Source: a bacterium | GTDB lineage: Bacteria; UBA8248 | DNA length: 64,000 bases | Reading direction: 5' to 3' | NCBI GenBank assembly: GCA_965207065.1 | Contig: OZ242260.1 | Coordinates: forward strand, 2,272,001-2,336,000 | Part shown: positions 1 to 64,000 of the stretch, one piece after another | How the letters are laid out: each line of letters opens with the position of its first letter | Numbering within the stretch: the first letter of the stretch is position 1 | Translations under genes and position numbers: made by a program | The notes under the pieces: generated by a model | Told to the model about the DNA's origin: nothing | What the model saw: the letters and a program-made list of their open reading frames with translations, nothing else | Database searches by the model: none

Positions 1-1264
1 ATTCCGTCCTGTTGTCGGACGAGCGGACGGAGTCTTTCAGGCCGGGGGGCAAGGCGCCCTCTGTGGTGGCAAGTCCCGCCGCCCATGAAGCCCTCTGCCG
101 CGTTCTCTCGCGCGCGAACGAGGCGGATCTTGCCGTATTTCCCCTGGGGATGAGGCACGGGTCGTGGAACGGGACATGCACCCGAAAGATATGACGTGGT
201 ACTCTCTCTGGAGCGCATGTCGAAGGCGATGGAGTTTCTGAAAGACGACCTCACCGCCGTGGTGGAGGCGGGCATGAGCGTCGAGGATCTCAATCGGTTT
301 ACGGGGGCAGAGGGCCAGACGGCGGGGCTCGATCCACCGTATCTTGAAACCTCCACCGTGGGGGGAACGATAATCGCGGATCGTTCCGGGTCCCATGCGG
401 GTGCGCTGGGGCAAGGCACGCGACTGCGTGATGCGCATGATGGTGGCCCTGGTTGATGGCGCGACCCACACCTATGTCGCGCTGGTAGTGAAAAACGTCA
501 CCGGCTACGACATGAACCGCCTTTTGTCGGGGAATTGGGAGACGCCGGCCGTCGTCATCGAGTTGGCGATTCGCCTATACAAGGCTTCCGAACACATCGG
601 GGCGAGTGCTGCCTCTTTCCCGTCCACGGACGCCGCGTTCAAGGCCGCTCGCGCCTTGATGGCTTCGCCCTTCATGCCGATTTGGGCGGAAGTCGTGGAC
701 GATGCGCGCATCGCCTTGCCCAGCCCCGTCAGTCTCGTGGCTTCTTTAGGGGATTTTGAAGAGGGGATGAAAGATCAGCTGGCCCGCTTCGAAGAAATCC
801 TTGTAAATGCGGAAGCAGGTGACATTCTGCGCTTTGATGATGAGGAATCCGCGCGCCTGGGTCGCGCCCTGGCCTATCCGCCGGGAGGGGATTACTCAGG
901 CTCCGATGTGCTCTCTTTTCGGGCATCGGGCCGGCTCGATCAACTCCCCCAATTCGCGGAGGCATCGAGGCGCGCCGCCGATTCGGGGAAATACCGTTGC
1001 GCCGTCTCGGTTCATGCGGGCAGCGGCGTGCTCAGGTGCTGGCTTGCGCCCGAGTATGAAGAATCATCTCCGCTTAAGGCGTGGCGCGTCTCCTCCTCCC
1101 TTTGCAGAGAGGGGAGGGATGAAGCGCAAGCCCGCTCGGTTCATCTGCGCATGGATTCGGGGCCGGACTCGCTCAAGGAACAGGTACCAGTATGGGGTGA
1201 GGACGCGCTCGAACCCGCAGCGCTGCAGGTGATGTGGAACATCAAGAAAACCTATGACCCGTAG
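1..1264 (+). pseudogene. glcE: Glycolate oxidase FAD-binding subunit (GlcE-like), frameshifted and 5'-partial
   Basis: Motifs VEAG, STVGG, VVKNVTGYDMNRL and terminal IKKTYDP are spread over ORFs 12-194, 196-456 and 395-1264; lies upstream of a glcF-like gene. Confidence 0.7.
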
Positions 1265-1317
1265 GGAACTTTGAGTCCCGGCCGCTTCGTGGACCGGATA
1301 TAGTGCGGGAGGATTCA

Positions 1318-2652
1318 GTGACGACAGGTGATAAAACAGGTTTCGCGCAGGGTTTTTCCGAATACGAGAATCCCTTCATCGGCCCGGGTGCTCCCGACAG
1401 GCGGATGATCCAGCGCTGCATCCATTGCGGATCCTGCGTGACGAGCTGTCCCACATTCACGCTGCTCGACAACGAGATGGACTCCCCGCGCGGGAGAATC
1501 TACATCATGCGCCTGGTGGCGGAGGGCGAAATGGCGCCTGATGAGACAGTGATGAAACACCTTGATCGCTGCCTGGACTGCCGCGCCTGCGAGACGGCGT
1601 GCCCTATGGCTCATTGATCGAGGCGGCGCGCGAGGGGCTGGAAAAGATACGAAAACGCTCACTTCCGGTTCGGATTTTCAGAAGGTTCTTGTTCCGCTGG
1701 CTTTTGCCGAACAGGACGCTTCTCAGACTTGCGGGCGTGGCCACCCGTCTATATCAGGCCACGCCTTTGAAAAGCGTAGTGAAAGCTACGGGACTTTTGC
1801 CCAGGAAACTGGCCGAGATCGAGCCCATGATGCAAGAGCCCCCGTCAATATCCTCGATGAGACCCCTACCCAATGAAGTTGCGCCCATCAGGGATGAAAA
1901 CACTGCGTCGCCTTCTTCGGCGGGTGCATTCAATACACCCTGTGCGGCGACGTGAACCGGGCCGCCTTACGCGCCCTGGCGGTGAACGGGGTGCGCGTCG
2001 TGTTCCCCGCCGCGTAGACGTGTTGCGGCGCGCTGCAGTCCCATGCCGGGGACAGGGCGAGGATCCTAGCTCGCAAGAACCTGGACGCCATCAACTCTGC
2101 CGGGTTCGACACCGTCGTCCTGGCTGGCACAGGCTGCGGGGCGATGCTCCATGAATATGGGGACTTGCTCGCAGCGAATCCCGTCTACGCGAGCCGTGCC
2201 GCGGCGTTCAGCGAGAAGGCGATGGACGTCACCGTGTTTCTCGCGAGAATCGGCGCAAGAGAGGCGCATCACCCCTCGCCCCGAAAATAGCCTACCACCA
2301 CCCGTGTCATTTGTTTCACGCGCTCAAGGTCCGCAGCGAGCCGCTCGAGGTTCTCTCCGCGATCCAAAACGCCGAAATTGCGCCCTTTGAGGAGAGCGAC
2401 TGGTGCTGCGGCTCCGCGGGAAGCTACAACCTCACTCATACGGAGATTTCCATGCGGCTTCTCGACAGAAAGATGGGTCACGTGAAAGACTCGGGTGCGC
2501 CCGTGGTCTGCACGGGTAACCCCGGTTGCCAGATTCAAATCGCGTTCGGCGCCCGCGAGCGGGACATGGACCTTCGGGTCGTGCATCCCGTCGTCCTGCT
2601 CGATGAGGCGTGTGAGGCGGAAGGCATATACCGGGGCGCGACGCTTCCATGA
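1318..2652 (+). pseudogene. glcF: Glycolate oxidase Fe-S subunit (GlcF-like), multiple stops and frameshifts
   Basis: CIHCGSC..CPT, DSPRGRI, CLDCRACETACP, CCGSAGSYN and NPGCQIQI motifs in separate frames. Confidence 0.8.
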
Positions 2653-3027
2653 TCTGATAACCAGCGAGAAGCACAGCCCATGAGGCAACGGGGAGGTCGC
2701 GATGTGTCTTGACTTCATCAAACTCTCCCTCGATGAAGTCGAGATCATGGTCGACGCGCCTATCATGCACACGTTAAACGAATACCGAGCGCTGTTAGCC
2801 GGCCACCCTGCGTACAGCCTGCGGGTAGCCGACTGGTCCAGGCCCGGCTACCCGAGTCATCAGGCAGTGTGAATGATTTCCCCGTCTGGGCGTATGCCAT
2901 GGATTCTGAATTTCCATTGCGGACTGATTCCTTCCCGGTTCTACATTTTGCGTTGTGTGCCGTGCGGGCGCAACCTGGGGAAAAAGAGGACGTGAGTACC
3001 GTAAAGCGCAGGCCGAACTGGAAACCA

Positions 3028-3780
3028 CTAGTAAATACTGAACGGGAAATACCGCTTGTTAATCTTCTCGTAAGTGCCGTCGGCGAGAATCGCTCCGAGC
3101 GCCATATTCAAACGGCGGCGCAGCGCCCTATCCTCCTTGCGTACCGCGATGCCGATGCCCTCATCGAGGCGATATCCTTTGCCTACGAAATCGAAGCGGG
3201 CGCCTTTCGGGCTCTGGAGCCAGTTCCAGAACCCGAGCCCGTCGCCGAATACCGCGTCTACCTTGTTCTCATAAAGCGCACGCAAGAGCGCTTCATGTTC
3301 CGTGAACAGCCTAACCGTGACAACACTCGAGAAATTGTCTTCCAGCCAGTCCGAGGCGATCGTTGCGCGCGCCACGCCGATTGTCCGTCCCGCCGGAGCG
3401 GAAGGATCGAAGCCAGCGCCCTTGGGCGCCACGAACCGTACGACGTTGCTGTAGTATCTGTCGGTGAACGCGACAAGCTCCCGGCGCTTCTCGGTGATCG
3501 ACATGCTGGACACGATCGCGTCGTACTTACCGGCTTGTAAGCCGGGTATCAGATTCTCCCAGTCCTGTCGGACGAACTTGCACTCGGTTTTCAACTTAGC
3601 GCAGAGCGCCAGGGCGATATCGATATCGAAACCCTTGAGAGCGCCCCCATCGTCGATGTAGCTGAAGGGCGGATAGCCGACGTCGACGCCGATACGCAGA
3701 TTACCTGGCGCAGCGTCGACGAAGAGAACCGGACCATGCAAAAGAAGAAAAAAGAAAAGCGTCGTGGCAAATATTTTCAT
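3028..3780 (-). CDS. Amino-acid ABC transporter substrate-binding protein (family 3)
   Basis: Signal peptide; YPPFS, GFDIDIA, SMSITEKR and GIGIAVRK motifs. Confidence 0.9.
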   Translation of the reverse strand: MKIFATTLFFFLLLHGPVLFVDAAPGNLRIGVDVGYPPFSYIDDGGALKGFDIDIALALCAKLKTECKFVRQDWENLIPGLQAGKYDAIVSSMSITEKRRELVAFTDRYYSNVVRFVAPKGAGFDPSAPAGRTIGVARATIASDWLEDNFSSVVTVRLFTEHEALLRALYENKVDAVFGDGLGFWNWLQSPKGARFDFVGKGYRLDEGIGIAVRKEDRALRRRLNMALGAILADGTYEKINKRYFPFSIY

Positions 3781-3809
3781 GAATGCCCCTTATCCGTTAT
3801 CAATACAGT

Positions 3810-4025
3810 TTAACCCAATTCTCCCGCGAGCGGAAAGAAGCCGAAATAGCTCTGCCTCCTCGAGGTGCTCTGGCAACAGGCGCTGTTATCATGTTTCTTT
3901 CGGGAGCGAGAATCCACTCTCTCCACCTCGGCGCGAATTCTGTGTATCGTGTACGCTTCGAGCCCGACCTCGGCAAGTAGTTCGTCTGCGGTGGGAACGT
4001 CGGCGGCGCATTTGTTCTCGTGCAT
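3810..4025 (-). CDS. Small hypothetical protein, paralog of 50542-50676
   Basis: DVPTADELLAEVGLEAY vs DVPTADELLAELGLDAY. Confidence 0.5.
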   Translation of the reverse strand: MHENKCAADVPTADELLAEVGLEAYTIHRIRAEVERVDSRSRKKHDNSACCQSTSRRQSYFGFFPLAGELG

Positions 4026-4210
4026 GGCCCAGGCTCATCTCGATTTGCCGCCGACAAGGGGGTCGGGAGACTGTCTCCCTCTCGCTTCCTGGCTTGTCGC
4101 CCGGCTCCCCGCATCGCTCTCACACTTAAGCCGAGGTTCTTATCCGGTGGGAGCCACTCGCAGACATCGCCGGAAATTGGTTGTGCACCGGTTTTGTGTC
4201 AAAATGAGAC

Positions 4211-4630
4211 ATGAAAGGACGGAAGGACACTCGTATGAAAAGACTTGGTTTCTGGATACTGGCGATCCTGTGGCTGCCGGCGGGGATTATCGTGTGCGAG
4301 ATTGTGCGCACGGGCTCTTTGGAGGAAATGTTGATGCCGTTCCCGCTCGTGGAGTTGTTTTTCGTCGCTCCTTGCGGCCTGCCGCTTGCACTCGCTTGCC
4401 TGCGCCTGGGCCGGTCGGATTTTCGGGGTGTAGCCTTTATTGCGTGGGTCGTGCTCGGCGCAGCCGTATCGGCGGGTTTGTTCGGCCCGCTCCCAATTGG
4501 TATTCAGGCGCTCGCTGCCTACCTTCCGGTCTGGTGGATAGTGCGGCGCATTGAGCGGCCGCCCCGCCGCCGCTTACCTATCCCGCCTCAGCCTCTCCTG
4601 GGCGCACAGCGTAAAACGCCCCGGTCATGA
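4211..4630 (+). CDS. Hypothetical membrane protein, paralog of 50863-51222
   Basis: Shared GFW.LA.LWLP.G and APCGLPLALAC motifs; hydrophobic segments. Confidence 0.6.
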   Translation: MKGRKDTRMKRLGFWILAILWLPAGIIVCEIVRTGSLEEMLMPFPLVELFFVAPCGLPLALACLRLGRSDFRGVAFIAWVVLGAAVSAGLFGPLPIGIQALAAYLPVWWIVRRIERPPRRRLPIPPQPLLGAQRKTPRS

Positions 4631-4916
4631 ATGCGTTCGCCTTGACGGCCCAACAGGCGCCATTGAGAAAGATCCGGTGTCGGTGTATATTGGTCGAATA
4701 TTCGTTCAGCTTTGAGAAAAAGCGTCGTCTCATGAGAAAATGTGAACCAGCCGCTTTAGGCGCATATTCTCCTTGTGATTTGCTGCCTTGGGGAAAGCGG
4801 CGAGTCGTCCCTTTCGGCATCCTCTGTTGGAAACGTCCTGAAGAATGAATGCAGCATCTCCCTCTTGCCGGGAGGGGCGGCGACTAGAACACATCACTTT
4901 CATTCGGAAGGGAAAG

Positions 4917-5189
4917 ATGCGGAAATCCGACATCTCGACCCATGTCGCAGAGAGGGTCTCCCTCTCGAAGACCGAGGCGCGAAGCGCTGTGGATGCGCTA
5001 TTGGGCGCCGTGGGGGATGCTCTAACTCGCGGGGAGAGGGTCTACCTGCCGGGTCTCGGGGCGTTCTCGCTCAGGAGCCGCCCGGCGCGGCGGGGACGGA
5101 ACCCACGCACGGGGGAGCGCATCGACCTGCCAGCTTCGAAGACGCCACATTTCAAGGCCGCCAGGGCGCTCAGGGACGCAGTGCGCTAA
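4917..5189 (+). CDS. hup: HU/IHF-family histone-like DNA-binding protein
   Basis: GLGAFS...ARRGRNPRTGE...FKAARALRDAV signature. Confidence 0.92.
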   Translation: MRKSDISTHVAERVSLSKTEARSAVDALLGAVGDALTRGERVYLPGLGAFSLRSRPARRGRNPRTGERIDLPASKTPHFKAARALRDAVR

Positions 5190-5586
5190 CACCGGCGTCG
5201 AATAGGTCCCCGGTGATGCCGTCCGCGAAGCAAACCAAGGCTTCCATCGCCGAATCGCTAGTGAGGTGCGCTTAGCGCGTCGTGGTTTCGCTCTTGACCC
5301 GGCCCGGGAGTTTCTCCGCGAAGCTGAAACAAGCCGCCGGCGTCGCCGAAATCGGCCACCTCCGGCGGCGCGGTTCGCCACGAGAGCATTATCCTGAGCC
5401 ACGTGATCGTCAAAGGGCGCAGCCGCAACACCGACCGGCTGTCCCTCACACAAGAGGAATGGCCCGCCGTCTGCGATGCGCATGGGTATCTATTCGCGCC
5501 GGATGATTTCGAGGCATGGGGCCACCGGAAACGCTCCCTGAGTGACCTCGCACGCGCAATTCGGCGAAAAAACGCTTGTTGATCAA

Positions 5587-6585
5587 TTATTTTTCACTGT
5601 CGGGAGGGAATCGGGACACCCCGTTCTCGCTGAACCGCTCGCTCAGACCCACGAACGACCCGACGAACACGCCCGTACTGCCGTCGTTCTCCTCGAAATC
5701 AGCGTAGCTGAAGCCCGCCACCAGCCGGGGGTTCCCGTCCGTGTCCTGGCGGCTGGACAGGGCCCCGCCCCAAAATCCCTCCGATTTCGTGACACTACGT
5801 TCAGGGTGTCGCAACGTCACCCGGTCCCGCTCGAACATGCCGTCTTCCCTCATAATCGCTGTGGCGAGGTGGAGTTCGTAGTCCCTGGCGACGTCCTGCG
5901 CGTCGCTTACGTCATCGCCCAGGAAGACCCCGAAATGCGCGCGCCGCGTTACGAGATCGCCCACGCACCCGATGCAGCCTTTGAGAGTCCCGTCAGTGAA
6001 GTCTGCAGTCAGGGTGATCGTCCCCTGGTATTCCTCAAGCACGAAGGCGCCTTCATTCTCTCCCCAATTGCTTCCGGCCTCGTATGAGTAGAGTCCCCCG
6101 GCCGGACCCGCGTACGCTGCCGTCCCTGTAACCGGGAGTTGTGGTGTGACGCCATGGTCGAGTTCGGGACCGTCGATAATCGCGTACTGCACCGAACCCT
6201 CGAAAGTGAGCGGCGGTTTCTGGTCGGGGAACTGCACCCACCAGCCGGCCACGAGGTAGTCCGCCGGGTCGTTCGGGTCCCAGCTCACCAGGCTGTGCGC
6301 GACCGCTGTGGCGTCGTCCGTGATTTTTTGAAAGGTCCAGGCATGCGCCTGATGGCCGGGTATGGGCGTCATCCCGGGCGCCGACTCGATGGCATCGTCG
6401 GTCGTGTTCACGGATGCCTGGGTTCCATCTTCCAGCGGCACGAATAACCGCAAGCTCTCGCCGTCGAACTCGGTGTTCCTCTCGAGCATGATGACGCCCC
6501 CGGGCGGCTGTGCGCCGCTGCCGCCGCTTCCCATACAGGCACTCAGCAACAACGACATGACAAGTAGTGCGGGTATATATTTCAT
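5587..6585 (-). CDS. Lipoprotein with TbpB/fHbp-like beta-barrel
   Basis: Lipobox LLSAC; LPVTGTAAYAG and ITLTADF motifs; paralog of 7539-8558. Confidence 0.7.
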   Translation of the reverse strand: MKYIPALLVMSLLLSACMGSGGSGAQPPGGVIMLERNTEFDGESLRLFVPLEDGTQASVNTTDDAIESAPGMTPIPGHQAHAWTFQKITDDATAVAHSLVSWDPNDPADYLVAGWWVQFPDQKPPLTFEGSVQYAIIDGPELDHGVTPQLPVTGTAAYAGPAGGLYSYEAGSNWGENEGAFVLEEYQGTITLTADFTDGTLKGCIGCVGDLVTRRAHFGVFLGDDVSDAQDVARDYELHLATAIMREDGMFERDRVTLRHPERSVTKSEGFWGGALSSRQDTDGNPRLVAGFSYADFEENDGSTGVFVGSFVGLSERFSENGVSRFPPDSEK

Positions 6586-6991
6586 GTTGATCCCCCTTCA
6601 TCCGAGTCAATGAATCCTTCGTGGTTTGTCATCACTGGAATTGCAGCAATTCACATGTTCTGCCAGACTGGCGCTCATAAGCGCATGGTTTGATTGCTGT
6701 TGAAAAAAATCGCCGTCGAACCGTTCTTGACAGATGTGCGTGCCGACAAATGCAGGCATCGTTTCCCGTCACTATAGATTGACGGGAAATCAATCTCTGT
6801 GAGTCCAGGAGACGCAACACCCGCGTAACCCCTCACTGCCGTATGTTAAGCCTCGTGGAAGCACAATGCAATTATTTTGGTTTCTTGGTTTTTTATGGAT
6901 GATGTGGAACTCCACATGACCCGCAGCGCATACAGAGTCCCCTGCCTTGCGCTCACGCCTGCGCATCCTGAGCCTTTCCAGGGCCCTCTTA

Positions 6992-7157
6992 CGGCCTCTC
7001 GACTAACGCCACCTCCGTCTCGACGTCTTCTGCGCGTATTGTCATGCCGACATGAACACCTCGTATCGAATCGCATTTCCGGCGCCATAGTAAGATTCCA
7101 TCCATTGCAGACAATGCTCCCAGCACCGTGCCCATCACGGCCCGCCCGATCGGTTGC
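6992..7157 (-). mobile_element. Degenerate left end of the IS66 family seen at 17409-21549
   Basis: 6992-7055 resembles the tnpC start region 20579-20642; IR-like ccatcacggcccgcccgatcggttgc at 7132-7157 at a similar distance from the ATG. Confidence 0.6.
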
Positions 7158-7538
7158 CGTGTCGCCAGTCGAAGGTATTCGTTATGTCGTGCCGTGATGG
7201 AAATATTCGGCAGCGGTAGTCTTAATTCTATTTCCACCGTCTCGGCCAATAGTATATCTTGGTATCTCTGCGAAGTTGCGTTATATTAACGGCACTTCCA
7301 TGCCGAGTTTCATATTCTGGTCGGCGCCGTAAAAACTTGAATCGTGAAGTCCTGAAACCACTGCATCACGGCATGAGCGAGCCATTTCCCTCTACAATCC
7401 AGAACGCAAAGGGATACTTCCTGATTTGTGCAAGTGTGTTTCCAGTCGCCGCCCATGCAAGATATCACCTCAACGGGAGAATACGTTAGCGTCGTCCCGT
7501 GCGAGTACGCGGGCGAATTCCGGGCGCGGGGGCGTACG

Positions 7539-8558
7539 TCAGTCTGTTTTGACCGCGCTGCCCGCATCGGGCCTGAGCATTGCGGGCGTAAGCGCATCGA
7601 AGATGCCCCTGAAGTTTCCGCTGGAGCCGTCGTTTTCAGCGAAGTGAACATCGCTCGAGCCGACCACACGGCGGGGGTGGCCGTTTGCGTCCGGAACGTT
7701 CGAGAACTGACCGCGCCACGTTCCGGCGGTTTGCGTGATTTCGCGGTCGGGGTGCGTGACAGTGATCTCTGTATCCTCGAATGCGCCCTTCGCGTCAAAG
7801 GATGCAGAAAACCGCAGGTCGTAGTCTGCCGGCAACGCCTCGGGGTCGGTGCCCTGCCAGGGCACGACAGGAAAGAGGTGGCGGCCGGGTGCGGTTTCGG
7901 TCGGCCTGGTGCATCCCATACAACCCGTGATGCGCCTGACGGCGAAATCCGCGGTCAAGGAGATAGTCCCCGCGAATTCGGTGTACTCTGAACTACCGGC
8001 CAACTCGCCCCAGTTGCGGCCGTAGTTGTACGTGTACAGGCCGCCGGCGCCGCCGACATAGGTGGCCGTGCCGCTCAGGGGGAGGTCGGGTGGTTTGACG
8101 GGGTCGAGTTCCGGGCCATCGAGGAAAACGCCGCGCATGGCGGAATTAATGGCCCTATAGGATGCGTCGGGAGGATAGACGAGCCACCAACCGGCAGCGA
8201 GGTAGTCGGTAGGGTCGGCGTCGTTCCACGAAACGACGGTGTAGAGCAGGATTTTGCCGTCGTAGTGGTTTTCCGCGAGAAGCCATTCGCGGCTGGAATG
8301 GCCGGGTTGCGCTGGCCGGGGGAGGTAGAGCCCCCAAGAATTTTCCTGGTGGCGGACTGTATCGAGCGTGCGGATGCGGCCATCGTGGTAGCGCACGTCG
8401 ATGCTGTGGACGCCATCGACGAAGGTCGTCCGCGTGCGAAACGGTTGAGGTGTGGGCGTAAGCGTGGGCGTCGAAATTAATGGCGGAGAGGAACCGCCAC
8501 CGAAACAACCCGCCGTCAGCGAAACCAGTAACAGGGTAATCAGTGTCCGGAGATTCAT
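7539..8558 (-). CDS. Lipoprotein with TbpB-like beta-barrel
   Basis: Lipobox LTAGC; DYLAAGWW, DGPELD and LPLSGTATYVG shared with the 5587-6585 paralog. Confidence 0.75.
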   Translation of the reverse strand: MNLRTLITLLLVSLTAGCFGGGSSPPLISTPTLTPTPQPFRTRTTFVDGVHSIDVRYHDGRIRTLDTVRHQENSWGLYLPRPAQPGHSSREWLLAENHYDGKILLYTVVSWNDADPTDYLAAGWWLVYPPDASYRAINSAMRGVFLDGPELDPVKPPDLPLSGTATYVGGAGGLYTYNYGRNWGELAGSSEYTEFAGTISLTADFAVRRITGCMGCTRPTETAPGRHLFPVVPWQGTDPEALPADYDLRFSASFDAKGAFEDTEITVTHPDREITQTAGTWRGQFSNVPDANGHPRRVVGSSDVHFAENDGSSGNFRGIFDALTPAMLRPDAGSAVKTD

Positions 8559-9307
8559 ATGCAGTCCTTTGCACGAAACGAGCCAGTGAAAAAACGGGGC
8601 GTTCGATCCTCTTCCCCGGTAGTCCCGACGACAGGAACGCCGGGAACGACCGCCAGATGTCCAGTATACACCTTCAATATGGGGTTGGTGTGAAGATTCG
8701 GGATGATGACATAATCATCGTGGAGAGATATGCCAAATTTTCAAGTGGCACGCGAACCTTCAGCGGTAAGGAATGCAGGTCGACCTCTCTGTCGCTCGAG
8801 GCACTGCAAGCTCGCTTACGCTCTTTCAGGCGACGTTCCTCGTCCTCGTACAAGTCACGTCCGAAACCCGAAACGAAATAGAATCTGCCTGCGTTCGCGA
8901 AATCTTCGAGGGGAGAAAACGCTGCCCTGAATACCCAAAACCCTTACCTCCGCTCAAACAAGCCTCATGTTCACGGTACCGGGCACCTGCAGCCGGGCAC
9001 CGACCTTGTTCCGGCAACGTGCGTTCGGTCTTTAGGGGCGATCTTTCATCCTGCATCGAAGGCTGAAGACGCGATGCGAAAGGAAATGGAATTCACCGTC
9101 TTCAAGCGCCACTACTTGGACGAGTTTCCGAACAAAGACGCGCTGGCGCAGGACGTTTTAATGTTATGGACGCGTGAAGCTGGAATCATGAGCCATCCAG
9201 GCCCGTGGTCACGCGCAAGGGGAGTGGATCTTTTCGTTCGCGCCTAGCGGTGATAGGGTGATAGGATTGAAGGATTCACACCGCCCTTGGTGAGTCAACG
9301 CCTCATG

Positions 9308-10003
9308 AATAAATGGTTGCGTCGTCCGGGGGCTCCGCACACGATTCCCTTGAATCCCGAGGAAATGAATGAAGTCTGTTCTGTTCTGGCGGGAGAGTTC
9401 GACGAACCCGATGAGGTTTTCATGAATTTCATGGTGCGCCTCCCCAGCTGGGCGAGGCTCGAGTTCGAAAACGTCGACAGAATGTTCGGGGAATTGACGA
9501 GGGGCCATGCGCCCCTGCTTGACTTCGTTAAAAGGTGCCGGGTGCGGGTATATGACGATCGGCGAACCTTGGAGATTGACTATCGCCGCCTTTGGCTGCT
9601 CGACAGCGTTCGCATACGTGCGGACGCTGAAGAGGAGGAGTGGCGTTTTCGTGCGATTGAGGCGGCGTCCCGGGTTCTCGAGAGCCGCGGGGAGCGTGTC
9701 CAGGCGTGCCGTTTCGCAGCCTTGCTCCAGGGGTTGCTGTGGCTGACGATTCAGGCGTTTTCGGGGGCGTCACTGGTGTATCTGTGGAACATCGGGCGGA
9801 CGGATACGAATCTCCTATGGGCGGGCGCCGCGGCCTTCTCGCTGTCTGCTGCCACGTTCGCGCCCGGCCTTTTGAAGCGGATGTTTCCCCAGGATACGGA
9901 AGTAGAGGCGAGAAGCCCGCTACGCCTGTTTCTGGGTGTGGTTTCTATGCTTTCGAGTATCGCTGCGGCTGTAGCGGCGATACTCGGCCTCGCCGGCATA
10001 TGA
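9308..10003 (+). CDS. Hypothetical membrane protein
   Basis: About 230-aa ORF with three C-terminal hydrophobic segments; abuts the P450 gene. Confidence 0.5.
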   Translation, partial: NKWLRRPGAPHTIPLNPEEMNEVCSVLAGEFDEPDEVFMNFMVRLPSWARLEFENVDRMFGELTRGHAPLLDFVKRCRVRVYDDRRTLEIDYRRLWLLDSVRIRADAEEEEWRFRAIEAASRVLESRGERVQACRFAALLQGLLWLTIQAFSGASLVYLWNIGRTDTNLLWAGAAAFSLSAATFAPGLLKRMFPQDTEVEARSPLRLFLGVVSMLSSIAAAVAAILGLAGI

Positions 10004-10030
10004 GCGCATGGCGTCGTTTATTCGGTAAAC

Positions 10031-11434
10031 TTGAAAATGGCCACCGGGACGAGGGGAACTAGAAACGCCCAAAGGAAGTTCGGTGACCTCCCCGGACCTT
10101 TGGGTCTGCCTCTGCTCGGCAACCTTCACCAGATTCGTTTTGCGAGGATGCACTGCATACTCGAGAGATGGGCGGATCGATACGGGCCGATCTACCGTAT
10201 ATCGCTGGGCAGGCGGAATTACGCGGTGGTCTCGGAAGCGGACGCCATAGCCCATATACTGGGGAAGCGGCCCCACGGCTTCCGGCGCGCGAAGCCGCTG
10301 GCGGGAGTGGCGGAGGAGATGGGCCTCGCCGGTGTGTTCGCCGCTGAGGGGGAAGACTGGCGCAGGCGACGGCGCATCGTCGCCTCGGCTTTTAGTACTG
10401 CGCGTATGAAACGGTTCTTCCCCGAACTCGCGCGAGAAGTCGAGCGCCTGAGACGGCGCTGGGAACGCGCGGCCGATCATGGAGAGGCGATAGACCCCTG
10501 CCGTGACCTCATGCGCTTCACCGCCCGTGTCACCATGCAATTCGTCTTCGGCGTCGACCTCGGCGCGCCCGAAAGTCCCGGCGCATCCATCCGTCACCAT
10601 CTCGCCGCCATATTCCCGGTGTTGCACCGCCGTCTGAACCTGCCCTTACCCTTTTGGAGGTGCTTCCGGCTGCCTTCGGATCGAGCGCTCGAACGCGCCC
10701 TTGCCGGATTGAAATCCGAGGTTCGCGACATGATCCGCGCTGCTAAGGAACGAATGGAAGAAAACCCGCGGCGCAGCGTTACGCCTGGGAATTTCATCGA
10801 AGCCTCAATCGCCGCCTCCGGGGAGGGAGAACCTTTGTTTACGGACGATGAAATATTCGCGGACGCCGTGACGCTCCTGCTCGCCGGAGAAGACACTACC
10901 GCGAACACCCTCGCCTGGGCGCTCCACTACCTCGCGCAATATCCCGGGCACGCTGCGCGCCTTCGTGCGGAGGCAGACGAGGCGCTCGGCACGGCTTGTA
11001 AAACCTGGACATACGCGCAGACCGAATCCCTGCAGTTTCATGATGCGTTTCTGAGTGAGGTGATGCGTCTTAAGCCCGTCGCCCCGATCATCGGCATTGA
11101 ACCCAACCAGGATGCCGATATCCTCGGCTTCCCCATACCTGCGGGAACACCCATCCTTCTTCTCACCCGTCACACCGCGACGCGCGGCGAACGCCTTGCA
11201 CGCTTTGATCCGGATAATCCCCCCGATGCAATCTTTTTCCCGTTCGGTGGCGGGCCACGCCAGTGTCCTGGCCGAAACCTCGCTATGTGCGAGATGCGGG
11301 CCGTGCTCGCCATGGTGTGCACGAACTTCGCAGTGGAAGCCGCCTCGCCGCCAGAGGATGTGCGCGAGCGCCTCTCCTTCACCATGTCGCCCGAGAAACT
11401 TATCGTACGCATAAGGCGCAGACAAGGCGCTTGA
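10031..11434 (+). CDS. Cytochrome P450
   Basis: PGP..LP..GN, I-helix AGEDTT, EVMR (ExxR) and heme motif FGGGPRQCPG. Confidence 0.95.
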   Translation: MKMATGTRGTRNAQRKFGDLPGPLGLPLLGNLHQIRFARMHCILERWADRYGPIYRISLGRRNYAVVSEADAIAHILGKRPHGFRRAKPLAGVAEEMGLAGVFAAEGEDWRRRRRIVASAFSTARMKRFFPELAREVERLRRRWERAADHGEAIDPCRDLMRFTARVTMQFVFGVDLGAPESPGASIRHHLAAIFPVLHRRLNLPLPFWRCFRLPSDRALERALAGLKSEVRDMIRAAKERMEENPRRSVTPGNFIEASIAASGEGEPLFTDDEIFADAVTLLLAGEDTTANTLAWALHYLAQYPGHAARLRAEADEALGTACKTWTYAQTESLQFHDAFLSEVMRLKPVAPIIGIEPNQDADILGFPIPAGTPILLLTRHTATRGERLARFDPDNPPDAIFFPFGGGPRQCPGRNLAMCEMRAVLAMVCTNFAVEAASPPEDVRERLSFTMSPEKLIVRIRRRQGA

Positions 11435-11641
11435 TGAGGCTCGAATTCATCCCGAATCCCTCGCCGCGCCCAGGGCCTGCCACGTGGACGGTCGCGATGC
11501 CCGGAGGTGAAGATTATCTTCACGCTTTTTCAACAGCCCCGTCAGTGCCTGCCGACAAACGCCGGCACATTCCATACTTATCCGATAGCACCGGGAAAAG
11601 AAACATTCGGGAGCTTCCGCTTCCCTCTTAGGAGAGCGTCG

Positions 11642-12519
11642 TTATCTTTTCCCCCCGAAGGCAGCCGAAAGATCGTGTCTTTCGAGAACGCCGCCCATTC
11701 CCTCGTGAAGGGGGCCGAAGAAGACGCCGGTTATGGTACCCAGGTCTGCGCCCGTCCACTCATAACCGGGTCCCACTTTCCGGAATTCCGCATCTGCGCG
11801 CCCGAAGGTGTTGTCCGACCCATCCACACGGATCCTGTAGCGCAGGTCGCCGTCTCCCCATGTCGCGCCGCTTTCGAAGCGTATGCCGGTGAAGTCGAGT
11901 TCACCGGTGAAGTCACTCATTTCAAGGGTGAGCACAGAGTCCCCGATGACTCCATCTCCAGTGGCCGTTGCCCCTACCAGCGCGCCCCTCCAGGTCACGT
12001 TCTCAGTGAGCGCCTGGTTGTCCCTCAGCGCCGTCGGGGGTTTCGGGCCGAAGACCCAGGGTTGCGGAAGACCGTTTCTGAAGGCGACGCCGAAGGACAT
12101 CTCCCCGGGCTCGAAGTCAATATCCCCGCGCAGATGATACGATATCTCGCTCCATGGTCCGAGCGTTTCCACGGTAATGGCGTCAGGACTGGCGCCGGGA
12201 CTGAAGCGACTGTAGGCAGCGAGCAGACCCTCGCGGTCGATCGGATGGATCGGAACGCGCCGCTGTGTGCCGGGATAAAATCCCACGCTGCTGAGTGTCG
12301 AAGCGTAACGCTCCGGATCCGTGTGGCTCACGAAACCCACCGCGTGGAGCAGTTCATGGACAATTACGTGGGTGACTTCCACGTCGTCAAAGGACCCCAC
12401 AGCCTCGGGGTCGATGATGACCGTGGAATAGCCAGCGCCGTCCTCAGAGATTTCCCACGCCGGCGCGGACTCGTCCTTGACGTTGTAGAATACCCTTGCG
12501 CGGCCCAGTTCCGCCGGGT
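11642..12519 (-). pseudogene. 5'-truncated protein with HEXXH zincin motif and TbpB-like barrel
   Basis: VHELLHAVG; C-terminal GVFFGP.HEGMGGVL..DLSAAFGGKR; the N-terminus is replaced by IS66 sequence from 12520. Confidence 0.65.
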
Positions 12520-12557
12520 CGGCGCCCGAGACCCTCGACGAGGTCCGTCCCCTCGGG

Positions 12558-13106
12558 ATGCGCATCGTCGTGCGCGGAACCCGCGAGGGCAGGCTCTGGA
12601 ACGAGTTCGTCGCCCGCTACCACTACCTCGGCTACAAGACCCTCGTCGGCGCCCAGATGCGCTACGCCGTACATGACCGGGGCGGCAGGCCCCTCGCCAT
12701 GCTCGGCTTCTCCACCGCCGCGTGGAAACTCGCCCCGCGCGATGCCTTCATCGGCTGGACGCCGCAGTTGCGCGAGAAGAACCTTCCCCTCGTGGTCGAC
12801 AACCCGAGGTTCCTCATCCTGCCCTGGGTCAAAATCCCCAACCTCGGCTCGCATCTCCTCGCCATCATCCGCCGGCGACTGCCCGGCGACTGGACCGAAC
12901 GCTACAATACCACCCCCGTCCTCATCGAGACCTTCGTCGAGACGCCACGCTACACCGGCGCCGTCTACAGGGCATCGGGATGGATTCACGTCGGAACCAC
13001 ACAGGGACGCGGACGCTACGACAGATACAAACGCTTCGACAAGCCCAGAAAGGACGTCTGGCTCCGCCCGCTCCGCAATAACTGGAAGCAGGTCCTCAAC
13101 CGCTGA
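12558..13106 (+). pseudogene. DUF4338 (DruA-like) protein, C-terminal portion
   Basis: YHYLGY, N.RFLILPW, ETFVE...TG..YRASGW...TTQGRGR; matches the C-terminal part of 17488-18315. Confidence 0.85.
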
Positions 13107-13752
13107 AACAACTCCCATCACCCTGTCGCCGAACGTTTATTGCGCCAGGCTAAGCCCTGGAGAGGAGGACGCCATGACCTGAAACCTCTCGTAGCGACCC
13201 AGCGGGTTCGACTCCCGCCCGGCAAAGGCGAAGCCGGCCAGCCGGAAGCGAGTCTTGCATGGCGTGCGGCAACGCCCGTCGTGAAGCGTAGACAGCAGGT
13301 GATGAAGCGGCGGGGTAAGCCTCGAAATCGGTCAATCGACGACGCCTTCATTGTTAATCGTGTGGGGGCAGCACCGGGAGCGCCGCCAATGGCGAGGCGC
13401 AACGGGTCGTCCGGGGTCGTGGGCCGGCGCAAAGTCACGGGACGGGTCGCCAGGGAACCTGGGAGATCCTGCTCTTGCCCGTGGGAAAGAACGCTGGAAA
13501 GGGGACGGCCAGCGTGAACAATCCAGACCCCGGCCCGTCGCCGGACCTGCACGGCGGCGGGAGCGCCCCAGGGCGGACACGAACCCGGCAGGCGCCCGCG
13601 GAACCGGCTGGCGAAAACAATAAGCCGAAGGACATGCGAGGGCAGGAAGTCGTAGCGCCCTGATAGTACCGCTGAAGGCGGGGAACCGTGGCCATCGGGA
13701 CCCGCTGGAGGGAAGCGGGGCGTCATCTGTACAGAACCACTGATGGGAAACG

Positions 13753-14420
13753 ATGGAGGAAACTCTGAGTTCCACCAACACGTACACGAAACAGCAGTGG
13801 ATAGCCGAACAGGCGAGGGAGCATCCGGAGCGGGTGTTCACGTCCCTGCACCACCTCATCGACGGCGAGTGGATGCGCGAAGCGTATCGCCGCACGCGCA
13901 AGGATGGGGCGAGGGGTATCGACGGCGTGAGCGCCGCCGACTACGAGAAGGACCTGGAGGTGAATCTTGACGACCTCCTGAGCCGGATGAAGTCGGGTCG
14001 ATACTTTGCGCCGCCGGTGCGTCGGCACTACATCCCGAAGGCGGACGGCACGAAACGACCGCTCGGCATTCCGACGTTCGAAGACAAGGTGGCGCAGCGG
14101 GCAATCCTGATGCTGCTGGAGCCGATTTACGAGACGGACTTCCTGACGTGCTCGTACGGCTTCCGGCCCGGACGGTCGGCTCACGATGCCCTGGGCGCAC
14201 TTCGCACGGGCATCATCGAGCAGCGCCAACGGTGGGTGATTGACGCCGATATCTCGAAGAACTTCGACTCGATATCGCACACCCACCTGCGGTCAATCCT
14301 CGACCTGCGGATTAAGGACGGCGTCGTAAGGCGCATGATTGACAAATGGCTGAAAGCGGGGGTGCTCGAAGAGGGAGCCGTGCACAGGCCGGTCACCGGC
14401 ACTCCCCAAGGCGGGGTAAT
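13753..14420 (+). CDS. ltrA: Group II intron RT/maturase, N-terminal half
   Basis: FTSLHHLID, YIPKADG..RPLGIP, SYGFRPGRSAHDA, DADI..FD and GTPQGGV. Confidence 0.92.
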
Positions 14421-14490
14421 GACACCCCGAACGCAAAAGGCAACTTCCAGTTTGAGCGCCAGATTGTGGCGTGGCGGGATCGTTCGTTAC

Positions 14491-14519
14491 TTGATTATCG
14501 TCGCAAGAGGTAATATCAT
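14491..14519 (+). promoter_or_regulatory. Putative sigma70 promoter of the recombinase element
   Basis: TTGATT-17 bp-TATCAT, 8 bp before the ATG at 14528 (leaderless-like). Confidence 0.45.
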
Positions 14520-14527
14520 TATGACAA

Positions 14528-14848
14528 ATGACGCGTTCAACGAAGTCCCAGAAAGCCGAGCGGATCAACGCAGCCTACACGCTGCTCGCGCAGGGCGTCA
14601 CGGCGAACGAGGCTGTAGCGCTGCTATCGCAGCGTTTCGGCGTATCGAAGCGGCAGTCCTACCGCTACGTTCAGCAGGCGGTAGCCATGGACCGGCCGGC
14701 AGAGCCGGTCGAATCCCGGATTCCCATCACCATCAAGATTCCGGGCGTGTTGGCGCAAGCCCTGCGTACGCACGCCAGAAGCAGCGGCCAGGCCATCGGG
14801 GACATCGTTGCACGGGCCCTGAGACGCTTTCTCCCGGATGTGGATTGA
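14528..14848 (+). CDS. HTH plus ribbon-helix-helix DNA-binding protein
   Basis: LSQRFGVSKRQSYRYV (HTH-like); ITIKIP...IGDIVARALRRFL (RHH-like). Confidence 0.65.
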   Translation: MTRSTKSQKAERINAAYTLLAQGVTANEAVALLSQRFGVSKRQSYRYVQQAVAMDRPAEPVESRIPITIKIPGVLAQALRTHARSSGQAIGDIVARALRRFLPDVD

Positions 14849-14849
14849 A

Positions 14850-15146
14850 ATGGCTGCGCGTCGCCCGGGTTCGCGGCCCGGCGTTGAACTTGATTATCGT
14901 TTCGATCGCCTGTTCGCAGCCAGGCTCCAGAATGCCTACGAGATACTGGTTCCTGATCAGGCCCACAAAATCCCTGCCCGAAGACATGACACAGGAGACG
15001 AGGATGAAAGTCGCAGCCCTTTATGCGCGAGTCTCGGGCGAGCAGCAGAGGGAGAGCAACACGATCGCCAGCCAGACCGAGGCGCTGGTCGAATACGCCA
15101 GGAACCACGGCTACAGCGTCGCGCCGGAGATGCTCGTCGAGGATGA
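14850..15146 (+). CDS. Small ORF overlapping the recombinase start; candidate directionality factor
   Basis: Starts immediately after the HTH-RHH stop; LDYRFDRLFAARLQNAYEILVP. Confidence 0.4.
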   Translation: MAARRPGSRPGVELDYRFDRLFAARLQNAYEILVPDQAHKIPARRHDTGDEDESRSPLCASLGRAAEGEQHDRQPDRGAGRIRQEPRLQRRAGDARRG

Positions 15147-16701
15147 CGGCTACAGCGGCGCTGTTCTCGAGCGTCCGGGGCTGGAGCGGATCAGGGACCT
15201 CGCCGCGGAAGGGCGCTTCGATACATTGGTGGTTCATGCCCCGGACCGTTTGAGCCGCCGCTACGCCCACCAGATGCTGATCATCGAGGAGATGGCCCGC
15301 CAGGGCGTTGAGACCGTGTTCGTGAACGCGCCGTCGATGGAAACCCCGGAAGACAACCTCCTCGTCCAGTTCCAGGGCATGATCGCGGAATACGAGCGCG
15401 CACAGATCCTGGAGCGTTCGCGTCGCGGCAAGCGTCATCGGGCGCAGCGTGGTGAAGTTGCGGTTCTCGGAGGCGCGCCTTATGGCTACCGCTACCACAA
15501 GAAAACCTTCGAGAGCGATGCCTATTATGAAGTGCTCGAACCTCAGGCGTCGGTGGTTCGCGAAGTCTATCACTACTATACTCATGACCACATGAGCATT
15601 GGCGAGATCACCCGCAAGCTCAACGAGCGGGCGGTGCCCACGTCCTCCGGTCGCGGACGCTGGGAGCGTTCGGCCGTGTGGGCGATGCTGCGCAACCCGG
15701 CGTACAAGGGCAAGGCGTGTTTCGGCAAGACCCGCCAGATGCCGCGAAAAATCGTGACCCGTCCCTTGCGATTGCGCGGCGGTGTGGCCGGCGCCACCAC
15801 CGGCGGTCACGAGAAACCGCGTGAGGAATGGATCGAGATTCCGGTGCCGGCGATCGTCAGCGAGGAAACCTTCGCCCTGGCCGAAGAGCGGCTGGAGATG
15901 AACTAGGCCCGCGGGCCGCGCCGAACAAAGACGCCCAGCGTGGTGCAGGGGCTGGTCTCATGCGCCAAATGCGGCTATTCCCTGTATCGCACATCGACCC
16001 GGACGAGCGCCCGCACGATTTACTATTATCGCTGCCTGGGGCCCGATGCATGGCGGCATCTCAACGGGCCGGTATGCGACAATCGGCCGGTGCGCCAGGA
16101 TCTGCTTGACGAAGTTGTCTGGAGCGAAGTCGTCCGCCTTCTCGAGGATCCGAATCTGATCGGCGCCGAGATCGAGCGTCGGCTGGAGGCGGCCCGCGAC
16201 TCCGACCCCAGTCGGCAGCGCGAGACCGACTTGCGGCGCCGGTTGATCAGGGGACGAAAGAGTATCGACCGCCTGGTCAATGCCTATCAGGAGGAGCTGA
16301 TCACCATCGACGAACTGCGCGAGAGAACGCCCGAACTACGTCGTCAGGAACAGGCCCTTCATCGTGAGCTGCAGTCCGTTGTCGACCAGGTCAAGGATCG
16401 GGAAACCTACCTCCGGCTCGCCGACACGCTGACCGGGTTCCTGGCGCGGCTTCGCCCTCCGCCCGGACTCTGGGTGCCATCGAGCAACAGCTCCTTGTCC
16501 GTCTCCTCGTCAAGGAGGTATTGGTCAGTGAGGAGAAGATCACCATTCGCCATTCCATCCCGATCCCGGGGACGTCCCGTGGCAGTCCGGCCCCGTCCGA
16601 ACCCGACGACGGAGGCGAAAAGCAAAGTTACCTTTTGCGTTCGGGGTGTCATCTCGCCAATGCTTTCCAACATCTTCCTGCACCACGTGCTGGATAAGTG
16701 G
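15004..16701 (+). pseudogene. Large serine recombinase (resolvase, recombinase, Zn-ribbon, coiled coil) with in-frame TAG at 15904 and frameshift near 16457
   Basis: YARVS, DDGYSG..LERPGL, PDRLSRR, APYGY, LRNPAYKG and CAKCG...YYRC; the typical C-terminus LVRLLVKEVLV..ITIRHSIP..SYLLRSG continues in another frame. Confidence 0.9.
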
Positions 16702-17325
16702 TTCGAGGAAGAGGCGAGGCCGCGCTTGCGCGGAAACTGCCAGTTGGTGCGATTCGCCGACGACTTTGTCGTCGCCCTGGAAGACCGCCACAGCGGCAAG
16801 CGATTGCTTGACGTGCTGGGCAAACGTCTCGGCCGATACGGACTCACGCTCCATGAGACCAAGACGCGCTATGTGGACTTCCGCCGGAGGCGTCCCTACG
16901 GGCGTCACTGGATGGCGTCGGCCACGACGTTCGACTTCCTCGGCTTCACCCACGTCTGGGGGCGGTCGATGCAAGGCAAGGACGTCGTCCGCCAAATCAC
17001 GGCGAAAGGCCGCTTCGCCCGCGCGCTGAAATCGGTGCACGAATGGTGCAAGAGAAACCGGCACCTGCCGGTCAAGGCGCAGCATGACTATCTCGTCCGG
17101 GCGATACGAAGCCACTGCGCATATTACGGTCTGAGGGGGAACGGCAAACGTCTTCGGTGGTTCCGCTACCAGGTGGCTCGCACGTGGCGGAAGTGGCTTG
17201 CGCGCCGCAACCGCCTGCGTCGCATGAACCGGGACTGGATGAACGCGCTCCTCATGCGATACCCTCTTCCATATGTCTCTTACGCGCGCTCACGGCAAAG
17301 CTTCCTGAGCGAACCTGTCAGGTGA
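16653..17325 (+). CDS. ltrA: Group II intron RT/maturase, C-terminal half
   Basis: SPMLSNIFLHHVLD, VRFADD, LHETKT, FDFLGFTH and the X/thumb domain. Confidence 0.92.
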
Positions 17326-17487
17326 GGAACCGAGTGCGTCAATCGCGCACGCTCGGGTCTGTGGGGGGCGGGGCGCAGAAATGCCCCCGCCTACCCGGCC
17401 AATGCTCCGTAACCGTTCGGCGACAGGGTGATGGGAGTTGTTTCAGCGATTGAGGACTTGCTTCCAGTTGTTCCGGAGGGGACGTAG

Positions 17488-18315
17488 TCAGACATCCTTT
17501 TTGGGTTTGTCGTGGCGTTTGTACCTGTCGTATCGTCCGCGTCCCTGTGTGGTTCCGACGTGAATCCATCCTGAAGCCCTGTAGACGGCGCCGGTGTAGC
17601 GCGGCGTCTCGACGAAGGTCTCGATGAGGACGGGGGTGGTATTGTAGCGTTCGGTCCAGTCGTCGGGCAGGCGCCGGCGGATGATGGCGAGGAGATGCGA
17701 GCCGAGGTTGGGGATCTTGATCCATGGCAGGATGAGGAACCTCGGGTTGTCGACCACGAGGGGAAGGTTCTTCTCGCGCAACTGCGGCGTCCAGCCGATG
17801 AAGGCATCGCGCGGGGCGAGCTTCCACGCGGCGGTGGAGAAGCCGAGCATGGCGAGGGGCCTGCCGCCCCGGTCATGTACGGCGTAGCGCATCTGGGCGC
17901 CGACGAGGGTCTTGTAGCCGAGGTAGTGGTAGCGTGCGACGAACTCGTTCCAGAGCCTGCCCTCGCGGGTTCCGCGCACGACGATGCGCATCCCGAGGGG
18001 ACGGACCTCGTCGAGGGTCTCGGGCGCCGGGATGAGAGGCGCTTCGGTGTCTGGCCCGAAGACGATCGGCCGGGCCGGGTGCCGCGGGCGCTTCGGCGGG
18101 GGAAGCGTGATCAGGCCGTCTCTGTGCATGGCGAGCATGGTCACCCGGGCCATCATGTCCTTGAGTCCGCCGTCGGGCTTGAACCAGCCGATGCGCCGGC
18201 AGAACTCCTTGGAGAGCACGTTGCGATTGAGCGCGGGAGGGCCGGCGATCAGTTCGCGCAGCAGCGCCATCTCTTCCGTCGTGAAGTCGCGTCCGTAGTA
18301 GCGGCACTCGATCAC
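17488..18315 (-). CDS. DUF4338 (DruA-like) protein; premature TGA 15 codons before the copy-1 stop
   Basis: RYYGRDF, C....WFKPDG.LKDM, YHYLGY; KDV* here vs KDVWLRPLRNNWKQVLNR in copy 1. Confidence 0.85.
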   Translation of the reverse strand: MIECRYYGRDFTTEEMALLRELIAGPPALNRNVLSKEFCRRIGWFKPDGGLKDMMARVTMLAMHRDGLITLPPPKRPRHPARPIVFGPDTEAPLIPAPETLDEVRPLGMRIVVRGTREGRLWNEFVARYHYLGYKTLVGAQMRYAVHDRGGRPLAMLGFSTAAWKLAPRDAFIGWTPQLREKNLPLVVDNPRFLILPWIKIPNLGSHLLAIIRRRLPDDWTERYNTTPVLIETFVETPRYTGAVYRASGWIHVGTTQGRGRYDRYKRHDKPKKDV

Positions 18316-18319
18316 GGCG

Positions 18320-20632
18320 TCATCCCGGCGCCGTGAGGGCGCGCCTGCGCTCGGCGCTCATCGACCAGGGCAGCCACGCGGAGAGGTCCCCGGGCGCCCG
18401 GCCGCCGATCTGCGCGCAGGCGGTGAGCCATGCATCGAGCCAGCGGAGCGGGTCGATGCCGTTCGAGGAGAGTGTGCCGAGGACCGAGTACATCATTGCC
18501 GTGAACCCGGCGCCGGCCTCGCTGTCGGAGCCGAACGAGAGCCGCCTCCCGATCACGGGACCCCTGAGCACGCGTTCGATGGCGTTATTATCTGTCGGCA
18601 CCCAGGGGCGCTCGAGGAAGACGCTCAGCCCCTCGCGGTGGTTCAGCAGCGAGCGAAGCGCCTTGCCCTCGCGCGCCTGCGCTGGCAGGGCGGCCAGTTC
18701 GCGTCGGGCCTGCGCGAACAGGCCCTCGAGCGCCTTCTTCAATTCGTCGTGCGCCGCGTCGAACGCCGCGTCCTGGTGTTCGAGACCTGAGTCGTAACGG
18801 GCCAGGCGCGCCTCGTTCAGGCGGTAGAGCAAGGCGATCCGCTCGATCCACCTCTCGCACCACGGCGTCAGGCGCGCCTCGCCGGCCGCGCAGTCGATAA
18901 TGGTTCTTCTTTGGTGTACCCAACATGATGCGAGAGTGACCAGACCCCCGAGTTCGCGCGCCAGCTTCTTGTAGGCGCTGTAGCGGTCGCAGACGAGGAC
19001 CGTATGGCGGCCGGCCGCGCCGAAGAGCTTCATCGCGACCTCCGCACTCCGCGAGGGGTCGACGTGGAAGTAGACGGAGTCTGCGCTTAACGAGGCCCAC
19101 AGCCAGGCGCGGCTCGAGCGCCCCTGCTCGCGAAGCGACTGTATCCGCCAGGTCGTCTCGTCCCCGTGGCGCAGCGCAGACTCGTTCTGGCGGGCGAGGA
19201 TAGCCCCGGCCAGCGGCTCGAACAGGGGCGTGAACCGGTGCGCGCTGTCGCCCAGCGTCCCCGCCGAGACGGCAAGCCCCTGGTCGGAGAGCCACGCGGC
19301 GACCCGGCGCAGCGGGCGGAAGCAGGCGTAGCGCTCGAACAGGAAGCGCGCCCATACGCTCGTCCCGAAGGACGTGCCCGCGAACAGGCGCGGCGCGGGC
19401 GGCGCCGACACCTCCATGGGAGACGATGCGCATTCGCACCCCCGGCGCCACCTCGGACGGCGGATGACGCGCTTGTGGGCCGAGACCTCGATCTCGACGA
19501 GGCTCGATACACGCGCGCCGTTGGCCACGTAGGGCTGCCCGCAACAGGCGCAGACGCGCGCACCGGGCGGCGGGTTGCGAACTTCCGTCCTCGCCTCGAG
19601 CGCGGGACGAGGGGTGCGGCCATGGCCCCGGGCGCCGGGCTGCCCGCCGCGCCTGCGCTCCGAGCGTGGCTTCTCCTGCCGCTCGCTCTTGCGCCCGAAC
19701 AGCCTCCTCGCCAGCACCGCTCCCGTGGCGCGAAGCTTCGCGAGTTCGGCCTCCAGCCGCGCACGGCGGGCTTCCGACTTGCGTAGCGCACGGCGCAACC
19801 GCGCGTTCTCCCTGGTCAGGGACCCGAGCGCCGTCTTCTGGCGCCGCGACCTCCCCAGGGCCTTGCGAAGCGCCTCGTCCGAACGAGGCGTCCTCGAGCG
19901 CGCCGCCTCCTTCGCGCGCAACAGCCGCTCCTTCAGCCCCTCCTTCACTCTGGCTGCGGCCCTGAGAGAGACCCGCAAATCGTCGCGCGATTCCCGTAAC
20001 TTCCCGTAGAGCCGGATAAGCTCCTCTTCACGATACCCGATGGTCTTCTTGTGATCCGCCGTCTCCAGCTTCTCCCAGGCCAGCCGATCCTCCAGCCGGG
20101 CGACATCCTTCTCCCGCCCCTCAAGCTCCTCGCGAAGAGACTCTATCGTCTTCTCCTGCTTCTCCACGACCCGGCGCAGCCGCGCGGCCTCCTTCGGTGG
20201 CAAAGCGCCCGAGAGGGCCTTGTTCAACCGGGCCACATCCTTGCGCAGCGACTCGAGCGGGCTGCGCTCCCCCGGCTCGACTCCCGCTTCCGCGAGCAGC
20301 TTCTCCAGCCGCGCCACTTCCGCCTTGAGCGACAGCGCGTCCTTCGCCGCGCGGCGGGCTTCCTTCGCCTCCCCGGCTACCTCCTCAAGCTTCCTCCGGC
20401 TCTTGTCGAGACACCACTTCAGCGAACCCGCCCGCGCGCGCGAATCCACTTCCGCCCACCGCAACTCCTCGCAGCGCGCCTCCGCCGCCTCCGCGCGCGC
20501 ACGCGCGCGCTCGTACAGCGAACGCCAGTACGCCTCTGCTGTTGCGGGCAACCCGGGAGAATGAGGACATGGGGCATCCGGCCTCTCGACCAACGCCGGC
20601 TTCGTCTCGACAGCTTCCGTGCAAATCTTCAT
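18320..20632 (-). CDS. tnpC: IS66-family DDE transposase with long N-terminal coiled coil
   Basis: LFGRKSE, CACCG, HGDET, CDRYSAY, CWVH.RR, PTDNNAIER.LR and terminal WLPW. Confidence 0.92.
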   Translation of the reverse strand: MKICTEAVETKPALVERPDAPCPHSPGLPATAEAYWRSLYERARARAEAAEARCEELRWAEVDSRARAGSLKWCLDKSRRKLEEVAGEAKEARRAAKDALSLKAEVARLEKLLAEAGVEPGERSPLESLRKDVARLNKALSGALPPKEAARLRRVVEKQEKTIESLREELEGREKDVARLEDRLAWEKLETADHKKTIGYREEELIRLYGKLRESRDDLRVSLRAAARVKEGLKERLLRAKEAARSRTPRSDEALRKALGRSRRQKTALGSLTRENARLRRALRKSEARRARLEAELAKLRATGAVLARRLFGRKSERQEKPRSERRRGGQPGARGHGRTPRPALEARTEVRNPPPGARVCACCGQPYVANGARVSSLVEIEVSAHKRVIRRPRWRRGCECASSPMEVSAPPAPRLFAGTSFGTSVWARFLFERYACFRPLRRVAAWLSDQGLAVSAGTLGDSAHRFTPLFEPLAGAILARQNESALRHGDETTWRIQSLREQGRSSRAWLWASLSADSVYFHVDPSRSAEVAMKLFGAAGRHTVLVCDRYSAYKKLARELGGLVTLASCWVHQRRTIIDCAAGEARLTPWCERWIERIALLYRLNEARLARYDSGLEHQDAAFDAAHDELKKALEGLFAQARRELAALPAQAREGKALRSLLNHREGLSVFLERPWVPTDNNAIERVLRGPVIGRRLSFGSDSEAGAGFTAMMYSVLGTLSSNGIDPLRWLDAWLTACAQIGGRAPGDLSAWLPWSMSAERRRALTAPG

Positions 20633-20739
20633 GCCGACATGATTACCACATGCCGAAAAGTGTTACCAGAGCTTCAGGGAAATCTCTTCGATTATCCGGG
20701 ATGAGAAAAGCGGGCCATCACCCTGTCGCCGAACGGTTA

Positions 20740-21548
20740 TTGCGCCAGGCTAAGCCCTGGAGAGGAGGATGCCATGACCTGAAACCTCTCGTAGCGACCC
20801 AGAGGGTTCGACTCCCGCCCGGCAAAGGCGAAGCCGGCCAGCCGGAAGCGAGTCTTGCATGGCGTGCGGCAACGCCCGTCGTGAAGCGTAGACAGCAGGT
20901 GATGAAGCGGCGGGGTAAGCCTCGAAATCGGTCAATCGACGACGCCTTCATTGTTAATCGTGTGGGGGCAGCACCGGGAGCGCCGCCAATGGCGAGGCGC
21001 AACGGGTCGTCCGGGGTCGTGGGCCGGCGCAAAGTCACGGGACGGGTCGCCAGGGAACCTGGGAGATCCTGCTCTTGCCCGTGGGCAAGAACGCTGGAAA
21101 GGGGACGGCCAGCGTGAACAATCCAGACCCCGGCCCGTCGCCGGACCTGCACGGCGGCGGGAGCGCCCCAGGGCGGACACGAACCCGGCAGGCGCCCGCG
21201 GAACCGGCTGGCCAAAACAATAAGCCGAAGGACATGCGAGGGTAGGAAGTCGTAGCGCCCTGATAGTACCGCTGAAGGCGGGGAACCGTGGCCATCGGGA
21301 CCCGCTGGAGGGAAGCGGGGCGTCATCTGTACAGAACCACTGATGGGAAACGATGGAGGAAACTCTGAGTTCCACCAACACGTACACGAAACAGCAGTGG
21401 ATAGCCGAACAGGCGAGGAATGCCTCGACCTGCGGACCAAGGGTGACAACCCCTTGAGCGAACCTGTCAGGTGAGGAACCGAGTGCGTCAATCGCGCACG
21501 CTCGGGTCTGCGGGGGGAGGGGCGCAGCAATGCCCCCTCCTACCCGGC
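20740..21548 (+). mobile_element. ORF-less group II intron (809 nt), deletion derivative of 13140-17399
   Basis: 20740-21418 is near-identical to 13140-13818; joined near 21455 to intact domains V and VI ending CTACCCGGC. Confidence 0.9.
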
Positions 21549-21962
21549 CAATGCTCCGGCGACAACGACCCCCCGGGATACGCAGGCATTGTAACGAATC
21601 CGCTTGCGGGTTGATTACGGGTCGTGGAGGGTGGATTTCGAAGATTCAGTTAAAGATAATACTATCAATATATTAGATAGATATGTGTCTAATCTAACCG
21701 GATGGATGCACCTAATTTATCGAATAACCCCGTGAATTTATCTATATTTACGGAAATGATTATTTGCATTTCGCATGTTCCCCGCTTCGACTGATCGACG
21801 GCCCGGCTCCTGCGATCCGCGCCCCTTCCACCCCCTGAAAAAAGAAAGCCGACGGGCTGTCTCCCGAGCATACCCCATCCCCCCGGAAATTCCGTAACGG
21901 CGAATGCGGGCACATGCGCGCGCCGAACGCGACCTGTTCGGGACGAGGAGGAAGAGAACCAA

Positions 21963-22100
21963 CCCCCCTACCCCCCCTTGTCAGGGGTCAAACGCGAGTG
22001 AGGAACGAGCGTTTGCATAAGCCATTGGCGGGAAACGCATCGGCTTGCAATTCCTCTCTCCCCGGTCGGAATTGACCCCTGACAAGGGGGGGTAGGGGGG
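21963..22100. repeat. 138-bp element with perfect 29-bp inverted repeats (MITE/REP-like)
   Basis: cccccctacccccccttgtcaggggtcaa at 21963-21991 and its reverse complement at 22072-22100. Confidence 0.8.
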
Positions 22101-22548
22101 GGTGACTATATGGGTTTTCCTTTCAAGGTGGTTGCCTTTACCCACTCAAGGCCTTTTTCAACAACCCCGAGGAGCGAGCGTTCGCAGGCCGGGGGACGGT
22201 CTCCATCATTGCGGGAAATCAAACCCTACCGATGAGAGAGTTCACGGTCTTCAAGCGTCATCGTCCCGGGGCCATCTTTCGCGTCGACTTGCGATGCCGG
22301 CGGCATCGCCGATTCCGGATTCCGGCATTCGCAAACCACCTTGCCCGGGGCCGGTTCCACCGATTTTCAGACCATTGCAAATCATCCCGGTTTCCCGTAT
22401 ACACGAACAATATAGAGAATGACAAAAGGAAGCTCTCGAACTCGTGGTCCGCACATGTGCGGGGGCATGCGACGGCCGACGATGAGCGACGCGACAGGGT
22501 TCGCCATCATGGGGAAATCGGGGTCGCCGCAGCCGGAATAGGAGAGTC

Positions 22549-23676
22549 ATGGCTGCCGTTGATCTCATCGACGTGACGAAGCGGTTCGGCCGGGTCACCG
22601 TCATCACCGATCTGAACCTGCAGATCGAAGAAGGCGAATTCGTGGTGCTGGTCGGCCCCTCGGGCTGCGGCAAGTCCACGACGCTTCGCATGATCGCCGG
22701 TCTCGAGGAAGTCTCGGCGGGCCGCATCATGATCGCCGGAAACGACGTCACCCATGCGCCTCCCAAGGCCCGCGACATCACCATGGTCTTCCAGTCCTAC
22801 GCGCTCTATCCGCACATGGACGTGGCGGGCAACATGTCGTTCTCGCTGCGCCTCGCCAAGTTCCCCAAGGCGGAGATCGCCGCGCGGGTGGCGCGCGCCG
22901 CGGAAATGCTCGGCCTGAGCGAACTGCTGCACCGCCAGCCGAGGGAGCTTTCGGGCGGTCAGCGCCAGCGCGTCGCCATGGGACGCGCCATCGTGCGCGA
23001 CGCCTATTGCTTCCTGTTCGACGAACCCCTATCGAACCTCGACGCCAAGCTCCGCGCCCAGATGCGCACCGAGCTGGCGCTGCTGCACAAGCAGCTCGAC
23101 CGCACCATGATCTACGTGACCCACGACCAGATCGAGGCCATGACGATGGCCGACCGCATCGTGATCATGGACGAGGGGGTCATTCAGCAGATCGGCACGC
23201 CGCCCGAGGTCTACAATCACCCCGTCAACCGGTTCGTCGCCGGCTTCATCGGCTCGCCGGCCATGAACATGCTCGACGGGGAGATCAAGGGGGAAGGTTC
23301 GGAATACGTGATTTCAGGAGACGGCTTCGAACTGCCGGTTCCCAGGGCCTTCCACGAGAGCCTCGCCAGCGCCGGTTCCCGGAAAGTCGTCGCGGGCCTG
23401 CGTCCCGAGCATTTCTCCTCGACGGGAGCGAGGTATTCGGGCGGCGCCACGGCCCCGGTGCAGCTCGCGGTCGACGTCGCCGAGTATGTCGGCTCCAACC
23501 AGTTTCTCGCCGCGCGCATCGGCGAGCAAAGGATTTCCGTCTCCGTGGAAGCCGGCCCGGAGCACGGGCGGATGGAATCCGGCACTTATTATTTCGAAAC
23601 GGAGCGGCTCTACCTGTTCGACAGGGAGACTGGTCTCGCGCTCAAGCCGGCCGCACGGGGCGGTACGGTTTCATGA
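22549..23676 (+). CDS. Carbohydrate ABC transporter ATP-binding protein (MalK/UgpC-like)
   Basis: GPSGCGKST, LSGGQRQR, DEPLSNLDAKLR and YVTHDQ. Confidence 0.95.
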   Translation: MAAVDLIDVTKRFGRVTVITDLNLQIEEGEFVVLVGPSGCGKSTTLRMIAGLEEVSAGRIMIAGNDVTHAPPKARDITMVFQSYALYPHMDVAGNMSFSLRLAKFPKAEIAARVARAAEMLGLSELLHRQPRELSGGQRQRVAMGRAIVRDAYCFLFDEPLSNLDAKLRAQMRTELALLHKQLDRTMIYVTHDQIEAMTMADRIVIMDEGVIQQIGTPPEVYNHPVNRFVAGFIGSPAMNMLDGEIKGEGSEYVISGDGFELPVPRAFHESLASAGSRKVVAGLRPEHFSSTGARYSGGATAPVQLAVDVAEYVGSNQFLAARIGEQRISVSVEAGPEHGRMESGTYYFETERLYLFDRETGLALKPAARGGTVS

Positions 23677-23687
23677 GGGATGGTTTT

Positions 23688-23871
23688 GTAGGGACAGGCC
23701 CCTTCGATACGCCGCCATCGGCGGCTACTCAGGGTGAGGCGGCGTGGCGCCCGATTGTGCATAGGCAACCCCGTCTGCGGCGCAAGTGTAGGGGCCGCAT
23801 ATATGCGGCCCATGGCGGATGGCGAAAAAAGGCCGGGTCGCATATATGTCGGACATATATGTCCGACCTAC
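23688..23871. repeat. Cluster of GTAG-type REP-like palindromes
   Basis: gtaggggccgcatatatgcggccc at 23788-23811; gtcggacatatatgtccgacctac ending 23871; hairpin at 23700-23736. Confidence 0.6.
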
Positions 23872-24025
23872 ACCCCCTCGACAAGGAGAATGAGAAAACC
23901 TCAAGAACGAGGGAATGGGAATGATGAATCGGGCTGCTGGATTCTTTATGAATGGACCACTCAGGAGAAGTTGTCGATTTAAGTGTATGATTCCATTTCA
24001 TTACTAACCTGATAAGGAGGAAATC

Positions 24026-25381
24026 ATGAAAACGAAATTCCGGATCACAGGATTGGTCGCGCTTGCGGCGGCCCTGGCCCTGACGTTCAGCGCCACGACG
24101 CTGATGGCCAATCCCTACGAGAAGTACAAGGGCAAGACGCTGGTGGTCAGCTGGCCCTCGAATTCGCACTTCAAGAAGGCCAAGCAACTGGTCGCCGAGT
24201 TCACAAAGGAAACGGGCATCAAGGTCGAGATCGACTACTCCCAGTACCTCAAGATGCGGAATCGCCAGCTTCTGGAGATGAGCAAGAAAGACGGCGACTT
24301 CGACGTCGTCGCCTGGGTGGTGATGTGGAAGGGCGAGTATGTGGCGAAGGGCCTGCTGACGCCCCTGTCGCAGTTCTTCACCAGCCCCGCGTTCGTCGAC
24401 CCGAACTACGACATCGATGACATCGCCGACGCCTACATCCAGAACGGCGGCATCGTCGGCGGCAAGAAGGGCTATCTGCCCGGCAAGTCGGGCGCGCTCT
24501 ACGGCCTGCCGTTCGGCGCCGAGACCTCGATCCTGGCCTACCGCAAGGACGTGTTCAAGAAGCTGGGCCTCGCCGTGCCGAAGACCTACGCCGACGTCCG
24601 CAAGGCGGCGAAGACCATCAAGGAGAAGACAGGAATGGGCGGCCTCACCATGCGCGGCAAGACCGGACACCAGGTCACGGCCGCCTGGCTGTTCCATGCC
24701 GCGCCCATGGGCGCCCGCGTCTTCGACGACAAGTGGCAGCCCGTTTTCAACAGCCCCGCCGGCGTGAAGACCGCGGAGTTCCTGCGCGAGACGGTGAAGT
24801 ACGGCCCCCGGGGCATTCCCTCCTACAGCTACGGCGAGGCGTCCAAGGCGTTCCTGCACGGCGACGCCGCCATGTACATCGACTCGCTGAAGATCGCCGC
24901 CAGGGCCCGCGACCCGAAGCAATCGAAGGTCGTCGGCAAGGTTGGCTACGCGCTCCACCCGACCGACGTCCAGTGCGGCTCCGAGACGGGCGGTTTCGCC
25001 ATGGGCATACCGGCCAACTCGAAGAACAAGGAGGCGGCGTTCCTGTTCATCCAGTGGTTGACCTCGAAGAAGGCCGACCGGCGGATCGTCGAACTCGGCG
25101 GCGACCCGATCCGCATCTCCACGCTCACCGATCCGGTGTTCTCCAAAAAATTCCCGGAATATCCGGTGATCGCGGAACAGCTCAAATGCGCCGACCCGGA
25201 CTGGCGGCCGCTGATCCCCGAGTGGAACGAGTTGAACATCAAGGTGCTCGGCATCGCGCTGCACCAGGTCCTGACCTCCGACAAGCCCATCAAGCCGATT
25301 CTGGACAAGGCGGCGGTAAAGGCGCGCGCCGTCATGAAACGCGAGGGCTACTATCGGTGGCAGTCGAAATCCTCCAAGTAG
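24026..25381 (+). CDS. Sugar ABC transporter substrate-binding protein
   Basis: Signal peptide; EFTKETGIKV, LYGLPF..ETSILAYRKD and KEAAFLFIQWLTS. Confidence 0.9.
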   Translation: MKTKFRITGLVALAAALALTFSATTLMANPYEKYKGKTLVVSWPSNSHFKKAKQLVAEFTKETGIKVEIDYSQYLKMRNRQLLEMSKKDGDFDVVAWVVMWKGEYVAKGLLTPLSQFFTSPAFVDPNYDIDDIADAYIQNGGIVGGKKGYLPGKSGALYGLPFGAETSILAYRKDVFKKLGLAVPKTYADVRKAAKTIKEKTGMGGLTMRGKTGHQVTAAWLFHAAPMGARVFDDKWQPVFNSPAGVKTAEFLRETVKYGPRGIPSYSYGEASKAFLHGDAAMYIDSLKIAARARDPKQSKVVGKVGYALHPTDVQCGSETGGFAMGIPANSKNKEAAFLFIQWLTSKKADRRIVELGGDPIRISTLTDPVFSKKFPEYPVIAEQLKCADPDWRPLIPEWNELNIKVLGIALHQVLTSDKPIKPILDKAAVKARAVMKREGYYRWQSKSSK

Positions 25382-25397
25382 CCGAAACCCCTGAAAC

Positions 25398-25426
25398 CGC
25401 CTCCCCCGGCCCTGCCGGGGGAGGCG
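25398..25426 (+). promoter_or_regulatory. GC-rich intergenic stem-loop after the binding-protein gene
   Basis: gcctcccccggc-cct-gccgggggaggc. Confidence 0.5.
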
Positions 25427-25463
25427 CTTCGCCCGCAGGCAGCCGGTTCCCGGAACGCTCGCC

Positions 25464-26375
25464 ATGAGCGACCCGTCCCCTCCGGTCGCAACGGGCATGC
25501 GGCGGTGGGTCGTCGGTTACCTGTTCGTCGCGCCCGCCGTCCTGCTCATGGGCGCGGGCCTCATCTATCCGGTCGTCCAGGGGCTTTTGCTCAGCATGCA
25601 GGACTGGGCGATCGGCACGCCGATGTCGACGGCGGAGTTCATCGGCGCAGACAACTATCTGCGCATGCTACGCGACGAGAACGTCCAGGAATCCATGTGG
25701 GTGACGTTCAAGTTCGGCTTCTTCACGATCACCATCGAGATGACGCTGGGGGTCGCGCTGGCCCTGCTGCTGGAGAAACCGATTCGCGGCGCGTCCATCT
25801 TCCGGACGATCTTCATCATGCCGCTCATGATTTCGCCCGTGGTGGTCGGGTTGGTATGGCGCTACCTGTTCGACGCCCGGGCGGGCTGGATCAACCATTA
25901 CATGGAACTCGCCGGCTTCGAGCCGCTGATCTGGCTGGGGGAGCCGCATCTCGCGTTTTTCGCCATCGTGTTCACGGACATCTGGCAGTGGACGCCGTTC
26001 GTCTTCATCATCGTGATCGCAGGCCTTCAGGCGCTGCCCTCGGAGGTGCTCGAAGCGTCGCGCATCGACGGCGCGAATACGTGGCAGCAGATCTTCCTGG
26101 TGAAGCTGCCGATGATCAAGTCGATCCTGATCATCGCTCTCCTGCTCCGGCTCATCGACGTCTTCAAGGGGCTGGAGGTCATGCTGATCCTGACGGAAGG
26201 CGGCCCGGGGCTGGCGACGGAACTGCTGTCGCTGCACGTCTACAAGACCGCCTTCGACGCCCAGCAACTCGGCTATGCGGCGGCCATCTCCGTCCTCCTG
26301 CTGCTGATCGTCTTCGCCCTCAGCCTGGCGATCCTGCTGGTCAGCAACCCCATGAAAACCCGCGCCGACGTGTGA
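25464..26375 (+). CDS. Sugar ABC transporter permease
   Basis: WQWTPF and EASRIDGA (EAA loop). Confidence 0.93.
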   Translation: MSDPSPPVATGMRRWVVGYLFVAPAVLLMGAGLIYPVVQGLLLSMQDWAIGTPMSTAEFIGADNYLRMLRDENVQESMWVTFKFGFFTITIEMTLGVALALLLEKPIRGASIFRTIFIMPLMISPVVVGLVWRYLFDARAGWINHYMELAGFEPLIWLGEPHLAFFAIVFTDIWQWTPFVFIIVIAGLQALPSEVLEASRIDGANTWQQIFLVKLPMIKSILIIALLLRLIDVFKGLEVMLILTEGGPGLATELLSLHVYKTAFDAQQLGYAAAISVLLLLIVFALSLAILLVSNPMKTRADV

Positions 26376-26376
26376 G

Positions 26377-27219
26377 GTGAAGGCGATGCGTTTCGAACCG
26401 GCCAAACCGAGAATGATCTTCCACTACGCGGGACTCATCCTGTTGTCGATCATATGCCTGACGCCCATCTACATCATGATCAGCACTTCCTTCAAGAACG
26501 AGGTGCTGATCTTCGACGGGAATCCCGTGTGGTTTTTCTTCTTCCCCACCCTGCAGAACTACGTCGACATCATCGGCGATGCGCACTTCGACCGGTATCT
26601 GCTGAATTCCGTCATCGTGGGCGTTTCGACAACCCTGATCACGCTGACGGCCGGCGGCATGGCGGCCTACGCGCTGGCCCGCATGCAGTTCCCGGGCCGC
26701 CAGTCCATCGCCAACGGGGCGCTCCTGGTCCGCATGATACCGCCGGCGGTGCTGGCGATCCCGGCCTTCGCAGTCTCCATCGTGCTGGGGATTGCGAACC
26801 AGCTTTCGGGCCTCGTCTTCTTCTACACGGCGCTCAACCTGCCCTTCTCCATCTGGCTGCTCTACGGCTTCGTGAAGCAGGTTCCGGTCGAGCTCGAGGA
26901 AGCCGCCATCGTGGACGGAGCCACGCCCTGGCAGGTGTTCACCCGCGTCCTCTTCCCGGTGATGAAGGCCGGTTACGCGGTGACCGGAATCTTCGTATTC
27001 CGGATCGCATGGAACGAGTTCATCCTGGCCCTGCTGCTGACGGACAGGACCACGCGCACGCTGCCGGTCGCCACCAGCCTGTTCCTGACGGACTCGGGCC
27101 CCGAGTGGGGGCGCATCATGGCCATGGGCACGCTCATCGTCATCCCGCCGCTCATCTTCACCTTCTTCTCCGCACGTCAGATCATCGCCGGCATGACGGC
27201 CGGCGCGGTGAAGGGGTAA
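26377..27219 (+). CDS. Sugar ABC transporter permease
   Basis: ELEEAAIVDGA and AWNEF. Confidence 0.93.
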   Translation: MKAMRFEPAKPRMIFHYAGLILLSIICLTPIYIMISTSFKNEVLIFDGNPVWFFFFPTLQNYVDIIGDAHFDRYLLNSVIVGVSTTLITLTAGGMAAYALARMQFPGRQSIANGALLVRMIPPAVLAIPAFAVSIVLGIANQLSGLVFFYTALNLPFSIWLLYGFVKQVPVELEEAAIVDGATPWQVFTRVLFPVMKAGYAVTGIFVFRIAWNEFILALLLTDRTTRTLPVATSLFLTDSGPEWGRIMAMGTLIVIPPLIFTFFSARQIIAGMTAGAVKG

Positions 27220-27329
27220 CGGGAGGACCTGTGCGGTCTCCGGAGGCGGCGTTCCTTCACGTTTACAAGAGAAATGGCTGAGGGCAAAAAAAGTTGAGAA
27301 CGCGTCGTAATCGACCGCCCGAGAAGCCC

Positions 27330-27953
27330 CTACCCCGCCAACCCGTCAATAACCCTTCGCCACGCATCGGGCGTTACTTCCACGATCTCCATCTCACCTA
27401 CGGAGACGCTGCATATCACGACGTCGACTTCCAGTTCCCGGAGCGTTGCGAGGCTGCCCGCCATCTCCGCCTCATCGCCCCCGTCGTCGGTGACGACGAT
27501 GGTCTTCCACTCTCCACCATCCAGATAAATCGCGTCGCCCGTGAAGAGGTACGTCTTGCCGTGGGGCGAGCGGTAGCACACGCTGTTATTCGTGTGGCCC
27601 GGCGTATGAAGAACCTCGATGTCGCCTGAGAGAAACTCGCGCGGGGGAGAATCGAAAAGAATGTCGGCGGAAACCGCCTCTGGCAGATAGGGCGCGACGA
27701 GCGCGTGGCAGCACAGTTTCGAGCCGAATCGCCCGGCCGCATCTGCGAGCGACTCGTCCACCTCGTGGCAATGGCTCAGGCAGTGATGCGCAACACCTCC
27801 CCGCTCGCTTATCTCCTCGAAATCGCCTGAACTTCTCGGGTTGTAGAAGAGGACGTTGCCTCCCGGGCGTTCGAGCAGATAGGCGTGAACGGTGAGGACG
27901 CCGAACTGTTTTTCCTCGGCCGTCTGCCACAGGTCGGGGTAGAGACGTTTCAT
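27330..27953 (-). CDS. Metallo-beta-lactamase-fold protein
   Basis: SHCHE, HTPGHT and FTGD. Confidence 0.8.
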   Translation of the reverse strand: MKRLYPDLWQTAEEKQFGVLTVHAYLLERPGGNVLFYNPRSSGDFEEISERGGVAHHCLSHCHEVDESLADAAGRFGSKLCCHALVAPYLPEAVSADILFDSPPREFLSGDIEVLHTPGHTNNSVCYRSPHGKTYLFTGDAIYLDGGEWKTIVVTDDGGDEAEMAGSLATLRELEVDVVICSVSVGEMEIVEVTPDAWRRVIDGLAG

Positions 27954-28158
27954 GTTTTACGCTCACTCCTCATAAAGCCGGGCCGCTCCCTCGGTGAAAG
28001 CCTACTCCTTCTGTTCTTCATAGGAGATGAAGGTGATGTCCACCGCCTCCAAGATGATAGAAATGCATCAACTATGATAACGTATTCTGCCGAATCGTCA
28101 TTTTCAGCAAATGCCTGGTTGAAGATATGGTTATTTTCACTCTTGAGGAGGCTAAAAA

Positions 28159-29166
28159 ATGAATATTACCAATAATTTTACTCATCAAACTCCCAGGCCA
28201 AAAACTACCGTCGCGCCCGTAACGGTCATCCGCTTCGGTGAAATGATGCCTGATTGGGGGGAATATCACGAATCGCACATGGAGGGGAACCATCGAGCGA
28301 TATATCGATACATCGGCGGAATTTCCGGTCAAAATCTTCGCTCTCCACTCCCCGGCTGGGAATTCACCTGTGGCGTCGTCATGGCTCCCCCTCAAAACGG
28401 CGCACCTCTTCACGATCATCCGGATGAAGAGGTTTTCATGGTCTGGGAGGGTGAATTTGAGATTTTCTGGGAAGATTTTGATTCCAAAGAGCTAAAAAAC
28501 GTGATTCTGGGCAAATATGATCTTATCCGCGTCCCCTCGGGTGTGATGCGCGGGTTCAGAAATGTCGGAAAGGACGATGGCTTCCTGCACTTCATCCACG
28601 GGCAAGGCGACTACCAATATCCCGTCTACCCCGAATCGCTACAAGAGGGTCTGCCCGAAGGTGTTCGCACCAAACCTTACGTCAACCAACCCGCATATGA
28701 CCCGGCTTCCCAATTGGTGCGTTTCGAGGAATGTCCACGCAACTGGAATGTATACCACGAAGCAAAATTGCCTGAGTGTGTTCGTTCCCTGAGGCGCTAC
28801 ATCGGCGGTGTATCCGGGGATACGGATGAAGGCCCACCGCCTTCACTTTCCGAAGGAGAGATAGGGTACGCCATGGTGGAATGCGGCAATGGACGGGGCG
28901 CACCGCTTCATGACCATCCGTGTGAGGAAATATTTATCCCGCTGGAAGGCAGGTGGGTCGTCTACTGGTCCGATGAACGCGGAAGCATCCACCAGGCCGT
29001 TCTCGACCCGTGGGATGCCTGCTGGGTGCCCACCGGAGTACAACGCGGGTTCCGGAACGCCGACCGCACCGAGGGGAAAATTCACATCATTCAAGGACAA
29101 GGAGGAACCCCGGCCCCAAACTATACGGCGGATTACTCCACTCTAAAAAATATTCAAACGAAATAA
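28159..29166 (+). CDS. Bicupin protein
   Basis: Two repeats of RYIGG.SG...GAPLHDHP.EE.F...P.GV.RGFRN. Confidence 0.85.
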   Translation: MNITNNFTHQTPRPKTTVAPVTVIRFGEMMPDWGEYHESHMEGNHRAIYRYIGGISGQNLRSPLPGWEFTCGVVMAPPQNGAPLHDHPDEEVFMVWEGEFEIFWEDFDSKELKNVILGKYDLIRVPSGVMRGFRNVGKDDGFLHFIHGQGDYQYPVYPESLQEGLPEGVRTKPYVNQPAYDPASQLVRFEECPRNWNVYHEAKLPECVRSLRRYIGGVSGDTDEGPPPSLSEGEIGYAMVECGNGRGAPLHDHPCEEIFIPLEGRWVVYWSDERGSIHQAVLDPWDACWVPTGVQRGFRNADRTEGKIHIIQGQGGTPAPNYTADYSTLKNIQTK

Positions 29167-29362
29167 CAGGACGGAAATGAACTCGACCAGTAATTCTGTC
29201 CGTTTTACTTTTCTCGGCGATGACGCGCTCCCTCTTTGGCGTTACTCTGATGTTCTTCTTCTGCGGTATACTTGAGGAATTGTCGTTCGAGAAGGCGGAT
29301 ATCACCGTCCTCTGGGAGAAATTCTCGGAGTATCGTACCTATGTCGTGAAAGGTGAGGACTG

Positions 29363-30409
29363 ATGGATAGCGGCAAACGTGACGAGAATGGGGAGAACGC
29401 CCGTTTCTTGCTGGAAAGTCTTCAAAACGCCGTTGCGCTGCTTGTCCGTCTATGCGACTTTAAGATTGTCTTCGAGAATGAGCGGTTCCGCTCCTGGCTC
29501 CCTGCAACCGGCGAGAACGTGAATACGCTTGTTTCTCGAATAGGCGAGTTGGACGGCGCGGCGGTGAAGACCTGCCTGGACGGCGGCGATCCGTATCTTT
29601 TCGAGATGTTGGCGCGGGAGGAATCGAGGCCGAAACCGCTGCAAGTCGTGATTCGCAGGCTCCCCGGTTCGTGGGCGGCGCATGTGATGGTGGAATGTTT
29701 CGACATATCAAGGCAACACGAATTAGAGCACATGATGGAGAGTTATTTGGAGATATTCGAAAGGGCGCATATCGACCTGAGTGAAAAACTGCGCGGCGGG
29801 GAGAAGCTGATTGGCAACATGTTGCACGGGTTCGTCCGTCGCGAACTGGAAAATCAAGGGGTCGTGGCACCGCGAAGATTCGAACGCCTGACAACGTTAA
29901 TACTTGATTTCGTCGATTTCACAACAACGACCATGTCGCAGGACCTCGCTCACGTGGTCATGATATTGAACGACATCTGCACGGAATTCGACCGCATTGC
30001 GGAGATATCCGGGTGCGAGCGGATCAAGACGATTGGAGACGCCTGGCACGCGGTGCCCGCCCTTCCAGTTCCGGATGATCGCCAATCATCCAAAGTGGCG
30101 CGGATGGCGCTCCGGATGAGACATTACATCAAAGAACGCAACCGCACTCATCCGGAACAATGGGTGCCGCATCGGGCTCGCTACCGGCCCGGCAATCGGG
30201 GCCATGGTAGGAGTGCAAAGGCTTGCCTATGACGTGTTCGGGCCGAGCGTGAACCTTGCATCCCGCTTGGAGGCGCTGGCCGATTCGATGCAGATCCTTG
30301 TCTGTGAAAAAACGCAAGCGTTGACGGAGGCGGAGTTTTCCTTCGGCAAATGGGGAGAGGTCGAAATCAAGGGTTTTGGATCCCAGGTGATTCACGAACT
30401 CTTCGACTA
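29363..30409 (+). pseudogene. Adenylate/guanylate cyclase, frameshifted near 30165
   Basis: DFVDFT and ERIKTIGDA in one frame; YDVFGPSVNLASRLE and VEIKGFG in another. Confidence 0.85.
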
Positions 30410-30605
30410 GACGAATCCTCTGGTTTCTTGCTCCCTCATTTGCCTGAACAAGAATAACCCCCTAGGTTAGCGAATGATTCGCAAAGTTGTTTGACGTGCG
30501 AGACAAAGCGATCTTGGGCATGTAATATGTCCACATTCTGTTGACTTAAGGCACAGGCCTCTATATATCGCTTACCCGCCCTGCCAAACTTTCCGGGAGA
30601 AGATA

Positions 30606-31922
30606 ATGATGAACAGAGAGCGGAAATACCGACTGGGAACAGGGGTACTTGGGTTCGTCATGGCTTTGTCGTTGTTCGCCGCGCCTGCCGCCGGTGGAGA
30701 GATGGACGACCTCAAGACGCAGATCAAGGCGCTCATGGAGCGGCTCGAAGCCCTGGAAGCCCGAGAGAAGAAGATGAAGGCCGATATGATGTCTGCCCAG
30801 GAGGCCGTCCGGAAAAAAGCCGTGGCCACGGGCGATTTTCCGGGTTCGTGGAAGATGCCGGGGTCGAACACTTCCGTTTCGTTCAGCGGCTACGTGAAGC
30901 TCGATGCGATCTATGATTTCGACAAGGATCTGGGCGATTCCTTTTTCGGCTATGATTACGGGGGCGGTGCGAGCGGCATTCCTCTGGATGGCGATGCCAG
31001 ACGACAAAAAACCTCCCTGCACGCCCGGCAGACGCGCCTTCGCTTCGACAGCCTGACGCCGACGAAGATGGGCGGGCTCAAGACCAGGATCGAAACAGAT
31101 TTTTATTACAATTCCGGCGCACCTTTGAGACTTCGCCACGCCTACGCCACTTTGGGCGGGGTGCTCGCCGGCCAGACCTGGACGATCCTGCAGGACGAGA
31201 ATACCTATGCCGACACGGTGGACTTCGAAGGTCCTGTCGGCGTCGTTACGAGCCGCCTGGCCCAGTTGCGCTACACCCAGGCCATGGGAAAGAACCTCAC
31301 CGCCCAGGTTGCGCTCGATGACCCCGGCAGCCCGACCATTCTGAAAGCAGGCGGCAATGCCTCGTCCGAGGACCGGATGCCGAACCTGCTTGCGGCCCTG
31401 CGCCTGAAGACGGCCTGGGGCGCCGTTAACGTATCGGGCCTCATCGGACAGGTACTCTACGAAGAAGGGGCGGTTGAGGAGAGCCTGACCATCTCCGCAC
31501 TTCACCTCGGCGCAAACGTCGGTCTGGGCAGGGACACCCGCCTGTGGGGCACGTTCAACGTGGGCCAGGGCGGTTTGGGGAACTACATGCTCGGAGTACC
31601 CGCCGCCGCCGTCCTGGGTGCGAATAACGAACTGGAGGCGCTGGATTCGACGGGCGGGTTCGTGGGCATCACGCACAACTGGAGCGGTTCGGTGAGTTCG
31701 AGTTTATATTACGGCTGGGTGGAGAACGATTATGAGGACCCGGCCAGGGCGGCGTTCCCGGACCTCAGCCAATCGCTCCAGACGGTGCACGCCAACGTCT
31801 GGTGGTCACCTGCGCCCAAGACGAGGGTAGGCGTGGAATTCATCCATGGCCGACGCGAGACGAACGACGGCAGAGAGGGTGACGCGGCGCGCCTGCAGTT
31901 GGGGCTGCAGTACAGCTTCTAG
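30606..31922 (+). CDS. DcaP-like outer-membrane porin
   Basis: Signal peptide, N-terminal coiled coil, GYVKLDA.YD, ARQTRL, RLRHAY, LAGQTW and terminal YSF. Confidence 0.85.
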   Translation: MMNRERKYRLGTGVLGFVMALSLFAAPAAGGEMDDLKTQIKALMERLEALEAREKKMKADMMSAQEAVRKKAVATGDFPGSWKMPGSNTSVSFSGYVKLDAIYDFDKDLGDSFFGYDYGGGASGIPLDGDARRQKTSLHARQTRLRFDSLTPTKMGGLKTRIETDFYYNSGAPLRLRHAYATLGGVLAGQTWTILQDENTYADTVDFEGPVGVVTSRLAQLRYTQAMGKNLTAQVALDDPGSPTILKAGGNASSEDRMPNLLAALRLKTAWGAVNVSGLIGQVLYEEGAVEESLTISALHLGANVGLGRDTRLWGTFNVGQGGLGNYMLGVPAAAVLGANNELEALDSTGGFVGITHNWSGSVSSSLYYGWVENDYEDPARAAFPDLSQSLQTVHANVWWSPAPKTRVGVEFIHGRRETNDGREGDAARLQLGLQYSF

Positions 31923-32291
31923 TTTTTTTATATGGCTTGTGGGCTGCCGCTACCGGCATCCCCGGTTGCTTGCTATCATCACTGCGTGCGACGGCAGCGT
32001 GGTCGTCTCCCGTCCGGGAGAGTTGCTTTCGGTGAATCCACGCATCTCCCGTCATGGTGAGGAACGCGCCCGCGAATGTCCGGGAGGGATTTGGGTTTGC
32101 GATTTCCCGTCGGTTCGCCCTGGAATTTCATGCGGCACAAAAACCAGACACGGCGGCTTGAGAGTCGCCGCATGTTCAGTCCGCAGCGAACTCGCAGGGG
32201 CCTTGGGAGAGGGGTTGGACTTTCTCTTGCGCGAAGGCTCCATTTTTTCTTCGAATCGACCGGCTTACACAACGAGAACAGGGGGCCAACC

Positions 32292-33329
32292 ATGAAATCC
32301 AGAGTATTGCTTATCTTCGTTTTGACTCTCGCTATCGGGGCGTCAGCGCTCGTATCCCTCCCCGGCAAGGCCGATGCCGCCTGCAGTGTCCGCATCGGCG
32401 ACCTGAACTGGGACAGCGCCAACTTTCACGATCAGGTGACCGCGTTCATCCTGGAGCACGGCTACGGCTGCCGGGTGCGGCTCATCTACGGCGGCACGCT
32501 GCCGATCATGACGGCCCACTACGAGGGCAAGAACGACATTGTCATGGAGCTTTGGTACGACAACGTGAAGGCGCAGTATGACCCCGCCATGAAGAGCGGC
32601 AAGGTCAAACAAGTAGGGGTCAACACGCCCGACAGCATACAGGGCTGGTTCATCCCGCGCTTCGTCCAGAAGGCGAATCCGGGTCTCAAGTCGGTCTTCG
32701 ACCTGCCCAAATACAAGCATCTCTTCAAGGACCCCGAAGAACCCTCCAAAGGCCGGTTCGTGAACTGCATCCCAGGCTGGTCCTGCGAGGTCATCAACAC
32801 GGTGAAGCTGCGCGCCTACGGGCTGGAAAAACACTTCACCAATTTCCGGCCCGGCTCGGGCGGCGCGCTCGCGGCGGCCATCAAGGGCGCGTATCTCAAG
32901 AAAAAACCCGTACTCGCCTATTACTGGGCGCCGACGCCGCTCCTGGGACAACTCGATCTCGTCCAGCTCGAAGAGCCTGCATGGAACGAGGCCGACTGGA
33001 ACGTTGTAGTGAAACACATGGACGCGCTCAAGAAGGGCGGAATGGAGGCTTTGGGGAACCCGAAGAAAGCGACAGCCTACCGGACGGCGGAACTGCCGAA
33101 ATCGGTCACGACAAAGTTCGCGGCCAAGCATCCCGAGATCGTCGCCTTCATCGAGAAATACACGCTCCCGTCGAAAGAGGTCTCAAAGATGCTGGCCTAT
33201 CTCGAGACCAAGGCCGGCGGCGACGCCAAAACCACCGCTATCCATTTCCTGAAGACCAACAAGGTCTGGAAGAAGTGGGTTCCGGCCGACGTCGCGAAAA
33301 AGATCGAGGAGGCGCTCAAATCTGCGTAA
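32292..33329 (+). CDS. proX: Glycine betaine/proline ABC substrate-binding protein
   Basis: LNWDSA, C.PGWSCE, PGSG.AL and YYWAPT. Confidence 0.85.
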   Translation: MKSRVLLIFVLTLAIGASALVSLPGKADAACSVRIGDLNWDSANFHDQVTAFILEHGYGCRVRLIYGGTLPIMTAHYEGKNDIVMELWYDNVKAQYDPAMKSGKVKQVGVNTPDSIQGWFIPRFVQKANPGLKSVFDLPKYKHLFKDPEEPSKGRFVNCIPGWSCEVINTVKLRAYGLEKHFTNFRPGSGGALAAAIKGAYLKKKPVLAYYWAPTPLLGQLDLVQLEEPAWNEADWNVVVKHMDALKKGGMEALGNPKKATAYRTAELPKSVTTKFAAKHPEIVAFIEKYTLPSKEVSKMLAYLETKAGGDAKTTAIHFLKTNKVWKKWVPADVAKKIEEALKSA

Positions 33330-33390
33330 GCCGCGCCCGCGCGATGCTTTTCACTCGTGAAGCAGCGTTAAATCCCGGGGAGGTCCGCCC

Positions 33391-34299
33391 ATGATGAACT
33401 TAATCCGCGGACTGTTCCCGGAGTGGGCGGTCGAGTGGCCAAAGAATCTCAACCTGCCGCTCAACAAGTGGACCAACGATTTCGTGGAGTGGCTGGTCAC
33501 CGAGTACGGGGTCATCTTCGAGACCGCCTCGGACGCCATACTCGTGGTGCTGGTGGGCCTGGAGCGCTTCCTGCGCGACCTCCCGTGGGTTGTCGTATTC
33601 CTCGGCGTGGGAGCGGTCACATTCTATTCCAGCGGGCGCAAATGGGGCCTGACCGCGCTCGTGGCCGCCTGCATGTTCTTCATCGGTCTCACCGATCCCA
33701 GGCTCTGGGACTTGTCGATGATGACCCTTTCGGTGATGCTTGTCTCCACCCTCATCTGCATCGGAGTTGGCGTTCCGGTCGGCATCGCGATATCGAGAAA
33801 CGACCGGATGCGCGACATGGTGCTGCCCGCACTCGACCTGATGCAGACCATGCCGAGCTTCGTCTATCTCATTCCGGCGATCATGCTCTTCGGCCTGGGC
33901 GCGGTGCCCGCCGTCTTCGCCACGGTGATCTACGCCATCCCGCCGGTGATACGCCTGACCGACCTGGGCATCCGCCTGGTGGATGAGGACATCGTCGAAG
34001 CTTCCGACGCCATGGGCGCGAGCAAGAGGCAGAAGCTCCTTCGCGTGCAGATACCGATGGCGCTGCCCAACATCATGCAGGGGGTCAACCAGACGACGAT
34101 GATGGCGCTCGCGATGGTGGTGATCGCCTCAATGATCGGAACGCGGGGGCTTGGCACCGAGGTGCTCATCGGCCTCCAGCAGCTCAACGTCGGCCGCGCG
34201 CTCGAGGCCGGCGTGGCCATCGTGCTGCTCGCCATCGTCATGGACCGCGTCACACAGGCCTACGGCGGGCGCTTCATCCGCATGGACGGGAGGGGCTGA
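33391..34299 (+). CDS. proW: Glycine betaine/proline ABC permease
   Basis: LDLMQTMPSFVYLIP and GVNQTTMMALAMVVIASMIG. Confidence 0.92.
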   Translation: MMNLIRGLFPEWAVEWPKNLNLPLNKWTNDFVEWLVTEYGVIFETASDAILVVLVGLERFLRDLPWVVVFLGVGAVTFYSSGRKWGLTALVAACMFFIGLTDPRLWDLSMMTLSVMLVSTLICIGVGVPVGIAISRNDRMRDMVLPALDLMQTMPSFVYLIPAIMLFGLGAVPAVFATVIYAIPPVIRLTDLGIRLVDEDIVEASDAMGASKRQKLLRVQIPMALPNIMQGVNQTTMMALAMVVIASMIGTRGLGTEVLIGLQQLNVGRALEAGVAIVLLAIVMDRVTQAYGGRFIRMDGRG

Positions 34300-34303
34300 G
34301 CCG

Positions 34304-35332
34304 ATGGCGCTGATCGAGGTGCGAAACGTCTACAAGATATTCGGAACGGGACGCGCGCTGGACACGGCGCTCGAAATGGCCCAAACGGGAGTCGAGAAGA
34401 ACGACGTGCTGGTCGAGACCGGCTGCACCCTGGGCTTAAAGGACGTGAGCCTCTCCGTCGAGCGCGGCGAGATATTCGTGGTCATGGGCCTTTCGGGTTC
34501 GGGAAAATCTACCCTGATCCGCCACATCAACCGGCTGATCGACCCGACGACGGGCCAGATACTCGTCGACGGGCGGGACGTTCTCGAATTCTCGACCGAG
34601 GAGTTGCTCGCCTTCCGGCGGGGCGCCGTGAGCATGGTCTTTCAGCGTTTCGCGCTCTTTCCGCACTTGACGGTCATTGAGAACGTGGGCTACGGCCTGG
34701 AAGTCCAGGGGGTGGAACCTGCCGAGCGGCGCCGGCGCGCGATGCGGTGGATAGAGGACGTGGGCCTCATCGGCTATGAAAACGCCTACCCGGCCCAGCT
34801 ATCGGGCGGCATGCAGCAGCGCGTGGGTCTGTCGCGCGCGCTGTGCACGGACCCCGAGATTCTCCTCATGGACGAGCCATTCAGCGCCCTGGATCCGCTG
34901 ATCCGCAAGCAGATGCAGGAACACCTCATCGCGCTCCAGCGCGACCTCAAGAAGACCATCGTCTTCATCACTCATGATCTGGACGAGGCGCTCAAGCTGG
35001 GCGATGACGTCGCCATCCTGAAGGACGGCGTGATCGACCAGATAGGCGGGCCGGAGGAGATTCTGCTCAACCCTGCCACCGAATACGTGCGCGAGTTCGT
35101 GCGCGACGTGAAGCGGGGCCGCGTGGTGACGGCGGCCTCCATCATGACGCCGCCGTGCAGCGAGACCACCGGTCCGGTCGTATCGCGCGACACCGTGCTT
35201 CAGGACGCGCTGCCCAAATCCATCGCGAGCGACGCGCCGCTTCGGGTGGTTGACGATGCGGGCGCCGTCGTCGGCGCTCTCTCCCGCGAGACCCTCCTTC
35301 GCGGACTGGCGGACCATTCCGGGAAGGCGTGA
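34304..35332 (+). CDS. proV: Glycine betaine/proline ABC ATP-binding protein
   Basis: MGLSGSGKST, LSGGMQQRVGL and MDEPFSALDPLIR. Confidence 0.92.
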   Translation: MALIEVRNVYKIFGTGRALDTALEMAQTGVEKNDVLVETGCTLGLKDVSLSVERGEIFVVMGLSGSGKSTLIRHINRLIDPTTGQILVDGRDVLEFSTEELLAFRRGAVSMVFQRFALFPHLTVIENVGYGLEVQGVEPAERRRRAMRWIEDVGLIGYENAYPAQLSGGMQQRVGLSRALCTDPEILLMDEPFSALDPLIRKQMQEHLIALQRDLKKTIVFITHDLDEALKLGDDVAILKDGVIDQIGGPEEILLNPATEYVREFVRDVKRGRVVTAASIMTPPCSETTGPVVSRDTVLQDALPKSIASDAPLRVVDDAGAVVGALSRETLLRGLADHSGKA

Positions 35333-35339
35333 GGCGGGG

Positions 35340-35620
35340 CTTCGCGCCTGCCCGGCGCTAGTCCCGCCAGGGAAGATGGTCCGGATCGGCCTCGCGAGCT
35401 CGTAAACTCTCGAATGCGCCTTGGTTTTCCCGATCCCGTATCGTCGATGTTTGTCCTTATCCGCCCACCGGCCTGCTCACATTCCTCGCGGCGCCGCGTA
35501 CGCGCCGTGAAGTTGAAAACCGTGTTTCGCCAAGTCGATACCCATGATGTGAACCTGATCCATCCTGCTCCCTCTGCAAAGCGGAAAGCAGGGCCGTGCT
35601 GCAACGGTGTGTTACGACCG
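35340..35620 (-). mobile_element. Internally deleted IS110/IS1111-family remnant
   Basis: ATG at 35563 after gggagcagg encodes MDQVHIMGIDLAKHGFQLHG, then runs into non-coding sequence. Confidence 0.6.
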
Positions 35621-35789
35621 GAATAGGTCGTCTACCCTGTCGGGAGCGGAAGATACTGGGTTGTGCTCGACGTTGCGGTGACGAGCGCGGCGATGGGCGC
35701 TCGGAAGATATAGCGGGCGGCCAAACGCCCCCCAACTCCGCATCCATGATTGCCCCTCCCGGCAGCCGGTAATCCGCTTCGCTCAGGAA

Positions 35790-36125
35790 CCGCTTTGCGA
35801 GATCAGACAGAGCGAGTTCCGCCACAAGCGGTCCGGGCGAGGGGTCTTCTCACGTCTTGATCTGGTCGATGACCGTGGCGGCCTTCTCCCTCGCCTCCTC
35901 ACGTGGCATCTCGCCGTGGCGACCAAGCGTCACACGCACAGGTCCCCGGGGAGCTCTCGACTGGACCACGTAGGTCTTACGGCCAGTCGCGTGGACGCGC
36001 ACCCCGAAGCCCGCCGGCTCTCGGTCCCGGAAGAGGGCGTCCCCCGCACCGATCTCCAGGAAGTCGACGTCGCACTTGGTGAGCCTGCGTTCGCTTCGTT
36101 TCTGAATATTCCCTTCCCGATCCAT
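35790..36125 (-). pseudogene. Truncated tyrosine integrase (N-terminal arm-binding domain only)
   Basis: LTK..VD...RD.E..GFGVRV..TGRKTYVVQ.R...RVTLGRHG...EEARE.A, then a stop. Confidence 0.75.
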
Positions 36126-36541
36126 TGTAATCAAATCGCGAACGTACCACGTTAATCCGGAGCGAATTCCAGCATTAGCATGACGGAAAGGCAAGCGGAA
36201 AACAGACAGGAAAAAACGCATTTATGTGGGATTAACATGAATTTGTATACGGAAGCGCCATTGTCGTAAGGATGGATCATGAACCATGTATCTCCCTTCT
36301 CAGTCGGAACTGACTTCATCAGTCGCGTCAATCGCTCCTTTATTAATCATGAAATCCTCCCTGGTTTTTTTCACCACAGGAAGTGAAGTTATAAATATCT
36401 GTACTTATATCGATTATATCATTTATTGTTCATTCTTGGGCCATGCAAGAAATGCACATTTCAAAGCTTGTAATCAAAACGAAAGCGGACTCATTACAAC
36501 CCCCGCGAATCCATTCGAACGAATGTCGATCAAAATCGGCG

Positions 36542-37331
36542 GCCGGGTAGGCGGGGTCGTTGTCGAGCCCCGCCCCCCACAGACCCGAGCGTGCGCGATT
36601 TACGCACTCGGTTCCTCACCTGACAGGTTCGCTCAAGAAGCTCGAATGCTTCCTCGCCTGTTCGGCTATCCACTGATGTTTCGTGTACGTGTTTGTGGAA
36701 CTCAGGGTTTCCTCCAACGTTTCCCATCAGTGGCTCTGTACAGATGACGCCCCGCTTCCCTCCAGCGGGTCCCGGTGGCCACGGTTCCCCGCCTTCAGCG
36801 GTACTATCAAGGCGCTACGACTTCCTGCCCTCGCAACTCCTTCGGCTTATTGTTTTCGCCAGCCGGTTCCGCGGGCGCCTGCCGGGTTCGTGTCCGCCCT
36901 GGGGCGCTCCCGCCGCCGTGCAGGTCCGGCGTCGGGCCGGGGTCTGGATTGTTCACGCCGGTCGTCCCCTTTCCAGCGTTCTTGCCCACGGGCAAGAGCA
37001 GGATCTCCCAGGTTCCCTGGCGACCCATCCCCGTAACTTTGCGCCGGTCCACGACCCCGGACGACCCGTTGCCCCTCGCCAATAGCGGCGCTTCCGGTGC
37101 TGCCCCCACACGATTAACAATGAGTGCGTCGTCGATTCACCGATTTCGAGGCTTACCCCGCCGCTTCATCACCTGCTGTCTTCGCTTCACGACGCGCGTT
37201 GCCGCACGCCACGTAAGACTCGCTTCCGGCTGGCCGGCTTCGCCTTTGCCGGGCGGGAGTCGAACCCGCTGCGTCACTACGAGAGGTTTCAGGTCATGGC
37301 GTCCTCCTCTCCAGGGCTTAGCCTGGCGCAA
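36542..37331 (-). mobile_element. ORF-less group II intron (790 nt), diverged copy of the 13140 family
   Basis: Minus strand TTGCGCCAGG...CTACCCGGC; same EBS1; RT removed at a junction different from copy 2. Confidence 0.9.
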
Positions 37332-37780
37332 TATCCGTTCATCCGGGCCGTGATGGAGGCCGGCTTAAGCTGTTGAGAGTTCGTTTCCAGTTTTTCCTGA
37401 GGGAATGGAGCCGGATATCCTTTTCCGGTTGTGCGCGCCTCGTGTATCTGTCTTAGCGTCCACGTCCCTGTGTGGTTCCGACGTGAATCCATCCCGATGC
37501 CCTGTAGACGGCGCCGGTGTAGCGGGACGTCTCGACGAAGGTCTCGATGAGGACGGGGGTCGTGCCATAGCGTTCGGTCCAGTCTCCGGGCAGGCGTCTG
37601 CGGATGATGGCGAGGAGGTGCGAGCCGAGGTTGGGGATTTTGATCCATGGCAGGATGAGGAACCTCGGGTGGTCGTCCACGAGGAGGAGGCTCTTTTCGC
37701 GCAACTTGGGTATCCAGCCGATGAAGCTGTCGCGCGGGGTGAGCTTCCACGCAGCGTTGCTGTAACCGAGCATGGCGGGG
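37332..37780 (-). mobile_element. Right-end remnant of a related IS66 (DUF4338 3' part plus IR)
   Basis: RFLILPWIKIPNLGSH...TTQGRGR; minus-strand IR ccatcacggcccggatgaacggata abuts the intron; terminal C at 36541. Confidence 0.8.
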
Positions 37781-37789
37781 GGGGCTTCT

Positions 37790-38047
37790 GTCGCGGTCAT
37801 GGACCTCGAGGTGAAAGACGGCGAGTTCATGGCGTTGGGTCCATCGGGCTGTGGGATGACCACCACGTTTAAAATGGTTCTGGGCTTCGAGAAACCCGCG
37901 AGCGGCACGATGATGATTGATGATCGCATGGTGAGACAATTCGAGCCGGGTGACATAGGCTTGGGTATGGCGCACCAATATCTCGCGTTCTTTTCCAACC
38001 GAGACCATCGCCTTCTTCCTCTGGCGGTAGGTCCGACAGTTCAATAA
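37790..38047 (+). pseudogene. Fragment of a sugar ABC ATPase
   Basis: DLEVKDGEFMALGPSGCGMTT with a degenerate Walker A. Confidence 0.6.
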
Positions 38048-38162
38048 GTACGGCTTCGGCGCGGCCGCCAATATCCTTTTGCCTTATGTTCGGAACACTG
38101 ATATATCATAGTAGTTATCTGCTCGTTCGGGAGTGGTCCATCGTCGAATTGGAGCGTATGAC

Positions 38163-39131
38163 ATGGTGAACGAGGCCGACAGGCGCGCGGAGATGTCATT
38201 CGCCAGGCGCTACAACCTCTTCTTCTGGTTCCGCCACGCAGCACTTCTGGGCTGGGCGGCCATGATCATGTTCCCGATATTCTGGATGGTTTCCACTTCC
38301 TTCAAGGATTCGGGCGATTGGTTGGCCTGGCCGCCGAACTGGTTTCCGAGCTTCCTCGGCGGAGGATACGAACCCACCCTGCACAACTACCGGCAGATTT
38401 TCAGTGTGGTCGGACACGGTGAAGGCCTCAGCCGCGATGTTACCGAGCAGGCCTTCACGATTTGGGCAGCGGTGCGCGATTCTATGGTCGTCTCCTCCAT
38501 CAGCGCGCTGGTCGCGCTCCTGCTGGGCACGTTCCTGGCCTACTCGATTTCGCGCTTCAACGTGGGCGGCAAGTATTTCCGCTATATGATCCTGACCATC
38601 CGCATGGTCCCGCCCATCATCATCGCGATTCCCGTCGTGATGTACTACGCCATAATGATTCCGTTCGCGACCCAGACGGTTCTCGGCTACCGGATCAGCA
38701 TGATCGACTCCTACACCGGCCTGTGCCTTCTCTACATAGCGACCACGCTGCCGTTCGTCATCTGGATGATGCTGAACTTCATCGAGGAGATTCCCAAGAC
38801 CATCGAACACGCCGCGCAAATCATGGGCGCGGGCCGCATCTACACGCTTCGCCGCGTCGTGATGCCCCTGGTCGCTCCGGGCATGGTGGTGACATTCCTG
38901 TTCATCTTCATCCTGAACTGGAGCGAGTTCCTGCTCGCGCTGACGCTGACCCAGCCGAGGGTCGTCACGCTGCCCATCCTGCTCAACAAGTTCCAGAGCG
39001 CGGTGGAGGGGAGGCTCTACGGACCGCAGGCGGCCATAGGAACCGTCATTACCATCCCCGTGGTTATGCTAGGCGTCCTGATCCAGAAGCACCTCATCAC
39101 AGGCTTCAGCTTCGGCACCATCCGCAAGTAA
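38163..39131 (+). CDS. Carbohydrate ABC transporter permease (orphan)
   Basis: IEHAAQIMGA and NWSEF; multiple TM segments. Confidence 0.88.
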   Translation: MVNEADRRAEMSFARRYNLFFWFRHAALLGWAAMIMFPIFWMVSTSFKDSGDWLAWPPNWFPSFLGGGYEPTLHNYRQIFSVVGHGEGLSRDVTEQAFTIWAAVRDSMVVSSISALVALLLGTFLAYSISRFNVGGKYFRYMILTIRMVPPIIIAIPVVMYYAIMIPFATQTVLGYRISMIDSYTGLCLLYIATTLPFVIWMMLNFIEEIPKTIEHAAQIMGAGRIYTLRRVVMPLVAPGMVVTFLFIFILNWSEFLLALTLTQPRVVTLPILLNKFQSAVEGRLYGPQAAIGTVITIPVVMLGVLIQKHLITGFSFGTIRK

Positions 39132-39356
39132 CGCCTCGCGCCAATGCGGGCGAATTCGCACAATTGCGGAGGAACCGGAAAACTTCTTTTTGGGTACATA
39201 TCTGAATATAGGACGCTTAAATTTATGATGAATTCTTCTTGCCTTGCGCGAGGACATTGCCAGCCTCCGCCCATGCTGCATATCCCCTCATCCGGAGAAT
39301 AAGGGAGCGCCGTCCCGTGCGAGTGTACGGGTGAATTCCGTGCGCGGGGGCGTACA

Positions 39357-40373
39357 TCAGTCCGCTTTGACCGCGCTGCCCGCATCGGGCCTGAGTGTTG
39401 CGGGCGTAAGCGCATCGAAGATGCCCCTGAAGTTTCCGCTGGAGCCGTCATCTTCAGCGAAGTGAACATCGCTCGATTCGACTACACGGCGGGGATGGCC
39501 GTTTGCGTCCGGAACGTTCGAGAACTGACCTCGCCACGTTCCAGCGGTTTACGTGATTTTGCGTTCGGGGTGCGTGATGGTGATCTCTGTATCCTCGAAT
39601 GCGCCCTTCACGTCAAAGGATGCGGAAAAACGAAGGTCGTAGTCGGCAGGTGACGCCTCAGGATCCGGACCCTGCCAGGGCACGACCGGAAAGAGGTGGC
39701 GGCCGGGCGCGGTCTCGATCTGCGCGGAACACCCAAGACAACCGCTGATGCGCCTGCCGGCGAAGTCGGCGGTCAACGATATGGTCCCCGCGAATTCGGT
39801 GTACTCCGAACTACCGGCCAACTCGCCCCAGTTGCGGCCGTAGTTGTAAGTGTACAGGCCATCACTGCCGCCGACATAGGTGGCCGTCCCGGTCAGGGGG
39901 CGGTCTTGAGGGGTCGATTTCGGGGCCATCGAGGAAGAGCCGCGCGTGGCGTAATCGACTGCATAATAGGGTGCGCCGGCTTGATAGACCAGCCACCATC
40001 CGGCCGCGAGATAGTCGGCAGGGTCGTCGTCGTTCCACGAGACGACCGTGTAGAGCAGAATCTTGCCGTCGTAGTGGTTTTCCGCCAGTAGCCATTCACG
40101 GCTGGAATGGCCGGGTTGCAAAGGTCGAGGGAGGTAAAGCCCCCATGAGTTTTCGTAGTGTCTGACGGTATCGAGCGTGCGGGTGCGGCCGTCGTGGTAG
40201 CGCACGTCGATACTGAGAACGTTGTCGACGAAGGTCGTCCGCGTGCGAAACGGTTGGGGTGTGGGCGTGAGCGTAGGCGTCGGGAGTGGAGGCGTAGAGG
40301 AAAAACCGCCACCGAAACAGCCCGCCGTCAGCGTCGTAACCAGTAACAGGGCAATCATTGTCAGAAGTTTCAT
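39357..40373 (-). pseudogene. Frameshifted paralog of lipoprotein 7539-8558
   Basis: High DNA identity of 39250-40395 to 7420-8582, with small indels. Confidence 0.85.
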
Positions 40374-41699
40374 ATACAGTCCTTTGCACGAAATGCGCAG
40401 GGGAAAACAGACTTTTCAATCTCTTCCCCATCCGTTCCAAAAGAAGGAGCAACGCCTAGAATGACTAGGCCATGTCGAGTATGCGGCACTCTTGTACATG
40501 ACTGAAAGTCAAATATTTGTATTTTGTAATCGATTCGCAATCGGATTGATACCATGCCCTGACTTTGCAGTCGCGCGATTGCCTCCCATCTTTTGGATCC
40601 GTTCAGTCACAGGATGACGGCGTCCGCCTTGTTCATCACGGATTTTCGAAGAGATTCTCGCAAAGTGCTGATAACGCAATCCAGCATGAGGAATTTATGT
40701 CGGCATGAGATTTCGCGCAGAAGTTGCTCAGGCGGAGCTTTCGCTGGTCGATAGGCCGGAGGCCCGATGGACTCATCCCTCCGAGACACCCTCATTCAGG
40801 GAGCCGGACCGGCGTTCGTTGTTCCAGCGCACGACTCCGTTCATTTTTCCTCTTCCGATCCGAGGTTCATAATTGTATTTCAGGAGCCGCCGTGCAAGAT
40901 TGATCGAAAGATAGCAGTTCACCTCTCCTGGGAATCGGATCATGCGCGTCTGTTGCGCCAGCGCAGTTCACGCGGTACTGGAGGCCTCCATTGAAGATTC
41001 CCGCCCTGTAGGAAGACTCATGATTCGCCCAAGGCAAGTCAGCGTTCGCGCGTGAGAGGTTGCCCGATTCATTTTTGTTCTCCGCGATGCGTTGAGCATC
41101 CTGTCGCTCGTACACGCACTACTCGACGGGTTTCAGAGAATCAGGGTGTGTACTGGCCTGTTCCCGGCCGTTGCGGATTGGTGCTGCCTCATCACGAGTA
41201 CAGACAATATGTAGGAGAACGGGTCGCTCATCAAGGATTGGTTCTCGGACGTCACATGCCATTACAGCGTATATGGGGCTGCTTCCCTCGAATGGCAAAT
41301 CGCCGGCGAGAAGACCGCGCGTGAACTCGCGCACATGTTCGTCGAGCAGTTTCCGGAGATGGCGGCGCAAGGAACGGGACACGATTTGGTCTATGCGGAA
41401 TGGTTTGCCGGGATGATGGCCACCGCCGATACCGGCGGACTGCCGGCATATTTCGCGGTCTTCGAGTTCGACCTTTCCTATGTTTCCGTCCCGCCACCGC
41501 TATACGACATCTATTGATTGAAGAACCTGCCATTTTCCGACGAACGTTTCTCATTCAGTCGTTTGAGAGGTTCCGGGTTCGCGGATACCGGAAACGAATA
41601 CACCTCGAACACCCTAGCGTTTTCCCTCTCTTCTCCACAGGCGGGCGCGGCGCATGAATACGGACGAATCCTCACGCCACCGCCTATACCCGATTCGCC

Positions 41700-42674
41700 G
41701 CCCGTCCGTCAGCCACTCTAACTTGCGGCTGATGCAGGCGGCCAGTGCGGCGTCCGGCGCGGCGAAAGCGAAACCGCCGTGTTCGGCCTCGGGGTCCAGG
41801 GCCGTGACCGCGAATTCGCCGCCTGAGGCGTGGGCCGCGTCACGGTTGCCTATTTCGCCTCACGCCACCGCATCTATCCGGCCGGCACGAAGGGCCGCCA
41901 TGAGTTCCGCCTCGCCGAGTTTCGAACCGAGGTAGGCCACCCGGGGCATGCCCATCGAGGGTGGCTCGATGGACAAGCGTCCCGCGAAGATCGGCGACGA
42001 GCCGGCGGCATCGATGACGTAGTCCCCGCTCCCGTCGGCCACCGCGTCGCTACGCGGTGTACGGACGCGGGCGCCGGCAGTAAGGATTCCTGAGGAACTC
42101 GCGAGACCCGTCAACGCCAGCAAGCGCGCCTCGCCCGTCGTTCCCGCAATGACGCCGACGCGGACGCTGCTCCCCAAGTCCTCATGCCTGCGGATGCGCC
42201 CGGCGTCTGCGGCACGCACCAGAAGCAACTGGCGGAACGCGATGTGCCCCGACGTAAAGACGACGGCCTCCTCCCAGCCGCATCGAGAGTTCGCGAATCG
42301 AGGATCGTGATGCCCCCGCCCACCATGTCGAACTGCGATCCGGCCGCGCGAAGCCAGATGTTCTTCCAAGACGCGATGCCGCGGCGGGAAAAAGAGAGGC
42401 CCGCGCCCTTCATCGCTTCGAGGGCGCTCAACAGATTCGACTCGTAGCCTAGATGGACGTGGGAGCCGGCGGAATTTGGAGCGGGGTCGGCGCTGTAGCT
42501 CACCGGTTTGAAGAAGGCATAGTATCCGAATATCAGAGGACGTCCATCACTCGTGCAAGCCACCGAAGGTGTGGCGAACGCGCCGACAGCGAGAACGAGA
42601 CAAACCATCGAGGCGCAGGCGGCGAGTGATGTCCGTCCGGGCAGGCGGGAAAACAGCGCAAGCATGCCTTTCAT
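41700..42674 (-). pseudogene. Family-3 substrate-binding protein, frameshifted
   Basis: FKPVSY, DMVGGGIT, VGVIAGTTGE and GRIDAVA across frames. Confidence 0.6.
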
Positions 42675-42987
42675 CCTTTCGGACGTAATGGAGTGGCGGC
42701 GAATTCGTGATGGAATCCTGCGCCTGAGAACGGCATTCTCGTATCATCCGCGCAATCGCCCAAGCGTCGAACCCGTACCATCTTTCGAATTCACCGGTTT
42801 CTCGACGTCATATCCGTCCCTCACATCCATTTCTTCACGTCGCTTGGTTTTGAGAGCGAATGAGAGTTTGGCCTTTTTCCAGAATGGTTTCGAATACTCT
42901 TCGAACCCAATTGTAACCCCGCTGTGATAAAATGCGGCGTACGCGGACGACGGATGGATCCCACAACAGCAGAAGGAAACGCAAGCC

Positions 42988-43184
42988 ATGAAGCTGGGCG
43001 TATTGACGGGGACGGCGACTGCCCCGGCCTGAACGCGGTCATCCGCGCGGCGACGGCATCGAACTTCCACCGGGGAAGCCATACGCTGGGTATCCGCCCG
43101 GGCTGGCACGGCCTGGTGGACGGCGATTTCACCGAGATTACGGGCCCGGTGATCTCCGGTATCAGTGACAATACCATCGCTTAA
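42988..43184 (+). pseudogene. pfkA: 6-phosphofructokinase N-terminal fragment
   Basis: MKLGVLTG / GDCPGLNAVIRA...GW.GL. Confidence 0.75.
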
Positions 43185-43355
43185 CCGAAAAACTATAAGG
43201 GGCCGACGAGGCAGCTGCAAAGTTGCTTTTCTTCACGATTCGTAACGCAGAGGTCCTTAGGGGCGCCGCGTTGACTGGAGCGCTGCGAAGGGGCAGTTTG
43301 CCATTGTGTTTGGGGAATACCCAGATGTTCGGACAGCCCCTTCAGGAGGTTTCGA

Positions 43356-45113
43356 ATGATGTCCGTTTTTACCTCCAGGATTGTTGGACTCGTCGCCATG
43401 ATCGCAATCATGTCCGGCTGCAGCAGCGCAACCAGACAAGGCCACGGCGTCCCGCCTGCAGGAGAATTGTTCCACGGGCAGAAAGCATTGATGGAAAAAG
43501 TCGAAGCCGGAGGTCCCCTCGAGGGTGTTCTGACGATTATCGATACGGAGTGCCGGGTTGCGGAATCCCACTGCGCCGTGGTCACTGAAACCGCCGCGGC
43601 GTTCGGAACACCTCGGGGAAACATACTCCACACGGAAAAAGGGCGCTTCGGCGATGCCGACTATGAGTCCGTGCTTACTCACCCTGAAACGCTCGAAGAA
43701 CTCATTGCATCCGGCGGATTGGAGGCCATAATCGAGGAGTTGAAACTTCTTGGGACGGCTCCGGGGACTTTCCTGACCCGGGCAACGTGGGAGGCGCACA
43801 GAGAACGGACGAAAGTCGTGGTCATGCCGTTCGGTCCGGTTTTCAACCGGCCGGGAGACGGTTCCCTGATCGCAAGTCGCAACATGCTGTTTGTCGCGTC
43901 AATCGGAAACGTCATCACCGATGAGAGCCAGCCGTTCGACAAGGATAGCTTCGTGCGCAACTGGTACACGCCCGGCTGGTGCAGCGATCGGGAATCGGTG
44001 GAGCGGCGCACGGGCAGCGGCAACTTCTATTGCGATCTCCTGAACGACGCACAGCTCGCCAGCATCTTCAGGAACCTGAAGGAGGCGCAGGGAAAGGCTC
44101 TGTATGCGACCTGGGGAGACATCAAGGACGGAGAAGTCACGCCCTATCCTTTTGCGGTGAGCTGCGGGGAAGCGAAGAACGATTGCTTCACGGTCATCCT
44201 GCCGCCTGAGCATCGGGGCCGGAAGATCGAGAGTTTCGATGATATGGCGCAATACGCCGTCGGCACCTCGTTTGCGTCGCCGGCTCTCGGCAGCTATCTC
44301 TTTTATCTTTCCCAACTCTGGGACGATGCGGGAGAGGTGCGCAGGATTCTCAACGAATGCGCCATCGACGTTGGAGAACCCGGAATCGACAGGGAATTCG
44401 GCCGGGGCGTTGCGAGCGCCGACTGTCCGCAGGTGGCGAAGAGGGAAAGGACCACCGCGCGGGCGAGCGTCTCACTTGACATGCGCTCGCCGCTGATGAA
44501 TGCGCGGGATGCGGTGGTGTCTGCTGCCGCGGCGAGGGGCTACGAGGGGTCCAGGTCTTCGCGGCGGGAATCCGAATCCGGCGCGAGGGGGCCGCTTTCG
44601 TTCCACACCGCCCGGCCGCGGGGCGGGGCGAGAGCGCCGCTTCGGTTTTCGTTCGCCTCCTCGGCGCGGCAGCGTGTCGTTCCGGAGATTTACCTGGCGG
44701 AGGGCATTCTGGGCGCCGGGGTGACGAAACGCTTCACCACCGGCGAGAGCATCTCCTTATCGTTCGGGCATGGGTACGACACCCTTGCGGCGTCTTCCTT
44801 CCTGGCCGGCCCCGGACGCCGGGAATCGTTCATGGAGGTCGGCGTGCGTAAGCCGCTACTTCTAGGCCGAAACACGCTCGTCGAACTGTCGGGTTCATAC
44901 GGGCGGGTGAACGATGAAATGCGACTCCAGGTATTCAGGGCGGGACTGAGGTCGGTGCATCGGGAAGGCAACCATAGCGTTGCATTCGACCTCGCGTATG
45001 CGCGGGCGGCCGGTTCTCTCGGCATCCCCGGCTATAGAGACGTGGGCAGGAACAAGGTCCCCTTCATGAAGGAGTCGTTTGACACCGCCGTTTCCTGGCG
45101 CCTGGAATTTTGA
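43356..45113 (+). CDS. Lipoprotein with subtilase-like (S8) domain and C-terminal beta-barrel (autotransporter-like)
   Basis: Lipobox MSGC; IIDT, SHC, GTSFASP and DVGEPGIDREFGRG; terminal WRLEF. Confidence 0.7.
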   Translation: MMSVFTSRIVGLVAMIAIMSGCSSATRQGHGVPPAGELFHGQKALMEKVEAGGPLEGVLTIIDTECRVAESHCAVVTETAAAFGTPRGNILHTEKGRFGDADYESVLTHPETLEELIASGGLEAIIEELKLLGTAPGTFLTRATWEAHRERTKVVVMPFGPVFNRPGDGSLIASRNMLFVASIGNVITDESQPFDKDSFVRNWYTPGWCSDRESVERRTGSGNFYCDLLNDAQLASIFRNLKEAQGKALYATWGDIKDGEVTPYPFAVSCGEAKNDCFTVILPPEHRGRKIESFDDMAQYAVGTSFASPALGSYLFYLSQLWDDAGEVRRILNECAIDVGEPGIDREFGRGVASADCPQVAKRERTTARASVSLDMRSPLMNARDAVVSAAAARGYEGSRSSRRESESGARGPLSFHTARPRGGARAPLRFSFASSARQRVVPEIYLAEGILGAGVTKRFTTGESISLSFGHGYDTLAASSFLAGPGRRESFMEVGVRKPLLLGRNTLVELSGSYGRVNDEMRLQVFRAGLRSVHREGNHSVAFDLAYARAAGSLGIPGYRDVGRNKVPFMKESFDTAVSWRLEF

Positions 45114-45358
45114 ATTCATCGGTACGCATCGTTTACGGGTGAACCGTTATCGAGGCGGCTCTGCATAATGGCGCGCATTGTCCGGACGCCGATGCCGTAA
45201 GAGTTTTTTATAAAACAATTCATTCCAATAATCCCGGCAATTCGGGCGCGACTTCTGAGATATTCCGGTTGATTTGTACGATTTCCTCCTCTCGTCCGTC
45301 CCGATCCATTTTGCGTATGATGGCCTGCGCCGCGAACATCGCGGAGCGAAGCAGGTGG

Positions 45359-47287
45359 GTGCGCCAGGCTAACTGGTGCCAGTGCAGCCGGTGAAAGTCC
45401 GGCGGGAAGGAGAAGGTGAGCCACCACTTCCACCCCGAGTCATGGGCCTACGCTCGCGAGGGCGGGGGTCAAGCGTTGACAGGGGCGCGTGCGGGTAGGG
45501 CTAATGAGCACCGAAAAAGCGCATTTCCGGGATGCCGAGGCCGTCCATCTGGCCGAAGGCAGCATTCGACCCACCGACATGGCGAGGGGGGCCGGAATCC
45601 CGCGGTGTCTAAGAACCCATACACGTACGTACGCACTGCACCGGGACCTGGGAGGTCTCCATGTCACCCCGCTGTCGTGGCGGGGTCGCTGACGAAAGGA
45701 GGAGTCCGTAACCGATGATGAACGGCATGGAGAAGTCAGACTCGGCCATAGTAGCCGTGAAGTCGGCGAACAAAGGGGCGGCAGCCCCGGCGGAGCCGAT
45801 GGAGCCAAGGGCCGAGCTCGAGGGGAATCCGGAGGGCCAAAGCACGTACCGGACGCAGGACCGGGAAAGCGTGTCACAAGCGGCCGACCGGATACGGCAG
45901 TTTGTACAAAGGGAACCTGGGATGCGTCTCACGACGCTCCTCCACCATATCACGGTCGATGCGCTGCGCTGGGCCTTCTTCGAGATGAAGAGGGACGCGG
46001 CGGCAGGCGCGGACGGCGTGACATGGCGGATGTACGAGGAAGGGCTGGGAAGCCGTCTGGCCGACCTGCACGACCGCGTGCACTCGGGGGCGTTCCGGGC
46101 GACGCCGTCACGGCGGGTGAATATCCCGAAGCCGGATGGCGGGACACGACCGCTCGGCGTCGCAGCCATCGAGGACAAGATAGTCCAGAAGGCGGTGATG
46201 GAGATAATCCTGACGCCGATTTACGAGGCGGAGTTCCTGGGGTTCAGCTACGGGTTCCGGCCCGGGCGTGGAGCGCACGACGCGCTCGATGCGCTCGCGG
46301 TCGGCATCGACCGGCGCAAGATCAACTGGGTGGTCGATTGTGACATCCGCGCATTTTTCGACACGGTTTCGAGGGACTGGCTGGTCCGGTTTCTGGAGCA
46401 CCGCATCGGAGACAAGCGGGTTATCAGGCTGATCATCAAGTGGTTGAACGCCGGCGTCATGGAAGATGGAGAGTGGCGGGACGACTTGCGGGGGACGCCT
46501 CAAGGCTCGGTGATTTCGCCGAGTCTCGCAAACGTCTACCTGCACTATGTCCTCGATCTCTGGTTCCATAAGAAGTGGCGCAGCCGCGAAGCCAACGGCG
46601 AGTCGATCATCGTACGATATGCTGACGATTTCGTGGTGGGTTTTCAGCACAAGCGGGACGCGGAGCGCTTTCTGGACGCCGTGAAGGAGCGGTTCGGACG
46701 CTTCGATCTGGAACTACATCCCGACAAGACCCGGCTCATCGAGTTCGGGCGTTTTGCCAAAGAGAACCGACAACAGAGCGGTCAAGGCAAACCGGAGACC
46801 TTCGACTTTCTGGGCTTCACGCACTACTGCGCGAAGACCAGAGGAGGGCACTTCCAGTTGGGGCGCAAGCCAGTTGCGAAGCGGACGACGCGCACACTGA
46901 AGCGGATCAAGGAGGTGCTGCACAGGCGGATGCACGACAACATCAGGGATACGGCCAAGTGGCTGGGTAAAGTGGTCGATGGATGGCTGAATTACTATGC
47001 AGTCCCGGCCAGCTACCGGCACCTGTACCGCTTCCTCTTTCGCCTGAAGCGGGTGTGGCTCGACATAATACGCCGCAGATCGCAAAAGGACCGGTTCGCC
47101 TGGGCCAGCATCCACAGGCTAATTGCGCGATACTGGCCCAAGCTGGAAATCCGACATCCGTGGCCGGATCAACGATTTGCCGTCAATGCCTAAGCGGGGG
47201 CAAAACCCGAGGGAGGAGCCGGATGCCTTAGCGGGCACGTCCGGATCTGAGCGGGGGGCGCCGGGTAACCGGCGTCCCTACCGCAAT
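45359..47287 (+). mobile_element. Intact group II intron (class E-like)
   Basis: 5' GTGCG; EBS1 CCATCT (45545-45550) pairs with IBS1 AGGTGG; domain V GAGCCGGATGCC...CACGTCCGGATC; 3' CTACCGCAAT. Confidence 0.92.
45715..47193 (+). CDS. ltrA: Group II intron RT/maturase, no endonuclease domain
   Basis: GTPQGSVISP, YADD, LHPDKT and FDFLGFTH. Confidence 0.95.
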   Translation: MMNGMEKSDSAIVAVKSANKGAAAPAEPMEPRAELEGNPEGQSTYRTQDRESVSQAADRIRQFVQREPGMRLTTLLHHITVDALRWAFFEMKRDAAAGADGVTWRMYEEGLGSRLADLHDRVHSGAFRATPSRRVNIPKPDGGTRPLGVAAIEDKIVQKAVMEIILTPIYEAEFLGFSYGFRPGRGAHDALDALAVGIDRRKINWVVDCDIRAFFDTVSRDWLVRFLEHRIGDKRVIRLIIKWLNAGVMEDGEWRDDLRGTPQGSVISPSLANVYLHYVLDLWFHKKWRSREANGESIIVRYADDFVVGFQHKRDAERFLDAVKERFGRFDLELHPDKTRLIEFGRFAKENRQQSGQGKPETFDFLGFTHYCAKTRGGHFQLGRKPVAKRTTRTLKRIKEVLHRRMHDNIRDTAKWLGKVVDGWLNYYAVPASYRHLYRFLFRLKRVWLDIIRRRSQKDRFAWASIHRLIARYWPKLEIRHPWPDQRFAVNA

Positions 47288-48081
47288 ATTTCCGCCTCGG
47301 TTCGCGGCCATTCGCGACGCTCCAGGGCCTCCATCGCGAGTTCGACCACGAGTCTGTCGGGTGAATTTTCCCGCCATTCGGCTTCTTTTCGAGGCGCTTC
47401 CACTGATCTGATTTCACCATGACGTTGATTTGTATCGTCCGGAGCACCGGTTTTGCTGCTTCTTCATGAAATTTTTCACCCTGATCGATCGCAAAACGGG
47501 CCGGAAAAATCCCGTTTTCTGCATCGGGTGCACTACATTTTGAGCGCGTGCACCTTCAAATTGCCCCGGCCCATGAAATACCAGAATGGTATCCATCATA
47601 GCGCAGCGCAGGCCTGTTCGATACCAATTCAGTATCTCCGCAGGGGAAAGGCCATTCGCTGCTACCGCCGGTCACTCGATCCATCCATATGAGGGGCAAG
47701 CGGAGCGCAGGCATTCGCATCATGGGCGACCCGCCACCTGAAAGATATCAGGATGGTATTACATTTTCCGGCGCGACGGGAGCACTCAGGAATACGAATT
47801 TTCACGGCATACTGCACGCAGTCGTATCACTGTAACACCAGCATCAGCGATGCGTCTGGTGTACTGAAAGAAACGCCGAAGGGCGGCTAGCGCAGGGATT
47901 CTTGGGAACGCGAGTCGAGGGGATTTTTGCCGGCGGGAATGGCGAGCGGGAGCCGCCGCGGTGATTGAGCGGGAGGAGGCGATCGGAGCAACCAGGAGAG
48001 GTGCGGTGGAATGATCGAGGAAAGAGGCGACGGGCCGCACCGTCCGATAGTCAGACGACGCGACCCGTCAGGTGCTTCACA

Positions 48082-49002
48082 TCAGGCGGCGATTTTCTGA
48101 ACGGGGATGCCGAGGGTTTTAGCTTTGTCGACGAGGTTGTCCGTGATGCCCGAACCCGGGAAGGCGATCACGCCCTTGGGGAGAAGGCTGAGGAGTTCGT
48201 CGTTGCGCCTGAAGGGAGCCGCCCTGCCGTGGGCGTCCCAGTCGGGTTTGCAGACGACCTGGTGGACGCCGTTCCGCTCGGCCCATCCCGCCGCTATCTT
48301 CTCTGCACCCGGGCCGCCGCCGTGGACAAGGACGACGTCGGCGTACTTGGCCTTGAGGCGGTCGAGGTGTGCGATGATTTTCCCCGCATCGTTCGCCTCC
48401 TTTCCACCCGCGACGGCGACGAGGGTTCCCTGGGGAAGATGGGCCGTGCTCTCGCGGTCTTTTCTGGCTCGCTGGAAGTCGCGCGCCTCGATCACCGCCG
48501 ATGTGAGCTTGCCGGTCTGGCTGACGTGTGATCCTCGCCTCGGCCGCCATACCTCGCCGGTCTCGATGCGGTAGGCCTCTGCGGCCGTGTCCCTGAGTCC
48601 CTCGAACGCATCGCGCCTGTCATTCAAGTTCTGTGCTCGGTCGGTCTTGAGTTCGAGTTCGCGGGAGCGGATCTCGGAGCCGTCCTGCTCGCGCTGTAGT
48701 TCTCGGATGCCGGGGATGAGTTTGTCGGCGGCGCGGTCGAGGCGCTGTGTCTGCGCGTCGAGGGTGTTGACGAAGCCCCACAGGAGGTTTCTTCGCTCGT
48801 CGGCAAGCTGTGTGCCGTCGGGTGCGGCTTCCGCGAGTGCGCCGAAGGCCTTGATGACGGCGGCGGTTGCCTCGCCCTCGTCCCACACGGGGCGGTTGTC
48901 GAACTCATCCGGCCCGGGCGTGGCGCCGAAGAGCGCCGCCTGCTCGCAGACCATGGCGGTGAAGGATTCGTTCTGCGCTTCGTGTTCCGTGTGCTCGTGC
49001 AT
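48082..49002 (-). CDS. DUF2493 (SLOG-like) protein typical of ICE/plasmid backbones
   Basis: LVHGG..GAEKIAAGWA, KPDW..HGRAAPFRRND and FPGSGIT.NL.DKA. Confidence 0.75.
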   Translation of the reverse strand: MHEHTEHEAQNESFTAMVCEQAALFGATPGPDEFDNRPVWDEGEATAAVIKAFGALAEAAPDGTQLADERRNLLWGFVNTLDAQTQRLDRAADKLIPGIRELQREQDGSEIRSRELELKTDRAQNLNDRRDAFEGLRDTAAEAYRIETGEVWRPRRGSHVSQTGKLTSAVIEARDFQRARKDRESTAHLPQGTLVAVAGGKEANDAGKIIAHLDRLKAKYADVVLVHGGGPGAEKIAAGWAERNGVHQVVCKPDWDAHGRAAPFRRNDELLSLLPKGVIAFPGSGITDNLVDKAKTLGIPVQKIAA

Positions 49003-49062
49003 GGTGCTCTCCTTGTGGTCGTGAGTCGCGGTGGCAGTCATCGTTCACTCCTTTGGTTGTCC

Positions 49063-49434
49063 TCAAGCGAGGGGATGGTTGTATTCAGGAAGAGCGTAGC
49101 CACGCTCGTTGCGCCCCACTTCCCTGGGCATTTCGTCGAGATACCCGGCTGCCCACTCGGCGGCGCGGGCGAGGACGTCGCCGTGACACGGGAGGGGCCG
49201 GCAGTGGCAGCCGAGTTCGCAGCCTTGCAGGTCGGCGAGTTCGTGGAGGTTCACCTCCTCCTGCTGGATTTTTCTCCACAGCCATCGCCGGTATTTCTCG
49301 ATGACGGCGTCTCGGTCGCCGTCGGTGCCGACGCGGAAGGGATTTCCCCACTTCGTCATGCGGTCGATCCTCACCATCAAGCCGCTGCCGGGTTCATCGA
49401 CATAGTCGTTCAGGTTCACCACGGTGGTTTCCAT
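49063..49434 (-). CDS. DUF4326 protein
   Basis: R.TKWGNPF and LGCHCRP.PCHGDVL. Confidence 0.8.
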   Translation of the reverse strand: METTVVNLNDYVDEPGSGLMVRIDRMTKWGNPFRVGTDGDRDAVIEKYRRWLWRKIQQEEVNLHELADLQGCELGCHCRPLPCHGDVLARAAEWAAGYLDEMPREVGRNERGYALPEYNHPLA

Positions 49435-49467
49435 GCCTTTCTCCTCCAGAGAGTTAACGGATATGCT

Positions 49468-49661
49468 TCTTAGCGCCCCATTTTCAGCACGTGTTAGGCG
49501 TGGGCGTCAGGGGCGGTTTTCAGTCTTTTTTTCACCCGGAGGGCGCGCAGCGGAAAAAATCCATGCTTCACCGATTTTTTCTGAAAAAAAAGATGCTTTT
49601 GCGTTATTTGCAAAAGCACCCTTGACCCCGCGCCGTGCGTGCTAAAATGAGGACGCTAAGA
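49468..49661. promoter_or_regulatory. Long branched hairpin; candidate Frpo-like ssDNA promoter
   Basis: Arms 49468-49533 and 49582-49661 are complementary; TTGACC (49622) and TAAAAT (49643) lie on the 3' arm. Confidence 0.55.
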
Positions 49662-49981
49662 GAGAGACAGTTGATTCGCCACCGGGACACAAGAGCTTCT
49701 GGTGTTTCACGATGAAGGCGAAGCTCATCGGGAAACAATCTCTCATGCTGCGGAGAGGGTCATTTCGGGCCGTTATTCGGCCCGAAATTCCCGCAGCGGG
49801 GGGTGGACCGAGCCACTGTCCTGAATACGGGATAATTGCAGCGTGCATGCCGATCTTCCGTGAACATGGTTCATCGTTCACGGAACCGGAGATTCTTCAG
49901 GAGTTCCCTGTAGACGAGAGAAGCAGGCAGGGCGGGAAAGGCGCGGGCGCTTCGGCGGTGGACTTCCTCTGGATAACGAAC

Positions 49982-50018
49982 AAAAAAAACGAGCCGACGC
50001 GCGAGGCGCCGGCCCGTT
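49982..50018 (-). terminator. Intrinsic terminator of ssb
   Basis: GC stem followed by a T-run on the minus strand. Confidence 0.6.
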
Positions 50019-50024
50019 GTGAGG

Positions 50025-50465
50025 TTAGAAAGGAATCTCGTCGGCTGCTCCATCGACTGCCGCCGCCACCGTCTCGGCGTGCGCGCCGTTACCGTTGCCA
50101 TTTCCGTTCCCGTTCACCTTGTCCAGGAACTGGATTCTCCCGCCCGGGGCGATCAGTATCTCGGTCGAGAACCGGTCCGAATCCTCCTCGTCCTTCTTCC
50201 ATCGGCGGGTCTGGAGCTTGCCCGCCACGTAGACCAGGCGGCCCTTCTTCGCGTGCTTTTCGAACATATCCATCAGGCCGGGCTGGAAGGTCACGACCCG
50301 GTGCCACTCGGTCTTGTCCACCCGGTCGCCGGATTGCTTGTCGACGTAGCCCTCGTCGGTGGCGATCGAGAGGTTGGCGACGCGTCCGCCGCTCGCGAGA
50401 TGGTTGATGGTGACGTCGGCGCCGAGACGCCCGATCAGTTCCGCTCTGTTGAGTCCGAATGCCAT
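50025..50465 (-). CDS. ssb: Single-stranded DNA-binding protein
   Basis: LNRAELIGRLG.D, TEWHRVV, GKLQTR.W and the C-terminal tail DEIPF. Confidence 0.95.
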   Translation of the reverse strand: MAFGLNRAELIGRLGADVTINHLASGGRVANLSIATDEGYVDKQSGDRVDKTEWHRVVTFQPGLMDMFEKHAKKGRLVYVAGKLQTRRWKKDEEDSDRFSTEILIAPGGRIQFLDKVNGNGNGNGNGAHAETVAAAVDGAADEIPF

Positions 50466-50541
50466 TGTAGTACTCCTTCGTGGTGTGAGTGTGAAAAAAT
50501 GATGGTAGGAGAGAGCCTTTCTCTCCCCGCCCCGGTTCACC

Positions 50542-50676
50542 CTATACGCCTATCAAATCCTCCAACTCCTCTTTCGCCTCGGTGCGGATCACGCGGATCG
50601 CGTACGCGTCGAGTCCGAGTTCTGCGAGCAGTTCGTCCGCGGTGGGAACGTCGACGTCGTAGTCGTTTTCGTACAT
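50542..50676 (-). CDS. Small acidic protein (44 aa)
   Basis: RBS gaggagg; paralog at 3810-4025. Confidence 0.55.
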   Translation of the reverse strand: MYENDYDVDVPTADELLAELGLDAYAIRVIRTEAKEELEDLIGV

Positions 50677-50862
50677 GGCCAGCCTCCTCTCGGGGTTGTC
50701 GCCGGCGGCGGGAGCTGGAGACCGTCTCCCTCTCCCTACCGGGCATTTGCCCGGCTCTCCGCTTCGCTCTGCCTCTCCAACGGAGGGCCGCGACCGGTGA
50801 GGGATGCTCGCAGACCACGAGCCGGAACTTGCGCCCGCTCCGGGATTGTTGTGAGATGGGAC

Positions 50863-51222
50863 ATGGACAGACGAAGACGTACCGGGCGGCCTGGATTTTG
50901 GCCGCTGGCGCTCCTGTGGCTGCCGCTCGGGGTGTTCGCGACAGCCGCCGTGCTCTTCTGGACGGCGCCCGAGGCCTGGACACCGATGCTGCCGGAATCG
51001 GCGGCGTCCCTGGCTCCGTGCGGCCTGCCGCTCGCCCTGGCGTGCCGGAGGCTGTGGCGGCTGGGTTACCGTCGATCCGCCTGGGCAATGGGGGCGGGGC
51101 TCGGCGCGGTGACGGCACCGCTGGTGGCGGGACTGTCCGGCCCGCTCTCGATAGCCGCCTGGGCGGTCGTTCTCAGCCTCCCGGCCTGGATGATGTGGTG
51201 GTGGCTCACCGGGCGGAACTGA
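50863..51222 (+). CDS. Hypothetical membrane protein
   Basis: Paralog of 4211-4630. Confidence 0.6.
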   Translation: MDRRRRTGRPGFWPLALLWLPLGVFATAAVLFWTAPEAWTPMLPESAASLAPCGLPLALACRRLWRLGYRRSAWAMGAGLGAVTAPLVAGLSGPLSIAAWAVVLSLPAWMMWWWLTGRN

Positions 51223-51284
51223 AGCCGGCCGGCGGAGAGACGGCTGCGCAGTAGGGCGGCGGTCGTCAAACCCTCCCTCCACGT

Positions 51285-51489
51285 TCAGGCCCGCTCCTCT
51301 CCGACTCCCGCGAAGCGGAAGAGCGGCCCGAGCCGTTCGGTGAGGACAGAGGCGCCGAGCGCAGCGAGGTCGTCGTTGAAGTCGCCGCGCTCGGAGACGA
51401 TGACCGTGGCCGTGACGCTCGCCCGTGCGCAGCGTTTGACCAGGCGTTCCGCCGCGACCTCGCCTTCCACGTCGTTGTCCCGGGCGATG
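51285..51489 (-). pseudogene. Toprim/primase-like gene, C-terminal part (split by a RIT element)
   Basis: ARDND..G..AA..L...GDFNDDL. Confidence 0.8.
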
Positions 51490-51611
51490 CCGTTATGCCG
51501 AGCTCGGCATAACCGCATTAATGCCGAGAAGTGGATAATGCCGAGTGATCTGCTAAATACGGCTTGTTTACAGGGTTTTTCGGCACATTCACTCGGCATT
51601 ATATCTGGAGA

Positions 51612-52604
51612 TCACTTGCCACCGAGAAGTTCCGTCAAGCTGTCCCTGACACCGGGGAAGGTCCCCGGTCTAATGGACGGCGGCGTGCGGGTCTCCAGGA
51701 TGCGCAGCTTTTCGGCCGGGCTCGCACGGACGTACATCTCGGTGGTCTTGAGGTGCGCATGACCGAGCCACAGGGAGACCTTTCGGATGTCGCCGGTGGC
51801 ATGCAGGATCGCCATGGCCGCGGAATGACGCAGCACATGCGGGGTCACTCTCTTGGTCTTGATCGACGCGACGGTCTTGGCGGCCGTGGTGACATGCTTG
51901 TCGAGCAGGTATGCGAAGCCGTCCGTGCTCATCGCCCGTCCCCGTGCATTGAGGAACATGTATCGGTTGGTGACCGACGGCCTGGCGTCGAGCCACTGAT
52001 TGAGGACGGTCCTCGTTTCCTTCCACATGGGCAGTTCCCGTTCGCGTCGTCCCTTGCCCAGGATGCGGATGGTCCCGAGTCGGGGGCCGGACACGCTGTC
52101 GAGCGTGAGCGTTGTCAGTTCCGACACCCTCAACCCGGCGGCATAGCACAGATGCAGCATCGCCCGGTCTCGCAGACCTGCCATCGTTCCAGTATCCGGG
52201 GCATCCAGGATCGCTTGCATTTCGGTCCGATCGAGCCAGTCGATCAGCGGCTTGTCGGTGGTCTTTTGCGGTATGGCGCGTACCTGCAACGCGAGGTCGA
52301 GGCAGCTCGGCACACGGTATTCCAGATAACGGAAGAACGACTTGATGGCGGCAAGGCGGACATTGCGTGTGCCCACACTGTTGTTGCGGTCCTTCTCCAG
52401 GGACTCGAGGAAGGCCGACAGCAACGCCACCGTGAAGTGCTCGATCTTGAGCTTGCAGGGACGGGTCCGGATCCGTTGCGCCGTGTAGGCCACGAGCAGC
52501 CGGAAGCACTCGGTGTAGCCCTGCAAGGTGTGGCGGCTGCATTGCCGTACGTTGGGAAGGTACTCCCGCAGGAAGGCGGAGAGATGGGGGGCAAGATCGG
52601 TCAT
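51612..52604 (-). CDS. Tyrosine recombinase RitC-type
   Basis: RDRA..GLRVSEL, GKGR, HVLRHS and LGH...TEMY. Confidence 0.93.
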   Translation of the reverse strand: MTDLAPHLSAFLREYLPNVRQCSRHTLQGYTECFRLLVAYTAQRIRTRPCKLKIEHFTVALLSAFLESLEKDRNNSVGTRNVRLAAIKSFFRYLEYRVPSCLDLALQVRAIPQKTTDKPLIDWLDRTEMQAILDAPDTGTMAGLRDRAMLHLCYAAGLRVSELTTLTLDSVSGPRLGTIRILGKGRRERELPMWKETRTVLNQWLDARPSVTNRYMFLNARGRAMSTDGFAYLLDKHVTTAAKTVASIKTKRVTPHVLRHSAAMAILHATGDIRKVSLWLGHAHLKTTEMYVRASPAEKLRILETRTPPSIRPGTFPGVRDSLTELLGGK

Positions 52605-53530
52605 CGGGCGCCTCCATTGGTGTGAGCCTGTTCCACCGCCTCGGCGATGCCGTGCAGCAGAACCGGGGTCGCCTCCAGATACCAGTAGGTACTGGTGACA
52701 TGGACGTGGCCGAGATAGGTGGCCAGAGCCAGCATGTGCCGGCCCGCTCCGGCGCCGGGAGGCAGCATCTCCAGTGACCGGACGGCGAAGGAGTGTCGCA
52801 GCGAGTGCAGGGTCGGCCCCCGCCCCGCGCCAGGTCTGCGCAGGCCCGCTTGTTCGGCGAGTTTGCGGAAGACACCGCGCACATGGCTTTTGTCTGGACT
52901 TCGGCCGGTTGCGATCACGAACAGGTGCCGGTCCGGCGTTGTCTCCCTGAGCCGTGCCTCAAGGTAGAGTTCGAGCGCTTCCCAGGTGGTCGGGTGCAGC
53001 GCGACCATCCTCGTCTTGCCGAACTTCGTATCCCGGATGACCAAGCCGTCAGGGGTGATGTCATCCAGCGTCAATGCAAGGGCTTCGCCGATGCGCAGGC
53101 CGGTCGCTGCAATGAGACCGAACAGGCAGTGCCAGGTCAGCGGGGCGATGGTTTCGGCGGGTCCCACCGACAGGGCCGCGGTCAGCAGTTTGCCGATGTC
53201 CGGGACCGATATCAGGTACGGCTTCGGCCTCCGCCGCGTCGAACGCCCCAGCGCATCACGAGGCGGCACCTCGTGGCGATCGTCCTCCGCGTGCAGCCAG
53301 AGGGCAAGGTCATGGAGCACACGGAGCTTTTTGACTTGCACTTGCGCTGATGCCGCCTTCGATGCCGAGGCCCACTCAAGAGCGGTCCCGGAGCAGATGC
53401 GGGTCTCGTTGCGAGCCTCGGCGAACCGCGCAAAGCTGCGCAGCATCCGTTCGTTCTGTGTAAACCGGTAACCGAGCGACCGCTTGATCGCGACAAAGCG
53501 CGCGACATGATCGGTGATCGTTGTGCTCAT
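52601..53530 (-). CDS. Tyrosine recombinase RitB-type
   Basis: TGLRIGEAL, TKFGK.R, HSLRHSFAV and LGH...TYWY. Confidence 0.93.
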   Translation of the reverse strand: MSTTITDHVARFVAIKRSLGYRFTQNERMLRSFARFAEARNETRICSGTALEWASASKAASAQVQVKKLRVLHDLALWLHAEDDRHEVPPRDALGRSTRRRPKPYLISVPDIGKLLTAALSVGPAETIAPLTWHCLFGLIAATGLRIGEALALTLDDITPDGLVIRDTKFGKTRMVALHPTTWEALELYLEARLRETTPDRHLFVIATGRSPDKSHVRGVFRKLAEQAGLRRPGAGRGPTLHSLRHSFAVRSLEMLPPGAGAGRHMLALATYLGHVHVTSTYWYLEATPVLLHGIAEAVEQAHTNGGAR

Positions 53531-55095
53531 TGGTCGCTCCTCCCCATCCAGGGCTGAGCGATCTCCTGCAACATGACCGCATCGGTCTTGGCGTAGATCA
53601 TCGTCGTGTTCGGTGACCTGTGGCGCAGTAGCGACTGGATGACATCGAGCGTCGCGCCCGATCTGAGCAACGCCGTCGCCTGGCTATGGCGGAACACATG
53701 CGCACCGCGGCCGGCAAAGGTCTTGACCCCGGCGCGGTCGAGCGCGCGTTTCGCCAGAGAACTGACGATGCTTGAGTCGGCCAATGCTCGCCAGGGCGCT
53801 TGGGTGCAGAGGAACACCTTCTCCTCATCCACCCTCGGCCGCACCGTGGCGATATAGACATGGAGCGCATCGCCGGCATCCTGCGGCAACGGCAGAGCCG
53901 CCTCTCGGCGTGACTTCCCCGAGACACGGATCTCGGCCCGGTCCCAATCGATGTCGCCGAGGCGCAGGGCCACGATGTCTCCTGCCCGCAGGGCAAGCCG
54001 TGCCAGAAGCAGCAGGATCGCCCGGTCGCGCACGCCCGTCCGGTCATCGCCGCAACTGGCGATGGCGCGTTCGACATCGTCGCACGTGATGTACCGTGGC
54101 AAGCTCGACAACTGCCCACGAGGCGCTGACGGCACGGCCGCGATCAGCGCGGCCGGGATGCTGCCTTCCCAGGTCAGGAACCGCAGATACATGCGCATCG
54201 CGGTTGTCAGAGTCCGGGCGTAGCTCCGCGACCGCGGGCGCATCTTCTCAAGCAGCACCCGGCGGATCAGGGCCGCGTCACAGGCGCAGGGGTCGTCCCC
54301 AAGTTCAGGCATCATCTCGCCGATCAAACGCACATGTCGCCGTATTGTCCCCGCGCCGATGCCGCGATGGCGTTCAAGCCACACGGCGTACCTCTCAAGG
54401 CGAACGGGCGGCGCCTGCTCGACCGGGACCGGCTCCAGGGGATCGATCCGCCCGATCGAGACGAGGTGCTTCAGGAAGCCGCGCAGTTCGGTTGCGTAAG
54501 CTGTGCCGGGTCGCCTCTTCTCGTGGCCGCAAAACACCCCGGGGATCGAGCAGACGAACGACCGGTTCTCGAAGCGCGCATAGACCTGCGCGCTCAGATC
54601 GCACAGGCGGATGCGTGAGAGATGGAGCCAGACAATGAGACCGGTGCATCCTTTCCGGTACAACCTGAGGGTTGCAGCCGTGTAGCCATTGCCGCGCAAA
54701 CCGGTGAGGAACGCGCCCAGCAGCCGCAGATTGTCGTCCAGCTCACCGGGTGTCTCGACATGCCCCGTCTGCTCGAGGAACCGGATGAACGCCATGAGCA
54801 TGGGTGATGTGCGGCGCTTGCGCCAACGCCGCAGACGAACCGGCGCGCAAGATGCGCCGCAACGACAATCGTGCTGCAGAAAGCGCTCGATGATCGCGCC
54901 GTCCACCGTCTTGAGTTCGATACGGGTGAGTTCAAGCCAGACCAGGAAGTGAAGGGCGATGCGCCGGTACTTGCCAAACAGTGTCCCGGAAATCTCGGCG
55001 CGACTGCGGAGATCGTCAACGAAGGCAAGGGTCAAATCGGTGAAGCCCGCCAGAGTGGCACTCGCCGGGGACGGGTTGCTGGATATTGCAGGCAT
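53527..55095 (-). CDS. Tyrosine recombinase RitA-type
   Basis: RDRAILLLLARLALRAGDI, HVFRHS and LRH...TMIYAK. Confidence 0.92.
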   Translation of the reverse strand: MPAISSNPSPASATLAGFTDLTLAFVDDLRSRAEISGTLFGKYRRIALHFLVWLELTRIELKTVDGAIIERFLQHDCRCGASCAPVRLRRWRKRRTSPMLMAFIRFLEQTGHVETPGELDDNLRLLGAFLTGLRGNGYTAATLRLYRKGCTGLIVWLHLSRIRLCDLSAQVYARFENRSFVCSIPGVFCGHEKRRPGTAYATELRGFLKHLVSIGRIDPLEPVPVEQAPPVRLERYAVWLERHRGIGAGTIRRHVRLIGEMMPELGDDPCACDAALIRRVLLEKMRPRSRSYARTLTTAMRMYLRFLTWEGSIPAALIAAVPSAPRGQLSSLPRYITCDDVERAIASCGDDRTGVRDRAILLLLARLALRAGDIVALRLGDIDWDRAEIRVSGKSRREAALPLPQDAGDALHVYIATVRPRVDEEKVFLCTQAPWRALADSSIVSSLAKRALDRAGVKTFAGRGAHVFRHSQATALLRSGATLDVIQSLLRHRSPNTTMIYAKTDAVMLQEIAQPWMGRSDQ

Positions 55096-55233
55096 TGTCG
55101 TTCTCCTTTTTGAGTGAGAGAACGATAATGCCCGAAGTCACCTGCCGATATAATGCCGAGTGAATGTGCCGAAAAACCCTGTAAACAAGCCGTATTTAGC
55201 AGATCACTCGGCATTATCCACTTCTCGGCATTA

Positions 55234-56027
55234 ATGACGAGGCGGGTGACCCCCTCGGGCGGGACGAATGCGCCGAGGCTGCCGGCGGAGAGCGCTGCCG
55301 CCGCCGGGATCCGGGGCGTCGCGGTGACGATCGAGAGCACGGTCTCGACGCCCTCTCCGACCAGGAGGGTGGCGCCGGGGACCCCGAAGCGCACGGCGCG
55401 TCCGAAAACCCGGCCGAGCGCCTTGCGGGAGGGGAGGACGCCGGCCTTGGTTTGCGCACCAGGATCGATCCAGGTGCGGTGCACCCCGTGGAGCGCGCCT
55501 TCGGTGTCGGTCACGGCGGCGACCAGGGCGGGGAGCCTGCGATCGGCTTCGCGGTGGTAGAGCGCCGGGTGGAATCGCAGGGAGGGGAAGCGGAACCGCG
55601 TGATGCCCCGGGCGCGGAGGTAGGCCTCGGCCGGGGCGCCCTCAATCGGGCGGCAACTCCGCCAGATGCGCCGCGCTGCTTCCCTCGCGTCGTATGGTGG
55701 ACCGTTGTCCGGCAGATGAGGGGCAGGCAGGGCGAGGAAGGTGCGGGCCTCGTCCATGGCCGCGCGGAGCGTGGACGCAGCGCTTCGGCAGCGAATGAGA
55801 TCGAGCAGGTCGCCATGCTCCCCGGTGGCCGCGTCGCTCCACTTGCCGGGCGCGCCCGGAGGCTCGAGGCGGACGAAGAGCGAGCGCCCGGGCGAGCCGT
55901 CGACGTCGCCCGCGACCCAGTAGCGGCCCTGCTTCTTGCCCCGGGGCAGATAGCGGCGGCAGACCTCCTCGGCGCGCGAGGCGAGCGCGGCGGCGATCCC
56001 GGCCGCGGGAGATGGTGTTCGGGACAT
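55234..56027 (-). pseudogene. Toprim/primase-like gene, N-terminal part (split by a RIT element)
   Basis: GRYW..GD, GKW.D.ATGEHGDLLDLI, AEAYLRARG, GVHRTW and VGEGVET.LS. Confidence 0.85.
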
Positions 56028-56119
56028 GGCGGACCTCCTCTGGAGTATGAGCAAAAAAAGAGCCGGCGCGTGAGCGTCCTCCGGCATCACCGGGCCGGCT
56101 GCATTGCAATGAGGGCGGC

Positions 56120-56380
56120 TCAACCGGCGACATCGCCGTCCTGCGCCGGGCCCATTGTTCGGGCGGCCAGGGCGGACCAGGCCTCCCGGTCCATCCCGAG
56201 GCGGGCGTTCAGGCGATCGCAGAAACGCTCGGCGTCCTCGAGTGTCAGGGCGATGAGGCTGGTGGGGATGTTTCCGGCCATACCGTCGATGACGAGCCGT
56301 ATCTCCTGCGGCGCGTCGGCCGGACCGTAGGCCGGGCAGAAGGCGAAGTCGGGGTTTTCCGGCAGTGTGTGTGAGGTCAT
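56120..56380 (-). CDS. Hypothetical protein of the mobile-element backbone
   Basis: Fills the gap between the NTPase and toprim genes; RBS aaggag. Confidence 0.5.
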   Translation of the reverse strand: MTSHTLPENPDFAFCPAYGPADAPQEIRLVIDGMAGNIPTSLIALTLEDAERFCDRLNARLGMDREAWSALAARTMGPAQDGDVAG

Positions 56381-56513
56381 GAAACGGACTCCCTTGGGTG
56401 ATGTCGGAATCAGAGGCCGCACCCCGGCGATTGACGCCGGGTGGACGGCGATATGGATACGGACGGCGCCTCCCCCCCGGCCATACGTATGCGGGCCGGC
56501 TGCACGTGCGGGT

Positions 56514-59500
56514 TCAACTCGCGAGGGGCCGGTTTTCGAGGACGCGGCCGAGGACGGATGCGTCGGGCGCGAAGACCCGCGCTTTCCAGGAGACGATCTC
56601 GACCGTACAGCCCGCGCGCTTGAGGGCTGTGAGGTGGCGGTCGTCGGGGCCCTCGATCTCCAGGCGCTGCGCTCCCATGATGCGGCGGCGCGCGAGGCGC
56701 CAGCCGTTCGCGAGGGTCAGGACCTCGCCGCTTCCCATGACGGCGTCGAAGGCCTCGTCTGCGCCGAGAGACGGACCGCCGTCGAGTCCGAAGGCGGCGC
56801 GCACGGCCCGGATCCCGGTTGCGTCGAGGGCGCGTCCGATCATCGCCTCGCCCGCATCGGTGGCGAGCCGGCGAACCCGCATGTTCTCGGCCCCCAGCCG
56901 GTCCCAGACCGGAAGAAGGAGCCCCGTCACGAGCCAGAAGCGCGATTCGGTGTAGGGCGGCAGGCCAGCAACTTCGGCCTCCCAGAGGGAGCGCCATTCG
57001 GCCTCCTCCACTTCGCGCCAGTTCGAGGCCTCGAGTTCAGCTCTCGCCACCCCCTCCCGCGCGGCGGGCCTGAGAAGCCTTACGCGTTCCTGCACGCCCC
57101 CGTCGTCGAACAGCATCGAGGGCGCGGGCAGGACGACGGCCGCCCGTTTCGAGCGGGCGTTCACGACGAGCGCAGGCTCCCCGTTCTTCCCGGCCGTCTC
57201 GAGCGCGGCGTCCGCCGTAACGGGCACGAGCCGGTCACGGCGGAGGATCTCGACGAGGCTGGTCGCAGCCCCCGTCCCCGGGTGGGTGTAGAGGGTCTCG
57301 CGGCCTGCGGCGGTAAGCGAGTCCGCTTGCAGGGTCTCGACACCGACCTCGTAGGTCCCCGCCTCGACGGCCGCCTCGATGTTGGACTCGACGCGGGATT
57401 CGAGTTCCGCGAACAGCGCGTTCTGCTCCGCTATGGGAAGCGCGAGCAGGCGGTTCAGGAACCTCGGCATGGGCGGGAGGTCTTCCTTGAGAGATCCCTC
57501 GTAGGTGAGTTTCAAGCCGGTCGCCTCCTCGAAGCGATCGAGGGACCAACCGGGCAATCCGCCCCGCCACAAGGCACCGTAGAACTGGCGGAGCGCCGCC
57601 CGGGCGTAGGGGCTTTCGAGGTTGTCGCCGGCGCGGAAGAGCGTCGCCTCGCTCCCGGCCATGGCGGTCTGGGAATTGCGCTGTCCGCGCGTGATGGCGC
57701 CCAGGGAGTCGAGCCGCCGCGCGATGGTGGCGATGAAGCGTTTCTCGCCCTTCACGTCGGTGGTCACGGGCCGGAAGAGGGGGGCCGAGGCCTGGTGCGT
57801 CCTGTGGGTGCGCCCCAGTCCCTGTATCGCCTGATCCGCCCGCCAGCCGGGTTCGAGCAGGTAGTGGACCCTCCGCTGCGTGTTGGCGGCGGAGAGGTCG
57901 GCGTGGTAGCTCCGCCCCGTGCCCCCAGCCATCGAGAAGACGAGGATGCGCTTTTCGCCGTCCATGAAGGCCGCCGTCTCGGCGAGGGAAGCGGAGGCCG
58001 GGCGCGCCCGCAAGGCGAGCCGCTCGCCCTGCGCGTCCTCGACCCGGAGCACGCGCCGTGAGCGGCCCGTGACCTCGGCCACGGCGTCGTGGCCGAAGCG
58101 GTGCACGATCTGGTCCAGCGCCGCGGGCACCGGCGGCAAGGATGCCAGCTTCGCAATGAGCGCATCTCGCTTTGCCAGGGCTTCCTGGGAGAGTACGGGG
58201 TTCCCGTCCTCGTCGACGGCGGGCCGGCTCATGAGATTCCCCTCATCGTCGGTGAAGGGCTCCTGCAGCTGCACCGGGAAGGCGTGGGCGAGGAAGTCGA
58301 GCACGTATTCCCGGGGCGTCAGGTCGATCGATAAATCGTCCCATTCAGAGGCCGGTATCTCCGCGATCCTTCGCTCCATCAGGGCCTCGCCCGTGGAGAC
58401 GAGCTGGATCACGGCCGAGCGGCCGGCGCCCAAGTCCGCCTCCACCGCCCGGATGAGCGAGGGACACTTCATGGAGGTCAAGAGGTGGCCGAAGAATCGC
58501 TGCTTCGCGCCCTCGAAGGCGGAGAGCGCGGCGGACTTCGCGTTTTTGTTCAGCGTCTCCTCTCCCTGCATGATCCCGGTGGCCTCGAGCGCGTCCTGGA
58601 GGTTGGCGTGGATGACCTTGAAGGCGCCGGCGTAGGCGTCGTAGATGCGCCGCTGCTCGGGACTCAGCGGGTGTTCGAGGATGTCGACCTCGATCCCCTC
58701 ATACGAAAGGGCCCGCGCCTGGTACAGCCCTAAGGCCTTGAGATCGCGGGCGACCACCTCCATGGCGGCGACGCCGCCCGCCTCCATCGCCGAGACGAAT
58801 TCCTCCCGGTTCTCGAAGGGCGTCTCGCCTGCGCCCCAGAGGCCCAGGCGGCCCGCGTAGGCCAGGCCGGTCACGGTCGTGGTGCCCGTGGCCGAGACGT
58901 AGAGCACGCGGGCGCCTGGCAAGGCGTTCTGGAGCCTGAGCCCCGCCCGTCCCTGGGCGGAGGGTTTGACGGCGCCGCGCGAGCCCCTGGAACCCGCCGC
59001 GTTGGCCATGGCATGGGACTCGTCGAACACGATCACGCCCTCGTACCCGTGGAGGTCTTCCTCCTCGATGCTTCCCGCGAGCCAGGCGACCACCTGTTCG
59101 AGCCGCGACGCCTTGCCCTCGCGGGCCGGCGCCCTGAGCGTGGCGTAGGTCGCGAACAGGACCCCGCTCTCGTGCGGGATGTCGGCCCCCTGGCGGAAGT
59201 TGCCCAGCGGGATCACGTCCTCAGCGCTTCCCCCGAGGGCGGACCAGTCCCTGCGCGCGTCTTCGAGCAGGTTGGCGGAGGCCGAGAGCCAGAGCGCCCT
59301 CTTTCTCCCCCGGAGCATGTTGTCCAGGATGGCCGCCGCCACCTGCCGGCCCTTGCCGCACCCGGTGCCGTCGCCCAGCATCCAGCCCCGGCGGAACCGC
59401 ACCGGCGCCGAGAGGACTTCGCCGTCTTCCGTTACGGCTTCTTCCACAGCGTGTTCGCCTTCCTCCTCATATCGGCGGACCGTCTCCCAGCCGGCGCCGA

Positions 59501-60956
59501 CCCGGTAGCGGGCCGAGAGATGGCGCTCGTGCGCCTCACCGGCCAGGACGATGCTCTCGAGCTGGGCGTCGGACAATAAACCCTCGGTGACGACGCATTC
59601 AGGCAGCAACGGGCGGTGTGCGGGCTTTGGATGCGCGACGGCGGCCATGGCGGCGGACTGAACGAGGGGCGTTGGATGCGCCATTGAGCCTGAGATATGA
59701 ACGACGCCCGGCTTCCAGGGCGCGTAGGGGCCTGCCGTCTCGTCCTCGCCGCACGGCGGGGCCGTCTCGTATGCGAGCTCCGAGACGGGACCCGGGTCAC
59801 GGGCCGGTCTGGACGCCGGCCGCCCGTTGTCCCTCTTCCCGGTCTTGCGCGCTTTCGTACCGGACGCAGTCGTCTCCCCGAAAAGATCGCAGAGCGGAAC
59901 GTCTGATGCGGGCGTTTCGGCGGGGGGAGTAGACAAGCGCGGCGGGACCCCCGCCGTGACCGCATCGAGCAGTTGGAGGGCGTCCATTGCACAGCTTTGC
60001 GGATCGACGTCGCTCGCGGGTTCTTCGTTCTTTTCGATCACGGTGAGCCGGGTGTCGAACGTGGTCCCGCGCCTCGCGTAGGCGCGCCCGTCGATTGCCG
60101 TCGTGAAGACGACGCGAGCGGGCGCTTCGATGGACGAGAAGGCGGCCTCCCAGTCCGCATCGCCCGGGACGCAGCCCGCCGACGTGACGGCGACCAGCCG
60201 CCCGCCCTGTCTCAGGGCGCAAAAAGACGAGCGCAGGTGGCGGAGGTCCGCGTCATGACGCACCCGGGCGATGCCCGGCGTCGCCGAGAACGGCGGGTTC
60301 ATGAGGACGACGTCCGGCCGGACCCCGGGGAGGCGGTCGGCGACGGCCTCCGCGTTGTGGCGGGTGACGCCGGCATTCGGGAACAGGAGAGCAAGGAGGC
60401 TGGCCCGGACGCTCGCGATCTCGTTCAGGTGGAGCGCGCCATTCCCCCCGAGCGCGCACTGCGCCATCACGGCGAGCATCCCGGTCCCGGCGCTCGGCTC
60501 CAGGACGACGTCGCCGGGGCGGATAGCGGCGGCGCGGGCGGCGGCGTAGGCCAGGCCGAGCGGGGTCGAGAACTGCTGCAGGCGCACCTGCTCTTCCGAG
60601 CGCTTCGTGTGGGAGGGTTCGAGCGCGGCGATTCTTTCGAGCATGGCCAGCATGGCGGCGGGACCCTCCGCTCCGGCCCCGGCCCTTTGGCGCATGGCCC
60701 GGCCGTAGCGCTGTAAGAAGAGCACGACGGCGGCTTCCGCCGCCTCGTAGGCGTCCTTCCAGACCCAGGCGCCCTCGGCGTCACTTCCGCCGTGTGCGCC
60801 CGTCATGGCGTCGCGCAGCGCGTTCTTTTCCAGCGGCCGACCCGCCGCCAGGACGGGCAGCAGGGTCCGGGCGGCGGTGAGTAGCGCCTCGGATGCGTCC
60901 GGCGCGGTGGAGCGGGAGGCGTGCGGACGCACGTCCGCCGTCAGGGCTTGCGGCAT
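56514..60956 (-). CDS. Methyltransferase plus strawberry-notch-like NTPase/helicase
   Basis: QQFSTP, LEPSAGTG, NPPF; GDGTGCGKGR, FDESH and QGLGRTHR. Confidence 0.9.
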   Translation of the reverse strand: MPQALTADVRPHASRSTAPDASEALLTAARTLLPVLAAGRPLEKNALRDAMTGAHGGSDAEGAWVWKDAYEAAEAAVVLFLQRYGRAMRQRAGAGAEGPAAMLAMLERIAALEPSHTKRSEEQVRLQQFSTPLGLAYAAARAAAIRPGDVVLEPSAGTGMLAVMAQCALGGNGALHLNEIASVRASLLALLFPNAGVTRHNAEAVADRLPGVRPDVVLMNPPFSATPGIARVRHDADLRHLRSSFCALRQGGRLVAVTSAGCVPGDADWEAAFSSIEAPARVVFTTAIDGRAYARRGTTFDTRLTVIEKNEEPASDVDPQSCAMDALQLLDAVTAGVPPRLSTPPAETPASDVPLCDLFGETTASGTKARKTGKRDNGRPASRPARDPGPVSELAYETAPPCGEDETAGPYAPWKPGVVHISGSMAHPTPLVQSAAMAAVAHPKPAHRPLLPECVVTEGLLSDAQLESIVLAGEAHERHLSARYRVGAGWETVRRYEEEGEHAVEEAVTEDGEVLSAPVRFRRGWMLGDGTGCGKGRQVAAAILDNMLRGRKRALWLSASANLLEDARRDWSALGGSAEDVIPLGNFRQGADIPHESGVLFATYATLRAPAREGKASRLEQVVAWLAGSIEEEDLHGYEGVIVFDESHAMANAAGSRGSRGAVKPSAQGRAGLRLQNALPGARVLYVSATGTTTVTGLAYAGRLGLWGAGETPFENREEFVSAMEAGGVAAMEVVARDLKALGLYQARALSYEGIEVDILEHPLSPEQRRIYDAYAGAFKVIHANLQDALEATGIMQGEETLNKNAKSAALSAFEGAKQRFFGHLLTSMKCPSLIRAVEADLGAGRSAVIQLVSTGEALMERRIAEIPASEWDDLSIDLTPREYVLDFLAHAFPVQLQEPFTDDEGNLMSRPAVDEDGNPVLSQEALAKRDALIAKLASLPPVPAALDQIVHRFGHDAVAEVTGRSRRVLRVEDAQGERLALRARPASASLAETAAFMDGEKRILVFSMAGGTGRSYHADLSAANTQRRVHYLLEPGWRADQAIQGLGRTHRTHQASAPLFRPVTTDVKGEKRFIATIARRLDSLGAITRGQRNSQTAMAGSEATLFRAGDNLESPYARAALRQFYGALWRGGLPGWSLDRFEEATGLKLTYEGSLKEDLPPMPRFLNRLLALPIAEQNALFAELESRVESNIEAAVEAGTYEVGVETLQADSLTAAGRETLYTHPGTGAATSLVEILRRDRLVPVTADAALETAGKNGEPALVVNARSKRAAVVLPAPSMLFDDGGVQERVRLLRPAAREGVARAELEASNWREVEEAEWRSLWEAEVAGLPPYTESRFWLVTGLLLPVWDRLGAENMRVRRLATDAGEAMIGRALDATGIRAVRAAFGLDGGPSLGADEAFDAVMGSGEVLTLANGWRLARRRIMGAQRLEIEGPDDRHLTALKRAGCTVEIVSWKARVFAPDASVLGRVLENRPLAS

Positions 60957-61073
60957 GGCTCTCTCCTCGGTTGTCGTGGGAATGAGGGAGGCCGTCCGGG
61001 GGATCGCTCCCCCGGGACCTCCCGGAACGCCTTGGGCCGACCGGACTCGGCCTCTACCCGGTGTGAATGCGGG

Positions 61074-61430
61074 TCAGGTCCTTCCGGCGCTCCGGAGCTT
61101 CGCGACGAGGCTATCGACCGTGGCGGCGTCGGCGCCGCACGCCTCGCCCCAGCCCCTGAGGTTGCGCTCGAAGTCCCCGAGGCTCCCGAGATGCGCGTTG
61201 AAGAAAGGATCGACGTCCGTGGCGGCGAGGACGCTGTCCCCCGCGAGGGCGACGCCCGTGATGGCGGGCTCCGTCACGGGCGGCAGGTCGAGGAGCCAGC
61301 AGAGGAAGGCCTGAAACATCGGCGAGAGGTTCTCACCGCGTCTCGGGTCCATGGGGTGTGTGGTCGTGGTCCGGGATTCGGTGTCGGGCATGGCTTTCTC
61401 CGGAATGTGTATGGGAAACGGCTCGCTCAT
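61074..61430 (-). CDS. Hypothetical protein
   Basis: Overlaps the DUF2958 stop and is co-oriented. Confidence 0.55.
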   Translation of the reverse strand: MSEPFPIHIPEKAMPDTESRTTTTHPMDPRRGENLSPMFQAFLCWLLDLPPVTEPAITGVALAGDSVLAATDVDPFFNAHLGSLGDFERNLRGWGEACGADAATVDSLVAKLRSAGRT

Positions 61431-61816
61431 CCGCAGGCGGCTGCGCTCCTGCGCCCGGCGGCGTCGAGTTCGGGGCCGTATTCGACGATGCGGCCCGCAT
61501 TGCGGGCGGCCTCGGCGTAGACTGCGAGGGTGAATTTCCCCTCGAAATAAAGGTCGCGCTCTATCCCCAGGCCGAACGGCCCCTGGAAGGCTTCGAGTTC
61601 GGTGAGGCTGAAGCTCCCGATCTCCGGTGTGCCGAAGCCGAGATCGGCGAGGCCGAAGGCTATGGACCCATCCTCGAGGTCGAGTTCCGTGAGGAGCCAG
61701 GTCCCTGCGCCGCAGGGGTTGAAGAGCTTGACCAGGGGGACGTGGTCGGCGCCGCGCTTGGCGCCGTTTGCGAGCAGCGTTTCGCGCTGTTCCGGTGTGA
61801 CGAGTTCCATCGGCAT
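61427..61816 (-). CDS. DUF2958 protein
   Basis: VKLFNPCG.GTWLLTELD...FGLADLGFG.PE.G...IERDLYF. Confidence 0.85.
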   Translation of the reverse strand: MPMELVTPEQRETLLANGAKRGADHVPLVKLFNPCGAGTWLLTELDLEDGSIAFGLADLGFGTPEIGSFSLTELEAFQGPFGLGIERDLYFEGKFTLAVYAEAARNAGRIVEYGPELDAAGRRSAAACG

Positions 61817-62072
61817 TCTCCTCTACTTGCAGGATGGATGTGGGAAGATCTGACTGCGTGGGGCTCAGAAGCCGAGAATCCGGACCCGCGCCCGGCCATC
61901 GATCACGGTGATTATGTGGAGTTCATGGTTATGTGGAGTTCATCCTGGAGTTCGTTGTTTTTGTGTGGTTTGCGGGTAGCGAACTCCACATAACTTTTGC
62001 ATCGTCTCTCCTGTCCGCGTCGTTTCGGAGAGCGGCGGCAAGACAGGCCTGCCGCCGCTCTCCGTTCCCTCA

Positions 62073-63083
62073 TCAGCACCTCGAGCGTTGTCCGTCTCCA
62101 TTGCCTGCGAGCATGGCGAGCAGCTTGTCGGGCGCCCGGAAGCGACCCGGCCGGAGGTCCGGCAATCGGGCGCCGTCGAGCATCTCGAGTTTTTCTGTGG
62201 GGTCGGCGTGCAGATAGACCTCGGTGCTCTGGATGGTCGCATGTCCGAGCCAGAGGGAGACCTTGCGCATGTCCCCGGTTGCCTGAAGCGTATGCATCGC
62301 GCAACTGTGTCTCAGGGTGTGGGGCGTCACGTGTTTGCCGGCGAGGCCCGGCTCCGCCCTGGCCGCGTTCTTCAGATGTTTTGCGAGTATGACGTTGAAC
62401 CCCCAGCGGCTCAGCCTTCGCCCGAGCCGGTTGTGGAACAGTTCCGGGTCGCCTTCGGGGTCGCGCAGGCGGAGCCATGCCTCGATGCCCGAGCGCGTCT
62501 CTTTCCAGAGCGGAAGTCTCCGCTCGCGGCGTCCCTTGCCCATGATCCGGACGCCGGCCGGCGCCCGGCGGTCGTAGTCGTCGAGCTTCAGGGCGGTCAG
62601 TTCACTGACGCGCAGTCCGCAGGCGTACGTCAGATGGAGCATGGCCCGGTCACGTATTCCGTCCCTTCGCCCCGGGTCGGGCGCGTCGAGCAGGGCCTTG
62701 ATCTCGGCGCGGGTGAGCCAGGCCACCAAGGCCTTGTCTGCCTTCTTCTTCGGGATCAGGGCGATCCGGACGGCTTGCTCCAGGGTGCCGGGCTCGCGCC
62801 ATTCGACGAAGCGGAAGAACGCCTTGACGGCCGCGAGGCGCGCGTTGCGCGTACTGACGGCCGCGCCCTTGCGCTCGACGTGCTCCAGGAAGGCGAGCAC
62901 CATATCCGCGTCGATCTGCTCGAGAGCAAGCTGCGAAGGTCTCACCCCGAGCCTGCGGGCGACGAAGCGCAGCAGCAGCGACAGCGCTCGCGAGTAGGCG
63001 TCCACCGTGTTCGGGCCGGCGCCCTTCTCAAAGGGGAGATGCTCGGACACGAAGGCGCTTGCATGCCGGGCCAGCGGGGTCAT
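62073..63083 (-). CDS. Tyrosine recombinase RitC-type
   Basis: RDRAMLHL.Y..GLRVSEL, HTLRHSCA and LGH...TEVY. Confidence 0.92.
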   Translation of the reverse strand: MTPLARHASAFVSEHLPFEKGAGPNTVDAYSRALSLLLRFVARRLGVRPSQLALEQIDADMVLAFLEHVERKGAAVSTRNARLAAVKAFFRFVEWREPGTLEQAVRIALIPKKKADKALVAWLTRAEIKALLDAPDPGRRDGIRDRAMLHLTYACGLRVSELTALKLDDYDRRAPAGVRIMGKGRRERRLPLWKETRSGIEAWLRLRDPEGDPELFHNRLGRRLSRWGFNVILAKHLKNAARAEPGLAGKHVTPHTLRHSCAMHTLQATGDMRKVSLWLGHATIQSTEVYLHADPTEKLEMLDGARLPDLRPGRFRAPDKLLAMLAGNGDGQRSRC

Positions 63084-63997
63084 GACGCGTCCTCCCCATG
63101 GAAGGCTTCCGTCCGCCGGGCGACTTCTCCCAGCAGCGCCTCGGTGCTCTCGTGATACCACCAGGTATGGGCGACGGAGGCATGGCCGAGCCAGGCGCTG
63201 AGAGCGACCATGTGCCGGGCGACCGCCCGCCGCCCGGAGCCGCAGGCTTCGAGCGAGCGCACCGCGAAGGTGTGGCGCAAGTCGTGGATACGCGGGTTGC
63301 GCCCGTCTTCCCGCGCACCTGCGAGACCTGTGCGCGAGCGCATCCGGCGGAACACGGCGCGGGCCGCGGAAGGACCCATGCGGCCGCGGCCGTCGGCCAG
63401 GAAGAGGGCTTCGGTATCCGCCGGCACGCGAACCCGCGCCCGGAGGTGACGCGCGAGTTGCGTTTCGACCGTGGGATGGAAGGGCAGCAGGCGCCGTCCT
63501 CCACGCTTCGCCGTCCTGACCATCAGTCCCTCCGGGGTGACGTCATCCACGTCGATCGCCAGCGCCTCGCAGCCCCGCAGTCCGGTGGCGGCGATCAGCC
63601 CGAACAGGATCCGGTACTGGCCCGGGACCGGGCACCTGATCGTGGCGCACTCATCGGCCACGGCCAGGAGCGCGGCGATCTCGGAAGCAGAGTAGATGTA
63701 GGGCTTGGGCCGCACCCGGTGCGCGCGGGGCAGGACGTCCGCCGGAGGCGCCTCGTGCCGGGGGTCCTCCACGGCCATCGCCAGGGCGAAGCGGCGCACG
63801 AGCAACACCAGTCTGCGCCGCTGCAGGGCCGATGAGGAACGGCGCGCCCATTCGAGGACGCTCTGCGTGTTGACGTGGCTATCGCCGCGGGCCTGCGCGA
63901 AGGCGGCGTAGTTCGCGAGACGCCGGGCGTCCTTGCGGAAGCTGCGCCCGGCGGCGCGGATGGAGGCGACGTATCGCTCGACGGCATCGACGATCAT
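63080..63997 (-). CDS. Tyrosine recombinase RitB-type
   Basis: TGLRGCEAL, HDLRHTFAV and LGH...TWWY. Confidence 0.9.
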   Translation of the reverse strand: MIVDAVERYVASIRAAGRSFRKDARRLANYAAFAQARGDSHVNTQSVLEWARRSSSALQRRRLVLLVRRFALAMAVEDPRHEAPPADVLPRAHRVRPKPYIYSASEIAALLAVADECATIRCPVPGQYRILFGLIAATGLRGCEALAIDVDDVTPEGLMVRTAKRGGRRLLPFHPTVETQLARHLRARVRVPADTEALFLADGRGRMGPSAARAVFRRMRSRTGLAGAREDGRNPRIHDLRHTFAVRSLEACGSGRRAVARHMVALSAWLGHASVAHTWWYHESTEALLGEVARRTEAFHGEDAS

Positions 63998-64000
63998 GAC

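Follow-up and report, generated by a model that had tools for sequence, protein, structure and literature searches.

Group II introns one base from the tips of IS66-type terminal inverted repeats

The 64,000-nucleotide stretch of bacterial DNA analysed here (the window) holds group II introns, placed by sequence reading and Rfam at 13140-17399 (+), 20740-21548 (+) and 37331-36542 (-), and all three are wedged between the ...TTA or ...ATA and the final C of an IS66-type terminal inverted repeat (IR). We consider it probable, at roughly 85%, that they belong to an RmInt1-like, endonuclease-less (En-less) lineage (RF02005) that naturally homes into the outermost 13 nt of the IRs of IS66-type elements and MITEs. 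The argument is built on intron boundaries, exon pairing and its covariation, target duplications, the distribution of copies and strand bias, all of them shown by sequence analysis.

The proposed target range would take in IS66-type elements with a transposase plus DUF4338 ORF, together with their ~122-bp MITE derivatives: EBS2 (UCGGU) would pair with exon positions -12 to -8, EBS1 (UAANCG) with -6 to -1, and the terminal C of the IS would become +1. Since the base-paired positions would all lie within the IS, both ends of any copy, whatever its context, should be targets, with the intron facing outward.

Results

Introns in the window and their target elements

12520-13139, plus strand: IS-A, IS66-type remnant, right end with a DUF4338/DruA-like ORF fragment
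13140-17399, plus strand: intron copy 1, full-length type (RF02005, 123.6 bits)
17400-17400, plus strand: displaced terminal C of IS-A, the first 3' exon base (IBS3)
17401-17408, no strand: aatgctcc, left member of the 8-bp duplication flanking IS-B
17409-20739 (plus C 21549), minus strand: IS-B, the genome's only complete IS66-family element
20740-21548, plus strand: intron copy 2, ORF-less, 809 bp (RF02005, 123.6 bits)
21549-21557, plus strand: last base of IS-B, C (21549), then the right-hand aatgctcc of its target duplication (21550-21557)
36541-36541, minus strand: displaced terminal C of the IS-C remnant
36542-37331, minus strand: intron copy 3, ORF-less, 790 bp (RF02005, 111.7 bits)
37332-37801, minus strand: IS-C, IS66-type remnant, right end with a DUF4338-like ORF fragment

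A sequence-only reading of this DNA had proposed that each intron follows an IS end and is followed by a single C, and re-reading the boundaries at 13140, 20740 and 37331 bore this out. Copy 1 runs ...ccatcaccctgtcgccgaacgttta / ttgcgcc...cctacccggc / c, with the C at 17400; copy 2 runs ...gaacggtta / intron / c at 21549, then aatgctcc (21550-21557); and copy 3, on the minus strand, runs ...gaacggata / intron (37331-36542) / c at 36541. Rfam scores for the window copies on RF02005 are 111.7-123.6 bits against a cut-off of 49, and the domain 1-4 ribozyme architecture is present in these copies and in genome copy B (111.7-123.7 bits, full model 1-225 aligned).

Copy 1 aligns with the intact 2029-bp copy B on either side of a nested insert, and its length of 4260 bp arises only because this 2.23-kb foreign element (14421-16650) interrupts its RT gene; TIGR04416 recognises the two halves of the split RT/maturase gene, one in ORF 13753-15906 and the other in ORF 15940-17325. 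That gene is missing from copies 2 and 3, which are deletion forms (809 and 790 bp). Copy 2 is 100% identical to a copy at genome 1524934-1525742, while copy 3 derives from a second deletion lineage that, by alignment, it shares with genome copy A.

The consensus boundaries of group II introns are 5' GUGYG and 3' AY. These are absent here: all copies begin with UUGCG and end with ..GGC. Relatives with a 5' G (L120 and intron 4 of the window) carry a penultimate A; it looks as though the first and the penultimate base vary together and the boundary is not misplaced. Splicing is predicted at ...TTA|C. Domains 5 and 6 (RF00029) score 35.3 bits in copy B, under the gathering score of 40, with model positions 1-77 aligned; the alignment includes CCUACCC and stops exactly at the proposed 3' splice site ...CCCGGC. 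No window copy reached the RF00029 gathering score in Rfam; folding of copy 2 predicts domains 5 and 6 as two hairpins (-45.8 kcal/mol, z -2.35). Contigs from public DNA runs span both junctions of copy 2, and a single RNA-library contig, identical in two runs, crosses a MITE-IR/intron junction. No public-run contig contains a joint skipping 20740-21548, but these are contigs only and so uninformative on splicing or empty sites.

The 770-aa transposase of IS-B (18320-20632) is of the IS66 DDE type (PF03050, 181.9 bits, the single match in the whole genome; NF033517, 270 bits against a cut-off of 180), and its second gene is a DUF4338/DruA-like ORF (17488-18315). Its two IRs are identical; the end at 17409 is intact and the opposite end is split by copy 2 one base short of its tip. 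The uninterrupted terminus, gtaaccgttc at 17409-17418, reads gaacggttac on the other strand, which is the intact end to which the sequence-only reading had pointed. IS-A is 95.8% identical to 18029-17410 (Pfam DruA, E=5.3e-38 for 12558-13106), and its IR, at about 13115-13139, is complete except for the final base. IS-C is 84-90% identical to IS-A and IS-B (82.9% by tblastn with the DruA-like protein).

Elements of the IS66 family make 8-bp target duplications and have IRs beginning GTAA. The IRs of the target elements start gtaac, gtaag or gtat, and 8-bp duplications flank IS-B and, at 8/8 identity, five further cases. Canonical IS66 elements carry the accessory genes tnpA and tnpB upstream of tnpC; IS-B differs in having one long transposase followed by the DUF4338/DruA-like ORF, without tnpA or tnpB. 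Many public loci have this gene pair upstream of the intron, and in the literature searched we found no paper describing DUF4338 as an IS gene.

The octamer aatgctcc after the C of copy 2, already recognised from the sequence alone as a duplication, also precedes the intact end of IS-B; being identical at 17401-17408 and 21550-21557, it shows that the target duplication of IS-B encloses IS, intron and C together. This arrangement bears on the order of events. IS66-type elements tend to land 8 bp away from an end of another element of their kind, a habit that could suggest that they had inserted beside the 5' end of resident introns. We regard this as vanishingly improbable: the last base of the IR lies beyond the intron with the target duplication directly after it, which is explained only by an intron entering an already inserted element, and IR-8bp-IR arrays free of any intron occur at genome 194.4 kb.

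Insertion sites in the genome, the genus and public contigs

Genome-wide we count seven full copies and two fragments. A C follows all eight readable 3' junctions and TA ends all eight 5' exons. Five of eight 5' junctions are at clear ends of IS66-type IS or MITEs, one is at a degenerate IR-like end, and two are elsewhere. Copy A lies inside a repeated small ORF of an ICE-like region, where homology to other copies of the ORF stops at the junction; copy E is at a site other than a recognised IS end; and the site of copy C is only IR-like, a 17-nt identity linking it to IR-like sequence at 194.4 kb. No inverted partner IR was found within 6 kb of copies A, C or E.

In seven other genomes of the genus, ...ATCAC..CGAAC..TA ends the 5' exon at 12/12 junctions. 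An automatic rule, which accepted transposase/DUF4338 genes upstream, the partner IR of a MITE or the motif of the IR, finds IS evidence at 11/12 genus loci and 27/42 TA-type public loci, the other 15 being classed as 'other'; these counts, like the pairing counts below, come from loci that are mutually related. C stands at +1 in 45 of the 47 TA-type introns with both junctions, and in five of 12 MITE cases, in different genomes, perfect 8/8 target duplications surround MITE, intron and C. The earlier claim of specialisation on IS66-type ends thus extends to other genomes, with IR ends at 5/8 sites in the genome, 12/12 in the genus and 27/42 in public contigs; its stronger form, that the introns always sit in IS66 IRs, goes too far, given copies A and E and the 15/42 public junctions without IS evidence.

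As had been proposed, both ends of the IS are used – copy 2 occupies the transposase-proximal end, copies 1 and 3 the DUF4338-ORF end – and the intron always points outward. Copy 2, at the end of IS-B, is identical to copy C over 809/809 positions and 99.75% identical to copy D in a MITE, and the exons differ among them. Such near-identity among introns in three different settings (the left end of IS-B, a MITE, a remnant resembling an IR), together with occupancy of left and right ends and covariation of EBS1 with the exon, makes it very unlikely that the introns lack independent homing and are copied as passengers when an IS or MITE transposes or duplicates. At some public loci (L058-L060, L049/50/54, L074/75) the 5' exon and the IS genes upstream of it are indeed the same, as expected of passengers, and composite transposition would likewise give duplications around IS plus intron.

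Pairing with the inverted repeat

13328-13332, plus strand: EBS2 (UCGGU), domain 1 internal loop, by loop position in the Rfam alignment; predicted to pair with exon -12 to -8 (GCCGA)
13355-13360, plus strand: EBS1 (UAAUCG), domain 1 hairpin loop, at the Rfam-placed EBS1 position; predicted to pair with exon -6 to -1

The loop TAATCG at 13355-13360, earlier singled out in the sequence-only reading, is the hairpin loop that the Rfam model puts at the EBS1 position; between them, EBS1 and EBS2 cover the final 12 nt of the IR by base pairing. Relatives show compensatory changes in EBS2 (UGGG/CCC, UCAG/CUGA, GCUCU/AGAGC) and 22 distinct EBS1 hexamers, each matching its own exons; in copy B, EBS1 UAAGCG matches exon CGCTTA perfectly. 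Over 73 distinct intron/target combinations EBS1/IBS1 has a mean of 5.55/6 positions paired, against 3.32 on average, and 3.92 at most, in 2000 shuffles, and EBS2 pairs at 3.95/5 against 2.90 in shuffles. The variable position -4 of TA-type targets is paired in 40/48 cases against 24.3 expected, a value reached in 0/2000 shuffles. The shuffle tests overstate independence among these related loci. On these comparative data EBS1 and EBS2 covary with the 5' exon.

Pairing of this kind would suffice to explain target recognition, and the intron might merely read a ~13-nt sequence that the IS66 IR contains by chance, with no real specialisation. Sites outside IRs that mimic its last 6 nt are indeed occupied (copy C, L056, L061 and L066, all CGATTA|C). 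We judge this account unlikely, if less so than the two above. In this genome 35 sites that pair fully (6/6 and 5/5, counting wobbles) and have C at +1 stand empty, and 2187 sites equal the pairing level of the weaker occupied sites, yet five of eight insertions fall within the ~20 IR-like ends, where pairing is in some cases just 5/6 and 4/5. The association with IRs also recurs in other phyla, and EBS1 variants track IR variants.

Intron protein and strand bias

Copy B carries the sole intact RT/maturase in the genome. Its intron-encoded protein (IEP; 419 aa, TIGR04416 364.7 bits against a cut-off of 300) has RVT_1 as its only Pfam match, with no HNH or other nuclease domain. It is only ~45% identical to the intron proteins of S. 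meliloti GR4, and its likeness to RmInt1 and class D is read from this identity and the shared Rfam family.

GC skew places the origin at ~1.25 Mb and the terminus at ~3.55 Mb. Eight of nine genome copies, a small number, are co-oriented with fork movement (lagging-strand template), the exception being copy 3 on the leading-strand template. A by-eye tally of IR-like ends, merely suggestive, gives only 4/9 lagging-oriented and 1/12 leading-oriented ends occupied; a regular-expression scan, noisy in that it returned false matches and missed copies B and 3, gave no significant difference between strands (p=0.23). An En-less IEP and a lagging-strand bias fit RmInt1-type retrohoming. Insertion would then proceed by reverse splicing into the lagging-strand template at the replication fork, and the 790- and 809-bp ORF-less copies would presumably be mobilised in trans by the RT/maturase of copy B.

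The nested element

14421-16650, plus strand: 2.23-kb nested insert bounded by 24-bp inverted ends and carrying a gene for a large serine recombinase (Pfam Resolvase, Recombinase, Zn_ribbon_recom)

Comparison of the junctions with the empty site in copy B places this element in the RT motif ..PQGGV(I)|SP.L.N, and its recombinase gene is broken by a stop at 15906. An 8-bp duplication suggested by BLAST overlap was rejected, as the junction sequences repeat only 'at'. A Rhizobium plasmid has an element of this family inserted in that same RT motif. The literature searched yielded no paper on a serine-recombinase element in intron RT genes, and its recurrence at one RT motif is a separate lead.

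Discussion

Intron proteins are 81-97% identical across genome bins labelled as different phyla, which suggests that intron and IS pass from host to host together. From here a bolder picture can be drawn, which we hold only tentatively and think doubtful: an obligate hyperparasite of one IS family that caps transposon tips, crosses phyla, acts as a natural brake on the IS and forms the middle of a three-level chain of nested parasites. Here the IR would be recognised beyond the 13 paired bases, for example by protein contacts to the conserved ATCACC block or, alternatively, through a lagging-strand hairpin formed by IR-8bp-IR arrays; a capped tip would no longer be cleavable; intron and host IS would pass together from one bacterial phylum to another in sponge-labelled metagenomes; and the intron would itself be parasitised by the serine-recombinase element targeting the conserved RT motif.

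Independently of that picture, displacement of the terminal base may immobilise the IS, and introns of this kind would hold back the expansion of IS66-type elements if occupied ends are unable to transpose. The recognition sequence lies wholly within the last 13 nt of the IS, and its clear EBS/IBS rules make the lineage a candidate for retargeting studies. We found no paper in the literature searched describing an intron at IS66 IR tips.

Mobile elements that target another transposon's terminal repeat are known: IS4321 and IS5075 (IS1111 group) insert into the 38-bp IRs of Tn21-family transposons. They resemble the present case in this respect and differ in being IS driven by a DNA transposase, whereas here the element is an RNA-guided retroelement.

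Among introns, RmInt1 (ISRm2011-2) and Sr.md.I1 likewise encode En-less IEPs, comparable in size, and home into IS; Sr.md.I1 enters the transposase ORF of an IS66-family element (PMC4615759). They share the Rfam domain 1-4 family, an intron of S. meliloti GR4 reaching 145 bits on RF02005. Both interrupt transposase ORFs and have 5' GUGCG, unlike the introns described here. Relatives of the present intron with ~70% IEP identity sit antisense in IS66 tnpC, at ..gcgcccagc|a.

The closest parallel is RmInt2 of S. meliloti GR4. The sequence-only reading had taken homing into ORFs as the known case and overrated the novelty of the present introns, since homing to IRs with two targets per IS had already been published for RmInt2 and ISRm17 (PMC4615759). 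As described there, RmInt2 is an endonuclease-less class D intron with all copies in the left or right IRs of ISRm17; further features are two opposite-strand targets per IS, relaxed EBS2/IBS2 pairing, lagging-strand bias and head-to-tail copies (PMC4615759, PMC5894124). One intron copy of S. meliloti GR4 (L013) is 5'-degenerate. The likeness comprises an En-less protein, IRs at both IS ends as two targets per IS, relaxed EBS2/IBS2 pairing, lagging-strand bias and a head-to-tail pair (here in L058), and covers residence in the IR, not the exact position of RmInt2 within it. The differences are that ISRm17 belongs to ISNCY (ISDol1 group) and the target here to IS66 (PMC10194956), and that IBS3 is A in RmInt2 and C in our introns, whose 5' end is UUGCG. 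The strategy is known from RmInt2 in a different IS family, and the intron described here is a further case of it: a second, independent and much more widespread retroelement living on the ends of DNA transposons.

Group II introns at the tips of IS66-type elements

The sequence-only reading placed three introns one base inside the terminal inverted repeats (IRs) of IS66-type elements, and the junction sequences bear this description out. All three are group II introns (Rfam RF02005; 123.6, 123.6 and 111.7 bits for copies 1, 2 and 3, cut-off 49); each starts with TTGCGCC directly after gaacgttta, gaacggtta or gaacggata and ends in ...cctacccggc, which is followed by C.

Introns and IS66-type sequences in the window
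12520-13139: IS-A, 620-bp remnant upstream of copy 1, 95.8% identical to the DUF4338 end of IS-B
13140-17399 (+): copy 1, 4260 bp
17401-17408 and 21550-21557: aatgctcc (8 bp), before the intact IS-B terminus and after the C that follows copy 2
17409-20739 plus C 21549: IS-B, complete element; unoccupied terminus gtaaccgttc at 17409-17418
20740-21548 (+): copy 2, 809 bp
37331-36542 (-): copy 3, 790 bp
37332-37801: IS-C, more diverged remnant before copy 3
45359-47287 (+): fourth group II intron, outside any IR

Copy 1 is long because a 2.23-kb serine recombinase element lies within its reverse transcriptase (RT) gene; copies 2 and 3 are two distinct ORF-less deletion forms. IS-B encodes a 770-aa transposase of the IS66 family (PF03050, 181.9 bits; NF033517, 270 bits, cut-off 180), the sole PF03050 match in the 4.48-Mb genome, together with a 275-aa ORF carrying a DUF4338/DruA domain. 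The octamer aatgctcc, previously remarked upon as a duplication after copy 2, has its partner at the other side of IS-B, which thus has an 8-bp duplication enclosing the intron. The suggestion that both ends of the IS are targeted also holds: copy 2 occupies the transposase-proximal end, copies 1 and 3 the opposite end.

The fourth intron belongs to a separate lineage (RF02005, 168.9 bits; 5′ GUGCG), its intron-encoded RT/maturase protein (IEP) being 40.8% identical. It lies antisense within a small ORF of which ICE-like regions hold about a dozen copies, and an empty site is present at genome position 1545105/1545106. Introns of the present clade have U as first base and end in ..GGC, while G-starting relatives (the fourth intron and public locus L120) have a penultimate A, a pattern that suggests covariation between these two positions.

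The element within copy 1 is bounded by 24-bp inverted ends (GACACCCCGAACGCAAAAGGCAAC), encodes a large serine recombinase and sits in the intron RT motif between ..PQGGV(I) and SP.L.N, with 'at' repeated. Its family also occupies this motif in an intron RT, 48% identical, on plasmid pT136b of Rhizobium sp. T136. To judge from these positions, intron RT genes may be the target of this recombinase element; a literature search found nothing on a serine-recombinase element in such genes.

Occurrences of the nested 2.23-kb element
14421-16650 of the window
about 270-2505 of public locus L124
1493310-1495137 of the genome

Copies elsewhere in the genome

BLAST recovered seven complete copies and two fragments of the intron. 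TA ends 8/8 5′ exons, and C follows all eight readable 3′ junctions. The sole intact IEP is that of copy B (1476282-1478310, 2029 bp): a protein of 419 aa (TIGR04416, 364.7 bits) with RVT_1 as its only Pfam domain. Copies B and D occupy the right end of miniature elements (MITEs) of ~122 bp with IS66-type IRs, and the MITE of copy B has a perfect duplication, taaccatg. A sequence at 194.4 kb, ending in ...gttac and separated by 8 bp from a MITE, has 17 nt in common with the exon of copy C; from this likeness we read the site of copy C as a degenerate IR end. Copy A lies inside a small ORF repeated in ICE-like regions, and since homology to other copies of that ORF ends at the junction, its site is not an IR. 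Copy E received no IR assignment. The earlier claim that the intron always inserts in IS66 IRs is therefore true of five clear sites and one probable site, and fails for copies A and E.

Short perfect palindromes, in which the 3′ strand of intron domain 6 is joined to its own reverse complement, each lie beside an IS66-type end. They resemble relics of insertion events that were aberrant or snapped back.

Domain 6 palindromes in the genome
2259468-2259508
1944342-1944384
about 939120-939144

Boundaries and target pairing

On copy B, RF00029 covers domains 5 and 6 over the full model, with the alignment ending exactly at ...CCCGGC (35.3 bits, below the cut-off of 40); folding of the corresponding stretch of copy 2 predicts two hairpins. 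Pairing between the loop TAATCG (13355-13360) and the exon segment IBS1 had been proposed from sequence inspection. This loop falls where the RF02005 model has EBS1, and covariation supports the pairing across 73 distinct intron/exon combinations, collected from the present genome, its genus and public contigs. In copy B the loop TAAGCG and the exon CGCTTA match perfectly. EBS1 and IBS1 paired at 5.55/6 positions, as against 3.32 on average and at most 3.92 in 2000 shuffles, a kind of test that overstates independence given the relatedness of the sequences. That relatedness does not affect the evidence from many distinct EBS/IBS pairs, and 22 different EBS1 hexamers each match their own exons. 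Position -4, which varies among targets whose 5′ exon ends in TA (TA-type), was paired in 40/48 cases against 24.3 expected, a value reached by 0/2000 shuffles. The pentamer UCGGU (13328-13332) paired with exon positions -12 to -8 at 3.95/5 positions against 2.90 in shuffles, and relatives show compensatory pairs between the equivalent pentamer and these positions.

Distribution in other genomes

The intron is present in 9/22 other genomes of the genus; none was found in 19 genomes of eight other genera of the family. All 12 junctions with usable flank, from seven genus genomes, read ...(C/T)ATCA..CGAA...TA up to the intron. A protein scan of genome contigs yielded 80 loci, with IEP identities of 81-97% in bins whose labels include Nitrospinota, Alpha- and Gammaproteobacteria, Binatia, Thermodesulfobacteriota and Gemmatimonadetes.

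Junctions were assigned automatically to IS66-type ends by any one of three features: correctly oriented upstream transposase/DUF4338 genes, presence of the IR motif, or a partner IR located at 100-145 nt with a match of at least 18/27. This rule assigned 11/12 genus loci and 27/42 TA-type public loci (19 IS ends, five MITEs, three by motif only), the remaining 15 being classed as 'other'; the rows counted are loci, several with identical IS sequence, and L044 was left out as the same place as L016. C stands at +1 in 45/47 TA-type introns, and in 5/12 MITE cases the MITE, intron and C are together enclosed by 8/8 duplications. At L058 (about 2307-6360 of the locus) two head-to-tail introns occupy one IS end, the second directly after the ...CCCGGC of the first.

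Relatives with other targets account for 25 further loci; most lie antisense in a conserved motif of IS66 tnpC, so the wider clade is IS66-linked too. Among the relatives, L009, L010 and L098-L113 (~70% IEP identity; Bradyrhizobium and Rhizobium plasmids, other Alphaproteobacteria) have the site ..g(c/t)gcccagc, with a following the junction, which in antisense reads as the conserved W(A/S)H.RR motif of tnpC. L062 and L063 lie in sense orientation in a C-terminal tnpC motif, between ..LNG.EPYAY and L.

Gene order and insertion habits of the IS66-type elements

DUF4338/DruA-like ORFs are located at 17488-18315 (-) and 12558-13106 (+). These elements carry a single long transposase gene and then the DUF4338/DruA-like ORF, in place of tnpA and tnpB, and many public loci have this gene pair upstream of the intron; a literature search found no description of such an ORF as an IS gene. 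Repeatedly, and also at intron-free places, two IS66-type ends in inverted orientation are separated by 8 bp (once 9): the elements apparently use the 8 bp flanking the tip of another copy as an insertion site, giving IR-8bp-IR palindromes. The genome has eight occurrences of a conserved motif of ~45 nt, ..GTT GTAATGAATCCGCTTTCG nTTTGATTAC, with AT-rich DNA after it; in six of them an IS66-type end lies 35-45 nt upstream. The motif also follows intron-occupied ends in related genomes, and the IS family may insert there by preference.

Closely spaced inverted ends and occurrences of the ~45-nt motif
Inverted ends: window 17400-17409; genome 1478311-1478321, 1962079-1962087, 194448-194456; public loci L015, L023, L031, L036, L077
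Motif: window 21591-21630 and 36497-36455 (-); genome 939431, 1198622, 1962253, 3203143

Mobility and choice of site

Pfam found no nuclease domain in the IEP, and 8/9 genome copies point in the direction of replication fork movement, the origin lying at ~1.25 Mb and the terminus at ~3.55 Mb. By analogy these features fit an RmInt1-type route, in which the intron would reverse-splice into the lagging-strand template and nascent DNA would serve as primer. ORF-less copies at unrelated ends are identical (809/809), which suggests recent homing in trans. No spliced joint was present among the contigs of the public-run data (contigs only).

Pairing alone is insufficient to explain the choice of site. 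The genome holds 35 empty sites with full pairing and C at +1, and 2187 paired as well as the weaker occupied sites; an additional determinant within the IR is thus likely. With the junction one base from the tip, every paired position stays inside the IS.

Relation to known systems

Two papers (PMC4615759; PMC5894124) locate RmInt2 of S. meliloti GR4 in the IRs of ISRm17 and already make the argument that each IS offers two targets. The habit of homing to IRs is itself therefore published, while for IS66 tips as the site of a group II intron our literature search found no report. The introns described here resemble RmInt2 in being sited in IS inverted repeats; they differ in their targets, which are IS66-type, whereas ISRm17 is classed as ISNCY (PMC10194956).

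Follow-up and report, generated by a model that had tools for sequence, protein, structure and literature searches.

The window, by which we mean the whole 64,000-nucleotide stretch of contig OZ242260.1 analysed here, contains a group II intron whose reverse transcriptase (RT) gene is split by a short element encoding a serine recombinase. The features of the locus are as follows.

13148-17402, plus strand: host group II intron with the RT ORF in domain IV; ends approximate, placed by similarity to the genome's other copies (BLAST to paralogues)
13753-14418, plus strand: RT N-terminal half, ending ...GTPQGGV; Pfam RVT_1 positions 1-124, E = 1.6e-16
14419-14420: left AT dinucleotide, bases 1-2 of the RT Ile codon ATC; putative crossover core
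14421-16650, plus strand: inserted element with the serine recombinase, 2230 bp not counting the AT dinucleotides
14421-14446, plus strand: left terminal inverted repeat, 25/26 complementary to 16625-16650; putative P' arm of attP
14421-14513, plus strand: putative last 30 codons of the recombinase plus TAA, in frame with the recombinase only across the circle junction
14491-14519, plus strand: promoter-like site TTGATT-17-TATCAT upstream of ORF1, the sole such site in 14380-16700; a consensus match only
14528-14848, plus strand: ORF1, coding for 106 aa (most relatives: 109 aa); small DNA-binding protein whose C-terminal half is of the ribbon-helix-helix type
14850-15146, plus strand: ORF2, about 70-100 aa, its 3' part overlapping the recombinase start in a different frame
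15004-16650, plus strand: large serine recombinase gene, a pseudogene in the window copy
16625-16650, plus strand: right terminal inverted repeat, putative P arm, which also codes ...SYLLRSGC of the recombinase
16651-16652: right AT dinucleotide, flanking the right end of the element
16651-17325, plus strand: RT C-terminal half, starting ISPMLSNIFLH...; Pfam RVT_1 positions 125-204, E = 6.3e-13

Ribozyme domains flank the RT ORF. The Rfam model group-II-D1D4-6 (RF02005) matches at 13209-13426 with 123.6 bits (threshold 49), and a domain V/VI match to Intron_gpII (RF00029) at 17325-17399 reaches 35.3 bits, just below the threshold of 40. Together with the RVT_1 matches on both RT halves, these domains identify the host of the element as a group II intron. 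The element breaks RVT_1 exactly between profile positions 124 and 125, in what we take to be RT block 4, or motif B. A paralogous intron in the same genome, 96-98% identical, is uninterrupted, with an intact RT and the sequence ...GGCGGGGTAATCTCGCC... at the corresponding position. By this comparison, an empty target site (attB) exists and the insertion is precise. ORF-less derivatives of the host intron are also present in the genome, suggesting mobilisation in trans.

The left junction reads ...CAAGGCGGGGTA-AT-GACACCCCGAACGCAAAAGGCAACTT and the right junction AAGTTACCTTTTGCGTTCGGGGTGTC-AT-CTCGCCAATG. When these were re-read, all statements made about them in the sequence-only reading held: the element (14419-16652 with its dinucleotides) lies inside the RT, AT alone is duplicated, and excising 2232 bp yields ...GTPQGGVISPMLSN... 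and an open RT frame of 446 codons. Since the terminal 26 nt are inverted and match at 25 of 26 positions, joining the ends would give the 54-bp palindrome with one mismatched pair that had been described. The core of the left terminal inverted repeat, ACGCAAAAGG, is conserved throughout the element family. The element is also found in two congeneric genomes (93% identity), where it occupies the same site but is inverted, and where the recombinases are intact. A second copy in the source genome is 98% identical, truncated and located at a non-RT site.

The element had been described as carrying three genes, and codon-phase variability supports coding for both of the small ones. ORF1 occupies element positions 108-437 in nearly all copies, with codon-phase entropies of 0.99/0.70/1.49. 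In relatives, it matches RHH_1 at 21.4 bits (cut-off 20.5) and is labelled CopG family in RefSeq, making it a candidate regulator or directionality factor. The start of ORF2 at element position 430/433 is conserved, and its unique part shows a third-position excess (0.92/0.97/1.53); it has no match in Pfam or NCBIfam. The third gene encodes a protein with the Pfam domains Resolvase (residues 4-151, E = 1.8e-35), Recombinase (PF07508, 6.5e-20) and Zn_ribbon_recom (PF13408, 1.2e-10), beyond which there is only a weak ALIX match. Among 31 aligned family members, S11, R9 and other residues are invariant, as are four cysteines (C320, C323, C344 and C358). A catalytic domain with the serine nucleophile, followed by the Recombinase domain and the zinc ribbon, places the enzyme among the large serine recombinases.

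The window copy of this gene would need repair, as had been recognised, being broken by an in-frame TAG at 15904-15906 (AAG in relatives) and a 1-nt deletion after 16455; it also has an in-frame 3-nt deletion near 16615. As both copies in the source genome are broken, the element is a fossil there, one that has inactivated the RT of one intron.

To place this locus among its relatives, we surveyed the best-scoring 80 of 587 relatives in genome_contigs, which come from many phyla and are not a random sample; 78 of them had at least one readable flank. The sequence-only reading had expected homologues to be flanked by RT halves broken at the same motif. An RT half was found exactly at a junction in 70 of the 78 assessable loci, a recurrence that rules out chance. 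RTs were called at each locus with HMMs trained on the very flanks surveyed, and Pfam served as an independent check: among the same best 80 relatives, RVT_1 was recognised in 59 of 62 flanks on the C side and in 40 of 57 on the N side. Of the 17 N-side flanks missed by Pfam, 13 were under 70 aa, by reading of their lengths. Group II intron RNA domains were present in 14 of 15 loci checked, belonging to five Rfam families (D1D4-2, -3, -4, -6 and -7). The element was found in both orientations, with 28 sense, 21 antisense, three C-C and two N-N arrangements among the loci of the best 80 of 587 relatives. The gene order is also visible in RefSeq annotation, for example on a Mesorhizobium plasmid: reverse transcriptase domain protein, CopG, recombinase, group II intron maturase-specific domain protein. 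A Streptomyces relative, 50% identical, also adjoins a maturase fragment. Most copies of the element look active by sequence, the recombinase frame being uninterrupted in 73 of 77 copies. Among the bacteria with intact copies are harmless strains available in culture, namely Nitrococcus mobilis Nb-231, Sinorhizobium psoraleae CCBAU 65732, Bradyrhizobium erythrophlei GAS478 and Mesorhizobium sp. AR02.

Such a distribution might also go back to one ancient RT insertion and subsequent co-descent, in which the intron and its passenger spread by retrohoming, with RT supplied in trans and without any targeting. The composite intron is indeed shared by three congeneric genomes, the ORF-less derivatives in the source genome are compatible with mobilisation in trans, and many RT halves are stop-free to the limit of the scan (40 of 62 flanks on the N side, 51 of 63 on the C side). 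However, recombinases that are 100% identical reside in RTs that are merely 25-36% identical, pointing to repeated targeted insertion and not to co-descent. In 430 of 435 locus pairs, the RTs were less alike than the recombinases, and the Spearman correlation between the two identities was -0.125. The five intron structure families among the hosts, the occurrence of both orientations and the empty-site paralogue in the same genome argue in the same direction. The incongruence between recombinase and RT strongly disfavours co-descent as the main process, which we consider very improbable, although local hitch-hiking may occur. Spread via homologous recombination between RT genes is also ruled out by the presence of identical elements in RTs of 25-36% identity.

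The target consensus extends about 20 nt on each side of the centre, with median scores of 23 and 20 bits, whereas the 99.9th percentile of the background lies below 3. Insertions at non-RT sites account for 8 of the 78 loci (best 80 of 587 relatives) and for the second copy in the source genome. When ten non-RT copies (nine loci plus the second local copy) were scored with the RT-derived matrix, five had a half-site above the 99.9th percentile of the background. The proposal that an RT motif serves as attB for a parasite of introns is thus supported for most of the loci assessed, by the 70 of 78 loci (best 80 of 587) and the 14 of 15 with intron RNA, but not as an exclusive rule, given the copies that lie off-target.

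The dinucleotide at the centre of the junctions is less constant. AT, GT, CT, GC, TT and others were observed, and the Streptomyces relative has GT...AC. In classical serine-integrase chemistry, the central dinucleotide should match at both junctions. The 2-bp core put forward from the window alone is borne out in part, with AT on both sides there and an identical pair in 30 of 52 loci, the two junctions differing in the remaining 22 of 52 (e.g. AT/GT or AT/CT).

This variability, the non-RT insertions (8 of 78 loci, best 80 of 587 relatives, plus the second local copy) and the rearranged C-C and N-N loci of multi-copy genomes would be expected of a transposon of the TnpX/TndX type with a loose preference, hitting RTs since a short motif is common there and introns are multi-copy. 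The target also resembles the element's own joined ends (GTG-AT-C.C.CC). Such looseness is hard to reconcile with 70 of 78 loci (best 80 of 587) sharing a single codon position in a single protein motif, or with a consensus of about 20 nt on each side with medians of 23 and 20 bits. In addition, the recombinase lacks DUF4368 in Pfam searches, and the ends of the element are not GA. We regard this explanation as unlikely, if somewhat less so than co-descent.

In our preferred reading, 14421-16650 is very probably a decayed copy of a three-gene site-specific element of about 2.2 kb, in which a large serine recombinase targets a motif of group II intron RTs. Because its relatives occupy the same RT motif in many phyla, the element looks like a parasite of another mobile element. 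The family's attachment site is the DNA encoding the ...G(T)PQGG(V)-[I/V/L]-SP(L)L(A/S)N... block, with the RT gene broken at bases 1-2 of the codon preceding 'SP'. Excision would yield a circle whose attP is a palindrome, made up of the two near-identical 26-bp ends with 2 nt between them. This attP would be paired with the RT motif (attB) by the recombinase, which would cleave both at the central dinucleotide and exchange strands. Insertion would take place in either orientation, given the near symmetry of attP and the self-complementary AT often found at its centre, and reversal of the reaction would rebuild the RT exactly.

We searched for traces of the circle. An IUPAC pattern of the joined ends, which would detect a circle junction or a tandem copy, had no match in 105 loci or in the source genome, these being assembled contigs in which rare forms would not show. 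The same pattern had no match in viral_contigs. Among contigs assembled from public runs, two runs bridge 14417/14418 to 16651, with near-variants in two more, giving an uninterrupted RT; these provide no evidence of excision, since an uninterrupted paralogue is present in the genome anyway. Among the joints listed for the assembled public-run contigs, none was of the circle type. One joint of the 'opposite strands' type (14446/16617) was present in one public run and may stem from the inverted repeats or from the opposite orientation.

The predicted circle has a further consequence for the recombinase gene. The recombinase ORF of 73 of 77 copies reaches the end of the element without a stop codon, and across a circle junction it would run on into 29-31 conserved codons of the left end, so integration appears to split the gene. 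Of 66 unique left ends, 64 keep this tail frame open for 29-31 codons, and stop codons soon interrupt the other two frames. Outside the inverted repeat, its codon-position entropies (0.93/0.70/1.34) follow a coding-type substitution pattern, although tail conservation overlaps, in part, the inverted repeat and the promoter-like site. As the gene lacks an internal stop and the 30 codons that appear to complete it lie at the opposite end, only the circle would encode the full-length enzyme. Integration would exchange its C-terminus for a flank-encoded sequence, which could alter the behaviour of the enzyme. None of 120 database homologues has a circle-type C-terminus. Sorting the tails of these 120 by ad hoc regular expressions, on which we do not rely, placed 52 as antisense-like, 39 as sense-like and 18 as other; a further 6 were too short, and 5 lacked the end motif.

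A broader reading, which we offer as a tentative possibility and not as the expected outcome, is that of a family of hyperparasitic bacterial DNA elements with a self-splitting recombinase gene. The full-length enzyme with its conserved basic tail of about 30 aa, encoded by the circle only, would drive integration; replacement of this tail by flank-encoded sequence would modify the enzyme or shut it off, thereby determining directionality or copy number; and tolerance of a mismatched centre would allow entry, in either orientation, into almost any group II intron RT. If this is true, directionality or copy number would be set without a classical switch, and mixed AT/GT junctions would represent unrepaired heteroduplex segregated by replication.

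It might instead be supposed that the element is a domesticated DNA switch serving the host or the intron, with reversible excision toggling the RT, and with it retromobility, as in skin/sigK. Precise excision would rebuild the ORF, and most interrupted RT halves are still open. Nevertheless, the element is multi-copy, frequently rearranged and scattered over phyla in unrelated RTs, and the copies in the source genome are dead; on/off switching cannot run from a broken copy. No conserved host context was seen around the element copies. This pattern is that of a selfish element, and we consider domestication extremely unlikely, the least probable of the explanations weighed here.

A selfish element that targets intron RTs would be a mobile element living on another mobile element, its host being a vehicle that itself moves between genomes. 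As protein-level constraint keeps the target near constant in every group II intron, a landing site would be available in most bacterial phyla. Because the RT is inactivated, reversibly in principle, the element may shape the intron load of genomes. It also explains a recurrent annotation artefact, namely split 'reverse transcriptase domain' and 'maturase-specific domain' genes around CopG and recombinase genes. As a compact natural integrase system, it has a defined target of about 40 bp, of which nature supplies many variants, and its requirements at the central dinucleotide seem to be relaxed; it is thus relevant to the mechanism of serine integrases and to tool building. The sequence-only reading knew of no formal description, and our literature searches likewise found no account of elements with a serine recombinase in the RTs of group II introns. 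The main text of the Durrant preprint has no mention of 'reverse transcriptase' or 'intron', while its supplementary target-gene Pfam histogram may list RVT_1. A recombinase gene straddling its own attachment site is possibly a first among serine recombinases, none having been found in the literature searched, though such self-straddling sites are already described for archaeal tyrosine integrases.

Among known systems, the large serine recombinases of phages and integrative elements, of the phiC31 and Bxb1 type, share several features with the element. They have Resolvase, Recombinase and a zinc ribbon with a long coiled-coil region, in that order; attP-like inverted half-sites round a 2-nt centre, with nothing duplicated beyond the dinucleotide; and one or more small accessory genes that are candidates for a directionality factor. 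In contrast to them, the element is entire at 2.2 kb and cargo-free, its attB is the sequence coding for a protein motif of another mobile element, in many variants, both orientations occur with a variable dinucleotide that is often unequal between junctions, and the recombinase ORF crosses the attachment site. The TnpX/TndX transposons Tn4451 and Tn5397 are 6-21 kb long, with resistance cargo and GA ends. Shared with these are a large serine recombinase as the only mobility enzyme, a presumed circle intermediate, a target resembling the joined ends and more than one target per genome. The element differs in being cargo-free, in having AT, GT, CT, GC or TT instead of GA, in its long specific RT target and in lacking DUF4368. 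This domain is given in the Durrant preprint for 63% of the multi-targeting clade; by both the DUF4368 and the GA-end criteria, the element would fall outside that clade.

The elements moved by SpoIVCA (skin), SprA and XisF (fdxN) are single-copy, large, developmentally regulated and located in host genes. They too split a coding gene precisely, and excision would rebuild it, whereas here it is a retroelement gene that is split, by an element that is present in multiple copies and has been widely transferred. Scores against NCBIfam equivalogs were far below the cut-offs (CcrB 101.7 against 900, XisF 97.4 against 375, CcrC 77.1 against 900); with 97 bits against the XisF cut-off of 375, the recombinase does not belong to the XisF family. 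IS607-family elements are likewise small and moved by a serine recombinase, but they are described as having no terminal inverted repeats and little target specificity. Their DNA-binding domain comes first, whereas the catalytic domain is N-terminal here, and the NCBIfam model transpos_IS607 (NF033518) gives the recombinase 38 bits against a cut-off of 110, which places it outside that family. In archaea, SSV-type 'suicidal' tyrosine integrases are described with the recombination site inside the integrase ORF, so that integration splits their own gene (PMC7253208). The element would share this splitting of the enzyme's gene by integration, but the enzymes in that account are of the tyrosine type, come from archaeal viruses and plasmids and use tRNA genes as targets, whereas here the enzyme is a bacterial serine recombinase. 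Unlike the SSV-type integrases, the integrated copy would still code for all recognised domains, because only the last ~30 codons are separated.

The element in the window is a decayed representative of a widespread and apparently so far undescribed family of minimal serine-recombinase elements, which homes to one block, PQGG-x-SP, of group II intron reverse transcriptases (RTs). Re-reading the window bore out the earlier description of an AT-bracketed insertion with inverted-repeat ends (outer 26 nt, 25/26 matching), whose in-silico loss of 2232 bp yields ...GTPQGGVISPMLSN... and an open 446-codon RT frame. The break falls exactly between positions 124 and 125 of the Pfam RVT_1 profile, and the host is a group II intron.

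Element and host intron in the window
14419-14420 and 16651-16652: AT dinucleotides bracketing the element
14421-16650: element
13209-13426: Rfam match to group-II-D1D4-6, 123.6 bits
17325-17399: match to intron domain V/VI, 35.3 bits, slightly below the threshold of 40

Three lesions break the recombinase of this copy: a TAG at 15904-15906, where the genome's second copy and relatives have AAG, the loss of 1 nt after 16455 and an in-frame loss of 3 nt near 16615. G+C content (0.624) does not distinguish the element from the intron (0.639) or the window (0.623).

A search of 5.8 billion proteins retrieved thousands of recombinase homologues, the best 120 of which share 62-95% identity and span 469-829 aa, a length spread suggesting ORFs that extend into different flanks. 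Scanning genome_contigs (one genome per species) gave 587 relatives, and the best 80 (60-81% identity) were taken. Their carriers span Binatia, Alpha- and Gammaproteobacteria, Acidobacteriota, Gemmatimonadota, Spirochaetia, Verrucomicrobiota and others, with Nitrococcus, Sinorhizobium, Bradyrhizobium and Rhizobium among the cultured ones, and several genomes hold more than one copy. Element ends were placed using the conserved motif AC[GA][CT]AAAAG[GAC], 10 nt inside each end. At least one flank was readable in 78 of these best 80 loci, and tabulating the flanks, the check proposed with the sequence-only reading, placed an RT half directly at the junction in 70 of the 78: 53 with RT on both sides, 15 with a single readable side and 2 where just one of the two sides is RT. 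The other eight (L026, L041, L048, L053, L061, L063, L078, L089) have no RT half. Per-locus calls rest on HMMs built from those very flanks; as an independent check, Pfam RVT_1 (E <= 1e-3) matched 59 of 62 C-side and 40 of 57 N-side pieces. Fragments shorter than 70 aa make up 13 of the 17 N-side misses, and two N-side pieces match other Pfam domains (one permease, one recombinase). Relative to the RT, the element is in sense in 28 loci and antisense in 21, while three loci have RT C-halves at both junctions (C|C: L038, L051, L098) and two have N-halves (N|N: L071, L086).

The break always occupies the first two bases of the codon preceding Ser-Pro, with the target consensus, in RT sense, ..GG.ACgCCgCAaGGcGGgGTg-[NN]-CTCgCCg.TGCTggCcAAC. 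Group II intron RNA was detected at Rfam thresholds in 14 of 15 full-length loci and, since the matches come from five families (D1D4-2, -3, -4, -6 and -7), several structural intron classes are targeted. The RefSeq annotation of a Mesorhizobium sp. AR02 plasmid independently gives the same arrangement, in order: reverse transcriptase domain-containing protein, ribbon-helix-helix CopG, recombinase family protein, group II intron maturase-specific domain-containing protein. A Streptomyces relative (50% identity) retains the inverted-repeat design and adjoins a maturase fragment; a Nitrobacter recombinase (43%) has no annotated RT nearby. The boundary of the RT-targeting clade seems to lie somewhere between 43% and 50% identity.

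Such a distribution could also arise by descent from a single ancestral insertion, or by spread through homologous recombination between RT genes. We compared 30 loci in which the recombinase is clean and the RT extends for 100 aa to either side. Recombinases had a median pairwise identity of 66% and RTs one of 36.5%; the RT value was the lower in 430 of 435 pairs, and the two identities showed no positive correlation (Spearman -0.125). Recombinases that are 100% identical (L040/L042, L042/L049, L070/L073) sit inside RTs only 25-36% identical. This, with the missing positive correlation, argues for targeting rather than co-descent; the comparison rules out both a single insertion as the main process and spread between RT genes. 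The sequence-only observation is real and its interpretation essentially right; we infer the recombination chemistry from the enzyme family. Among ten non-RT copies scored with an RT-derived matrix (nine loci and the second copy in the window's genome), five (L041, L048, L053, L063, L078) have one half-site above the 99.9th percentile of background, and these look like pseudo-sites. Some off-target insertions sit within ordinary genes: two database homologues (P0011, P0025) read in frame into a DUF5655 (PF18899) protein and one N-side flank matches a xanthine/uracil permease.

The window corresponds to C1:2272001-2336000 in a genome of 4.48 Mb assembled as a single contig. A second intron copy (C1:1476271-1478360; 96-98% identical) has an intact RT whose uninterrupted site, GGCGGGGTAATCTCGCC, is a natural empty site. 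Some contigs from public runs (X1 and X6) bridge the empty site, which this paralogue accounts for. A second element copy (C1:1493319-1495137; 98% identical) ends after element position 1823 and has a frameshift of its own. The sequence to its left (...GGTTCGGTGAA|AT|) is not RT; on the opposite strand it reads ATTTCACCGAAC, with only a weak likeness to the target's 'ISP' side. The recombinase query used turned up no intact copy in this genome. Among 60 other genomes searched, two carry the recombinase at E <= 1e-40 (96% amino-acid identity each), both among the 22 congeneric ones; in both, the element (93% DNA identity) occupies the same RT position in opposite orientation relative to the RT, and the recombinase frame is uninterrupted.

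Related sequences around the window intron and elsewhere in its genome
12558-13106 (+), 17488-18315 (-) and 18320-20632 (-): DruA-like gene (Pfam PF14236) copies and IS66 neighbourhood
20715-21558 (+): ORF-less intron derivative, by similarity to the full intron
36541-37340 (-): ORF-less intron derivative, likewise
C1:28152-28947, C1:1524928-1525743 and C1:2259617-2260463: further ORF-less derivatives, likewise
46123-46317 (+) and C1:915009-915203: RT-like stretches, 69% identical to the intron RT

The intron has at least five derivatives lacking the ORF, about 800 nt each, which join its 5' 670 nt to its last ~100 nt with the RT ORF deleted (window 13818 joined to 17306) and are 95-99% identical to it. 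The same joint is present in contigs of runs X1, X3 and X6, and these derivatives look like miniature introns mobilised in trans. The RT-like stretches imply further group II intron lineages in the genome. The window intron lies between two inverted DruA-like gene copies, one truncated and one adjoining an IS66-family transposase, and a 39-nt inverted repeat (13101-13139 / 17410-17448) immediately borders it. In the congeneric carriers (G011 and G012), the composite intron adjoins an IS66 element in differing arrangements.

Two features are of most interest: an apparently loose central dinucleotide and an apparently split recombinase gene. The junction dinucleotide is AT in about half of the cases, otherwise GT, CT, GC or TT, and follows the host RT codon (Ile/Val/Leu/Ala). 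It agrees between the two sides in only 30 of 52 loci and differs in 22, which bears out the 2-bp core initially proposed only in part. Mixed AT/GT junctions occur in both orders and both orientations. Mismatch-tolerant strand exchange, its heteroduplex then segregated by replication, would yield exactly such junctions. They could also stem from recombination between copies sitting in different RTs, which certainly occurs: one Pseudomonadales assembly (L034-L037) joins the same N-half to different C-halves, and loci of the C|C and N|N kind exist, as inversion between copies in opposite orientation would produce. On these flanks, element copies appear to mediate rearrangements. On a Streptomyces sp. 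NBC_00271 plasmid (L104, 2402-4662; 50% identity), the left junction is GT and the right AC, an inverted rather than direct pair that a simple 2-nt core model does not predict.

Two small ORFs precede the recombinase.

Small ORFs of the element
108-437 (element positions): ORF1, 109 aa in most copies, found in nearly all copies
430/433 (element position of start in nearly all copies): ORF2, overlapping the recombinase start

The C-terminal half of ORF1 is a ribbon-helix-helix (RHH_1, 21.4 bits; cut-off 20.5) and its variability by codon position (0.99/0.70/1.49) is of coding type; the element's only promoter-like site is directly upstream. The unique part of ORF2 shows a third-position excess (0.92/0.97/1.53), and family profile searches assigned it no family. 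The recombinase carries all three large-serine-recombinase domains (Pfam) and reached no named NCBIfam equivalog. Homologue P0087 carries its C-terminal ~150 residues (coiled-coil region through ...YLLRSGS) twice in tandem, which suggests a partial tandem or nested element copy.

The recombinase frame stays open up to the right end in 73 of 77 copies (all but the window copy, L032, L033 and L089), so the integrated protein ends in flank-encoded sequence of arbitrary length. With right end, dinucleotide and left end joined as a circle, 64 of 66 distinct left ends extend the frame by 29-31 codons, up to a TAA, and in most copies both other frames soon reach a stop. The predicted tail is conserved (...H-DALNAKGNFxFER.I.GWR....LDLRRKR*), its length differences are whole codons, and for element nt 27-90, beyond the inverted repeat, the codon-position variability is 0.93/0.70/1.34. 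Part of the stretch coincides with the inverted repeat and the promoter-like site. In the Streptomyces relative the frame likewise stays open, for 35 codons, and the first third is shared. These patterns are indirect evidence, by which the recombinase gene seems to straddle its own attachment site. The circle-type tail is absent from all 120 best database homologues. A joined-ends pattern found no excised junction in 105 loci, the window's own genome or viral_contigs, and none is listed among the assembled contigs of public runs.

Our literature search returned no description of serine-recombinase elements within group II intron RT genes, nor of a serine recombinase whose gene is split when it integrates. 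The main text of the Durrant et al. preprint on large-scale recombinase discovery mentions neither reverse transcriptases nor introns. SSV-type archaeal tyrosine integrases have their recombination site inside their own ORF (PMC7253208) and, if the straddling is real, would offer a parallel to the recombinase of this element.
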